The translations under genes were made by a program, and so were the position numbers. From NCBI RefSeq assembly GCF_028641065.1, contig NC_073390.1:18414001-18478000 (forward strand): 64,000 bases of DNA, written 5' to 3'. Below, piece by piece: positions 1 to 64,000 of this stretch. Origin of the DNA: Leucoraja erinacea (Eukaryota). The first letter of the stretch is position 1. Each line of letters starts with the position of its first letter. Below the pieces are notes generated by a model, which was not told where the DNA came from, did no database searches, and was given only the letters and a program-made list of their open reading frames with translations.

Positions 1-705
1 AATGACAATTGCTCCGATGCTGCCAAACTTAGGCAATCCTTAAAATTTTGGATTGAGTTCAAACCAAGCAATTCGCAAAAACACTTTTATGGTTTCTCTG
101 CCCAATTAAGCAGAAGAGATGTCCTTGTGAAGCATAACATTTAGTTTCCTGTTTCAGGAACCCTTAATCTTCTCAACAGATGATTTCCGATTTCCCTTCA
201 TCAGCAGAAATGGTATTGGATAAGAAATTAGCATTGGTTTAGACTTAAGTGAGCTTTACATTTAAAGATCATATAATTGAAAACAATAATGAGCAACTCC
301 AATATCCTTTATTTTCTTCAATAATTTTAATTAGCTATAAGTGCTAAGGACATAATCAGTGACTGGGATGAGTTAATGTGCCAGTTTGAATTAGTGTGCA
401 CAGTTGAAATGATAAGATTGTTGAAGCAGCCCAAGTTAATGGCTGTATCTTTACTGAGGTCAAACTGACTTCAGTGCAATGCTACTCTCAGTAATTCCTC
501 CGAGTCATTTCTTCCAATGAGGTCATCAAACCTCACCTTCACACACAAAAAAGAAAAAAAAATTGGAAATAGACAAAAAATTAAAAAGTTAATTATCACT
601 ATCATTTACTATCACTATCAATAGAAATTTAATATATAGGATTCAGATAGTTTGTTAAAAAAAAGATTTCCATTTATAATAATTGAGGGGGTTATTTATA
701 ACCAT

Positions 706-822
706 GTCAGGAGTTATGGGGAGAAGGCAGGAGAATGGAGTTGAGAGGGAAAGATAGATCAGCCATGATTGAATGGCAGAGTAGGCCGAATGACCTAATT
801 CTGCTCCTGTAATGTATGAACT
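706..822 (+). mobile_element. CR1 (HER1-like) LINE 3' end fragment
   Basis: ggagttatggggagaaggcaggagaatgg...gatcagccatgattgaatggc...ctaattctgctcct, the same 3' terminus as other CR1 copies in the window (e.g. 57400-57490). Confidence 0.75.
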
Positions 823-1016
823 CAAAATAAAAATGTGCCCACATTTGTTTGGGTTGATTTGAATTTGGAGAATTGATATCAGTGTTAGTTAGGAGGCAAA
901 GAGAGGTGATGATGAACTATACATACGGTGTTTATAGAACAGTGTGTTTGATTGTGGGGGTCAGTGAAGAGCTTCCACAAGCTTTAGCTTTCTTATTTGA
1001 CCCTTCCAGGGGTGAG

Positions 1017-1582
1017 CACTACAACTTTGCATCTAGAAATTATGGGAATCAAGAATCAGCTTAACTTGCACAGAGGCTTAATTTAGTCGAGAGATGCAGC
1101 ATAGAAACAGGCCCTTTGGCCTTCCAAGTCCATGCTGACCATCAATCACCCATTCACAAAACTTCTATGTTATCTCACTTTCTCATCCACTCCCTAAAAA
1201 TGAGGGGAAATATTACCCCAAAACCCACAGGTCTTTGGCATGTGGGAGGAAACTGGTGCACCCGGAGGAATCCCACGTGGTCACTGGGAGAATATGAATA
1301 CTCCACACAGACAACATCCAAGCTTAGGATCGAACCCAGGTCTCTGCACCAGTGTGCCACCATGGAGTTAAGGGAGATCATGGAGAAGGGAGACCTGTGT
1401 CTGCAGAGGTCTGTGGTCCCCTCATCCATCGATGCATGTCGGGTCCTGTGCTGCAGGTGTACCCAAATGATTGTGAAGCATAGAATCGACACATTGCGGA
1501 GGTTGCAGCTCCTATCTCTGCTGCATACAGCTGCAAACAGTACTGTGAGACCCAGTAATGATGTGTCAGATTTCCACAGCAT
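1017..1582 (+). repeat. 566-bp local duplication, copy 1 (copy 2 at 5153-5718); includes a minus-strand V-SINE (~1076-1360) plus unique flank
   Basis: Colinear with 5153-5718, with the same 4136-bp offset at both ends (cact.caactttgcatctagaaattatggg ... gatgtgtcagatttccacagcat) and scattered substitutions. Confidence 0.9.
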
Positions 1583-1584
1583 TT

Positions 1585-1892
1585 AAAACTTTAGACATTA
1601 GACTATAGAGATACGGCATGGAAACAGGCCCTTCAGCCGACCGAGTCCGCGCCGACCAGTGATCACTCCCATACACTAGCACTATCCTACATACTAGGGG
1701 CAATTTAAAGAGGCCAATTAACAAACCTGTACGGCTTTGGAGTGTGGGAGGAAACTGGAGCACCCGGAGAAAACCCAGGTGGTCACAGAGTGAACATACA
1801 AACTCTGTGCAGACAGCACCCATAGTCAGGATCGAACCCAGGTCTCTGGCACTGTAAGGCTGTAGCTCTACCGCTATGCCACTGTGCCGCCC
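1585..1892 (-). mobile_element. Full-length HE1-like V-SINE (tRNA-derived head, V-domain, CR1-type tail)
   Basis: Reverse complement begins GGGCGGCACAGTGGCATAGCGGTAGAG (A box), contains GGTTCGATCC (B box) and the V-domain GGGTTTTCTCCGGGTGCTCCAGTTTCCTCCCACA, and ends in a (TCTAAAG)-like tail. Confidence 0.85.
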
Positions 1893-2835
1893 GCGACCTG
1901 CCTGTGTACAGCTTGCTGAGGCACACAACTTTTTTACCATTGCAACCTGTTTAACAATGTATAAATGTGTCTTGCGATTTGAACCATCCACAAGGTAGCA
2001 TAGATGGGTGTACCTGAAACAATGTACAAAATAACGCAAATAATCCTGGAAATGAAGTCTCTCTCAAATCCACTCCTTTTTGAATGGAAAACTATTTAAT
2101 TACAGTCCCAGTAAAATTAGGCTCAATCTCATGGTTGTATAAATGTCAAGGATTTGATTTCTCTGTAAATTGGGTCCTAAATGGGATTATGATTAAATGG
2201 ATTACACAAATGTAAAACAATCCACGAGAGATGGAAATAGGATTTGTTCCATTTGATGTAAACCAAATGCAGTTAATGCTAGGGAAACATGTTAGGCTAG
2301 AAAATATATCACATCGTTTTAGTTGTGCTAAAACAGCACTGGAGGTCACCTAATGCTGCATGTAAAAGTCACATAAAGTTTAAGAATTTCATTTGCGTGG
2401 TTCACAGAACAGGGCTGTCAGGATTCCCAGTGTAACACTACAGTGAATCTGACATTGGAGGCTTCAGCTTGGCTTTTCCCCACTGGTATGTTGTTACAGC
2501 TGTCAGTATTTAGCCCAGCAGGTGCCATCTCGGCAGCCAACTCTTAAAGGGACACAGCCCAATATAACCAGCACCCTGAATGCATGAATGAATGGTGCAC
2601 TGGTGGGAGAGTGCCTCCCAAAGTACCACAGTGACCTGTAAAGCAATGTTTGCAGGAGGCACAGATATTGAAGTGAATCCCAACCAGAGGTTGTTAGGGA
2701 GGTCTCCGTAAGGACATGAATGTGGATTTTTAATGTCTGCACATTGCAGGATTCTGTAATTTATATTTGTCTATGCCATCACTGCCTGCTTCTGTGGATT
2801 AAAGGAAGATTGAATGTAGCCTCCTGTCCAAGTGC

Positions 2836-3400
2836 AGTTTAGTTCAGAGATACAGCATGGAAACAGGCCTTGCAGCCCACCAAGTCCATGCCAACCATCG
2901 ATCACCATTTCACACAAAATCTATGTTATCCCACTTTCTCATCCACTCTCTACACATGAGTTCATGAGTTATAGGAGTAGAATTAGGCCATTCGGTCCAT
3001 TGAGTCCACTCCGCCATTCAATCATGGCTGATCTCTGCCTCCTAATCCCATTTTCCTGCTTTCTTCCCATCACCCTTGGTGCCCATTCTAATCAAGAATT
3101 TGACTATCTCTGCCTTAAAAATATCCAGACTTGGACTCCACACTCCACACAGATTAACTACCCTCTGACTAAAGAAGTTCCTCCTCACCTCCTTTTCAAA
3201 AGAGTGCCCTTAGAGCGCCATTGGAGACAATTTAAGGTAGCCAATGAACCTACAAACCCACACTTGTTTGGAAATTGGGAGGAAACCCATGTGGTCACAG
3301 AGGGAACGTGCAAAGCCCACACAGACAGCACATAAGGGCAGGATCGAACCTGGGTCTGTGGTGCTGTGAAGCAGCGGCTCTACCAGCTGCACCGCTGCAC
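2836..3400 (-). mobile_element. V-SINE interrupted by a minus-strand CR1 3' fragment (~2955-3210)
   Basis: SINE tail half at 2836-2955 and head half (ggatcgaacc B box, gctctaccagctgcacc) at 3210-3400, with CR1 3' motifs (ataggagtagaattaggccattcgg) in between. Confidence 0.75.
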
Positions 3401-3630
3401 AGGTCTAGTTTGTGAAACCTCCTGAATGAAGCAGAGATCAGCAGCAAGATCCTGTAATGATTCTAGGAAGGTGAGAGTGATGAGAGTGACTGTGCTCCTG
3501 GCCTACATGGTCAGAGCATGCCAAGCACATGTGCATGGCTGTGTTTGAAACTGCGCAGGTCGCAACCAAAAAAGAAAATGCAGTTTTCACAATAGTCCTT
3601 TGAACCACCCAGTTTTAGGGAAATTATCGT

Positions 3631-4089
3631 TATCAAGCTGGAAAGAGTGCACCAAAGATTTACAAGAATGTTGACAGAACTCGAGGACCTGATCTATGGA
3701 GAGAGGTTGGGTTGGTTAGGACTTTTTTCCTTAGAGCACAGGAGGATGAGGGATATATAAACTCATGAGGGAAATAGAAAGGGTGAATGTCAACAGGCTT
3801 CATTTATACAGGGTAGCATGATTAAGGTGAGAGAGGCCAGTTTTGATAGGAACTTGAGTGGTACCTTTTTCACTCATAGGTTGGTGGGTATATGGAACAA
3901 GCTGCCAGAGGAGATAGTTGCGGCAGATACTATTACATCATTTAAAATACACTTAGATAGGTACATGGATAAGAAAGATTTAGGAGGAAATGGGCCAAAT
4001 GCAGGGAAAAGGGATTGGCATAGATGGGGCATCTTGGTCGGCAAGGATGAATTGAGCTGAAGGGCCTGTTTCTGTGCTGTATGACTATG
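3631..4089 (+). mobile_element. CR1 LINE 3' fragment
   Basis: Degenerate ORF2 C-terminus FFTHRLVGIWNKLPEEIVAADTITSFKIHLDRYM followed by a gggcctgtttctgtgctgtatgactatg tail. Confidence 0.85.
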
Positions 4090-4104
4090 TACAGTAGAGA
4101 AGAT

Positions 4105-4740
4105 ATTGACTGGTTCAGCAACACGAACGGCCAGGAATGGAATAGATTGTAACAAAGTGATTAACTCTGCCCAGTCCATCACGGGTACTGACCTTTCCAC
4201 CATTGAAGGGATCTACAGCAGTCGCTGCCTCAAAAAGGCAGCCAGCATCATCAGAGACCCACACCATCCTGGCCATGAAAACAGGCCTTTCAGCCCACCA
4301 AGTCCATGCCAACCATCGATCACCCATTCACAGAAATTATTTGTTATCGCACATTCTCATCCACTCCCTGCACATAAGTCCATGAGTTATAGGAGTTGAA
4401 ATTAGGCCATTCGGACCATCCCATATCACTCCTGCCATGGGGAAGAAGATAAAGAAACCTGAAAACTGTAATGCCCTGGTTTAGGAGTAGCTTCTTCCCT
4501 ACAACAATCAGGCTATTAAACACTACAATCTCCAAATAAGCTATATAGACTTGGGGGAATTGGTTTTGTTTTTGCACTATTATTTTTTTGAATATATATT
4601 TATACTGACCTTTTTTTGCTGTTTACTATTGGTTTCACAAAGCACTATGTTTACATATCTGCTGTGTTGCCGCAAGGAAGAATTTCATTGTTCTGTTTCA
4701 GGCCACATGACAATAAAACACCCTTGACTCCATGACTCAA
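4105..4740 (+). mobile_element. Rex1/Babar LINE 3' fragment interrupted at 4274-4419 by a copied SINE/CR1 junction
   Basis: AQSITGTDLSTIEGIYSSRCLKKAASIIRDPHHPGH, resuming after the insert with SLLP.GRR...SFFPTTIRLLN; 3' UTR ends in tgacaataaaac. Confidence 0.8.
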
Positions 4741-5152
4741 TACATAGGCATAGTTGAAAAACTCAGTGTAAATTTGTTTTGCATGTTACATGATTATTGA
4801 CTCCATTTGTGGAAACTCAAACCACAATGTCAGGAGTTAAGTTTTGCAATGGGCACTGAAACAACTACAAATGTGCATAAAATTACTCTTTGAGTTAAAC
4901 AAATGTTGAAGGTCACAACACATTTATTTTGAGTTGAATTTCAGCACCCAATTGTTTTATGATTATCTAGAAATTGAAGAAGACCCTAGATGGGCCGAAA
5001 TGGCTGTCACATTTAGCACTATGATCAACCAGCAACTCCCTACCCCCCAAAAAGCATTAGAACTGGAAACAATTACCTTTTGAAACATGTTGAGGTTGTT
5101 TTTACCCCGATTCTTGTGTGAAAATGTGACCTGCATGAATCCCAGTGGCAGT

Positions 5153-5718
5153 CACTGCAACTTTGCATCTAGAAATTATGGGAGCCAGGAAACAGCTTAA
5201 CTTTCACAGAGGCTTAATTTAGTCGAGTGATGCAGCATAGAAACAGGCCCTTTGGCCTTCCAAGTCCATGCTGACCATTAATCACCCATTCACGCAGCTT
5301 CTATGTTATTTCACTTTCTCATCCACTCCCTAGATATGAGGGGAAATTTTACCTCAAAACCAACACGTCTTTGGCATGTGGGAGGAAACTGGAGCACCCG
5401 GAGAAATCCCACGTGGTCACTGGGAGAATATGAATACTCCACACAGACAACACCCAAGCTTTGAATCAAACCCAGGTCTCGGCACCACTGCACCACCATG
5501 GAATTAAGGGAGATCATGGAGAAGGGGGACCTGTGTCTGCAGAGGTTTGTGGTCCCCTCATCCAATGATGCATGTCGGGTCCTGTGTTGCAGGTGTACCC
5601 AAATGATTGTGAAGCATAGGATCGACACACTGCGGAGGTTGCAGTTCCTATCTCTGCTGCGTATAGCTGCAAACAGTACTGTGAGACCCAGTAATGATGT
5701 GTCAGATTTCCACAGCAT
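5153..5718 (+). repeat. 566-bp local duplication, copy 2
   Basis: Colinear with 1017-1582. Confidence 0.9.
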
Positions 5719-6275
5719 CAAAAACTCAGGCAAGCGGATTCAGACAGTTGCAGGTGTACATCCCAGTGGGGGCCTGTTAATTCATATCTCCGTGCCAACC
5801 TGCCGGAGAATCTTCCCTTTGTTTTACTAGGAGTTAAAATGAAGGTCATATGTTGCACAATAGTGTGGCAGAGATGGGTATCTCATGCATGGTGACATCG
5901 CTCTATCTACAAATAAGGCCAGACATGTGCCAGTCATCTTATGGTGAAATAGATGCCCATTCCAAATGTGTATAAAGTGGGATTTAGATGGAAAAGAACT
6001 GCTTTTGTGTTAAAACTTTCATGGAAGGACTTTGGGTGAACTTTGGATGTAAAAGAGGGGCAAATAGTTCAGTTTCCAGGCTAATATCCCAACTGATTTT
6101 GACAGCATTATGGTGAGAGTGCCCGATTATCCTTGTACTGGGAAATGGAAATCCTTGCACTGCGACATGAGGACCTGTAAAATGGAGTTCAAGTGACTCC
6201 CAGAAACAAGGAGAATAGGGAGAAAAAGATGGCAGCCCCAGTTAGTAAAGCGTTACAAAATGGCATTAATAAAAA

Positions 6276-6590
6276 GAGGTTTGGGTGGCTCAGTGGGTTA
6301 GAAAACTAACCTTTCACAAATACGAAACAAATCCAATTCTGGCCCAGACTATCAAGATAAATGTCTCCTCTCTCAGCTGGCTATAAGCATCCTAGTTAAA
6401 TCTAGTTTGGGCAATTTCAATTGAGTTTTTAGTCCATAGCACAGAACTGCACATGATTTGATGCAAATTGGCATTGAATTAACTGTCTCCCTACAGGGGC
6501 ACTGCAGCAGAGACCGGTACATCAAATGAGAATGCACGCTGATGATTGGGAGATGCTCCTCAGAGGCTGAAGTTAAAGTATATCATTGAT
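6276..6590 (+). mobile_element. Degraded LF-SINE-like ancient tRNA-derived SINE
   Basis: Ordered motif remnants resembling LF-SINE: ggtggctcagtgg, cctttcac, gcccag, ccta...aaat.tagttt, caaattggca, cagcagaga, g.agtt.a..tatatcattg. Confidence 0.45.
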
Positions 6591-6650
6591 TAGCCTAATG
6601 GTAACCATTGTTAGGTGTTGATTGGTTGCTAAAGGTAACAATAACTGTTG

Positions 6651-6815
6651 CATGTTTAAGAAGGAACTGCAGATGCTGGAAAATTGAAGGTAGACAAAAA
6701 TGCTGGAGAAACTCAGCAGGTGAGGCAGCATCTATGGAGGGGTTCGACCTGAAACTTTGCCTTCGCTCCATAGATGTTGCCTCACCCGCTGAGTTTCTCC
6801 AGCATTTTTGTCTAC
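6651..6815. mobile_element. Penelope-derived short fold-back element with 12-bp TSD
   Basis: Inverted arms at 6690-6739 and 6766-6815; direct repeat caataactgttg at 6639-6650 and 6816-6827; degenerate hammerhead stem II (ggggttcgacctgaaac) in the loop. Confidence 0.8.
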
Positions 6816-6896
6816 CAATAACTGTTGTATTCCTCGTTTCACTCTTTCTCGTGAAACAAACAGAGAAATGTTTAATTATATTCCAAAGAATAGCAC

Positions 6897-7010
6897 AGGC
6901 GGCACTGTGGCTTAGCAGTAGAGTTGTTTTCGTACAGCGCCAGACATCATGGTTCGATCCTGACTAAGGGTGCTGTCTGTACAAACAGAGTTTCTACATT
7001 CTACCTGTAA
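6897..7010 (+). mobile_element. V-SINE 5' (tRNA-derived) fragment
   Basis: ggcggcactgtggcttagcagtagagttg...ggttcgatcctgact A/B boxes. Confidence 0.7.
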
Positions 7011-8249
7011 ACCCTTGGAAAGTGCCTGGACCTGATGGTATGCCCGGTAGCTCCCACAACTGTGGCTGGCAACCTGCCAGGGAACTGTGGTGCACCAAAA
7101 GGGGGAGAAAATCTTTCTGGCCTTTTACACCTGTATCCGGAGCAACCCCCCCCCCCCCCCCCCCCCCCCACTTACTGCCTCATCGGTGCTGACCGGGCCG
7201 GTCTGGCATCATGTCGTGTGGGTTCTGCACCGTCTCGACTTTCTGCGGCCTTGGAGCCTGGAGCTAACGAAGCCTCCTTTCTCTCGGCAAGACCAGCTTC
7301 CATCAATAAAGACTGCAAGCAAATCCCTTTTGTTGCTGCAGGAGCAGCGAAGGCCGTCTGAGATTTCCTGCGTAAGTCTGCAGCTCGCCAGGGAATGCAG
7401 GATAGCTGAAATAGATGGGTGAAGAGGTGGTGATGCAACAGTTTCCATGGGAGCCGCCATTACCGACGTTTGAGGTGACACGACTTGCCTCCCTCCCTCG
7501 AACTGTTCCATATTGTTTTTGTGTGTGGACTTGGCCTCATCCCATTTGGACTGTCTGTGTCTGTCTGGCACTTTGTTTAAGGGCTTTGCTTAAATTGTAG
7601 CGCCTGATACCATGCAGCGTCGGTGTTCTGGGGGTTCGGGGCCTTCCGGGTGCTATTCAAAGGCGGCTGTTTCAGCTGCTTCAGCTGCTCCTATTGGGGC
7701 CCAGTTCCCCATGAGGAACCCGCCTTTCAACATGGGATAAGGTGCTACTTGCCCCCCCCAGATGAACCTGGATGACCGCGCGGCTGTCGTGACCATGGCG
7801 GCCAAGCCTGCAGGTGTCCTGTACTTGGGCAGGATGTTTGGGATGACCGTGTTCTTCCTCGATTCTGTTAGAAACATAGAAACATAGAAATTAGGTGCAG
7901 GAGTAGGCCATTCGGCCCTTCGAGCCTGCACCGCCATTCAATATGATCATGGCTGATCATCCAACTCGGTATCCTGTACTTGCCTACTCTCCATACCCCC
8001 TGATCCCTTTAGCCACAAGGGCCACATCTAACTCACTCTTAAATATAGTCAATGAACTGGCCTCAACTACCTTCTGCGGCAGAGAATTCCAGAGATTCGC
8101 CACTCTCTGTGGGGAAAAAAGTTTTCCTCATCGCGGTCCTAAAAGATTTCCCCCTTATCCTTAAACTGTGACCCCTTGTTCTGGACTTCCCCAACATCGG
8201 GAACAATCTTCCTGCATCTAGCCTGTCCAACCCCTTAAGAATTTTGTTT

Positions 8250-9526
8250 CTATAAGATCCCCCTCAATCTTCTAAATTCTAGCGAGTACAAACCGAGTCT
8301 ATCCAGTCTTTCTTCATATGAAAGTCCTGACATCCCAGGAATCAGTCTGGTGAACCTTCTCTGTACTCCCTCTATGGCAAGAATGTCTTTCCTCAGATTA
8401 GGAGACCAAAACTGCACGCAATACTCCAGGTGTGGTCTAACCAAGACCCTGTACAACTGCAGTAGAACCTCCCTGCTCCTATACTCAAATCCTTTTGCTA
8501 TGAATGCTAACATACCATTCGCCTTCTTCACTGCCTGCTGCACCTGCATGCCTACTTTTAATGACTGGTGTACCATGACACCCAGGTCTCGTTGCATCTC
8601 CCCTTTCCTAATCGACCACCATTCAGATAATAATCTACTTTCCTGTTTTTGCCAGCAAAGTGGATAACCTCACATTTATCCACCACATTATACTGCATCT
8701 GCCATGTATTTGCCCACTCATCCAGCCTATCCAAGTCACCTTGGAGCCACCTAGCATCCTCCTCACAGCTAACACTGCCCCCCAGCTTCGTGTCATCCGC
8801 AAACTTGGAGATGTTGCATTCAATTCCCTCGTCCAAATCATTAATATATATCGTAAATAGTTGGGGTCCCAGAACTGAGCCTTGCGGTACCCCACTAGTC
8901 ACTGCCTGCCATTGTGAAAAGGACCCGTTTACTCCTACTCTTTGCTTGCTGTCTGCCAACCAGTTCTCTATCCACATCAATACTGAACCCCCAATACCGT
9001 GTGCTTTAAGTTTGTATACTAATCTCTTATGTGGGACCTTGTCGAAAGCCTTCTGAAAGTCCAGATATAACACATCCACTGGTTCTCCCTTATCCACTCT
9101 ACTAGATACATCCTCGAAAAATTCTATAAGATTCGTCAGACATGATTTACCCTTCATAAATCCATGCTGACTATGTCCAATGATGTCGCCACTTTCCAAA
9201 TGTGCTGCTATCCCATCTTTAATAACTGATTCTAGCAGTTTCCCCACTACCGATGTTAGACTAACTGGTCTGTAATTCCCCGTTTCCTCTCTCCCTCCTT
9301 TTTTAAAAAGTGGTGTTACATTAGCTACCCTCGAATCCTCAGGAACTACTCCAGAATCTAAAGAGTTTTGAAAAATTATCACTAATGCATCCACTATTTC
9401 TGGGGCTACTTCCTTAAGCACTCTGGGATGCAGCCTATCTAGCCCTGGGGATTTATCGGCCTTTAATCCATTCAATTTACCTAACACCACTTCCCGGCTA
9501 ACCTGGATTTCACTCAGTTCCTCCAT
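8250..9526 (-). pseudogene. CR1 ORF2 reverse transcriptase domain and C-terminus (frameshifted)
   Basis: [56 protein letters not shown]. Confidence 0.95.
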
Positions 9527-9821
9527 CTCATTTGACCCCCCGGTCCCCTGCTATTTCCGGCAGATTTTTTATGTCTTCCTTAGTGAAGACAGAACCAAAG
9601 TAGTTATTCAATTGGTCTGCCATGTCCTTGTTCCCCATGATCAATTCACCCGTTTCTGACTGCAAGGGACCTACATTTGTTTTAACTAATCTTTTTCTCT
9701 TCACATATCTATAAAAGCTTTTGCAGTCAGTTTTTATGTTCCCTGCCAGTTTTCTTTCATAATCTATTTTCCCTTTCCTAATTAAGCCCTTTGTCCTCCT
9801 CTGCTGGTCTCTGAATTTCTC

Positions 9822-10763
9822 TCAGTCCTCTGGTAGGCTGCTTTTTCTGGCTAATTTGTACGCTTCATCTTTTGTTTTGATACTATCGCTGATTTCCCTT
9901 GTTATCCACGGATGCACTACCTTCCCTGATTTATTTTTTTGCCAAACTGGGATGAACAATTGTTGTAGTTCATCCATGCAGTCTTTAAATGCCTTCCATT
10001 GCATATCCACCGTCAACCCATTAAGAATCAATCGCCAGTCTATCTTGGCCAATTCACGTCTCATACCCTCAAAGTTACCTTTCTTTAATTTCAGGACCCT
10101 TGTTTCTGAATTAACGATGCCACTCTCCATCCCAATGAAGAACTCAACCATATTATGGTCACTCTTGCCCAAGGGGCCACGCACAACAAGACTGCTAACT
10201 AACCCTTCCTCATTACTCAATATCCAGTCTAGAATAGCCAGCTCTCTCGTTGGTTCCTCTACATATTGGTTTAGAAAACTATCCCACATATATTCCAAGA
10301 AATCCTCTTCCTCAGCACCCCTGCCAATTTGATTCACCCAACCTATATGCAGATTGAAGTCACCCATTATAACTGTTTTACCTTTGTTGCGCGCATTTCT
10401 AATTTCCTGTTTGATGCCATCCCCAACTCCACTACTACTGTTAGGTGGCCTGTACACAACTCCCACTAGCGTTTTCTGCCCCTTAGTGTTTTGCAGCTCT
10501 ACCCATATCGATTCCACATCCTCAAAGCTAATGTCCTTCCTTTCTATTGCGTTAATCTCTTCTCTAACCAGCAACGCTGCCCCACCTCCTTTCCCTTTCT
10601 GTCTATCCCTCCTGAATATTGAATATCCCTGGATGTTCAGCTCCCAGCCTTGGTCACCCTGGAGCCATGTCTCCGTGATCCCAACTATATCATAGTCATT
10701 AATAGCTATCTGCACATTCAACTCATCCACCTTATTACAAATGCTCCTTGCATTGAGACACAA
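9822..10763 (-). pseudogene. CR1 ORF2 apurinic endonuclease domain
   Basis: CLNARSI, GITETWL, GVVYRPP, MGDFN, LGKSDHNMVEF motifs. Confidence 0.95.
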
Positions 10764-12603
10764 AGCCTTCAGGTTTGTTTTTACAACACTCTTACCCCTT
10801 ATACTATTATGCTGAAAAGTGGCCCTTTTTCATTTTTGCCCTGGATTTGCCGGCTTGCCACTTTTACTTTTCACCTTGCTACCTATTGCTTCTACCCTCA
10901 TTTTACACCCCTCTGTCTCTACGCTCACATATTTAAGAAACCCTTTCCCTTTAACTCCATCCTCCACTATCCCATTTGACACTGTTGAGGGGGTGAATGC
11001 GGCCGTGAGTATAGGGATCTCAGTGGGGGGAACATTCCTGCAGGTCGAGCCCTTAGGGATCACCGCGCAGCGGGTGGTCCTGTCCAGTATACTGCCCTGC
11101 ACTACAAATGAAGCCCTCCTTCCCCACCTTCACACCCCAGGGAAGGTACTCACGGACATCACACCGATATCCCTCGGGTTCCGCAGGGAAGAGCTGCGGC
11201 ACGTTCTTTCCCTCCGGCGCCAGCTGATGATGCTGCTGGACCGGGAGGAGGTAGTTGATGGGCGCTTCTGTGTCCAGCAGGATGGATGTGATTTCACCAT
11301 CTACTGGACATCGAGTGCCCAAGGTGCCATGCCTGTAAGGAAGTGGGGCATATTCGGAATTGCCGCAAATCCTCTGCCTCTGGTGCCACTAACCCCCCTC
11401 CTCCCTCCCGCTCCCAACCCCCTGGAGTTGAGTCAGGGTAGCCTGGGGTTGCGCAGAGCACTGGTGGGGGTGGGAAGGGACACAATGTGGCAAAGAAGAT
11501 GGGAGACAGAACCCCCAGAGCCACGAACTTTCCACCCATCCCGTCACCTCACGTTAGGGCGTCCGCAAGCCCCATAATCCAACTGAGGGCGAGGGGGATC
11601 GGGCGGGAGGAGGGGGTGCTGCAGGCGAAGGTTGCTCAGGTGACCCGAGAGTCTGTGAACTCCCCATCGAAAAACAGAAGGAGGAATCTCTCTAGGGAGG
11701 AGCGGAAAGGGGACGAATGGGAATCCTCCAGGGGGGAGGGGGTACTGTGGTGGAGGAAGACTTCCGCCCTCTGATTCGGACCCCTCTTTTCTTCAGGGGA
11801 TTCTGGGCCCAACTGGTGGAGGGATGGATGCCCCCCACTGTCGATGGTCTTGACTCCCCGGGTACATCTGGGGAAGACCCCTCTGCCACTGGCCCCAGGG
11901 TTGGAACTGAGGTGGAGGAGAGACCAGCGGGTGGGGCGGTGGCAACCGCCGAACAGGGTGGGGCAGGAGAATCGAGCACTCAGGGCGTGGATGGGGATGG
12001 TGACTCCATCTGCAGTGAGCGGGTGGAAGGGGACTCCTCCGACAATGACTCAATGGATGTATTCGCTCCCCCAACGCCAGTGGAGGAAATCCGCGAGTAC
12101 ATAACGGCCACCGAAGGAGCGCAACATCGACCCAGACTGGCCTCCCTCTGGTGGCCAAACTTACATGTGCTCACCAGCTCGCTGAACTTTATCCTCAAAA
12201 GAAGGGGGAGGGGAAGGAGGTGCAGGGGGTGAAGGGGAATGACCTTGAGATGGACGCCAAGGCCAAGTACAGTTATGTTCTTGCTGAGATTAGATGGACC
12301 AGTAGAGCATCCCTTGTAGCCAAGGTCCAGAGGGCAAGGAGCACCGCCACTACACCTAGGGTCTGTAGGGGATGGAGCGGCTCTGCTGTCAGCGACCGTA
12401 GGACTGGTGATGGGATCTAGGGAGAGGGTAGGGCCGAAGATGTCCTGGTTGGGTTGCTCCTAGGCCTGGCCAAGCTGGCTATCCGTGAGTCACGGCACCA
12501 GGTGGGAAGAGGGCTTTGCCCGAACCGGATTCGTGCCCCTTTTACGCCATGCCCGGGCCGTGTTAGAGAGGGACATGGTTGTATAGTGGTTATTTAGTAT
12601 ATT

Positions 12604-12930
12604 TAGAAACACAGAAAATAGGTGCAGGAGGAAGCCATTGGGCCCTTTGAGCCAGCACCACCATTCATTGAGATCATGGCTGATCGTCCCCAATCAATAA
12701 CCCGTGCCTGCCTCCTCCCCATATCCCTTGACTCCACTAGCCCCTCGAGCTCTATCTAACTCTCTCTGAAATCCATCCAGTGATTTGGCCTCCACTGCCC
12801 TCTGTGGCATGGAATTCCACAAATTCACAACTCTCTGGGTGATTTTTTCTCACCTCAGTCTTAAATGGCTTCCCCTTTATTCTAAGATGTGGCCCCTGGT
12901 TCTGGACTTGCCCCACATTGGGAACATTTT
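12604..12930 (-). mobile_element. CR1 LINE 3' fragment
   Basis: tagaaacacagaaaataggtgcaggagg tail followed by the reverse complement of the CR1 3' end. Confidence 0.85.
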
Positions 12931-12931
12931 T

Positions 12932-13060
12932 CTGAAGGGTTTCGGCCCGAAACGTTGCCTATTTCCTTTGCTCCATAGATGCTGCTGCACCCGCTGAGTT
13001 TCTCCAGCATTTTTGGGTACCTTCGATTTTCCAGCATCTGCAGTTCCTTCTTAAATACAA
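12932..13060 (+). mobile_element. Penelope-derived short element with a damaged hammerhead core
   Basis: ctgaagggtttcggcccgaaacgttgcc...gatgctgc...ctgagtttctccagc...ccagcatctgcagttcc; 3 nt missing from CTGAAGAAG. Confidence 0.8.
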
Positions 13061-13171
13061 ACATGTACGTTTAATCATCTTTTGGAATTCGGAAGAGGTG
13101 CAGCGGTCCATTTAAACATCTTTGTGCATCACTGTGACGCTGCAGAAATTTGTTTTAAAAGTTTCTGCATG

Positions 13172-14237
13172 TGGCTCCCACTACAGTGGCGCACCAAAAG
13201 GGGAGAACAACTTTCTAGACTTTAACGCCCACGTCCGGAACAACAATCCCCCCCCCTTACTGCCTCGTTATCGTTGATCAGGCCAGTCTGGCTTTCGTGC
13301 GGTGTGGGAGTTTTTCTGCACTGTCTCGACCTCTTTCTGTGGCCTTGGAACCTGGAGCTGACGGAGCCTCCTTTCACTCGGAAAGACCGGGAGAGATAGG
13401 AGGCTTCCAACAACTACTGCAGGAAAATCCCTTTTGTTGCCTGAAAGGGCCGGCTGGGATTGTCTGCAGCTCGCCGAGGAATGCAGGAGACCTGAGATAG
13501 CCGGGCGAAGAGGTGGTGACGCAAGAGGTTTTGGCGTTTTTTTATTTGGGAGCCGCCATTATCATTGTTTTAGGCAATACCACTCGCCTACCTCCCTCGA
13601 ACTGTTCCATATTTGCTTTTGTGTGTGGATTTGGCCTTGTGCCATTTAGACTGTCGATGTCTGTATGGTATTGTGTTCAACAGTGTTGTTTAATTGTGGT
13701 GCCTGTTATCATGCAGGGTCAGTGTTCTGGGGGATCAGGGCCTTCCGGGAGCTATGCAATGGCGGCTGCTTCCGATGTTTCAGCTGCTCCTCCTGGGGCC
13801 CGGTTCCCCATGAGAAAAGTGCCTTGTGAGCATGGGGTAAGGCACTACTTTCCCCGCCAGATGAACCTGGAAGACTGCACGGTTGCCGTGGCCATGGCGG
13901 CCAAGCCCGCAGGCGTCCTGTACGTGGGCAGGATGTTTGGGAAGGCCGTGTTCTTACTGGGGTGAGTAAAGGGATCTCAGTGGGGGGAACATTCCTGCAG
14001 ATCGAGTCCTTGGTGAATCCACGCAGCGGTCGGTCCTGTCCAACATCCCGCCCTGCATCACAAATGAGCCCCGCCTTCACACTCTGGGAAGGTACTCACG
14101 GACATGTTCTTTCCCTCCGGCGCCAGCTGTCAATGCTGCTGGACCAGGAGGAGGAAGTTGACGGGCGATTCTGTGTCCATCAAGATGGGCGAGGCTTCAC
14201 CTTCATTTGGACATCAGAGCGCCCAAGGTGCCATCTC
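13172..14237 (+). mobile_element. Second, 3'-truncated copy of the Tx1/L1-like element (5' UTR + partial ORF1)
   Basis: Colinear with 7047-7869 plus 11005-11330; AKPAGVLYVGRMFGKAVF, GISVGGTFLQIE, HVLSLRRQLSMLLDQEEEVDGRF; no CR1 insertion. Confidence 0.8.
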
Positions 14238-14537
14238 TAGTGGCAAGATGCTGTAAGGTTGCAAACTCGTTTGCTCCCTTAACTTTTAACTTCCATTTAC
14301 CACTCTTTCAATGTTACTTGTGACTATTTGACTTCAAGACACGGTCTAACGTCTCATAAAGTGTTGACAACACTTTTACATGCCTTAAACCTTTTACATG
14401 CTGGTCGGCGCGGACTCAGTGGGGCAAAAGACCTGTTTCAGCACTGTATCTCAGAAACTAAAACTAAAATATGTCATGATATTTTAAGACTGCAATGGTT
14501 CCAAATGAAGCAGTCAAAACAGCTGTTGATATAATAA

Positions 14538-14734
14538 GTGTTTAAGAAGGAACTGCAGATGCTGGAGAATCGAAGGTTACACAAAAAAGCTGGAGAAACT
14601 CAGCGGGTGTGGCAGCATCTATGGAGCGAAAGAAATAGGCAACGTTTCGGGCCGAAACCCTTCTTCAGACTGAAGAAGGGGTTCGGCCCGAAACGTTGCC
14701 TATTTCCTTCGCTCCATAGATGCTGCCACACCCC
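14538..14734. mobile_element. Penelope-derived palindromic element with two head-to-head hammerhead cores and a 15-bp TSD
   Basis: 64-bp inverted arms at 14605-14668 and 14670-14733; TSD ctgttgatataataa at 14523-14537 and 14735-14749. Confidence 0.9.
14670..14700 (+). ncRNA. Minimal type I hammerhead ribozyme motif (mirror copy on the minus strand at 14638-14668)
   Basis: CTGAAGA-A-GGGG(TTCG)GCCC-GAAAC-GTT; the minus copy is CTGAAGA-A-GGGT(TTCG)GCCC-GAAAC-GTT. Both match the CUGANGA...GAAA...NUH core. Confidence 0.6.
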
Positions 14735-15557
14735 CTGTTGATATAATAACATTGGCTTGAGTTTAGCTCTTTAGAAGATGATAGTGGATTTTTAAGTTCA
14801 CCTGAAGATTTTTTTGCCTATGGGTGAAATTCCAAATTAAAACTTTCATCCAAAGGTTGCCTAATACTCTAATTAGCAAGCTGCTCCATTGGGTTCCTCT
14901 CTAACAAAACTGTCTTTCTTGCTAGCTTCTTATTAGTGAGTTGTTTTCCGATAAGAAAAGCTGTTCTTTTTGAGAATTGTGATGCCAAGGAAACTCACTT
15001 TGCTCTCTGGCATGTGTTATAAATAGTCCCACAGCTCCAAAGCAATTGAGAAAGTCGCTACTAGCCAGGCACTGCATTTTTAAATTGCCTTTGGAGCTTT
15101 GGGATTGGCATCCGGGAATGGGAAAGATGCCAACTTATATTTCTACAGTGAGAAATGTTCACTGTAGTGCAGACCATTCCTGGCACAAACTGAAAACATG
15201 GCAGGTCTCCAGTCGGGTCCCAGGGATTGATGCACTTAGAAGGTTTCCCAGGTTGAGATCAAGGTAAGACTGGAACAGATGAGATACCAGGAACATATGA
15301 AGAAAGAAGAGGCATTTGATTTCAACAGACGGATCTAATCTCACATTTCAGAGTTGTTCAGGTCAACGATATGAAATACATGACTGATGCTGAAGAGTGG
15401 ATTTCAGGTAAAAAGACCACTCACTGCCAGGGGTATGAGGGATGCATGCCAATTTAAACAAGTTTTGGAGGCTTGAGAGTGATTCCTAGATGGATGGCAG
15501 TATTACTTGTAAATTATTCTGATATTGAAGCAAACGTGGTTTAAGATCCAAGTGTTA

Positions 15558-16085
15558 AGGTGCTGTCCCACTTGGGTGACCTAATTGGCGAGTTTAGAAG
15601 AGTTTTAAATAATGGCATGTTAAAGAGCTCCTTCAACTATGTAGAAGACCTCGTTCGACCTCCTTCGACTATGTTGAAGACCAGCTTCGACTAGCTACAA
15701 CTAACCGGAAAAATTGGACACCGAATAGTGGAGAGTGAAGACGGCCTCCTTCGACTATGATGAAGACTATCTACGACTACCTTCGACTACCTTTGACTAC
15801 CCTTGATTACCTACGACTAACATGTCGACCTACTACGACTAAACCTACGAGTAAAAAAGGTATTGATTTCTTCCATGGCGACCTCTTTTTTCTCGCGGGC
15901 ATTTTTTAACATATTGACAAAAACGCTGGACCTAGCTGAGGCCTCGAGTACATGGAGACCACTCTCGAGCATGAAAGAGTGTTACAAAGACCACCTACGA
16001 CCTTGTGTCGACCATGCTGTGATTATGAGTCGAGGGTAAACTCGCCAGAACTCGCAGATTAGATCACCCAAGTGGGACAGTCCCT
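15558..16085. mobile_element. MITE (probable PIF/Harbinger-type non-autonomous DNA transposon)
   Basis: TIRs aggtgctgtcccacttgggtgacctaa / ttagatcacccaagtgggacagtccct; internal (cttcgactac)-like microrepeats. Confidence 0.8.
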
Positions 16086-16924
16086 TTTGGCAGGAAAAGG
16101 CCAAACAATTAAAAATATATATGTATTTTAGTCATCTTGCTGTGTGCCTACAGGCATTCCTGGGAGGTATGAAAAATTATTAACATTCAACTGTTGGGTG
16201 GTGAAATTTGCTATGTATATAATATCAAAATAGAAAGTCCCTACAAGGATTTTTCTGGCTCAGGTTAACACTAGAAATTTATGAGTCTCACCATCAAAAT
16301 AAGCAAAAAAAGGCATTAATTTCTGGAGGGCTATAGTATTTCCCCACTAACTGAAAATAACTCCAGTTTGGATTTCAGGAGTCATATGTAAAAGGATACC
16401 AGTCTGACCTGGAATTAGCCTGAGTATACATCACACAAGCATGCAGTAACGATGTCTTTCTTATGAACATATGAAGATCAGAATAGGGGGCAAGAGTAGG
16501 CCACTTTGTCCCTCAAAATTGTTAGGCTATCCAAGAAGGTCTTGGCTGTTTCCAATCTTATCCTAGCACAAAACTGTACAGGTTGCCAAGGAGACAAATT
16601 CCACATTTACAGGACCTAGCGATAATATTCTTCCACGGTCCTTGTTTAATTGGATGTTCTGTATCTTCAACACAATGGATAGTGCTTTATCCCAAAAAAT
16701 GTGCTACAATTAATTGAAGTCATTAGCTCTTCAATGTGCATGCTAACCCAAACGAGTTATGGAACACCTGCACTGGTGATACCAGACACATGTTCGCCCT
16801 GTGACCACGCGGGTTTTCTTCGGATGCTCGGCTTTTCTAATTCTGTAACACTTTTTGTTCCTTCTCCTTAGCTTCCACTCTCTAGTTTTGCACTGTCCAC
16901 CAGGTCATGTATGCCTGTATTTAA

Positions 16925-17238
16925 AAAAAAATACAGCATGGAAACAGGCCCTTCAGCCCACCAAGTCTGTGCTGACCACTGATCACCCATTCACATTACT
17001 TCGACATTATCCCACTCTCTCATTCACTCTCTACACACTACAGACTATTTACAGAGGTCAACTAACCTACAACCTGATGTCTTTGGGATGTGGGAGGAAA
17101 CAGGAGCTCCCAGAAGAATCCCACTAAGACACGGGGAGAACATGCAAACTCTGCACAGACAGAACCCGAAGTCAGGATTGAACTCGGGTCACTGGAGTAG
17201 TGAGGCAACAGCTCTACCAGCTGCACCACTGTGCTGCC
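16925..17238 (-). mobile_element. V-SINE
   Basis: tgtgggaggaaacaggagctcccaga V-domain, ggattgaac B box, gctctaccagctgcaccactgtgctgcc head. Confidence 0.8.
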
Positions 17239-18578
17239 ATATGGTCTTGCTGAGAACATCCTCACACCACCAATGATCTGGGAGAAGAGCAACAAGCGTA
17301 TGGGGAACACTGTCACATCCAAGACGCCCCTAATTCACTTGTATGTTGCCATTTCTCCATTGCAGAATCAATATCATGGAACCTGTCCCCGCCACCTCCT
17401 CTCACATCATACTACTGGGCTGTAGTGGTTCAGGGAGATCCTGCCCACCTACAAACTCAAAGGTAGTTAGATAATGGGGAATAAAGTCTAATTTTGCCAG
17501 CAATGCCGTAATCCAGAAAATTAATTACTTTCTGTTTGAAAGCAGCCTCTTTCCTCTCTTTGCTTGGATCAGATGGGGAATTTAAGCTGTGGGTAGAGGG
17601 GTGGTATCTGATTATTGGCATAAGGTTGCATGCATTGGCACCCCTAATGCTCTGTGCTACCACACTCTTGGCACAAGCATGTTTAATATATGTTAATCAG
17701 GTTGGAGTTCATGCACAAAGTAGCAGTACACTTGCTTTTGAGTTTGCCTATGGCTCTCCCCCTTGGTGTTGTTCTTTGCTGCATCAACACCTAAGTTATT
17801 ATGACATTTGCATGAATCTGTTGCAGGAAATATTTCTTGCAGCATTTTTTTTTCTTTTACTGAGCGAAAGAAAGCCTTGGCTTGGTTTTGCATTTAATAC
17901 ATGGCTGTCAGTCCAGTAATGATGCTTCGAAAGTGTCTCAACTGAACATTCCTCTCACCGTGGGATGCAGCAAAGGAGGAGACAAATTACTAATTTAACC
18001 ACCCTGATCAATTTGTGCTTAGCACATCTAGCTAGGGCAATACGATGCAGTGGCATCACATGACAATAGTTTAACAAGGCCACCTCTCACTGCACGTATC
18101 GCAAAAAAAATGGAGCTGGCTTTTGTCCTCAACAAATAAGCCTCTTACAGTGTTTTAATTTTCAAAGCAATCGGCTGCTGTTAATTTCACCAGAGATACA
18201 ACATTCCATTACTGTGAGACATTAACAGTTGAATAAGCCGAGCCAGGGGACACATCAACCTTACAACTGCTCCGCTGAAGTTTACACAGTTGGCTTCTCT
18301 GAGATGGTGTTATTTTCCTCCCTTCCTTCACATAATACTTTGCTTGATCTTCCTGCAATTTATGTTGTGGATTCTTGACAGGTTCATATCGTGATGCTCT
18401 AGGATGTACCACGGGTGTCACGTTGATATTTCCGTCTCTACATTTGCTCTGTTTAATTAACAATGACAGGAATAATAACTACCACTTGCATAGCCGCTCT
18501 GACATTATAAAATATTCTGAAGCTCTTTACAGGAGAGTAACTGAGAAGTGTTAAACAAGTTAAATGCCCTCAGTGTTA

Positions 18579-18752
18579 NNNNNNNNNNNNNNNNNNNNNN
18601 NNNNNNNNNNNNNNNNNNNNNNNNNNNNNNNNNNNNNNNNNNNNNNNNNNNNNNNNNNNNNNNNNNNNNNNNNNNNNNNNNNNNNNNNNNNNNNNNNNNN
18701 NNNNNNNNNNNNNNNNNNNNNNNNNNNNNNNNNNNNNNNNNNNNNNNNNNNN
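18579..18752. other. Assembly gap (174 N), followed by a C/T-rich low-complexity tract to ~18870
   Basis: Run of N characters. Confidence 1.
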
Positions 18753-19109
18753 CCTCTCCCCTCTCCACCTCTCTCCCCCTCCCCATCTCTCTCTCTTTCT
18801 TTTCCATCTCCCTCATTTCCTTTCTCCCTCTTCCCCCTCCCCCCCTCCCCTCCCCCCCCCCCCCCACTCTGTGTTTATGTGAATTACATTTTCCCTCCTA
18901 CAAATTCTCATGCTTGAAAGCTCCCCTTGCTTGCTTGCTTTAACTTTATACAAATGTCCTATTCATGGCAGTGACAAATTATGATGAAATGCAAAGACTG
19001 CTCCCTGATCACTGGTTGTAAAAATTAAATAAAAAGTGAAAGAGTATACATATATATTATATATCGAATTTGCCTTGGCAAGGCCACAAGCATAATCAAG
19101 GATGAGTTA

Positions 19110-19472
19110 CACCCCTGTCACTCCCTCTTTCACCCCTCGCCCATCAGGCAAGAGGTACAGAAATGTAAACATGCAAACCTCCAGATTCAGGGACAGTTTT
19201 ATTCCAGATGATATCAGGCAACTGAGCCATCCTATCACCAACTAGAAAGTAGTCCTGATACAATTCGTCTCACTGGAGACCCTTGGACTATCTTTAATCA
19301 GACTTTACTGGACTTTATTGTGCACTAAACATTATTAACTTAATCCTGTATCTGTATACAGTGGATGGCTTGATTGAAATCATGGATAGTCTTTCTGCCG
19401 ACTGGATGGCACGCAACAAAAAGCCTTTCACTGTACCTTGGTACACATGACACTAAACTAAACTAAACTAAA
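19110..19472 (+). mobile_element. Rex1/Babar LINE 3' end
   Basis: HPCHSLF.P.PSGKRYR...TSRFRDSF peptide and a (CTAAA)n tail; the same 3' UTR recurs at ~21040-21243. Confidence 0.75.
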
Positions 19473-19734
19473 GGTGTGCGACAGATAAAACGCAACTTCT
19501 ATTGGAGACCCAAGTAACTGAAGATGCTGGAATTTTTAGTAAAAGTGCTGGAGAAACTCAGCAGATCAGGCATTGTCTGTGGAAGGAATGAATGGGTGTT
19601 GTTTTGTGAAGGAATCCTTCTTGTGTCTGATCATGATAGGGCAAAGAACGCTTCAAAAATAGTGGGGGAAGGGGGGGCGGGACTAAACTTAGCAACTGAT
19701 GTGGATTTATGTGAGGGGGTTTAATTGGCAGATG

Positions 19735-20480
19735 CAGGGGCGGAAAACCCGGGGGGGGGGGGGGGGGGGGGCAGAGGGGACATGTCTCATCCATGTTTTG
19801 AGAGGTAGGGGACATCCCCCCCAAGTTTTTGTGATCCGGATTTTTAAATCCGGTGAAATCTCCGCTTTCCGCGAGACAGTGGGGGTGGGACTGATGATCG
19901 AGGGCGCCGATTGGATGAGAGAGGCGTCGGTCAGCAGGCAATGGGGGCGGGACATGATTCAGCGCGATGCTTGGAGTAGGGAGGAGGGAGGAGGGGGGGG
20001 GGGGGGGAGGTGGGACTGAGGATAGAGCATGGTGATTGGAGCCAGGCTCCAATCCCGCAGCCAGGATGATGCCAGCCGGCTCTCCGGCGCTGTCCCGTCC
20101 CCTCCAGAGTACGCGCCCCCCACCCCCCGCGGGTGGCCAGAGAGGTCGGCAGCAAAGATCCTCCGCTATAGGATCTTTGGTCGGCAGTCAGACGGGTCAG
20201 CGCAGAGAAACAGCGCTAAACCCAGCTAACTCTGCCTATCCCGCCAGGTGAGCCTACAACCCTTCCTTGCGGGAAATATGGCCAGCGCGGAGAAGCAGCG
20301 CTGGTGTCCAGACAGGGCTGTAGTTAACCCGGTGAGACAGGCAGAGTTGAGCTGCATTTAGCGCTGGATTGAGCCTCCGAAGCCTCGTGCGCATGTATGT
20401 GAGTGTGCGCATGTGCGCGTGGCTGCCAAAAAATTGTGTCCCCCGTCCCCTCCATGTTTTGATAGCGAATTCCGGTCTCG
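19735..20480. mobile_element. Non-autonomous hAT-type DNA transposon, CpG-rich, 8-bp TSD
   Basis: Perfect direct repeat ggcagatg at 19727-19734 and 20481-20488; degenerate TIRs caggggcggaa / ttccggtctcg; subterminal tccatgttttga repeated near both ends. Confidence 0.75.
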
Positions 20481-21245
20481 GGCAGATGGGCCCATTTTTG
20501 TTTTATTGAACAATTGGTTCATCTGACTTAATAAAACCAATGCAAATTGCAATCTAGCAAATACCAAAACTTTATTCATTATATGTGTAACAGGCATAGT
20601 ATTCATTTTCCAACCTTTCACACTTTTCCAATTTAATGTAATAGTGATTTCACTGCGCTATGTTTAATTGTAAATTATATTATATCATGAATAAAATTCA
20701 GTTAATTTTCATTTGTGGAACATATTAATTATAGCAATGGTAATATCAATCTTATATTGAGTCTTGTTTTCTTCCTTTCATGTACAAACTGCATATCTAT
20801 TGAGATCCATGCATGCATCCTCCCCACATTCACTCTATCAAGGCCTTTCACTATTCGGTAGATTTAAATGAGGACCCTCTCATCCTTCTAAACTCCAAAC
20901 ACTCATCAGATGTTTACCCAATCATTCCTGTGATCATTCTCTTAAACCTCCTCTGGACCCTCTCCAATGCCAACACATCCTTCCTCAGGTATGGGGCCCA
21001 CAACTGCTCACATTGTCACTAGTGTGTATAAACAAAACTAATCTACCTCATTGGAGACCTTTGAGCTATCTTTAATCGGACTTTATCTTCCACTAAACTT
21101 TGTACCCTTAATCCTCTCTCTGTGCACTATGGATAGCTTGATTGTAATCATGCATAGTCTTTTCTTTGACTAGATAGCATGCATAGAAAAGTTTTTCACT
21201 GTACCTCGGTACACGTGACAATAATAAACTAAACAAAACTAAACT

Positions 21246-21600
21246 TGGTGAGACCAAGCATAGGCTTGGCGATCATTTCGCCGAACACTTGCGCTCGGTC
21301 CGCATTAACCAACCTGATCTCCCTGTGGCTCAGCACTCCAACTCCCCCTTCCATTCCGAATCCGACCTTTCTGTCCTGGGCCTCCTCCATTGCCAGAGTG
21401 AGCACCACCAGAAATTGGAGGAACTGCACCTCATATTCCGCTTGGGCAGTCTGCATCCCGGTGGCCTGAACATTGACTTTTCCAATTTCTGGTAGCCCTT
21501 GCCATCTCCTCCCCTTCTCAGCACTCCCTCAGCCCTCTCGCTCCTCCTTTTCCTTTCTCCTACCCTACATCAGTCTGAAGAAGGGTTTTGGCCCTAAAAG
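21246..21600 (+). mobile_element. Penelope-like element 3' fragment (GIY-YIG end + 3' UTR with degenerate hammerhead at 21575)
   Basis: GETKHRLGDHFAEHLRSVR...KLEELHLIFRLGSLHPGGLNIDFSNF*. Confidence 0.85.
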
Positions 21601-21629
21601 GGACCAGTCTCTCAGAATACCTGTTTAAG

Positions 21630-22250
21630 TAAATCTTCCCAACCATCCCTCCCTTCCTCAGGTACTTTCCCTGCAACCATAGGAAATGTAACACTTGTAC
21701 CTACAGCTCCTCCTTCAGCTCCATCCAGGGACTTAAACTACCCTTTCAGTTGAGATAGACATACATCTTCACCTCATCCAACCTCATCTATTCTATTTGG
21801 TGCTCTTGACGTGACCTCCACTACATCAGTGAAACCAAACACAGACTAGGCTATGGTTTTGCTGAGTCCCTGCACTCTGCTGTGGCCACCTGGATCTGCC
21901 AGTTCCAAGCTATTTTAATTCTCACCTTACCATTCCCATATCAACTTATCCATCTTGCACCTCCTCTACCGTCAGTGGAAAGCCAAACACAAATGAGAGA
22001 AACAGCACATCATATTCTGCCTGGATAGTCTCCAACCCAATGCATGAACATTAAATTCTCCAATTTCAGGTAGCCCACAACCCCTCGCCCCCGTTCTCTC
22101 TCCTCCTATCTACCTGGTTCCCTCTCACACCCTTCTGCCCCGCTTACTTCATGGACCTTTATCATCTTGTTTCTTCCTCCCTCCCTCACTAGATTCCCTC
22201 CTACTTCTACTTCTACCCCCCCGCCCGCCTCTATTTTTTCATACGCCACT
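21630..22250 (+). mobile_element. Older Penelope-like 3' fragment; its 3' UTR appears to resume at ~24373-24560 after the hAT insertion
   Basis: ggtactttccctgcaac..., TSSNLIYSIWCS, YISETKHRLGY.FAE, aacattaaattctccaatttcaggtag; downstream piece gacctgaaacgtcgac...gatgctgcctgacc. Confidence 0.7.
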
Positions 22251-23292
22251 GTCCCTCCTCATTGTTACATTTTTCACCTTCCTCTCACATTTTCCTTGTA
22301 TATCTTTACCTAAAACATCAGGAATTATACAGATATCATCAGTTACTTTGTTGAAAACCTGCAAGTTATTCACTAATGTTTTGCCACATTTCTCAAGGGA
22401 AGTGATAGTTTGTGGGAAGTTTACAAAATTGGAAGCAATAAACACAAGATCGCGGTGGAGGAACTTTTTCTGCATGATTTCACTGACTATCCTGACTGCA
22501 GCAGATTCTTCCTCAAAACAGTTGACGAATTATTTTATGTTTTCGAAATTTGCAGCAAAGTAGAGTACAGCAGAGAGCCATGTATCCCACCTAGTCAAAA
22601 CGGGCTGAGGAGATAGCGGAATCTCAGGTGCCATTTCCTTGAACATGCTTTGAGGAAGATTTTCTTGACATTGGAAACTAGGCGATCAACATTTGGAAAC
22701 AATCTATGTATGTGCTTGACAATTCGATGAAGTTCTTGAGCTGAGCATGTCAAATGCAACATTTTGGGGGAATAAAACTTTAAGAGCACGAGCAGCTTTT
22801 TTTAATGTTCGGAGCTGCATCAGTCACAAACAGAAGAACATTCTCGTGTTTTATATCTTTTGGCCAAAGATCAGCAAGTGAAGATGTAAACAACTGAGTA
22901 ATAGTTGAGCTGTTTGACTTCTCCAATACTTCCAATGTCAACAAATAGTCCTTTGATGGTTGACCTTCCTACAGTGAACCAATGACCACATTGGCAACAT
23001 ATCTCCTCACAACATCGGTTGTTTCATCTATTGAGATCCATATTATTTTGCATGCAACTTCAACTCTAATTTTCTGCACAACAATGTTGAAGTTGATGTC
23101 ACTATAATTTTTCCGTAATTATGACTCGCTTAGTATATGTTCCTCTGTGTATTTCTCTAAAAAAAACTCTGGAGAGATTTGTTTTCCAATTTCCAAATGG
23201 AATTCCAGCATCAATGAATGTCTTGCACAGACCACTCGAAAACTCAGATTTGCGACTGGAGCCAGCAGTAAATGTAGTGAGGAGACAAGCTT

Positions 23293-23610
23293 GGGTATTT
23301 CGCTTGTGTAGTCTACACCCCAGCAATATCAACATTGACTTCTCTAATTTTAGATAGCCCTTGTCTTCTCCCTCGTCCCCCTCACCCTTTCCAGCTCTCC
23401 TTCTAGTCCTACTGTCTCTGCCTCTTTTTTTCTACCTGTCTCTACCTTTCTTTTTCCCAACTCCGCCCCCCACATCAGTCTGAAGAAGGGTCTCGACCAG
23501 ACACGTCGCCTATTCCTTCTCTCCATAGATGCTGCCTCACCTGCTGAGTTTCTCCAGCATTTTTTGTCTACCTATGATTTTTCCAGCATCTGCAGTTCTT
23601 TCGTAAATAA
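23293..23610 (+). mobile_element. Penelope 3' end with hammerhead-like motif (23480-23507), nested in the hAT fossil
   Basis: FRLCSLHPSNINIDFSNFR*, a pyrimidine tract, then cagtctgaagaagggtctcgaccagacacgtcgcc...gatgctgcc...ccagcatctgcagttc. Confidence 0.85.
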
Positions 23611-23619
23611 ATCTTGGAG

Positions 23620-24200
23620 AAGGCTGAACCAGCGGGCAGCGGCATGAACGAATGAATGACCGACGGTGGCGCCCCCGGTTTCGCCCCGGTGGTGGAAATT
23701 TTCTTGTAAGTTATACTATGTTAACACGTTAATAATAACATTAATATTAATACGATAACATGGAAAATGTCATTGAATTGGCGGCGGCAGCGACCCGACT
23801 TCGGAGGTTCAGCCGCGAACCCAGTAGACGACATCGTCGGGAGCTTGCAGGTCATAGGTTGGTGACAGCTTCTTCCGCTGAACTGGAGGGCGGGAGCTTC
23901 AACCACCCCGGGCCGCGGAGATTGAACCGGCCCGTTCGCGAAGCACGGTTGAGCCGCGGGACTAAAGCACCATCACCCGGTGGGGTTCACAACATCGGAG
24001 GCCTGGATCACCTCAGCGCAGAGGGAGAACAAGGAGGGAAGAGACAAAGACTTATGACTTTTGTCTTCCAAAAAAACAGTGAGGAGGTGTCTGGTGAACT
24101 CACTGTGGTGGATATTAAATTTGTGTTTATTGTGTGTTTTGTTACTTTATTATATGTATGACTGCGAGGCAACAAAATTTTGTTCAGATGACAATAACGG
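23620..24200 (+). mobile_element. CpG-rich non-coding retroposon-like element, related to 42125-42968
   Basis: Shares gggagaacaa...acttt..cttcca...cagtga.ga...ctgtggtggat.tt...tttattgtgt with 42780-42875 and ends in a tgacaataa LINE-like tail. Confidence 0.5.
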
Positions 24201-24664
24201 TTCCAAGATCCAAGAAATCACGGTACAACTAGAGAAAATAACACAACCTTTGAGCAAAATGGCAAAAAAAGGCTGATTTTGGCAATCGATCGTGAAAAAG
24301 GCATTATCCTGGTGAAATCATCAAAAAAGGCATGAAAAGGCACATGGCATTTATGGCAAAATCCTGGCTCTAGTTATCTGCCATACATTTCCTCCTTAAT
24401 TATAACTACCTATTTCTTGCTAGATCTTACCACACCCCCTCTCCCCATCGCTTTCTAGTGGCCACTCTTCCTCCACTCTTTCAGTCATGACCTGAAACGT
24501 CGACTCATTTCACTCCACAGATGCTGCCTGACCCCATCGAGTTCCTCCAGGGAAGAGTGGCCTACCCATGCTCGTATTTTCTTGTGTTTTCTTGTGAATT
24601 AAATAACCAACTATGTCTGAATATATCAGTGGATGTTTCAAGAGAAGCATCAACATGGACACCA

Positions 24665-24950
24665 GGGGTGGCACAGTGGCGCAGCGGTAGAGTTGCTGCC
24701 TTACAGCGCCAGAGACATGGGTTCGATTCTGACAACAGCTGCTGTTTGTACGGTGTTTGTATCTTCTCACTGTGACTGCGTGCATTTTCTCTGGGCTCAC
24801 ATTTCCTCCCGCAATCCAAAGATGTGCAGGTTTGTAGGTTAATTGGCTTTGGTGAAATTGTGAATTGTCCCTAGTGTGTAGGATAGAGCCAGTGTATGGG
24901 GTGATCACTGGGTCAGAGCGGACTCGGTGGAACAAAGTCTAAAGTCTGAA
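24665..24950 (+). mobile_element. V-SINE, full length
   Basis: ggggtggcacagtggcgcagcggtagagttgctgccttacagcgccagaga...ggttcgattc; aagtctaaagtct tail. Confidence 0.85.
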
Positions 24951-24966
24951 GAAACATGTTTGTTCA

Positions 24967-25615
24967 TTACAGCAGGCAGTGAAGAAAGCGAATGGCATGT
25001 TTGCCTTCATAACAAGGGGAGTTCAGTATAGGAGCAAAGAGGTCCTTCTGCAGTTGTACAGGACCTTGGTGAGAGTTTTGGTCTCCAAATTTGAGGAAGG
25101 ACATTCTTGCTATTGAGGGAGTACAGAATAGGTTCATGAGGTTTATTCCCGGGGTGACGGGACTGTCATATGTTGATAGAATGGAGCGGCTGGACTTGTA
25201 TACTCTGGAATTTAGAAGAATGAGGGGGGATCTTATTGAAACATATAAGATTATTAAGGGGTTTGGACACGCTAGAGGCAAGAAAGGTGTTCCTGATGTT
25301 GGGGAGTCCAGAACCAGGGGCCACAGTTTAAGAATAAGGGTTAAGCCATTTAGAACAGAAATGAAGAAAAACTTTTTCACACAGAGGGTTGTGAATCTAT
25401 GGAATTCTCTGCCTTAGAAGGCAGTGGAGGCCAATTTGCTTGATGCTTTCAAGAGAGAGTTAGATCGAGCTCTTAAAGATAGCGGAGTCAGGGGATATGG
25501 CAAGAAGGCAGGAACGGGTTACAGATTGTGGATGATCAGCCATAATCATATTTAATGGCAGTGCTGGCTCGAAGGGCCGAATGGCCTACTCCCAGACATA
25601 TTGTCTATTTTCTAT
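24967..25615 (+). mobile_element. CR1 LINE 3' fragment
   Basis: QQAVKKANGM...RKDILAIEGVQ...RRMRGDLIETYKI...FFTQRVVNLWNSLP and a (TATTGTC) tail. Confidence 0.9.
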
Positions 25616-26065
25616 TTTTAATTAGTCTCAAATTCCACCTGAATTATACAGGCAGGCAGAACTTAATTTAGGATCTCTCCAGAAAATGAATCAGTGGTTG
25701 CTCAGAATGTTATTGCATGGATGAACATCGAAAACAAATCATCATTCAGTGACTCATGTTGGCAGTTGCTCTTTTTTGTATTCTGATGTAACCTGCAAAT
25801 TCAATATCAATTTTATTAATAAAAAGGTGACAATGATTAAGTACTTTAAGTCTTGCTGGGAAGATTTCTTGTACAATTTCAATATAAGCAAACCTAATTT
25901 AATTAAAGCTGCACTAGATTAAAAGGAAGTAATATTTCAGTCGGCATGCTTTTAAAATTGAATGTTAAAAATTTTTGTTTAGCCACAAGGAACCTCAGAA
26001 GCTGGTTTTCACAAAGTGCGGGAGTAACTCAGTGGGACAGGCAGCATCTCTGGAGAATATGGATA

Positions 26066-26100
26066 GGTGACGTTTCGGGTCGGGACTCTTCTTCAGTCTG
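26066..26100 (-). ncRNA. Minimal hammerhead ribozyme motif in a Penelope-derived short element (~25985-26150)
   Basis: Minus strand reads caga-CTGAAGA-A-GAGTC(CC)GACCC-GAAAC-GTC-acc; core and GUC cleavage triplet intact, one mismatch in stem II. Confidence 0.6.
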
Positions 26101-26154
26101 ATTGTAGTAGGAGGGAGAAAGCTGGAAGATGGGACTGGTGGTAAAATCACATTA

Positions 26155-26440
26155 CATAGAAACATAGAAAATAGGTGCAGGAGGAGGCCATTTGGCCCTT
26201 CGAACAAGCACCATCATTCATTGTGATCACGGCTGATCATCCACAATCAGTAACCCGTGCCTGCCTTCTCCCCATATCCCTTGATTCCGCTAGCCCCTAG
26301 AGTTCTATCCAACTCTCTCTAAAATTAATCCAATGAATTGGCCTATACTGCCTTCTGTGGCAGAGAATTCCACAAATTCACAACTCTCTGGGTGAAAACC
26401 AGAGTTTTTTCTCATCTCAGTTTTAAATGGCCTCCCCTTT
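26155..26440 (-). mobile_element. CR1 LINE 3' fragment
   Basis: catagaaacatagaaaataggtgcagg tail and the reverse complement of the CR1 3' end. Confidence 0.85.
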
Positions 26441-27295
26441 AGCTCTACCAGCTGTACCACCGTGCTGCCTATTTTTACCCATTCAAAAAAGTCAGGTACA
26501 AGAACATGCTTTGAGATGTCATGTTTAGTGTTTTGCTGATGCTCTGTTAGGTACGGATGAACTGAAGTTCAAATTTGGTTCACAACAAGATTCATACAGT
26601 TCTTTCCCAATACCTTGCTTTGGCATTGACTTTATATTCCTCTGCCACTCGTTCAATTGGAAATCTGCCTCTTGCCTTCTTCACGCTTCAAAAAGTCCAT
26701 GATCACCAGATTAGCAAACAGAGTCTGGAAATAAAACCTGAAGTGAGATATAGTAATTCTTTAAATGATGCTGAATTAAATATAACTGTAATCACTGGAA
26801 CTGTTATCCACAGTAAACCTACCTACTCTTTCCTACAGATTAAAAAAAGCTGTTAAGTTGGCAATTAGGAACTGTAAAGAATCATTATCAACACCGATAA
26901 CTCATTCTGTCATCCCAGGTCATTATAAAGAGAGGTGTGGTGGAATTTTTTTTTTTAAACTACCAAGTCATTAACAAGAATTAGAGAGTACTGCAAATGC
27001 TTGAAACCTGTAACTTAAACATTTCATTTTGTAAAACTTGTAGCAAGCCTTGAATATTGCTTGGGGAGAGAACATGTTAATATCTCAGCACTACATATGA
27101 CTAACCAAGAGATCTGTAGAGAACAAATCCTGGTATTCACAGAGTCATAGAGTCATACAGCGTGGAAACAGGCCCTTCGGCCCAACCTGCCCATGCAGAC
27201 CTTCATGCCCTATATGTAGCAGTCCTACCTGGCGTTTGGCCCATATCCTTCTAAATCTATGCTACCCATGTACCTGTCCAAATGTTTTTTAAAGA

Positions 27296-27390
27296 TAGAT
27301 AAAACTTCTGGAGAAACTTAGTGGGTGAGGCAGCATCTATGGAGCGAAGGAAATAGGCAACATTTCGGGTCGAGACCCTTCTTCAGACTC
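27296..27390 (-). mobile_element. Penelope-derived short element with hammerhead core (preceded by a CR1 3' fragment at ~27140-27295)
   Basis: Minus strand reads gagt-CTGAAGA-A-GGGTC(TC)GACCC-GAAAT-GTT-gcc. Confidence 0.8.
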
Positions 27391-27699
27391 ATCATATATT
27401 CATATATAACTATTAAAGCTCCTTTTGTTAGTTTTGTTTCGCTTTCACATCTCGTCCAAAACCCGACGCGGTAACGGAGACATTTTTACATATTCCGATA
27501 GAGATTTACGTCATGATTTCAAAATTCCCCTCATCTGGAAAGTTTTTTTACTAAAGTTGTTTCAAAATCAAAGAAAGTGTTTTAAAATCAGACCGAGCTG
27601 ATGATGTCCCAATGCCTTTGCTCGTGGCCCACCTGCAAGTTCTGCAGATCTCTAGGTCCCCGCTGCTACCTGTTCCGGGTTTCCAGAGAGTCGGGTCCC

Positions 27700-28679
27700 G
27701 TCCTCTCTCTCTCTCTCCGTTTTTCACAGCCCATTCACTCGCCCGGCTCCCCTCTACCACTCCCCCCCTCCTCTGCTCACCCCCTCCACTCTCCTCCCTC
27801 CCCCTCTCTCCCCTCTCCTCTCTACCCCCTCCTCTCTACCCCCCTTCTCTCTCTCCCCCCTCTCTCTCCTCTACTCTCTCTCCCCCCCTCCCTCCCTCCC
27901 TCCCCTCCCCCCCCCCTCCCCTCCCCTCTCCTCTCGCCCACTTCTAAACCCCTCTCTTCTTCTCGCTCTCCCCCATCTACCCCCCCCCTTCCCTCTACAC
28001 CCCTCAACACCCCCCACCCCCCCCTACCCCCCCCTCTACCTCCCCACTCCACTCCACCCCCTTCTCGCCCCTCCTCCTTCTCCCCCCCCTCCTCTCCCCC
28101 CCCTCCCCTCCTCCCCTCCACCCCTCTCCCCCTCCCCCTCCCCTCTCTCATCTTTTCTCCCCTTCTCCCCCTCCGCTCTCCTCTCCCCTCTCCCCCTCTC
28201 CCCCCCCCTCCCCCCCTCTCCTCTCTCCTCCCCTGTTCCTTCCCCCCCCCCCCTCTACTTTCTCTCCCCCTCCCCCTCCCTTTCCCCCCCCCCTACCCCC
28301 TCTACCTCCCTCACCCACCTCCTCTCTCTCCCTCCCCCTGCCACCCTCTGCCCCTGCTCCCCACTGCCCTCCCCCACCCTCCCCCCCCTCCTCCCCAAAC
28401 CCCTCCTCCCCACCCTCTCCTCCAACCCCCCCTCTCCTCTCCCCCACCCCCTCCCCCTTCCCCCCCCCCCTCTGCACCCTCCTCTCTACCCCCCCCCCCC
28501 CCCTCCCCCTCCTCCCCCTCCCTCCCTCACCCCTCTCCCCCTCCCCTCTACCCCCCCTTTACTCCCGTCTCTCCCCCTCCTCTCTCCCCACTCCTCTCTC
28601 CCGTCTACTCTACCTCCAGCCTCTACCCTCATCCATCTGTCCATCTGTCCATCTGTTCGCCCGTCCATCCATTCGTCCG

Positions 28680-28680
<1 letters not shown>
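27700..28680. repeat. ~1-kb C/T-rich low-complexity polypyrimidine tract
   Basis: Almost exclusively C and T on the + strand, so G-rich on the minus strand. Confidence 0.95.

Positions 28681-28768
<88 letters not shown>
28681..28768. repeat. (CTAT)22 microsatellite
   Basis: Perfect tetranucleotide tandem repeat. Confidence 0.97.
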
Positions 28769-29768
28769 AACTAAAACTCTGACCTTGTGTTCGTCTGGTT
28801 TGCGCGGTTTTACTATTTGCGCAAAAACGGTACGTGATATCGCTATGATTTATTGCCAACTCACTCGCCGTTCTCCTGTGCTGCGAGTGCAAAATCTTTC
28901 GTTCCGATCGGTGGTATATTGTAAAAGTTAGCGAGGTTTAAAAATCTTAAAAACTACGCGTGCGCAGATCGATCTTCTCTCCTGCCAATCAGCGCCGCGC
29001 AGATTGGTCTCTTCTCCTGTCACTCCCAGGGACAGTCCGTCCCTTCCTGCACCATCGTGTCTTTCCTGGAGCTGAGGATGGCCGGCGGAGGTCTCCAACT
29101 GGACACAATTTTCAGAGGGACCGGAAGCGGTGCGGAGTCGGAGATGTCGCCAAATGGAAAGCGGAGACTCTGATCCCAGCAGAGGAGAACGACCAGTGAC
29201 CTGCGCCCGTTGTGAGTTTCCATCACATCACCAACGGGTGAGTGGTGGAATATTGTGTTGGGGAATGGGTTGTGTTGGGGGACCAGGCCTCCCGTGTGAC
29301 TAGGACCCAATGGGTCCTACTTTGTCTAGTTGTAAATTAAAATAGAGCAACCCTGCTTAGATGATGAAGCTCACAGTGCAACTGTTACAACCCCATGATA
29401 ACAAAGGGAATCAACTTTCTTCTGTAAGGATTGAAGGGATTTGCATCATGTGCAGGCAGTTGAGATTAGTTCAAATTGGGATCACGTTCGGCACAAATAT
29501 TGTGGGTCGAAGGGCCTATTCCAAAGTTGTACTGTTCTATGTTCAATGTTCTGATCCAAACCTGTCATTCCTTGCTCACTATAAGCTTAGTAAAGCATAG
29601 TAAAGCTTAGTAAAATTGGCACCAATCATTGGCAGGACCTTATCTGAGCATTTATACCTTTGGCAGTCTATAAGGCAAGCTTCTAACTAGACGTGTATTC
29701 CAAACAAGGATACTTTAATCAACATTGCACATGGCTGCTATTTTCAATTGAATTCAACAATTTACTGA

Positions 29769-30057
29769 AGGGCAGCACAGTGGTGCAGTGGTAAAATTGC
29801 TGCCTTACTGCATAGATCCTGCATACGGGTGCTGTCCTTACGGAGTTGCGCATTCTCCCTGTGATCGCGTGGGTTTCCGGGTGCTCCGGTTTCCTCCCAC
29901 TATCAGAAGACATGCAAGTATGTAGTTTAATTTGCCTCTGTAAATTGCCCTAGTGTGTAGGATAGAAATAGTGCAGGGGTGATTGATGGTCAGCGTGGAC
30001 TCTGGGGGCCAAAGGGCCTGTTTCTATGCTGTATCTCTTAAACTAAAACTAAAACTA
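29769..30057 (+). mobile_element. V-SINE
   Basis: gggcagcacagtggtgcagtggta head, gggtttccgggtgctccggtttcctcccac V-domain, (CTAAAA)n tail. Confidence 0.85.
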
Positions 30058-31436
30058 TATCAAAACGTCTAAAGTAATCTAAAATGTGTGACTTCCTAAA
30101 ACAAAACTGTCTCACTGAAAATCGTAGCCATAATGGCTGGCTTATCAACAATGTGTAATTACCATGCACGGTGCGTGTCCACTGTCTGCTGTGTGGGTAA
30201 AGTCATTTCTCTTGAACGCTGTTTATCCATATCACCTATTACAACAATCTTTCATGCCTGTAACAAGGGAAGACAATAGGAAGGCTGGAGAACTATGCAG
30301 ATGTCAGAACAGAAGGATTTCCAATTACCACAGATACCATCTAACTAGACTAGGAGAACTGTCACCCTATAAGCCATTACTCCTCCAGCTTTTGTTCTTG
30401 TGTTGTCAGGATCCTGGAGTTTTTTTTTATTCTCTTGAGCTCCAGGAAATTTCTACAAGAATCCCTTTCTTCAGCCGAATTCCTTCCCAAATTTCTTAAA
30501 TGGATTCCTTCCCGTGTCCCGTGGTAACCGTCTCCTTTCAGGAGCTCAGCCCACTCTTATAGAAGCAAAGGCCTTCGTTCCAGATTGTCAGCTCAGTGTG
30601 TTAAATGTCCGAGGCACTGAAGAGCAATAATCATGGTGTCAAGATGTCAGTCAGTCATGGATTCTTTGCACACTTAAGCTTTTTAACTGATTTCGGTGCG
30701 AATAAACCATCTTTGCCAATAACGTCTTGTACGGACCCCTGTAGCCATGGCATTCAAATTTCATTTGTGTCCAAATGCAGAACCATTTCAAAGATAACAA
30801 GTTCTACTTGTGGAAATGCTTATTGAATAATTGTAAACTAAATACAACATTCAATTAAGACCCAAAGGACAGTGATGGTAGAAGCTAAACAAATGCTCAT
30901 ATTTGTTTTAGCTGCACAACCAAACTACATCCCAAAATATCAACAGCAAGCTGTTTAAAGTCAAATTTTATCTAGCTCAGCAGAAATGTACTGGAAGAGA
31001 AAATTGATAGTTCTTTAAGATAATTTGTTTTTAAAGACTGAAGATGTATTCCTTCTTTAATAAACAGGCTGATTAAAGGGACACTATATTCAGAAGAAAA
31101 CATTTGCTATCCCTTTCATGCTTGTTTGTGATGAGTGCAATTCACCTCTTCCACATTTCACAAACCCGGAGAACATATTTCTTGACCGCTGCCGTTCCCA
31201 CATAACTATTCGATATAATTAAACAAAATTCTTCCCTGAGCTTTTAATCGTGGCGTTTAGTTTAAATGAATTGGTTCCTTGCAGATTGGCTCCAAGCAAA
31301 TAGTGTTTATAGACCTGTTACACTGCTGCAAGTACGAATATCATTGTTCTGTATTCAGTACGAATGACAATTAAACACTCTTGACTTTTGACATGGATTA
31401 ACAGATTAGCCAACAAATATAATGCAAACAGATTCT

Positions 31437-32890
31437 GTTGGCACAATGGCGTAGCAGTAGAGTTGCTGCCTTACAGCGCCAGAGATCCGGGATCGGTACA
31501 GAGTTTGTACGTTATTCCTGTGACCACGTGGGTTTTATCTAGGTGCTCTGGTTTCCATCAACACTCCAAAGATGTACAGGTTTGTAGGTTAATTGGCTTT
31601 GGTAAAATTGTAAATTGTCGCTAGTGCATTGGATAGTTCTAATTTTGCCCACATAGGAGATAAGTGGGCAAAATTAGAGCACATGATATTGGGGGTTGGA
31701 GGTACTGACATGGATAGAAAATTGGTTGGTAGACAGGAAACAAAGAGTAGGAATTAACGGGTCCCTTTCAGAATGGCAGGCAGTAACTAGTGGGGTACCA
31801 CAAGGCTCGGTGCTGGGACCGCAGCTATTCACAATATACATCAATGATTTAGAAGTAACATTAGCACATTTTCAGATGACACAAATGTGAACTGTGAGGA
31901 GCATGCTATGAGGATGCAAGGTGACTTGGACAGGTTGGGTGAGTGGGCAGATGCATGGCAGATGCAGTTTAATGTGGATAAATGTGAGGTTATCCACTTT
32001 GGTGGCAAAAACAGGAAGGCAGATTATTATCTGAATGGCGTCAAGTTGGGAAAAGGGGAAGTACAAAGAGATCTGGGGGTCCTTGTTCATCAATCACTGA
32101 AAGTAAGCATGCAGGTACAGCAGGCAGTGAAGAAAGTGAATGGCATGTTGGCTTTCATAACAAGAGGAATTGAGTATAGGAGCAAAGAGGTCCTTCTGCA
32201 AAGAGGACCCTAGTGAGACCACATCTAGAGTATTGTGTGCAGTTTTGGTCTCCAAATTTGATAAAGGACATTCTTGCTATTAAGGGAGTGCAGTGTAGGT
32301 TCATAACGTTAATTCCTGGGATGGTGGGACTGTCATATGTTGATTGAATGGAGAAACTGGGGTTGTATACTCTGGAATTTAGAAGGATGAGAGGGGATCT
32401 TATTGAAACATATAAGATTATTAATGGATTGGACACGCTAGAGGCAGGAAACATGTTCTCGATGTTGGGGGAGTCCAAAACCAGGGGCCACAGTTTAAGA
32501 ATAAGGGGTAGGCCATTTAGAATGGAGATGAGGAAAACCTTTTTCACCCAGAGAGTTGTGAATCTGTGGAATTCTCTGCCTCAGAAGGCAGTGGAGGCCA
32601 ATTCTCTGGATGCTTTCAAGAGAAAGTTAGAGCTCTTAAAGATAGCAGAGTCAGAGGATAAGGTAAGAAGGTTCGAAGGCAGGAACGAGGTACTGATTGT
32701 GGATGATCAGCCATGATCACAGTGAATGATCAGCCATGATCACAGGGAGGCTCAAAGGGCTGATTGGCCTACTCCTGCACCTATTGTCTATTGTCTATAG
32801 TCTAATGTACAGGGTGATCACTGGTCAGTGTGGACTTGGTGGACCAAAGGGCCTGTTTCCGTTATGTATCTCTCAAGTCTTAAGTCCAAA
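31437..32890 (+). mobile_element. V-SINE split by a CR1 insertion (SINE parts at ~31437-31642 and ~32800-32890)
   Basis: The SINE stops at ggatagttctaat and resumes at atagtctaatgtacagggtgatcactgg. Confidence 0.75.
31643..32800 (+). mobile_element. CR1 LINE 3' ~1.15 kb
   Basis: [54 protein letters not shown]; (CTATTGT)n tail. Confidence 0.92.
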
Positions 32891-33581
32891 GTCAATGCAG
32901 CCGGTGGTAGCTGGCAGGTTTTGTCAAAGACAGGTTTTGAATTGAAGCACATACATTGTGTGGGACTGTACTAGTCAGCTGACATTATCAAGTTGAATTT
33001 TATTTTGTAAGTTTTGTTTATTCTGCTCTTTAGATTGGCTGAGTTGTTGTGTAAAACATAACCAAATTGGAAATAAAAGAAAGCTGAAAAAATAACATTT
33101 TGCTCTTCACCAATATGGGTTTTTTTGTTATAAGAGTATTAAGCTTATTTGTGTTGGCTATTTGAGATACCACAGAATGTGGTAGCACTATGTCTATGGT
33201 TTGGCAACATTGGTGACATTAATCTGAGACCTGTTCTACAACATTATTGACCACAAGGGAACACAGACCAGTTTATGTATCAAAGATCTGGTGGCGGGCT
33301 CTGTTTATGTTGTATTTGAATCCTACTTGCAATATGTTCAACAGGAAAATGTGGAATTATACAAACATTAGTTATGTGAACTGGAGAAAATTGAAAATGT
33401 CAAAGCTTTTCAAGGTTCTTAGACCATATGACGATAAGACCTAGGAGGAGAATTAGTCTGTTTGGCCCACCATGTCCACTCTGCCATTCATTCATGCTTG
33501 ATCTATTTTTCCCTCTCTACCAATTCTCCTACCTTCTCCTGATACCATTTGATGCCCTTACTAATCAAGACCTATCAATCG

Positions 33582-33685
33582 GTAGGTACACAAAAATGCT
33601 GGAGAAACTTAGCGGGTGCAGCAGCATCTATGGAGGAAAGGAAATAGGCAACGTTTCGGGCCAAAACCCTTCTTCAGACTTCTTA
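33582..33685 (-). mobile_element. Penelope-derived short element inserted in a CR1 3' fragment (~33420-33830)
   Basis: Minus strand reads agt-CTGAAGA-A-GGGT(TTTG)GCCC-GAAAC-GTT-gcc. Confidence 0.8.
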
Positions 33686-33910
33686 AAGACATATTAATCT
33701 CTGCTTTAAAAATCCCCAATGACATCCTCCACAGCTATCAGTGGCAATGATTTCCACGGATTCACCACCCTCTGGCTAAAGAAATTCCTTCTGATCTCTA
33801 AAGGTACATCATTTTATTCTGAGGCTGTCAGCCCAATTTGCACACGCCCACCAGCATGTCCCATCTACACGTCCCGCTTGCCTGTGTTTGGCCCATATCC
33901 CTCTAAACCT

Positions 33911-34301
33911 TCTTAGGCCCCCTTCGGTCATGGCTGACCATGGGTGTCTCCCGAGTTGGAGGACTCCTGTGCGTGACTTTGTTTTATGTGGGGAGACTGG
34001 TGCACAAACAGCCACCACACGGTCCTTGACGGATCTGGGTCAGGATCCATTGGCATGGAGTCCAAGACGACCGGAGACCCTTCATCCGCTTTCCCAGCCA
34101 TTGTAACGCTCCACTAAGGACAGCCATCATCATGTTCCACCATTGAGGTCTTGGTTGCATTGCTCTTTGTCAGAGTCCTCCCCCTGACCTTACCGCCATG
34201 GGTTGCCCTACCAGAAGCATAGCTCCAGACGGCATCGATCTCAGGATCTCAGACCCATACAAGCTTCTACACCACGACAAGGTGACAATCCACGGAGAAG
34301 T
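33911..34301 (-). mobile_element. Short non-autonomous RTE derivative (5' UTR fused to 3' end) with 11-bp TSD
   Basis: TSD cctctaaacct at 33900-33910 and 34302-34312; minus strand starts cttctccgtggattgtcaccttgtcgtgg...gagctatgc (RTE-type 5' UTR) and ends ccatggtcagccatgaccgaagg. Confidence 0.7.
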
Positions 34302-34639
34302 CCTCTAAACCTATCCTATCATATACCTGTCTAAATGTTGCTGAAATGTTGCTGCCTTACCTGCCTTAACTATCTCTCCATAGTTTAACCATCTGAACTA
34401 AACTCACATACAGCTCTGGGTTATAAACTCTGCACACATGCACATTCACAATCTCACTGATTTCTGCATACCCAGTCGCAACAGCTCAAACCTAGGCAAT
34501 ATAAGAAGTATATATGGTGGACTACTGTAGAAGTAACTGTAGAATTGTATTTCTCCAAAAATCTTATGCCCAGTACATCCAATACCAGAACAATACAGAA
34601 ACAACCCTAGTTCAACTATCTGGGGTAGTACCAAGAATC

Positions 34640-34960
34640 AAGAGTCAGAGTCAAGAGTGTTTACAATACAATACAATGTTTATCGTCATATGTTCCAGAT
34701 AGAACAATGGTATTCTTACTTGCAGCAGCACAACTGTATATGTAAACATAGTAGTCTGTAACCAATATAATAAAGGGATAACAATTTAAGTGTGAATAAT
34801 CATGCACATAAATACAAACAAACACTAATAATGCAAAAAGTCAAAACCAATGTACTCAAGTCTATGTAGTTCTGAACTTATTTCGAAGTTGTAGTGTTTA
34901 ATAGCCAGATGGCTGTGGAGAAGAATCTGCTCCTGAACCTGGACATTACAGTTTACAGGT
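34640..34960 (-). mobile_element. Rex1/Babar-type 3' end
   Basis: caagagtcagagtcaagagtg tail; minus-strand ccaggttcaggagcagattcttctccacagccatctggctattaaacac matches the + copy at 4477-4525. Confidence 0.65.
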
Positions 34961-35294
34961 CATTCACACTCTCCACTGTTTAGGAGAGACAAGAGTTGGT
35001 GAAAAAGCTAAATAACCCCACAAATAACTGGCCAGGCTTCTGACGCAGTCTATGCAAGAGCAATGTTCCTTGTGAAAAGGGAGTTTGTGGCAGGAGATTA
35101 ACAAGAAGATGTGAAAAAAGGGCATAAAGGCATTCTATGAATGGCCATACATTTGAGAGTCTTGCTATGCAGCCAAATTCCCTTTGCAGCTATGAATCAA
35201 AGGTTGTATTTATCAAAGTTTGGAAGCGTCCCACTTTGTTGGTATAACTTTGCTAGATTTTGTTAATGCAGCAGTGAGCAGCAAAGTTTTCCTT

Positions 35295-35560
35295 ACTTTA
35301 GAGATACAGCACAGAAACAGGCCCACTTCGGCCCATTGAGTCTGCACCAACCAACGATCACTGCTTACACTGGCCCACACATTTTTTACCGAAGCCAATT
35401 GACCTATAAATCTGTACATGTTTAGAGTGTGCGAGAAAACCCACGCGGTCACAGGGTTCAACGTGCAAACTCCGTACAGAGAGCACCCATAGTCAGGATC
35501 GAATCTGTGTCTCTGGCACTGTGAGGCAGCAACTCCTCTACAGCGCCACCGTGCCACCTC
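35295..35560 (-). mobile_element. V-SINE
   Basis: gtcaggatcgaatc B box and cagcgccaccgtgccacc head, on the reverse complement. Confidence 0.8.
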
Positions 35561-36699
35561 ATCAATGCACCATACCTCTACCGTGCAACCAGAGAATCAT
35601 GAGACAATGATTCTGACAAAAGGGTGTCTGTGATTTTGATCGACAGAACACCGTTTGTTACCTACTTGAGGTTTGCCTTCGAATTGTGCATAGGTGCCAG
35701 CACTCCTCTCAGTCAAAAGGGAAGCAAACTGCTGAAGGAACTCAGCAAGCCAGGCAGCATCTGAGGAGGAAAATGGACTGACAGCACTTCAGGTCATAAG
35801 GTCATAAGTCATAAGGAATAATAGTAGAATTAGGCCATTCAGCCCATCAAGTCTACTCCACCATTCAATCATGGCTGATCTATCACTCTCTCCTAACCCC
35901 ATTCTCTTGCCTTCTCCCCATAACCTCTGACACCTGTGCTAATCAAGAAAGTTGGGACCATTTTCAGTCTAAAGAAGGTTCCTGGCTCAAAATGTCATCT
36001 GAAATCCTCCAGCACCTTGTTTTTGTTCAACATCCTCGCATCTGCTGTCTCCTGTGTCCTCAAATTCAGGGTCATTCCTCTCTGTCAACAAACTTGCTGA
36101 AAGATCTTACAAAGGTACCTCAACTGTGATTTACAAACATCATTTTTCTGGAATTGAGTATTGTTAGGAAGATCATAATTTATTGTCCATACCCAAATGC
36201 CTTTGAGCTACAGTCTTGAACCATTATCATATTTGCCACCCCCAGCAACCCATTCCAAGCACCCACCACCTTTTGTGTAAAATAAATTCCCTGCACATCC
36301 CCATTAAACCTTACCATTCCCTGCACATCCCCATTAAACCTTACCCCTCTCACCTTAAAGCTAGGCCCTCTAGTATTTGACATTTCCACCCTGGGAAAAA
36401 AGTTCAGACTCTCGACACTAAATAGGCCTCTCATAATTTTATATACTTCCATCTGAAGATAAATCCTTGTTAATGATAAGTGTTAAGTCATCTAGAAATA
36501 TGGAACATTTATTAGCACTGTATTTTTCAGAATTTTGCACAAATCAATTTAGTGTGACAAAGTCTGAACACAATGGCTTTGATTTTTGCAACTTTAATTT
36601 GGAGGAAGATTCCGCTCATTAAATGTTGGATATCAGACCAGCAGACAGTTTAGAGATAGTGGAATGTTCAAAGGAGATGATGATAATGCAAAATGGGTG

Positions 36700-36965
36700 G
36701 CATGATCCTGACCTCGGGTGCTGTCAGTGTAGAGTTTCCACATTCTCCCTGTGACCACATAGGTTTTCTCTGGTGCTCCAGTTTCCTCCCATATCTCAAA
36801 GACATGTGGGTTTGTAGGTTAATTGGCCTGTGTAAATAGCCTCCAATGTTGTAGGGAAATGTGAATGTGAAAGTGGAATAACATAGAACGGGTGATCGAT
36901 GGTCAGCATGGACTCAGTGGGCCAAAGGGTCTCTTTCGATCTTGTATGTCTGATCTAAACTAAAC
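36700..36965 (+). mobile_element. V-SINE, 5' degraded
   Basis: ggtgctccagtttcctccca V-domain and a ctaaactaaac tail. Confidence 0.75.
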
Positions 36966-37454
36966 ACAAAGAAGAAACTAGATTATTCCTGGAAACATGA
37001 CATCTAAATTGGTTACATTACCCTTAAAGACATTAAATTTATCTAAGCCATGGAAATAACTGTAGGTAGCTACAAACCAAATTTTGTGCAGTGACAGCTA
37101 TTTTTAAAATTGAATAATTCTGTAGTACATCTAGCAGAGCAAAAAATATCCAAAGCAATTTTATTACATTTCTTTGACATGACATGACATTACAACATTA
37201 ACCGTCTATCCTCCAAAGAAGTGAATAGTCCACAGATTTACAGTATATACAGGTTGAAATGTTAGAAGTTGCTGGAAATGGATGAGTGAGTAGAATTAGT
37301 GAAGTTTTGTGTCACTTGATTCCTTTCATTTTTTTGAATACCATCAGGTATAAAAATGGTATTCAAAAGTAATCATGCTGACCAATCAATGCTTCTTTGG
37401 TTTAGGCTTCAAAACTTAAGTGTGCTCCAATTTAGTAATTCAGCAGATCCAATG

Positions 37455-37732
37455 TGTTAATTAAGGGACAGAAGTTTAGGGGTAATATGAGGGGGAACTT
37501 CTTTACTCAGAGAGTGGTAGCGGTGTGGAATGAGCTTCCAGTGGAAGTGGTGGAGGCAGGTTCATTGGTATCATTTAAAAATAAATTGGATAGGCATATG
37601 GATGAGAAGAGAATGGAGGGTTATGGTATGAGTGCAGGCAGGTGGGACTAAGGGGAAGAAAATTTGTTCGGCACGGACTTGTAGGGCCGAGATGGCCTGT
37701 TTCCGTGCTGTAATTGTTATATGGTTATATGG
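37455..37732 (+). mobile_element. CR1 LINE 3' fragment with (ATATGGTT)n tail; same subfamily as 47065-47253
   Basis: NFFTQRVVAVWNELPVEVVEAGSLVSFKNKLDRHM. Confidence 0.9.
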
Positions 37733-38100
37733 TAGAAAAGAACTGCAGATTGCAGAGAAGGGACTCCAACTATGGAGTTTGAACCTATGACCATGTGGGT
37801 TTTCTCCAGATGCTCCAGTTTCCTCCCACAATCCAAAGACATGTAGGTTTGTAGGTTAATTGGCTTCCGTAAATTGTCCCTAATGTGTCGGATAGTGCTA
37901 TTGTACAGGGTGATCGCTGGTCGGTGTGGACTCGGTGGGACAAAGAGCCTGTTGCCACTTTATCTCTAAACAGTGAAGTAAAGTCTAAAGAATTTTTTTT
38001 TTCAATTCAGCCCAAATCACATATCCCTATATTCTGTCTGAACTCTCTGGTCCTAGACTCCCACAAAGTTGAAAATCCTCTAAGCGTTCACCCTGATAAA

Positions 38101-39210
38101 ATATGGGTATGCTGACGATCTGGCCATCCTGATGAGGCACAAAAAATGGAAGACAATCGAAAGCTCCTTGAGTTAAGACATGGGGACTCTGGCAGCATAC
38201 CTACGACAGTGGCATTTAAAGCTGAGCGAAGGCAAAACAGTGTCAACAGCATTCCATCTAAACAACAAGGAAGCTAAGCGAGAGCTAGATGTCTTCGTTA
38301 ACAATAGGCTCTTGGACTTCCAACAAACACCGACGTACCTCGGCGTAAAGCTGGACAGGTCGATTACACTTCGTCAACACCTGGCTGGTCTCCACGACAA
38401 GGTCATGGCACGTAGCAGCCTAATCCTCGGCCTGGAAGGAACAAGTTGGGGAGCCAGTCTATCAACTCTTCGCACCTCTGCCTTAGGTCTTGTGTATGTC
38501 CCAGCTTAGTACAGCGCACCCATATAGAGTAGGAGCAGACATACTAGCCTGGTAGACACAAGCCTGAACAGCACCTTGTGAACCATCACTGGGTGCCTTC
38601 AACCTACTCCAGTCGAGCAGCTACCTATACTTGCAGGCATTCCGCCTGCAGGGATCCGATGGCAAGCAGCAACTCTGGCACTATCTCTTCGTGCCATGGA
38701 CCCAGATCACCTCCTCCATCAGGCTATCAGCAGAGAGTATAGGCCACCCCGACTGAATTCCCGTCACCCCTTTGCTCCACTTGGAAAACAACTCCTAGCA
38801 TCCATCCAGCCAACTGAGACAAAAGCACACTAGATAACCACCAAGTGGTCACATGAGTGGAAGGCAACCTCATCTCCATTACACAGCTACATCTCTTCAC
38901 CAGATAAAAGCTGTCCAGGGTCAGACCTCCCCAGAGGAGCATGGGTGAAACTCAACAGACTTTGTACTGGAGTTGGGCGTTTCAATGCCAGCATGTGGAG
39001 ATGGGGGCTCTGCCAGAGCCCAGCCTGTGAATGCGGAGCAGAACATCAGGCAGCCAACCATGTCATATTTGAGTGCCCGCTCTACCACCCACCAAATGGA
39101 ACTCAGTGCCTGGCAGACATTGACGCGGAGACAACAACCTGGCTGCTCAACACCCGGCTTGAGATCTAACTATTCTTTTGGTTTATTTATGTTTCATTCG
39201 CAAGAAGAAG
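38101..39210 (+). mobile_element. Vingi/Ingi-type LINE, 5'-truncated, inserted in an old minus-strand CR1
   Basis: YGYADDLAIL, STAFHLNN, TYLGVKLDRS, TLRTSALGLV, WVKLNRLCTGVGRF...CECGAEHQAANHVIFECP (CCHC); (GAA)n tail; candidate TSD atatgg at 38101-38106 and 39211-39216. Confidence 0.8.
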
Positions 39211-39594
39211 ATATGGCATCAACAGTGCCTTGTACAGTTGCAGAAAGACTTCCTCACATTTATACTGCAAACCTCTTGAAATAAAAGCCAATATTCGGTT
39301 CACTTTCCTATTTATCCGCTCTCCCATCTACTAACCTTCCACATTGCATATGTGAAGATTTTAGTGCTGTGCCCCACTGCAGAATTTGTCCATGTTTTAT
39401 CACTCTTCCTTCCAAATTGAACAATTTTACATTTTCCATATTATTCTCCATTTGCTGATCTTTTTCCCATTCAATTAACCTATTTATATACCTCTGCGAA
39501 CTCTTTGTCTCTTTCTCTCAGTTTGCCTCCCACCGACCATTGTATCAGCCGCAAACATGGCTACAGTACCTCACTTTCACAAAATCAATAATAT

Positions 39595-39895
39595 GCAACA
39601 GTGGAGCAGCAGTAGAGTTACTGCCTTACAATGTCAGAGAACTGGGTTCGATCCTGACTACGGGTGCTTCCGTACGGAGTTTGTACGTTCCCCCTGTGAC
39701 TGCATCGGTTTCCTCCCGGTGCTCCAGTTTCCTCCCACATTCCAAGGACGAGCAGGTTCATAGGTGAATTGGCTTGGGTAAACATAGTAAATTGTCCCTA
39801 TTGTGTAGGATAGTGCTAGTGTATGGGATGATCGCTTGTTGGCGTGGACTTAGTGTTGTATCTTTCTATGCTGTATCTCTAAAATCTAAAGTGTA
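39595..39895 (+). mobile_element. V-SINE
   Basis: gggttcgatcctgactacgggtgc B box and V-domain. Confidence 0.8.
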
Positions 39896-39959
39896 AAGAC
39901 CAAAATATATTGTAAATAGCTGTACTCCCAGGACTTATTCCAAAATGGCTAAGTGAATT

Positions 39960-40325
39960 TAGAGTCATAGAATCATGCAGCTTTGGCCCAACTTGCCAAA
40001 TGACCAACATGCCCCATCTACATTAGTCCCACCTGCCTTTGGCCCATATCCCTCCAAACTAACCCTATCTATATACCTAACTAAATATTTCTTAAAGTAC
40101 CTGCCTCAACTACCTCCTCCAGCAGCTCAATCCATATACCCACCACCCTCCCATTAAATCTTTCCCACCTCACCTTAAACTTATGTCCTCTGGTTCTCGA
40201 TTCCCCTACTCTGGACAAAAGAGTCTATTCCTCTCATTATTTTGGACACTTCTATAAGATCACCCCTATCCTCTTGCATTCCAAGGAATAAAGCCCTAGC
40301 CTGCTCAAGCTCTCCCTGTAGCCCC
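39960..40325 (-). mobile_element. CR1 LINE 3' fragment
   Basis: Minus-strand YRESLSRLGLYSLE and a tagagtcatagaatcat tail. Confidence 0.75.
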
Positions 40326-41330
40326 ATGCAGGGGTGATAGAAGAGAAATTAATGGAAGAAATGAATGCCTTCAAAATAGTGCTGGATAAGAACTTAAGAA
40401 TATGGGTTAGTGAGAACTTAAGAATAGAAAATATGACAGATGCAGCTACACTTGGAGCCGGACTAGATTTGCTGAACAGAAAGGGTTCCTTCTGAGCTAC
40501 AGCAGCAATATACTGCAATGATTCTTCCTCATTGAATCCAAGTATCTAAGGCAGAAAGAAAATGAATAATGTTGACGAGGGATTTGATGTTGTCGTTGAA
40601 CAATAATGCAAAAATGATTTTTTTTGCCACCATCAATGATCCTCACTTCGAAGATTACAATAAAGTGGAAAATATCGTAAAAATGAATAAGCTATACTGC
40701 ACAAATAACCTTTAGTGAGAAAAGCAACCAATATAAATCTTCAGATTGTAAAACACACTAAACATTTCTCTTGTGTATGTGTGTTTTAAAAATAACCCTG
40801 TAATTTTCTTGTTCACATATCAGAAAAAGGATGAGAATAAGCCTGTAATTTTCATCCTTTAACATCTTTCCTATATTGTTTTTAATTACAAACATCATTA
40901 CTGGTTTCCCACCTATGTAATCCACTCACCTATGTCATTTGTTGTTTGTGACAATTCATTCATGGACTGCACTTCAGTTAAACCATTACCTCTTTTCTCT
41001 AAATAAAGACATTTTCGTAATACATAAAGTGAACAATACACAGTTGGAACTGCAGTGGCAAGGTCTTAGAGATTGTTGCACTCATTATTTCTCAGACAAC
41101 TTAAGATAGCATAAACTGCACGTGGAATGCTATATAATATATCTTTACAGGACAACTAATATTGCTTCATCTTAACAAACATTGTGAGGATGTCATGAAT
41201 TCATAAGTTCATAAATTATAGGAGCAGAATTAGGCCACTCAAGTCTACTCCACCATTCAGCCAGGGCTAATCTATCTTTCCCTTTGAACCCCATTCTCCT
41301 GCCATCTCTCCATAATCCATGACACCCTTA

Positions 41331-41576
41331 TGCCCCTGTCCCACTTAGGAAACCTGAACGGAAACCTCTGGAGACTTTGCGCCCCACCCAAGGTTTCCGT
41401 GCGGTTGCCGGAGGTTCCAGGTGCTTGTCGGAGGTTGCAGGTGCTTGTCGGAGGTTGCAGGTAGTGGAAGCAGGTAGGGAGACTGACGAAAACCTCCGGG
41501 AACCGCACGGAAACCTTGGGTGGGGCACAAAATCTCCAGAGGTTTCCATTTAGGTTTCCTAAGTGGGACAGGGGCA
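41331..41576. mobile_element. Near-palindromic MITE inserted in a CR1 3' fragment (~41195-41750)
   Basis: ~85-bp inverted arms starting tgcccctgtcccacttaggaaacct and ending aggtttcctaagtgggacaggggca; central 20-bp tandem caggtgcttgtcggaggttg. Confidence 0.9.
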
Positions 41577-42124
41577 TCTAATCAAGAATCTGTCAATCTG
41601 CACCTTAAAAATACCAAGTGACTTAGCCTCCACATCTGTGGCAATGAATTCCACTGATTCACTACCCTATGATTGCAGAAATTCCTTCTCATCTCCATTC
41701 TAAAGTTATGTTTCTGGATCTATGGCCTCTGGTCCTAGACTCTCCCACCAGTAACAGGTCAAAAACCATTTGAGGAGGTAAATGGATGGTCGATGTTTCT
41801 TGTCGAGACCCTGGATCAGTCTTGACAAGTCGACCATTCCTTTGCTTCTACTGATGTTGCTTAACCTGCTGAGTTCCTCCAGCAGGTTATTATTTGCTCC
41901 AGATTCCTGCATCTGCAGTCTCTAGTGTCTCTCTTGCATTATCTTAATTTTCATTGACTAGACTTTTTAGTGGTCCCAGAAGATATACTTCTGTCAGCAA
42001 CCCCAGCTATGAGAAGAACTGTCCAGGTTTGTGGCCTCATTAAGTTCATTTTCATCATGGCTTGTTCAGGAGGTTAATCCTGTCAGTGCTCTGGCAGTTT
42101 ACCACATGAGTAATTGCAAACGTA

Positions 42125-42968
42125 GAATTTGGGGAGAGTCGGTGGGGGCGTTACGAGTCGGCTGTCATGCCAGCAGCGTGTTCGTCATTTTTTTGTTTTT
42201 TTAGTGTGGCTAAATGTGTGTTTTAACGTCTCTTGGTGTGTCTTGTGTGGGGGAACCGCTTTCGGTCACCTCCTCCACGGAGAGGCGACTTTCTCCATGT
42301 TCCCTCCCTCGCGACCTAATACCGTGGATTGGTGCGGCCTTTCCCGGAGTTGGGCACGGAGTTTAAGCAGAGGGCACAGCGTGGACTTTTCATCACAGAG
42401 CGGGCGAGCCCTTGCCGGGGTCGCCAGAAGGGAGTGCTCCTGATCGCTGGCCTGGGGACTGTTACAGCCTGAAGCCACGGTCTGCAGAGCTTCTAGCCAC
42501 GGGCGCGGCATCTGGAGCCTGGAACACTTCACTAGGGATCGCCGGAGAAGAGCTGCGGAGGTTCTAGCCGCCGACGTGGCGTGGACTTATCATCCGGAGA
42601 AGGATCCCTCACCAGGGATCCCCGGAGAAGAGCTCCGACTGCTGGCCTGCGGCCTACAACGTCATGAAGCCTCGGTCTCCGGTAGGGAAGCGCCGATTCG
42701 GGACTTACCGTCCCGACGACAGGGCCTGTACATCTGGCCACCCGTAGCGGCGACTGCGGAGGTTTATGGCCCCGACCACGGGAGAACAATGGAGGAGGAC
42801 TGACTGTACTTTGAACCTTCCACCTCAGTGAAGAATGCTGTGGTGGATGTTTGAGTTACATTTTATTGTGTATTTTGTGTTCTTTTTTGATTGTACCACT
42901 GCTGGTAAATTAATTTCACTGCACTTTATTGTGTATGTGATGAATAAAACTAATTGATTGAGTGATTG
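42125..42968 (+). mobile_element. CpG-rich non-coding retroposon-like element with (TTGA)n tail
   Basis: Internal duplicated ttctagcc...ca(c/t)agggatc.ccggagaagagct units; 3' end gtgatgaataaaactaattgattgagtgattga; 3' part shared with 23620-24200. Confidence 0.55.
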
Positions 42969-43192
42969 AAAATTGTATTAAAAAAATAGGATCGTTTTAG
43001 TGAATGGTGATTGTCACATAAGAGATAAGCCTGTCCCGGGCACTTTATTTTATGGACAGGGAGGACTATCCATGTTCCATGTACAATTAACACCACAATG
43101 GACTAAATAACTATGTAAGCTTGACATACTGTACAGGCAGCAGCAAATGGGCTATCCATCATTTACATCTCCTTTGATATTAATTTCCATTA

Positions 43193-44170
43193 AATAGACA
43201 ATAGATGCAGGAGTAGGCCATTCGGCCCTTCGAGCCAGCACCGCCATTCAATGTGATCATGGCTGATCATCCCAATCAGTACCCTGTTCCTGCCTTATCC
43301 CCATATCCCCTGACTCAGCTATCTTAGTCCTATCTAGCTCTCTCTTGAAAGTATCCAGAGAAATGGCCTCCACATTGAATGACGGTGCTGAGGCAGAGAA
43401 TTCCACAGACTCACAACTCTGTGAGAAAAAGTGTTTCCTCGTCTCTGTTCTAAATGACTTACCCCTTATTCTTAAACTGTGGCCCCTGGTTCTGGAATCC
43501 CCCAACACCGGGAACATGTTTCCTGCCTCTAGTGTGTCCAAACCCTTAACAATCTTATATGTTTCAATAAGATATCCTCTCATCCTTCTAAACTCCAGAG
43601 TGTACAAGCCCAGCCGCTCCATTCTCTCAGCATATGACAGTCCTGCCATCCCGGGAATTAACCTTGTAAACCTACGCTGCACTCCCTCAATAGCAAGAAT
43701 GTCCTTCCTCAAATTAAGGGACCAAAATTGCACACAATACTCCAGGTGTGGTCTCACCAGGGCCCTGTACAACTGCTCTGTACACAGGGCCTTGTACAAC
43801 CCTGTACAACTGCAGAAGGACCTCTTTGCTCCTATACTCGACTCCTCTTGTTATAAAGGCCAACATGCCATTCGCTTTCTTCACTGCCTGCTGTACCTGC
43901 ATGCTTACTTTCATAGACTGATGAACAAGGACCCCCAGATCCCGTTGTACTTCCCCTTTTCCCAACTTGATGCCATTTAGATAGTAATATGCCTTCCTGT
44001 TTTTTATACCAAAGTGGATAACCTCACATTTATCCACATTAAACTTCATCTGCCATGCATCTGCCCACTCGCCCAACCTGTCTGTCACCTTGCATTCACA
44101 TAGCATCCTCCTCACAGTTCACACTGCCATCCAGCTTTGTGTCATCTGCAAATTTGCTAATGTTACTTTG
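43193..44170 (-). mobile_element. CR1 LINE 3' ~1 kb
   Basis: WQMKFNVDKCEVIHFG, RPHLEYCVQFWS, RRMRGYLIETYKI; aatagacaatag tail. Confidence 0.92.
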
Positions 44171-44999
44171 ACATTGGAGTTGGAGATAAGAACTCTTCTG
44201 CATGTTTCCTACATTCCTCTTCATTTCTGAACTACTCTACCTCTCACCTTCTCAGAGCAGACTTACACTCGCACCACCACTTTCACAAAAGCTCATTCTC
44301 ATATTTAAGGCCATTTATCCCATCCTATCTCTTGTCTACCCTTTCCCCTTCCAAATTATCTGCTTCAAGAGTTCTGGATTCTTGTTTCTTAGTCCTACTA
44401 TCAACCAGCTAGCCTCTACATTTAATTACTGCCTTCTCAAGAGAGGGTTGAGAAAGCACTTCTGTCTCCATGGCAATACCAAGTAAGGTTAAGGCATCAA
44501 GTGCTCCCCAGCTTACTCTCTCTTTCACCCTACATCATATAATTTGAAAGATTACTTTCTCTTGCTAAGTAATTATCTGGAAGTAGGCAGTAATGGGTTC
44601 TCTAAAGCTAGACAGCTATCTCATTTAAAGACAAATAAACAGCTGATATATTTGGAAGCTTCACCTTCAATGCCTATTCCACATGCCAACCTTAGGCAAA
44701 ATGGCCTGCGATGTGTTTCAGGTGGCACTCTATGCGGGCACTGTTATGTGGCACTATGATGTGTAATGCTTGATGCATCTTTAAGTGCCAGTTACAAATT
44801 TAACCTGAAACATTTGGACAGGTGTGAAAGATTGCCTGTGTTTCTCTTGCTCTTCCTCTGCATACTTATTGGCTGAATATCAGTTGTGAAACTTGGCTTG
44901 ACGTTTCCTCAAGCGTTCGGATTTCTTCCACATTTGCTCCTGTGCTGCTTGCTGTAATGGGGAGCTTTTTTATTCTTTGGGAAGGAGATGGAAGCAGGC

Positions 45000-45350
45000 A
45001 GTATGGGGCTTGGGAACTATGAGGTTGGAGGCAGCGGAGGGGAGATCAACAGAGGTGGTGAGATTAGTGATGGTCTGGGTGATGATAGCCTGGAATTCAT
45101 TTTGTGGTGTCATGGTGAATGGGTACATATAAGGTGATGTCTGGGAGCTGGTGCCTGGCCTCAGCGTAGTAGAGGTCAGCCTGCCAGATTACAAAGGCAC
45201 CTCCCTTGTCGGCGGGTTTGATAAAAAGGTTGAGATAGTTATTGAGTGTGTGGAAGAGCACTGTGCATTCAGAGGGGGTGAGATCGGAGTGGATAGGGGG
45301 AGTGGAGAAGTAAAGATGGTTGATGTTGCACTGGCAGTTTGGAAATAAAA
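45000..45350 (-). mobile_element. Old Penelope-like RT-region fragment
   Basis: Minus-strand IKPADKGGAFV.WQADLYYAEARHQL, homologous to 46760-46845. Confidence 0.7.
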
Positions 45351-45789
45351 ATGTCCAATGGGGATAAGATCTTGCCGTAAATATTGGTTGTAATCATAGA
45401 ACGGAAATGCTTCCCAACAGTGACAATTTGCCATATCTGTACTTCAACACAGCTAAAGCATTATTCATAATGAATAATGGAACGCAACTGCATCCCCACT
45501 GGTCACAGTCGCCACATTTAAAAGATTAGCATGAGTTGGTCGGCTCATGCCATTGGGAGAACTTCCCTCCCTAACTGCATGAAAGATCAGCAAAAGAAAA
45601 CAATTGCAATTATAGTTTGGCCTTGATCATGAATTTGCCCAGCAGACTTGAATTTAAAGAGTTGTAGGCCCAAATTGTGAATTAAGTAGAGTTTTGGAAA
45701 ATATGGTTTTCAGATAAAACATGGAGAAATTAAGCTAGCTTTTCAATACCATTCCTCATGAGGAATTTAAAGAGGGGTAAGTATGTGAT

Positions 45790-45950
45790 AGAGACAAAAC
45801 GATGGAGTAAAAGAAGGTCTGAAGAAGGGTTCCGATCCAAAGCATCACCTAGTCCTTTTCTCCAGAGATGCTGCCTGACCTGCTGAGTTACTCCAGCATT
45901 TTGCATCTATCTTCAGTGTAAGCCAGCATCTGCAGTTCCTTCCTACACAC
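45790..45950 (+). mobile_element. Penelope-derived short element
   Basis: aggt-CTGAAGA-AGGGTTCCGATCC-aaagc-ATC-acct (stem I aggt/acct is complementary; GAAA is degenerate), then the gatgctgcctgacc...ccagcatctgcagttcc tail. Confidence 0.75.
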
Positions 45951-46239
45951 TAAGCATGTGATAATTAACCGATGTGATGTTGCTTGGTTTTGCACTTTCA
46001 TTTGATTACCACTGAAGAGGAAAGAAACAGAAAGATGTATGTAGATTCACAAATCTTAAAATTGATAGAGAAAACTTTGACAGAATTCTGCTATTTATGC
46101 AAACATAAATCTGTGAGGGATGTTGAAACAATGCAAGATTGGTTATGTCACAGTTGGAATATTGCATGTGGTCTGGGCACCCCATTGTAGGAAAGCTATC
46201 TGAGAAATGGAAAGGCACTGCAAATATTCACTACAACAA

Positions 46240-48825
46240 CACTAGGAACTCGACCTCCGTCTACTCACCTGCCCTCCTCTCGGATAACCCACCAGTTCCC
46301 CACCAGACATCTCCTCGGGTTTGATCTACTCACCTGCCATAATCCGACCCCACCCCCCACCCTTGCTGTGTGTTAACCATCCCCCCTGACCTCTCTCTTT
46401 CTGATACGGAACGGTCTCTCCTCAGCAGAGGCCTCACCTTTATTCCCCTTCACCCCCACCTCAACGAGTTCCGGGTCCACCACGATGTAGAGCTCTTCTT
46501 CCGTTGCCTCCGCCTCCAGGCCTTTTTCTATGGGAAGGAGTCCTCACCACCTAGTGATGACCCTTTCTCCCACCTCCAACAGGCCCCTTCCTCTTGGACT
46601 CCACCAGATGGCCATCGAACTTCTTTAGACCTTTTCATTTCGAACTGCCGGCAGGAAATCAACCGCCTCAAATTTTCCACTCCCCTTACTCACTCTAACC
46701 TCCCCCCCCCCCGCCAGAACGTACAGCCCACCACTCACTCTGCAGTAACCTCGACTGGATAATCAAACCTGCCGACAAGGGAGGTGCCGTGGTAGTCTGG
46801 CGCGCTGACCTCTACTGGACTGAGGCCAGGTGACAACTCTTAGACACCTCCTCGTCCTTATCCTTTGACCATGACCCGCAGATGATCACCAGTCTTAATC
46901 TCACTCACCATTACTGATTTCATCACTTCCGGCTCTCTGCCCTATAAAGCCTCCCTTATCGCTCTCCAGCCCCGCACAGCCCAATTTTATCTTCTCCTCT
47001 AAATCCACACACAGAACAGTCCTGGCAGATCCATTGTTTAATGTTCCACCAAATTGTTTTCCACAGTGGTGGAGGCAGGTTCGTTTTTATCATTTAAAAA
47101 TGAATTGGATAGTTATATGGATGGGAAAGGAATGGAGGGTTATGGTCTGAGCGCAGGTATATGGGACTAGGGGAGAATACGTGTTCGGCACGGACTAGAA
47201 GGGTTGAGATGGCCTGTTTCCGTGCTGTAATTGTTATATGGTTATATGGTTATACCTCGACTGCATCCTATCCCCCCCTGGTTCAATCCCTCCCAACCTA
47301 TGTCCAAGACACCTCACATGCTCTTCGTCTCCGCAATTACTTCCGTTTTCCAGGCCCCCACTCCCTCATCTTTACTATTGATGTCCAGACACTCTACCAG
47401 GAGGGTCTTGAAGCCCTCCATTTCTTCCTCGACCACAGAACCAACCAATTTCCATCTACCAACATTCTCCTCCTCTTAGCAGAGCTGGACCTTACCCTCA
47501 ACAACTTCTCCCTCGACTACTCCCACTTCCTCCAAATTCAAGGCGTAGCCTGGGCCCTAGCTAATGCCTGCCTCTTTGTAGGGTACGTCGAACAATCCCT
47601 GTTCCAGGCATACACTGGCCCAAACCCCGAACTCTACCTCCGCTACATTGATGATTGCATTGGTGCTACCTTCTGCACCCATGCAGAAATTACTGACTTC
47701 ATCAACTTCATCACTAATTTTCATCCCGCACTCAAATTCACTTGGACCATCTCCGACATCTCCCTACCATTTCTAGATCTCACCATCTCTATCACAAGAA
47801 ACAGACTATTGACCAACATCTACTTCAAACCTACTGACCCCCATAGCTATCTTCACTACACTTCTTCCCACTCTGTTTCCTGTAAAGACTCTATCCCCTA
47901 CTCCTAATTCCTCCGTCCATGACGCATCCATTATAGATGAGGCTCTCACTAGGGTTTCTGCGACATCCCGCAGCTCTGCTCTTACTCCCCCTCCCCCATT
48001 CGTAACAAGGACAGAGTCCCCCTTGTCCTCATTTTCTACCCCATCAGCTGTCACCTACAGCATATAATCCTCCAACATTTTCGACACCTCAAACGGGATC
48101 CCTCTATTGACTACATCTTCCAATCTCCACCCCTTTCTGCTTTCCGCAGAGACCATTCCCTACGAAACTCCCTGTCAACTCATCCCTTCCTACCCAAACC
48201 ACCCCCTCCCCAGGTACTTTCCCCTGCAGGAGATGCAACACCTGTCCCTTTACCTCCCCCCTCGACTCCATCCATGGACCCAAAAAGTCTTTCCAGGTGA
48301 GGTAGAGGTTCACATGCACCTCCTCCAACCTGATCTACTGTATCCGCTGTTCCAGGTGTCAACTTCTCGACATCGGCGAGACCAAGCGCAGGCTTGGCGA
48401 TTGTTTCGCTGAACACCTTCACTCAGTCGGTCATAACCTACCTGATCTCCCGGTTACTCATCACTTCAACTCCCCCTCCCATTCGCAATCTGACCTTTCT
48501 GTCATGGGCCTCCTCCATTCTCAGAGTGAGGCCCAGCGCAAATTGGAGGAACAGCACCTCATATTTCGCTTGGGTAGCTTACACCCCAGCGGTATAAACA
48601 TTGACTTCTCTAACTTCAGATAACCCTTGCTTTCTCTCTCCATCCCCTTCCCCTTCCCCTTCCCCTTCCTCCCACTAGTCTTACTGTCTCCAAATACATT
48701 CTATCTTTGTCCTGCCCCCTCCCCTGATATCAGTCTGAAGAAGGGTCTCGACCCAAAAACGTCGCCCATTCCTTCTCTTCTGAAATGCTGCCTCACCCGC
48801 CGAGTTACTCCAGCATTTTGTGTCA
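46240..48825 (+). mobile_element. Penelope-like retroelement (RT + GIY-YIG endonuclease), degraded, with 3' hammerhead-bearing terminus
   Basis: LSRGLTFIP, IIKPADKGGAVVVW, YLRYIDDCIG, SLPFLDLTI, CTSSNLIYCIRCSRC..L.IGETKRRLGDCFAEHL, FRLGSLHPSGINIDFSNFR*; ctgaagaagggtctcgacccaaaaacgtc at 48735-48763. Confidence 0.92.
47065..47253 (+). mobile_element. CR1 3' fragment nested in the Penelope element
   Basis: gtggtggaggcaggttcg...atatggttatatggttata, same as 37545-37732. Confidence 0.85.
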
Positions 48826-49782
48826 TCCAGGAATTATTAAATGTAATTGCATTCACAGCTTAACATCTTTTGCAAAACCACAACCAATTACTGAAACATG
48901 TGTCTATAAAAACATGTGTATAAAACCATGAGAGGAATAGATCGGGTAGATGCACAGTCTCTTGCCCAGAGTAGGTGAATCGAGGAACAGAGGACATAGG
49001 TTTAAGGAGAAGTGGAAAAGATTTAATAGGAATCTGATGGGCCTTTCTCTCTAAACGAAACTAAACTAAATGGAAATAACAAATGCTGCATACCACTATG
49101 ATCTAATGCAAGGGTTCCCAACCTGGGGTAAACCGGTGACGGTTCGGCAGCTCTTGAGGGTCTCCCCCCCGCCCGCACACAATGCAGCACCACCGTTGCC
49201 AGGACTGTTTTATAGCTAGTGACCTATATCCTGGGCATGCGCAGTCGGAATACCAAACTCGCTTATTCTACATGACAAGCACAAGGTTCTGAGTGAACAA
49301 TTACATTTTTCTTGCCAATTATCAAACAAGAAGCCAGACAAAGTCATGAATCAACAATTGTTTATTAACTGTAACTTCATATTTAGCAGCATTTAAACAT
49401 AGGGTATGAAAATAATTAGTGGATAGGGCTCATTGACAAAATAAATAACAGATGTTACTTTCCAATTTTACAAAGAAGCCCTTCTAAATCAATTGTGAAA
49501 CCAACTGTGAGAACCATATATAAATGTGAGGTATCTTTCCTGCAAAATAAACTAAAGGAACTTGAAGGTGAAATAGGTGGAAAACATGGGTAGAAACATT
49601 GGAGATTGCAACCTTCACATGGTCCACCCTGTTTCAACTAATGCAATCAACCCGACGTGCACAAACAAATAGATGTAGTGTTTTGGCGTCACTTTTGACC
49701 ATGCCACTGGTGACTCGTAACTCAAATGGCCCTTACTAGGGCCAAAACTCCTGCAGCATTAAGAAATCTCTATGCATCTACC

Positions 49783-49965
49783 AGCTAAATGTGGAAGTAA
49801 TGTCCAGGGCAAATAATGAATACATCTCAAGGTCTGCTAAGGACCTTAATGCTGATGTCCCCCTTCTGCAAGAGACGCACATCGCTGAAACCTCATGTGC
49901 TTCCAAGCTCTGAATCTACGGCTTCAAGCTTGTTGCTGCTGTATGCCATTGCTACTTACTTGAGT
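49783..49965 (+). pseudogene. LINE apurinic-endonuclease N-terminal remnant (Vingi/Ingi-like)
   Basis: QLNVEVMSRANNEYISRSAKDLNADVPLLQETH...IYGFKLVAA, with an in-frame stop. Confidence 0.55.
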
Positions 49966-50003
49966 TGCAGAGTTGCAAGGTTTAATGACATGGGGCGGCA
50001 CTT

Positions 50004-50300
50004 AGGGCGTTACAGTGGCGCAGCGGTAGAGTTGGTGCTTTACAGCGCCAGAGACCCAGGTTTGATCCTGACTGTGGATGCTGTCTGTGCGCAGTTTGTA
50101 CATTCTCCCCGTGACTGCATTGGTTTTCACTGGGTGCCCCGGTTTCTTCCCACACTCCAAAGTCATACAGGTTTGTGGGTTAAGTGTCTTTGGTAAAATT
50201 TCCCTAGAGTGTAGGATAGTGCTAATGTACAGGGTAATTGCTGGTTGGCATGGAATCGGGGGGCCAAAGAGCCTGTTTCCACACTGTATCTCTAAAGTCT
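50004..50300 (+). mobile_element. V-SINE, full length
   Basis: cagtggcgcagcggtagagttg...cagcgccagagacccagg head, V-domain, tgtatctctaaagtct tail. Confidence 0.85.
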
Positions 50301-52112
50301 ATTGTAACTGCGACATTGTAAATTCTAAAGACATTGTAGTTGTGTGGCATTAACAAACTTGATCTTCCAATGTGGATCACGATGCACATACACTACAGGG
50401 TGTAATGCACCTACTATCACTTGCACTCATGTATTAAAGCATATATACATATATAGCTCTAGAAGCACAAATTGGCTTGGGATGGAAGGGGTATCAGGCC
50501 AGAGAGTTTTTGTGTGGTGTAAAGTAGAACTACTGCCAAATGACCCGTGATGGCACCTTCATTGTTGAAAGTGATGGTATATTGTCTCACTTCTCGCATT
50601 CTACTTCCTCTCTTCCACCCATCTGTCATGTCCAAGGAAGTATTTTTATCCTTAGCACTCCTCCTCCCACCACCTCTTCCTCCTTCAGTCATGCAGCCAT
50701 TAGCAAGGGCAGTGCCCATACAAGCTGTGACAATATAGCAAGGCCCCCTCTTTTGAGCAAACTCATGCGGGCATCCAGAAACACTCACCCTTTGAAATCT
50801 TCTCTTGAGTGCTCCAGTTATGGGCTCCACTATAAAATATAAAAACACATTTCACAAAAAAAAACATTGAATTGTCCATACTGTTAAATTACTAACTAAT
50901 TGTGTTGCTGCAAGTAAGAATATCAGTGTTCCGTTAAACACTCTTGACTCTTGGTAAAAATGAAAATAGTTCAATTATGTTCAACACAAACAGATTTTCC
51001 TTGTGATTGAAAATAACATAAAATTCCTACAAAAATCACAGAATAAAGGTACATTGTCTGTAGTTTTAAATGCTGTGAGGAGTCATAAAGCGATGAAGTT
51101 TGACACTAGCAGGCTATCTTGTCTGGTGATCTGACATCACTAGGAGATGGTTGTTCTTCAGTAACATAACAATGTGTTATTTAGGCATTGATGGGTGGTT
51201 CTGCTACAAGACTGATACTATTGGCCTTGTTATTAATAGAACTCAAGATAGCCTGAAAACATAGCCACTGTTCAAATTACCAGCACTTGATAAATGCTTC
51301 TGACATTAGTCAGGATATTTTAAAATGATTGTTTCCTTTTGCCAGGAATGACAGCATGATAAATTTGCTTCATTCTCCGTAAGTACCCAACTGTATCATG
51401 GGTTTGGTTATGAATTTTTGCTGTGAAACTTTTGAAAGGTTCAGCCAGAGTAAAAAATACGGCACAACAATCTTAAGATCGTTTTAACAGAATAAAATAA
51501 AACCTGCTCCCAATCTGATATTCTGAAGTATTAATCCATTTACTTACCTAGCTCACTGATTGATAATACTTTATTGTGACTGCGCTACTGATGTCTGGCT
51601 ATCATTTTCAATACTTGTCGATTTACCTTTTTTTAAATAATTTACTTGCTTTGTCCCAGACCCTCATCATTCGTGGGAAGGGAAGGAGAAAAATGTTCTA
51701 CTTAGCTCCAAAACGCACTCTCATATGCTCTAATGACCACTCCAGGCTACATTTATTTCCAGGTGAAGACATAAGGAAACACAAATGTTGGAATCGAGCA
51801 AAACAGGCAGCATCTGCGGAAAGTGAAACAAAGTTAAGAGTTTCAGATGAAAAGGATTACAAGGTAAGCTTAAGATGCAGAGAAGTGGCGAAAGTCCTCT
51901 GCACGATAAAATCTTTCACCTCCCAATTCTGAAACATTTACACTGAAACATTAACTTTGTTTTTCCTTCTACAAATGCCTACTCCCAAACCAATGTCTTC
52001 TTCCACTCCCTTCCAACCCTATTGTTAAATTCAGGGAATCTCTGTTACTCCCTATATTGTACACCTTTTTTACCACCCTATTTACATGTGTTACCACCCT
52101 ATTTACACATTA

Positions 52113-52720
52113 AGGGAGGTTCTACTGTACAGGGTTTTGGTGAGACCACACCTGGAGTATTGCGTACAATTTTGGTCTCCAAATCTGAGGAAAGACATTC
52201 TTGCCATAGAGGGAGTACAGAGAAGGTTCACCAGACTGATTCCTGGGATGTCAGGACTTTCATATGAGGAAAGGCTGGATAGACTCGGCTTGTACTCGCT
52301 AGAATTTAGAAGATTGAGAGGGGATCTTATGGAAACTTACAAAATTCTTAAGGGGTTGGACAGGCTAGATGCAGGAAGATTGTTCCCGATGTTTGGGAAG
52401 TCCAGGACAAGGGGTCACAGTTTAAGGATAAAGGGGAAAGCTTTTGGGACCGAGATGAGAAAAACATTTTTCACACAGAGAGTGGTGAATCTCTGGAACT
52501 CTCTGCCACAGAAGGTAGTTGAGGCCAGTTCATGGGCTATATTTAAGAAGGAGTTAGATGTGGCCCTTGTGGCTAAAGGGATCAGGGGGTATGGAGAGAA
52601 AGCAGGTACCGGATACTGAGTTGGATGATCAGCCATGATCATATTGAATGGCGGTGCAGTCTCGAAGGGCCGAATTACCTACTCCTGCACTTATTTTCTA
52701 TGTTTCTATGTTTCTATGTT
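52113..52720 (+). mobile_element. Young CR1 3' fragment, same subfamily as 7869-10978
   Basis: Open ORF2 C-terminus RPHLEYCVQFWSPNLRKDILAIEGVQRRF...IRGYGEKAGTGY*; (TTTCTATG)3 tail. Confidence 0.95.
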
Positions 52721-53220
52721 GCCATTCTCAGAGAGTTATAGATGTACCCCAAGATCCATAAGAAGCTGTAGATCAGAATTCCTAAGGGTCCATTCATTTA
52801 CTGTATAGAGGAATTATTTATGTAAGGGCATATTCCAAACTCCTTCAATTCTGGAGATGTATCAGAGGTAGTATCAGAAGATTGGAAATCTGCCAATGTG
52901 ACATCCTTATTTAAAGAGGGAGGGAGATAAAAAGTAGGTGACAATAGGTTGATTAACAAAACTTTACTGTCGAAATATATCAAAATCAATTATTAAGGAA
53001 TTAATAGAAGCACATTTGTAAATCATAATCTAACCATGCACAATCATCATAGCTTGATAAATAGAGCCTGACAAAATGGTGAGACATTTTAGAGGAAGTC
53101 CCAAGGAGAGTGAATAGAGGGGAATGAGCAGGTATCTTCTGCATAGACTTCCAAAAGGCATTCAACAAGCTGTCTCGCAAAAGGTTAACCCACTAGATCA
53201 GGGAAAATATAGACAAATGA

Positions 53221-53352
53221 GAGTCTGAAGAAGGGTCTCGACCCAAAACGTTGCCTGTCCATTCCTTCTATAGATGCTGCCTGACCTGCTGAGTTCATCC
53301 AGCAGTTAATGTTTGCTCAAGATTCCAGTATCTATAGTTCCTGGTGTCTTCA
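53221..53352 (+). mobile_element. Penelope-derived short element
   Basis: gagt-CTGAAGA-A-GGGTC(TC)GACCC-aaaac-GTT-gcc...gatgctgcctgacctgctgag. Confidence 0.8.
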
Positions 53353-53357
53353 TAAGG

Positions 53358-54262
53358 GTGGACGACACAACCCTTCTTGCGGACGACACAACCCTGATTG
53401 GACTGATCCGGGATGGGGAGGAATCTGCCTACAGACAGGAAGTGTCACAGCTGGCGTCCTGGTGCTGTAGCAACAACCTAGAGCTCAATGCTCTTAAGAC
53501 AGTGGAATTGATTGTAGACTTTAGGAGAGCTCCACCTCCCCTCACCCCACTCACCATCACCAACACCACAGTCACATCTGTGGAGACTTTTAAGTTCTTG
53601 GGAACCATCATCTACAAGGACCTTAAGTGGGGGGCCACCATCGACTCCACAGTCAAAAAGGTACAACAGAGGATGCACTTCCTGCGGCAGCTGAGGAAGC
53701 ACAATCTGCCACAGGCAATGATGGTCCAATTCTACACGGCCATCGTAGAGTCTGTTCTCACCTTCTCCATCATGGTCTGGTTTGGCTCAGCCATCAAGCA
53801 TGACACCTGGAGGCTGCAGCGAATCGTCCGATCAGCAGAGAAGATTATTGGCTGCAACCTTCCCTCCATTGATGAACTGTACACTGCAAGGGCAAGGAAG
53901 CGAGCGGGCAAGATCATCTCTGACCCATCTCACCCTGGCCACAAACTCTTTGAATCACTTCCCTCTGGAAGGCAACTCCGGACTGTCAAAGCTGCCACAG
54001 CCAGACATAAAAACAGTTTTTATCCATGAGTAATTGCTCTACTCAACAGCCAAAAATCTGTAGCCTCCCTTTGATCTGGTATTTTGTTGGTTCACATGCT
54101 TGATCAATGGTGTTTTATCATTAATGTTTTATTATTATTAATGTTTAGTGTTTTCTGAGTCATTCGTAACTGTCACTGTATGTCATGTTGTTACTTGTGG
54201 GCGGAGCACCAAGGCAAATTCCTTGTGTGTGAATACATGACCAATAAACTTACTTACTTACC
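53358..54262 (+). mobile_element. Rex1/Babar LINE, 5'-truncated, with an open RT C-terminal ORF (53313-54029)
   Basis: ADDTTLIGLI..GEESAYRQEV, LNALKTVELIVDFRR, FKFLGTII, IVESVLTFSI.VWFG, DPSHPGHKLF; aataaacttacttacttac tail. Confidence 0.92.
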
Positions 54263-55114
54263 TAGACAAATGATTAACTGAAAAGCAGGAAGTGGTGCAT
54301 AGGAATATGGAGTTCATTTTCAGTTTGGTATTTTTTTTACCAGTTGGGATCAGTCCTGAGAGTACAACTACTTGAAGAATATATTAATGATCGAAGGATG
54401 AGCGAAAATGCACAATAGACACATTTTCCAATGATGGAGAAATAGGTGAGAATGCAAGCTGTGAGAAAGATACAAACAGAGATATCAATAGGTTAAGTGA
54501 GTGGGTAAAAAGTTGGCAAATGGAGTATTGTGTGAGAATTTGTAATGTTGCTCATTTAGAAAGAACAAGAGAACAGTTTTATTCAAAGGGAGAAAAAAAT
54601 ACAACAGTTTGAGGTTTTTTTAAAATGCAGAAAACACAGCAAGCTGGTATGCAAGTGAAGTGGGTAATAGGGAAAGCTATCTGAGAGTTTGTTCAGGGGG
54701 GGGTCGTAGTGTTAAAGTCCTTCTCAAATGTGCAAGGTGTTTGTCAGACCACATCTGGAATGCTGTGAATAATTTTGTTCCCTCTATTTGGGGACGATCA
54801 TTATTCATTGCAGGTGGTTCCCAGAAGGAACACTAGGATCATCATACGTGTGGCGGGACTACCTTGTTTCCTTGGATGGTGGAGTTCTGAAGCAGAAGAC
54901 ATGGTTTCTGAATAAGGAGATACTCAATTAAGACTGAAATGAGAGATATTTCGTACTTTCAGGGGGTTGTGAATCTCTTTTGTCTAAATTGTTGCGAGGA
55001 GTGTCAACAAACATGGTGCATCACATAAGGAGATGATCGATGGATATGTATAAGATATAGTTAGATTTGGAGAAAAGTTAGATTTGAAGAAATGAAAGGA
55101 TCATAAAATTATCA

Positions 55115-55312
55115 TAAAGTGCTGGAATAACTCAACAGGTCAGGAAGCAACTGTGGAGGACCTGGATAGATAAAGTATCAGGTCCGGACCCTTCTTTAGA
55201 CCGGCAAAATACAAAGGATTGAAGCGTGGAGAAGGTGTCTCATCTTGAAACGTTGCCTATCCATGTCCTCCACAGATGCTGCCTGATCCGCTGAGTGGGT
55301 CCAGTATTTTCT
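55115..55312. mobile_element. Degraded Penelope-derived fold-back pair
   Basis: Minus copy (aaagtgctgg...gacccttctttagac) followed by a plus copy (gagaaggtgtctcatcttgaaacgttgcc...gatgctgcctga). Confidence 0.7.
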
Positions 55313-55469
55313 GAAGTGATTCAATGGTGGGTTACCACAGCATTTGTGAGAACAGGCATGGATGAACTTCAAATGCTTGTGATACGAACGTCCCAGAATA
55401 GTTACATTTAAAAAACAAATACTCATTTATTTTATTTTCCCCAGGCAGGTCTTTGTTTTTATTAGTTTT

Positions 55470-55777
55470 CAGACTTTAGACTTTAGAGATCCAGTGTGGA
55501 AACAGGCCCTTTGTCCTACTGAGTCCACGCTGACCAGCGATCACCCCATACACTAGCACTATCCTGCACACCAGGGACAATTAATTTACAATAGCCAATT
55601 AATTACAAACCTGTATGTGTTTGGAGTGTGGGAGGAAACCGGAGCACCCAGAGAAAACCCACTTGGTTGCAATGAAAATGTACAAAGTCCATACAGATGG
55701 AACCCATAGTCAGAATCAAACCCGAGTCTCTTGCACTGTAAGGCAGCAGCTCTTCCGCTGTGCCACTATGCTGCCCT
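55470..55777 (-). mobile_element. V-SINE, full length
   Basis: agactttagactttagag tail, tgtgggaggaaaccggagcaccc V-domain, gccactatgctgccc head. Confidence 0.85.
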
Positions 55778-57099
55778 CTTACACCTCGTTAATGTACCCC
55801 AATCTCCCATATGATGGTAAGAATAAATGGAAATTACAGACATTGAAAGTGTGATTTTAATTTCAAGGAAGCATGTAGCTATTATATGAAAGTAAACTTA
55901 CCTTGATCTGTTTGATTCCATTGTGTGTATATTTAATTTGAAAGCTCACTAATACTTACCATTAGAATAGACAAAGATGAGATAGAAGGAGACATTAGAT
56001 AGGAGCTGAACAGGTCACCTTGGAATAATATTAAGAGCATAATATTTAATTCTGATATTGTGTGATGTTTATGCAGTGTCAGAGGCCTTAGGGATTTTTT
56101 TTTAATGGGCCATCATTAATTTCTTCCATTCTGTTACATGAATACTATTCTTTTGCATGATGACATGTGTGAAGCTTAAGTATACAACCATGCCAAAGAG
56201 AATAGTGCATATTCTGCACAAACATTGTTGTATTAAATAGAGATACTCTATTGATTATGATGGTACAGCACCCCAATTTAAAATTACCAGAAAGTTCATG
56301 CCATTTTGTGCATTCCTGTTTTGTGCCAGACCAACTAAACTGCTGGATCTTTCATATGATTTAAAATCACATCCATCTCCAAAGCGTCAAAGAGTGACCA
56401 GTTAATATGATTACCTGGTTATGAAAATTGAAACATCACAAAACACATCTTCCTGTCCCCTTTTTAATATACCAAATGGATTCTAGCTTCACAAGGAAAG
56501 TGAGGAGTGAAGGGGCATGAAATGTTCAGCCAATATTATTCAAGGTTCATTCTATTATTTTGTATTCTGCTTCCTATCAGCTTTTCACATTAAGAGCCTG
56601 AATTGAATGTAAGTTTGCAAAAATAACCATGCAGTACATACATATTGGCTTGATGTATTTTATGTCATGTCATTGTATATGCAGTAGTCTTTTATGGAGT
56701 TTATAACTGGCAATTTCCTTTCCTATGCTGCGTGGCTTTGACCTAGCTGGGAGCTCTGCAGTCAGACTTTGAGATGAGAAAGAATGTACGAAGTGTCTGA
56801 GCTAAGTTCTTTGAAGAATAATTACTTAACCCTCAGGCAACATATTTCTCTCCCTTGGAAAAATGTTTAAAATTCCACAGTTTGTGTTTGTGATCATCAG
56901 TTGTCAATCAAAGTAGACTTCCTCTTGCCAGTCATGAGCCTTGTTATTTCTAACGGGCAGAAAGTGGCCAATTGGCAAGACAGCATTTCCACATCTCTCA
57001 AGAATTAACGAGTTATTTTGTCGCTCGCCGCTCAGAATGGGCTAATGGACCAAATGTTCAATGAGTAATTCAAACTCCAGCTTGATAATGAGCTTTTGA

Positions 57100-57510
57100 A
57101 AGCTCTGGGCCTGTACTCGCTGGAGTTTAGAAGGATGAGGGGGCACCTCATTAAAACTTATCAAATAGCGAAATACTTGGATAGAATGGATGTGGAGAGG
57201 GTTTTAACACCAGTGGGAGAGTCCAGGGCCAGAGGTCATAGCCTCAGAATAAAGGACCTTCCTTTAAGAAGATGAGGAGGAATTTCCTTAATCAGAAGGT
57301 GGTAAATCAGTGGAATTTATTGCCATAGAAGGCTGTGGAGGCCAAGCCAATAGACATTTTTTAAGGCAGAGATAGATAGATTCTTCATTAGTACAGGTGT
57401 CAGGTGTTATGGGGAGAAGGCAGGAGAATGGGGTTAGGAGAGATAGATCAGCCATGATTGAATGGCATAGATTTAATTCTGCTCCTATCACTTACAGTAT
57501 GACCTTATGA
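57100..57510 (+). mobile_element. CR1 LINE 3' fragment
   Basis: LGLYSLEFRRMRGHLIKTY...; ttatggggagaaggcaggagaatgggg 3' end. Confidence 0.85.
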
Positions 57511-57730
57511 TCATGCAGCTTATGAATATTCAGTCATGATCTTTCCCTTGTCATTGGCAAGTTGCATGGAGAGCAGGACTAAGATGATAGCCCACATGAA
57601 ATTTACGTTCATGCTTTGTGGGTATGGATGACTTAGTACACCAATATCATCAAGAAACTCTTACAGAACCAGAGCTTCTGGGTCCCATCAAGTGATTATC
57701 CTTCAAGCAATGAACCATGAATACTCCCTA

Positions 57731-57912
57731 TAGAAACAAGGAACTGCAGATGCTGGTTTACACACAAGGACACAAAGTGCTCGAGTAACCTCTGGAGAAA
57801 ATGGATAGGTAATGTTTCGGGTCGGGACCCTTCTTCAAAAAACGTTACCCCATCCATGTTCTCCAGAGATGTTTCCTGACCCACTGAGTCACTCCAGCCC
57901 TTTGCATCCTTT
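57731..57912. mobile_element. Penelope-derived fold-back pair
   Basis: Minus copy ending gtttcgggtcgggacccttcttca directly abuts a plus copy aaacgttacccatcc...ctccagagatg. Confidence 0.75.
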
Positions 57913-58335
57913 TCCAACCATCAAATGTCCCTGAGCAGTGTGCATCAGATGCAAGTCGCAAGAGTGCGGGAGGTGGAAAATTGTCCTTTGCCTTGCATTA
58001 TAATGGCAGCGTATCATAGTTCAGTACTGAAATTAAGTTACATTGATATCATATGTCTTTAATCCACATTTGGCCCTTCATTATGAGGAGGAGGCTAAGT
58101 AATAATATAAGTGCCGTGAGAAATGCATTGAAATTTGAAACAGATCAGCGAGACATCTTCAAGTTATGTTCATCCACCAAAGATATTAATCCCTTTTCTG
58201 ATGGGCAGAGGTGTATATTTAATCAGCAAATGATCTTTGCTGAATCAACAGCCAGAAAGACTTCAGAGCCAAGAAGAGACTCAAGTAAGGTAGCCAAATC
58301 CAATTCAATTATTCATTGATACTTTATTGACACAT

Positions 58336-59186
58336 CAAGTTAAGTCAAGTCAACTTTATTTGTCACAAACACATACAAGATGTACAGTGAAATGAAAGTG
58401 GCAATGCCTGCGAGATTGTGCAAAACAACAGAACAACAGAACAACAGGACAGAACAGAACAGAACCAGTATTTACATTTATAAAAATACACAACAGTAAT
58501 TACTCCCTGGTGAGATCAGAGTTTACAGTTCTGCTGGCATGTGGGAAGAAACTCCATCTCATCCTCTCTGTTTTTCCAGCGTGACAGCGGAGGTGCTCGC
58601 CTGACCGTAGCAGCTTGAACAGTCCGTTGCTGGGGTGGTAGGGGTCCTTCATTATCTTGCTGGCTCTGGATCTGCACATCCTGGTGTATAGGTCCTGCAG
58701 AGTGTGGTTCCCATGGTGCATTCGGTCGAACGCACTACTCGTAATCGAACATGCAAGTGCTGCATACTGTCCTAAGCCGAGCTGTTGCCAAACCAGATCG
58801 AGATGTTTCAGGACAGGATGCTTTCTACAGCACCAGAGTACAAGGATTGAAGGATCCTCAGAGAGACTCTGAATTTCCTCAGCTGTCTGAGGTGGTAAAG
58901 GCGCTGCCTTGTCTTTCTCACCAGTGCGGCAGTGTGTGTTGTCCATGTCTGATCCTCTGTGATGTGGACTCCCAGGTATTTAAAGCTGCTCACTCTATCA
59001 ACAGTAATCCCATTTATCCCCAGTGGCGTGTACGTCCTCGGTTGTTGTGCCCTTCTAAAGTCCACAATCAGCTCCTTAGTTTTAGTAACATTCAAGAGGA
59101 GGCTGTTGTTCTGACGCCAGAGTGCCAGGTCAGCCACCTCCTCCACGTAGGCCTTCTCATCGTTATCGGAGATCAGGCCCACCACA
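58336..59186 (-). mobile_element. Rex1/Babar LINE 3' fragment (a further small piece at ~59290-59402)
   Basis: VVGLISDNDEKAYVEEV, LNVTKTKELIVDFRR, FKYLGVHI, IMKDPYHPSNGLF; (CTTGA)n-type tail. Confidence 0.9.
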
Positions 59187-60536
59187 TGTACCTAGAAACA
59201 ATGATTTATTTTGTTTTTGCATACAATACTGCCAAGATGCGTCCTTTTTTGCTCTTGGTGGCCCACCTGCCAGATCCCTCTTTGCTCTCAGCAACATGAG
59301 GTGAGAGTCAATGGAAGGGAGGTTGGTATGTGTGATGGTCTGGGACACGTTCACAATTTGCTGCAATTTTTTGTGATCTTGGATGGAGCTGTTCCAAAAT
59401 AGGCAGAAAAAATAAGTCCAAAAAATAAGACCAACAGGTGTTGTTGGTTATAACAAGACCATGATCCAAGCTTTTTATTTTTTAAAAAATAGATAGAGCT
59501 ACCATCCCCTCCTTTGTTGTCCAGGCCGTAGCAGGTTTGCATCTTTCAGACTCTAGAATCATGCAAAATACGTATACAAAACAAGTACTTGGCAAGGTAT
59601 CATTTCCTCGCTTTCCTCCCCAAACGATACAGGCCATTCGCATACCCAGCCGACTTGCAATGCAATGCAAAGGTAATGCAACAAATCAATCTCAAATTCC
59701 CATTGAAACTTATCATTATCGAGTAAAAATTATCAACTAATGTTTATAACTTCCTGAAATGTAACTAAGAGAAAAAAGTGCATTACGTGAAAATTATATT
59801 TCATAGTGGCAGAATTTACAGCAACTAGAGAAAAATACGGATGTTAATCAGGATACTTGTTTGTCCTAGTTCGTCACATTTGTACAACTAGTTGTTGCAA
59901 TAGAGACAGGATTAGTACAATGTCTTCTGGTCATCTGCAGTTTATGCAAACAGGGCAAAGAAGGCGATTGTAAATCCATGACTGTTTATGCTGAGTAAGC
60001 ATCAATAATGAGTGCAGAATTAAGTAATTTAGAAAGGTGAATTCAGCGTCAACTCAGAGAGAGAATTTTAAGTATACAAGGTAGAAAACGAAACAATCGT
60101 AGAGAAAAAGGGGAAATAAAGAAAATGTTAAAAATGAGTTCATAAATCTCCAATCGCAATTAAAATATACATGAATATGATCCCGTTTCATAAAAGTAAC
60201 AATTCGGTACTGGAGAAATCTTTCAGTGCCGCTTAATGGTGTCACAAATACAGACACCGGTAGACGTAGACAAATCTAATTTTCTATGGCATCTTTATTT
60301 TGTAATAGGCTGTGGGCCGAAGAGCTTTTTCATTCAAGTTTGTGACCCAACTCGCGGAGCTACCTGAACTTTTAACATATTGTGTAAAAATATTGTATAA
60401 ATCAAACCTGAAATTCGTCAAGAACAAAACCTGCACATTTTTAAAAAATATGACAAAAACATCCAATTTTCCGAATAATAATTGTCCAATCAATGCACGT
60501 TTGACATTGAGGTCGGGCGCAAATTGACCAATCCCA

Positions 60537-60562
60537 AGGGTTAGGGTTAGGTTTAGGGTTAG
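60537..60562 (+). repeat. Interstitial telomeric-type repeat (TTAGGG)n; second tract at 61423-61445
   Basis: agggttagggttaggtttagggttag and ttagggttagggttaaggttagg. Confidence 0.85.
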
Positions 60563-60639
60563 TCGGTCAGTCGGTCAGTCCGTCAGTCTGTCGTTCGAGC
60601 CTGTCGGTAGACCAAAGGATGCTGCGGAGGATCTGTCGG

Positions 60640-60975
60640 GCTGTCGGTGGGTGGTGAGAGTGGTCGGGCCGCCGGTGGGTCATGAGATTGAGTGGCCGGT
60701 CCATTGGTGGGTCGTGAGAGTGACTGGGCCTCCAGTGGGTCGTGAGAGTGGCCGGTCCATTGGTGGGTCGTGAGTGGCCGGGCCGCCTGGATGGTGAGAG
60801 TGGTCAGTCCATTGGTGGGTCGTGAGAGTGGCTGGGCCGCCGGTGGATAATGAGAGTGGTCGGTCCATCGGTGGGTGCTGCGAGCGGTCAGACGCCCAGT
60901 GGTGCTGCGAGGGGTCGGTCGGGCGGTCGGACAGCCAATGGTGCTGTGAGGGGTCGGTCAGGCTGTCGGACGGCC
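60640..60975 (+). repeat. GC-rich minisatellite (~26-28-bp units, then ~40-bp units)
   Basis: Alternating gagagtggccggtccattggtgggtcgt / gagagtggctgggccgccggtgg units, then gtgctgcgaggggtcggtc...cgga units. Confidence 0.8.
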
Positions 60976-61185
60976 AGTGTTGCAGCAAGTAAGCGGCAGT
61001 CGAACAGAGCCGGCATTATGGTGGTGCTGAAGGCGGCCCATGCAGGGCAGTGCTGCACCCCACCGTCACCACCGCGATGATCGAGAAGTGCATGCTGGCC
61101 GAGGTGGAGCGCTGCGGGGCCACACTTACGGAGCCTGCAGCCGGTCCCAAAGCTCCAGTGGCAGCTCTGGAAGGGGGGAGAGTTG

Positions 61186-61422
61186 AGGGCCTGTCCCACT
61201 TTCACAACCTAATTCACAACCTTTTTTACTCATGGACATTTTTTATCATGCAAAAAAAATGCCCCGACCTACTTGATGCCACGAGTACCTACGACTAGCA
61301 TCACGACCTCCTACGACTGACCTACGACCTCCAATGACCTTGTGACGACCATGCTGAGAGTATGAGTCAAGGGCAAACTTGGCAGATGTCGTGAATTAGG
61401 TCATGAAAGTGGGACAGGCCCT
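61186..61422. mobile_element. MITE related to 15558-16085, nested in the TIR element
   Basis: TIRs agggcctgtcccactttca.aacctaattcac / gtgaattaggtcatgaaagtgggacaggccct; shares gaccatgctg...atgagtc.aggg.aaact with 16010-16045. Confidence 0.85.
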
Positions 61423-61730
61423 TTAGGGTTAGGGTTAAGGTTAGGCATTTTCTTGTCAGTGGAAGATGTCTTAGCCTTCCCCCAGTCTGCCACTGCCCCT
61501 GTCCCAATATAGCCGTGACCCCCTCTCTGGACACTGGCAGTCAGTGAGGTTCAGTAAACGGGGGAACCCAGAGGAACTGCCCTCACCCATTAATTAGGCT
61601 GGTTCAGGAGCCGAACCTCTGCGGCAGTCTCATTCAAAATACACATAATTATATTAATTATATTATTTTTATATGTTTAAATAGACCTAAACACGGAAGT
61701 AGGCTCCCCATGGTGTATTATGAGCATTGG

Positions 61731-61745
61731 ACACTAGATGGCGCT
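61731..61745 (+). promoter_or_regulatory. CTCF-like motif
   Basis: ACACTAGATGGCGCT closely matches the vertebrate CTCF core CCAC(C/T)AG(A/G)(T/G)GGCGC; binding is untested. Confidence 0.35.
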
Positions 61746-62529
61746 TACTTTTTCGATCTAATTTTCGAATTAGTTTAATTAATTAATATGCAACTTTTGG
61801 CATTGACGAGTTATGACTTCCTTCTCAATTATATTTTATCTAGTTCTGTGCAAAATTTCATGTTGTTCCGAGACATGGGTCACGAAAATTGATTTCCAGA
61901 TACATTTTTGATGCTCGGCCCACAGCCTATAAACAAGGCACAAATACAGGAGACACAAGGAACTGCAGATGCTGATTGACGAATAAACTAAGTGCTGGGA
62001 CAGTTCAGTGGGTCAGGCAACATCTCTGCAGGACACGAGAAGGCAATATTTTAGCTCAGAATCCTTCTTCAGACAAGAATAGTCTTCTTTAGGCATTTTA
62101 TTTGAAACTAAGTGGTATGATACCTTTTTGTTTAGGCTTTCCAAAGTGGATTGTGGGTTACAAATTGTGGCGTGCTTTAATGTGACCACACTATTCTGCA
62201 TTGATTGTCCAGTTTGCACATAAATAAAGGTGATTCCTTTGGTCCCTTTTTTGAGGGAAACTTTATTCAAATATTCCCAACTATTTTACTTTCAAAGTCC
62301 AATTTTTGTAAAAGTTAAAACAATTTTGAAAAAGGTCTCCTGGTGATTTAATGATAGATACCTGAAAGGAATAAACAAATATAGATGGACTGTTACAAGC
62401 AGTAGCATTTTCTTGGAACAAGTTGAGATCAGTATACAGAGTTTACACATAAAAAAAACCTTATTAAATAGCTAAAGGAATATAAATGAGACCTTACAAT
62501 CATTCTGATGTTCTCACGTATAGAAGTTG

Positions 62530-63070
62530 GGGGGTCATGTTGCAACTATATAGGATGTTGGTGTGGCCACATTTAGAGTAGTGTTCAGTTTTGGGCACCA
62601 TCTTAAAAGAAAGATGCTGTCAAGCTGGAAAAGGTGTGGAGAAAATTTGCGAGGATGTTGCCAGGACTCAAGGGTCTATAGGGAGCAGTTGAGCAGGCTA
62701 GGAGGATGAGCGGTGATCTTATAAAAGTATACAAAATCGTGAGAGGGATAGATCAGCTAACTCTTGCCCAGAGTAGAGAAATCGAGAACCAGAGGACATA
62801 GGTTTAAGGTAAGGAGGATAAATGTAATAGGAACAAGGAGTAAAATTTTTACACAAATGGTGGTGGGTGTATGGAATGAGCTGGTGGAGAAGGTAGTTGT
62901 GGCAGGTACAATCGCAACATTTAAGAAACATTTAGACAGGTGCATGGATAGGACAGGTTCAGAAGGATATTGGCCAAATGCAGACAGGTGGGACGAATGT
63001 AGGTGGGACATTTTGGGCGTTGTTGGTAGGTTAGGACATTGGGCCTGTTTCCATGCTGTATAACTCTATG
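62530..63070 (+). mobile_element. CR1 LINE 3' fragment
   Basis: SRTRGHRFKV, FTQMVVGVWNEL, TFKKHLDRCM; gggcctgtttccatgctgtataactctatg tail. Confidence 0.85.
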
Positions 63071-63869
63071 ACGCTGTGTTGAACATCCCTCATGGCCTTA
63101 CCCCTCCTTACCTCTGTAGCATCCTCCAGAACAGCTCCTCCGTGAAATTCCCACAAATCGGCCTTAATGTTGTGTCTTGTTATCAATTATCCCCCCACTG
63201 GTAATCATGCCTCCTATGCTTTGGGACTGGATGTTCCTCTCTAAATTACTCTGACTCAAAGTCTGTCCATGTTTCTTTCTTTAAAATCCAACTTCTTCAC
63301 CAACTTTTTTGTCCACCTGTCCTAATATTTCCTTGCATGGCTCGTTGCTTTTGCGCCTTTTGAAATACACCATGTTTGTCGTGGTTGCTCGTGTAATCCA
63401 CAAGGATCTACATGATGGCTGCAGAGAAGCACATAATACAACAATTAAAAAACAATTCTGCCACTGTCAGTCAAGATTCATAGACCCTTCTGGGGTGAGA
63501 TTGCAATATTGGTGTATGAATGTTTAAAGAGGTTTCGATGTAAATCCTCCACATAGTATTCAACATAATGCTGACCAATTTATTTTGAATGGATTAATGC
63601 TGCTAATAAAATGGCGTATAAATAAATTCCATACATTAAACGTCTTGGATCACAGAGTTACAAAATGCCGTTTTACCTTTTCAGTAATTAAACAATGTAA
63701 GTTCGCCCACTCATGGTGTAAATAAAACATGCAGTAATTATTATTTCTAAATGTAATAAATATAGGGATTTATGATTTTAATTTCACTTTGATTTAATGC
63801 AGAATCCTAAAGCAATGTTCATATTCAGCCTGCAAATTTCTAATAGTGCTGTCCATTGTGAATGGAGCA

Positions 63870-64000
63870 AACACATTTCGCTGAACACCTTTGCTCAGTC
63901 CATTTTGGCCTACGTAATTTCCCGATTGCCAAACATTTTAACTCCCATTCCCATACTGATCTTTCAGTCCTGGGCCTCCTCCAGTATCAGAGTGAGGCCA
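63870..64000 (+). mobile_element. Penelope-like GIY-YIG region fragment running off the window end
   Basis: tttcgctgaacacc...tttaactccc...gtcctgggcctcctcca...cagagtgaggcc, homologous to 48403-48535. Confidence 0.75.

Follow-up and report, generated by a model that had tools for sequence, protein, structure and literature searches.

The question raised by this locus is how its short, hammerhead-bearing repeats were made: by ribozyme processing, as the first-pass annotation proposed, or by the reverse transcriptase (RT) of a Penelope-like element (PLE) with no part played by the ribozyme. The window is the whole stretch of DNA analysed here, 64 kb in length. An nhmmer profile was built from six window copies. 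Over the whole window 24 arms, all with E<=3.2e-4, were found at 18 loci, and the top module match in the reversed window, used as a control, had only E=0.53. The arms fall on exactly the 18 positions annotated previously, and the measured density of one locus per 3.6 kb (~3.8% of the window) agrees with the earlier estimate of one copy per 3-4 kb.

The module is the pseudo-LTR (pLTR) end, a minimal hammerhead and a 'tail', of a PLE with RT and GIY-YIG, and it is abundant in a skate- or ray-like genome. It belongs to an already known kind of sequence. Thousands of dispersed PLE minimal hammerheads per vertebrate genome were reported in 2014, according to the available part of PMC4209133, and the claim of a new ribozyme-bearing family is therefore ordinary. 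The literature searched contained neither a description of this family nor one of fixed PLE 5' ends; Repbase/Dfam, subscription papers and supplements may hold one. Two pattern scans of metagenome contigs for the module gave 0 loci. The remaining value is mechanistic and concerns the origin of PLE inverted repeats and tails, a question made testable by the high copy number of the family, its sharp 5' end, its two 3' ends and its clean target duplications.

Solo and paired copies

An ORF is absent at 14 of the 18 module loci. The solo and paired loci are as follows (strand in brackets).

6651..6815 (.): inverted pair, tail on left arm, exact 12-bp target-site duplication
12932..13058 (+): lone arm with tail, 3-nt loss in core; adjoins an oppositely oriented CR1-like fragment
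14538..14734 (.): inverted pair with two intact cores, tail on left arm, exact 15-bp target-site duplication
19505..19678 (-): old arm with tail, reaching upstream of core
25975..26141 (-): arm including ~45 nt of 3' UTR, core intact in both halves
27296..27389 (-): lone arm, no tail, begins at the fixed site
33581..33685 (-): arm, no tail, core intact, 12/14 target-site duplication; a 5-nt inverted tail stub is probable
35722..36065 (.): old inverted pair, into which a 150-bp repeat inserted later (35798-35950)
41757..41925 (.): old inverted pair whose right arm bears the tail
45791..45950 (+): arm with tail and 24-nt inverted arm, 12/13 target-site duplication
53222..53345 (+): arm with tail, begins at the fixed site; an inverted stub of 8-11 nt is possible but scores no better than chance
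55105..55315 (.): old inverted pair, ~25 nt of filler, no visible tail
57732..57907 (.): inverted pair, tail on left arm
61950..62074 (-): lone old arm with tail, begins at the fixed site

The arm at 33581..33685 sits within a CR1-like fragment. The earlier description of these copies as solo, with neither an ORF nor a Pol III head, holds in part. No tRNA gene is present in the window, and no Rfam match to a Pol III head (tRNA, 5S, 7SL) was obtained. Seven loci are inverted pairs, however, the arm at 33582 carries its probable inverted stub, and the copies at 19510 and 26066 run upstream into 3'-UTR-like sequence.

Head-to-head inverted pairs are present at at least seven loci (6651, 14538, 35725/35962, 41770, 45790, 55115 and 57731). 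Two 3' end classes are observed among the modules, with and without a ~35-nt tail; six of the seven firm pairs have the tail on exactly one arm, and the seventh has it on neither. Target duplications of 12-15 bp, exact or near-exact, enclose the whole pairs at 6651, 14538 and 45790. Their duplication scores are at least 10, a value reached by 1.5% of 400 random window pairs, and the score of 8 at 33582 is reached by 11% of such pairs. Nothing convincing was detected at 14 of the 18 loci. For the short inverted stubs at 53221, 46250, 21247 and 63876, the scores are at chance level or close to it.

An inverted pLTR, a one-sided tail and an enclosing target duplication are a published PLE layout (PMC8557442; PMC3846280). 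In the available sections of these papers, EN+ PLEs share with the window copies 5' truncation, a partial tandem, a head-to-head copy, a tail at one end and a unit-wide duplication. Most units here are pLTR-only (100-200 bp) with one common 5' start, in contrast to those descriptions, and the target duplications, at 12-15 bp, are longer than the 8-10 bp given there for the rotifer.

The parent element

The copies had been attributed to the RT/GIY-YIG machinery of a Penelope element. This attribution is sound, and the module is the end of the ORF-bearing copies.

46250..48623 (+): Penelope-like ORF, decayed and 5'-truncated, with N-terminal region, RT, CxxC linker and GIY-YIG end
~47065-47250: foreign repeat breaking this ORF
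48624..48826 (+): pyrimidine-rich 3' UTR and hammerhead module (core 48735), no tail
21247..21598 (+): GIY-YIG end, 3' UTR and 5' half of hammerhead (core 21575), cut short
23277..23602 (+): short ORF end, 3' UTR, hammerhead module (core 23480) and tail, inside a transposase-like remnant
24484..24550 (+): module with its 5' core deleted, 3' of a pyrimidine-rich stretch

A second ORF piece (21599-22105) abuts the copy at 21247..21598, resulting in a partial tandem. The distance from the stop codon of the GIY-YIG end to the core is 80 nt (21575), 123 nt (23480) and 112 nt (48735). Four copies were said to follow GIY-YIG sequence. The stop spacing confirms these three, whereas the link at 24490 is only plausible. 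The 24490 copy has lost its 5' core and is located beyond a transposase-like remnant, whose match to DUF659, a mark of hAT elements, is weak (E=0.028).

The window ORF pieces match proteins having RT plus GIY-YIG at the C terminus in one ORF, and the decayed pieces themselves gave no match in a Pfam search. The ORF at 46250..48623 shows 74% identity to its best elasmobranch match, and its EN part is 50% identical to P0006, a protein that matches RVT_1 and GIY-YIG. A CX2-5CxxC linker before GIY-YIG is the criterion for Neptune/Nematis and is absent in Penelope/Poseidon. The linker was found in the window ORF and was examined in homologues. Judged from this motif, the parent element is of the Neptune/Nematis type; the same motif argues against the Poseidon label. 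EN+ PLEs (PMC8557442, PMC3846280; mechanism, PMC11167929; Neptune/Nematis), as far as the available portions describe them, have the RT, the C-terminal GIY-YIG and the CX2-5CxxC linker in common with it.

The window contains no element of full length that includes an upstream pLTR, and thus the template itself is unseen. Modules and GIY-YIG ends stand at ~5:1, both in the window and in RNA reads. The DNA contig depths of the GIY-YIG end and the module, which are not copy numbers, are 6.5 and 8.9 million in run X1, 7.3 and 8.5 million in X6, and 8.5 and 9.0 million in X3 (flank, 22-42). In the three runs these two depths are thus roughly alike, indicating that ORF-bearing relatives are very common.

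The fixed 5' site and a proposed copying step

If the solo copies were simple truncated insertions, random 5' ends were anticipated by the first-pass annotation. The ends are not random: 11 of the 14 ORF-less loci begin within a stretch of 6 nt just before the core, ~30 nt ahead of the point where cleavage is predicted. With positions read by hand from the alignment (the 19510 value is an estimate), such clustering was reached in 0 of 200,000 uniform draws over -110..+60, and P=1.5e-5 even over +/-20. No such sharp clustering appears in the available part of the description in PMC4209133. A YYANWYY heptamer is present at the site in six of the seven arms retaining it, against a background of 1.1%, the copies not being independent; the heptamer is initiator-like, in line with the initiator consensus. 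The fixed site likely marks the RNA start of the element, not a ribozyme cut. The site doubles as a polypyrimidine/CAG splice-acceptor-like sequence and as a near-palindrome, and either of these, rather than a transcript start, could fix the 5' end. A spliced 5' exon as the source was rejected, because nothing common was found in the sequence upstream of the solo copies.

We presume, with a probability of about 0.65, that the modules are dead pLTR-end insertions whose template was copied only as far as a fixed RNA 5' end. The RT/GIY-YIG protein of the element itself would prime at the upstream pLTR's tail, and the RT would copy only ~100-140 nt before running off the RNA 5' end, which is likely the transcription start. 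One cDNA would be primed by each target strand, one of them at the tail and the other at the no-tail site; joining of these cDNAs via short microhomology would give the inverted pairs. The ORF-linked copies, which are longer and truncated to varying extents, would come from priming at the downstream pLTR. The hammerhead would be carried along uncut and decay, and the copy ends would not be set by it. A PLE protein is known to cut and extend both target strands, and its RT begins at two internal sites bounding the tail (PMC11167929). PLE transcripts begin in the upstream pLTR (review, PMC6765202).

It is unlikely that the short copies derive from non-autonomous master loci, that is, a SINE-like unit consisting of the pLTR alone, with its own transcription and a fixed 5' end, mobilised by the Penelope protein in trans with no ribozyme cleavage. 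The fixed 5' ends are compatible with such loci, and rotifer pLTR sequences suffice for trans mobilisation in the available part of PMC3846280. In the tree, a young clade of seven arms from five loci (support 97/95; diagnostic letter, an extra T) has no ORF-linked member. However, five ORF-less loci together are not unlikely, given that 14 of 18 are without an ORF, and the ORF-linked 21575 copy, which is too short for the tree, has the stem II variant of the young clade. The older solos intermingle with ORF/UTR-linked copies, and the ORF/UTR-linked arms are scattered across the tree (five changes for five rows; shuffled mean, 4.6). Among the groups in the tree, one young clade consists of solo copies only, and the others are mixed. 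Neither a Pol III head nor strand-biased RNA was found. Run X22 is a fragmented poly(A) library in which a related organism is 6% of the run and small circles would be lost. Its module reads are equal by strand (3891 versus 3729), which indicates passenger transcription.

Still more doubtful is a plain 5' truncation of copies begun at the downstream pLTR. The near-palindrome just before the hammerhead would then act as a strong stop or resolution hotspot, through RT stalling or through cDNA fold-back or annealing, and no transcript start would be involved. The arms at 14538 (junction 14665-14673) and 35725/35962 meet inside the near-palindrome, and palindromes at PLE inverted junctions are interpreted as self-priming in the available part of PMC3846280. 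The two arms of a pair carry common private variants in the tree alignment, in agreement with this explanation. No pile of RNA ends was observed in X22 poly(A) RNA, either as a molecule start, which also fits truncation, or at the cut site. One of the 24 loose-end rows listed has many reads that extend upstream of the core by at least 11 nt. The read depth is near 0 at 48620-48712, where the 3' UTR of the 48735 copy is too divergent to align. Against truncation at the near-palindrome, the unpaired arms 27296, 61950 and 12932 share this start, none of the paired arms extends beyond it, and in four pairs just one arm reaches it and the junction is located elsewhere. In the 14538 pair, both arms begin at the site.

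Returning to the run-off reading, we tentatively suggest that the stubs may be the fossil record of a 'strong-stop-like' transposition step. Both cut strands would be primed in the upstream pLTR, at its two tail sites, with run-off at a capped end 3 nt before the hammerhead. The commonest elasmobranch PLE insertion would then be fixed-length, ORF-free and often head-to-head, with a ribozyme that has no 5' arm to fold, and the youngest subfamily may be a self-standing non-autonomous element. If true, the long-known inverted pLTRs would be explained without antisense self-priming.

Two side observations were made on the 5' region. An extra G precedes the 5' end in four of six informative copies; it may be a copy of the cap, or else filler or microhomology. 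With the module as an ORF start, reading is open in some young copies and stopped in others.

The hammerhead core

The core was correctly assigned as a PLE minimal type I hammerhead. In the available part of Cervera and de la Pena (2014; PMC4209133), as in the window, the motif is type I with an extra nucleotide between A9 and G10.1, a G10.1-C11.1 pair and a palindromic zero-loop stem III, and occurs mainly as dispersed single motifs plus close opposite-strand pairs. There, the single motifs are 'probably related to truncated PLEs', and the pairs are 100-700 bp apart. Helix II here has 4 bp and is capped by a YNCG-type tetraloop, and only two adjacent pairs make up helix I, whereas 7-8 and 4-5 bp are usual in that account (D. 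virilis, 2 bp). Both core halves are letter-perfect in 4 of the 17 arms checked, and the remainder are decayed. The full hammerhead descriptor gave three matches in the window and 0 in 100 shuffles; an Rfam search of the window at E<=1 gave no hammerhead match.

Two stem II variants that both keep pairing had been reported. The difference between them lies on a single side (U-A versus U-G) and in the loop. A two-sided change is present in none of the six pairs, and equally good pairing was obtained with 295 of 500 shuffles.

The claim that the family is ribozyme-processed is not supported. The long arms begin ~30 nt upstream of the cut site, so they are not the 3' cleavage product; every long arm retains sequence upstream of the cut site, and no arm begins or ends there. 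The inverted pairs place two cores on opposite strands, and thus a cis dimer is impossible. In an anole PLE, the main template is uncut RNA, with no reads ending at the cut site (PMC11167929). These features argue that the template used for the window insertions was not cut by the hammerhead.

Non-LTR animal retrozymes (PMC7229834; bioRxiv 10.64898/2026.07.22.740005) are likewise non-coding, pLTR-related, dispersed as monomers and equipped with a type I hammerhead, and the vertebrate examples in the latter source include one chondrichthyan. They are defined by head-to-tail repeats, a hammerhead per unit and circular RNA, whereas the window has no head-to-tail tandem arrays, its pairs are inverted, and its cores are minimal and mostly decayed. 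One head-to-tail module joint was found in a single contig of run X1. The proposal of a retrozyme-like family, with a unit excised by dimeric hammerhead cleavage, possibly circularised and inserted by the Penelope protein, is largely refuted for the window copies and very improbable, given the short helix I, the lack of arrays, covariation and RNA ends at the cut site, and the mixing of solo and ORF-linked copies on the tree.

A conserved long-range fold of the module was rejected, since whole-module folding is at chance level (z of -1.1 to +0.9, five copies) and RNAalifold gave five pairs, none with a two-sided change. Five Rfam microRNA matches, far below the gathering score, correspond to the inverted pairs at 6693-6812 and 14600-14738.

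Module copies and the parent element

Six window copies were used to build a profile, and its search of the window recovered all 18 module positions listed in the first-pass annotation, with 24 arms (oriented copies) at E <= 3.2e-4. Three extra matches were weak (E >= 0.08), and the best match of the same profile in the reversed window, used as control, was only E = 0.53. The repeated module is real, and its arms total about 2.4 kb, or 3.8% of the window. An Rfam search of the window gave no hammerhead match, and its microRNA matches, which are weak, are the inverted module pairs at 6651–6815 and 14538–14734, described below.

At 46.25–48.62 kb lies a decayed, 5'-truncated ORF in which RT motifs, a CxxC linker and a GIY-YIG end are recognisable. 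Of 1011 candidates, 55 are relatives of its RT part, and the best of them come from skates, rays and sharks (74–62% identity). The homologous protein P0006, with which the window endonuclease piece shares 50% identity, shows RVT_1 and GIY-YIG matches, both below the gathering score. Because the CX2-5CxxC linker is described as present in Neptune and Nematis and missing from Penelope/Poseidon (PMC8557442), the linker motif points to a parent Penelope-like element (PLE) of the Neptune/Nematis type. At 21575, 23480 and 48735, the module lies 80–123 nt past the GIY-YIG stop. Therefore, the module is the end of the pseudo-LTR terminal repeat (pLTR), and it is near certain (probability about 0.9) that the modules as a family are PLE pLTR ends.

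Features of the window
8250–10829, minus strand, LINE ORF2, fairly intact and including endonuclease and RVT_1 domains
10816–11577 and 13830–14240, plus strand, a pair of related ORF pieces lacking any Pfam match, perhaps LINE ORF1
~18575–18750, gap of 174 N
21247–22105, partial tandem PLE
~22311–24370, minus strand, decayed transposase-like remnant with a weak DUF659 match
53310–54029 (plus) and 58500–59191 (minus), related RT C-terminal pieces
60557–60983, GC-rich 28-bp minisatellite

The same PLE ORF is also represented by fragments at 44976–45358 (minus strand, N-terminal region) and 63876–64000 (plus strand, GIY-YIG part truncated at the window edge). The PLE end at 23277–23602 sits inside the transposase-like remnant, with a possible 6-bp duplication. 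The RT piece at 53310–54029 has an ALKBH8_N match and adjoins the tail (a 3' extension of about 35 nt on some arms) of the 53221 module. Short CR1-like 3' fragments are numerous across the window.

Hammerhead core and subfamilies

The module core reads as a type I hammerhead with one additional A after A9. Helix I has two adjacent pairs, helix II has 4 bp and is closed by a tetraloop, and stem III is palindromic and zero-loop. The extra nucleotide and the palindromic stem III match the minimal hammerheads reported for PLEs (PMC4209133). The full descriptor found 3 sites in the window and none in 100 shuffles. Of the 17 arms checked, 4 keep both halves of the core intact. According to direct reading of the aligned arms, many core losses affect CpG positions, a pattern expected under neutral decay. 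Two stem II variants had been proposed to preserve pairing; they differ in the loop and in one pair (U-A or U-G), with no two-sided change. Over 19 aligned arms, two-sided change was detected in 0 of 6 pairs, and shuffles perform equally well.

A tree was built from 21 arms, omitting three short ones (21575, 35962R and 41770L). The five ORF/UTR-linked rows require 5 changes, against a shuffled mean of 4.6, and the single well-supported branch unites 7 arms of 5 ORF-less loci into a young clade. The ORF-linked rows are scattered on the tree, and the short ORF-linked 21575 copy has the stem II variant of the young clade. On these sequences, a solo-specific master locus is a possible source, though a less likely one.

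Inverted pairs and fixed 5' ends

The copies without adjoining coding sequence had been read as solo single modules, which missed their anatomy: seven loci are head-to-head pairs with the 3' ends outward. The 33582 locus probably has a 5-nt inverted stub. Four loci have target duplications around the complete unit: exact ones of 12 bp at 6651 and 15 bp at 14538, and imperfect ones at 45790 (12/13) and 33582 (12/14). The scores of the first three are reached by 1.5% of 400 random pairs, and that of 33582 by 11%; the search at all 18 loci gave no convincing duplication at the remaining 14. Since the duplications enclose the whole unit, the inverted pair is a single insertion event. The 3' ends fall into two classes, about +90–100 and about +130–140 from the core, and the tail is on exactly one arm in six of the seven pairs. 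Inverted 5' copies and a one-sided 30–40-bp tail are described as typical PLE traits (PMC8557442, PMC3846280, PMC8969392).

At 11 of 14 loci (starts read by hand, the four ORF-linked loci left out), the longest arm starts inside a 6-nt window immediately ahead of the core. This clustering was reached in 0 of 200,000 uniform draws over -110 to +60, and P = 1.5e-5 over +/-20. The clustered start lies 30 nt upstream of the predicted hammerhead cut, and thus the solo arms are not cleavage products; neither are they random truncations. The 5' site is a YYANWYY heptamer, the initiator consensus, in 6 of the 7 arms retaining it. The site is also near-palindromic and splice-acceptor-like. The upstream pLTR is reported in a review as the region where PLE transcripts start (PMC6765202), and an internal TATA-less promoter is reported in D. 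virilis (PMC2377424). Within the literature covered, no published description of the family or of a fixed PLE 5' end was found.

Origin of the solo copies

The first-pass annotation proposed a retrozyme-like family processed by the ribozyme. Non-LTR retrozymes are described as tandem units with a hammerhead in each, together with circular RNAs (PMC7229834; bioRxiv 10.64898/2026.07.22.740005). None of the 41 tandem-repeat rows of the window is a module array, and where arms are inverted their cores lie on opposite strands. A head-to-tail module joint was detected in one contig of a public DNA run. Most PLE insertions are reported to retain one terminal repeat (bioRxiv 10.64898/2026.07.22.740005). 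These results do not bear out the retrozyme-like family.

Four public runs were aligned to 48000–48900 at 80% likeness. Summed depth in the three DNA runs is very high and similar for the GIY-YIG end and the module, against a flank of 22–42; such depth does not equal copy number, but ORF-bearing PLE relatives are plainly common. In the poly(A) RNA run X22 from a related organism (6% of the run, 13,201 aligned reads), module reads are equal on both strands, and no site with many molecule ends was found. Because the strands are equal and no ends pile up, this run backs neither cleavage, module-specific RNA nor a transcript start, and the library is weak for all three. Of the aligned RNA reads, 93% continue into unlike sequence, partly because the 48735 copy has no tail. 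At 48000–48620 of X22, ORF-fragment reads are about 2:1 toward one strand, probably antisense, beside the symmetric module reads.

The module family is real and of a kind already known. In vitro, an anole PLE protein is reported to cut and extend both target strands and to initiate at two internal sites flanking the tail; the main template is uncut RNA, and the hammerhead cleaves only with protein (PMC11167929). Most likely, the solo copies arise by run-off at a transcript start. The transcript of the autonomous element would start just ahead of the hammerhead of the upstream pLTR, as we infer from the fixed 5' ends. The PLE protein would nick both strands 12–15 bp apart and prime at the tail or no-tail site. 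Priming on the upstream pLTR would run off at the RNA end after 100–140 nt, and two such cDNAs joined through microhomology would give an inverted pair; priming on the downstream pLTR would give the ORF-linked truncations.

A 7-nt motif occurs twice in the module (+46 region and 3' end classes, e.g. 12932–13058), each copy 10–20 nt ahead of one 3' end class and both complementary to a single upstream stretch. The copies could mark the two priming sites; in this connection, module folding was no better than chance. The young inverted pairs 14538–14734 and 6651–6815 have 94% arm identity and would form 50–70-bp hairpins if transcribed. At the window density, inverted pairs could then supply much dsRNA in host transcripts.
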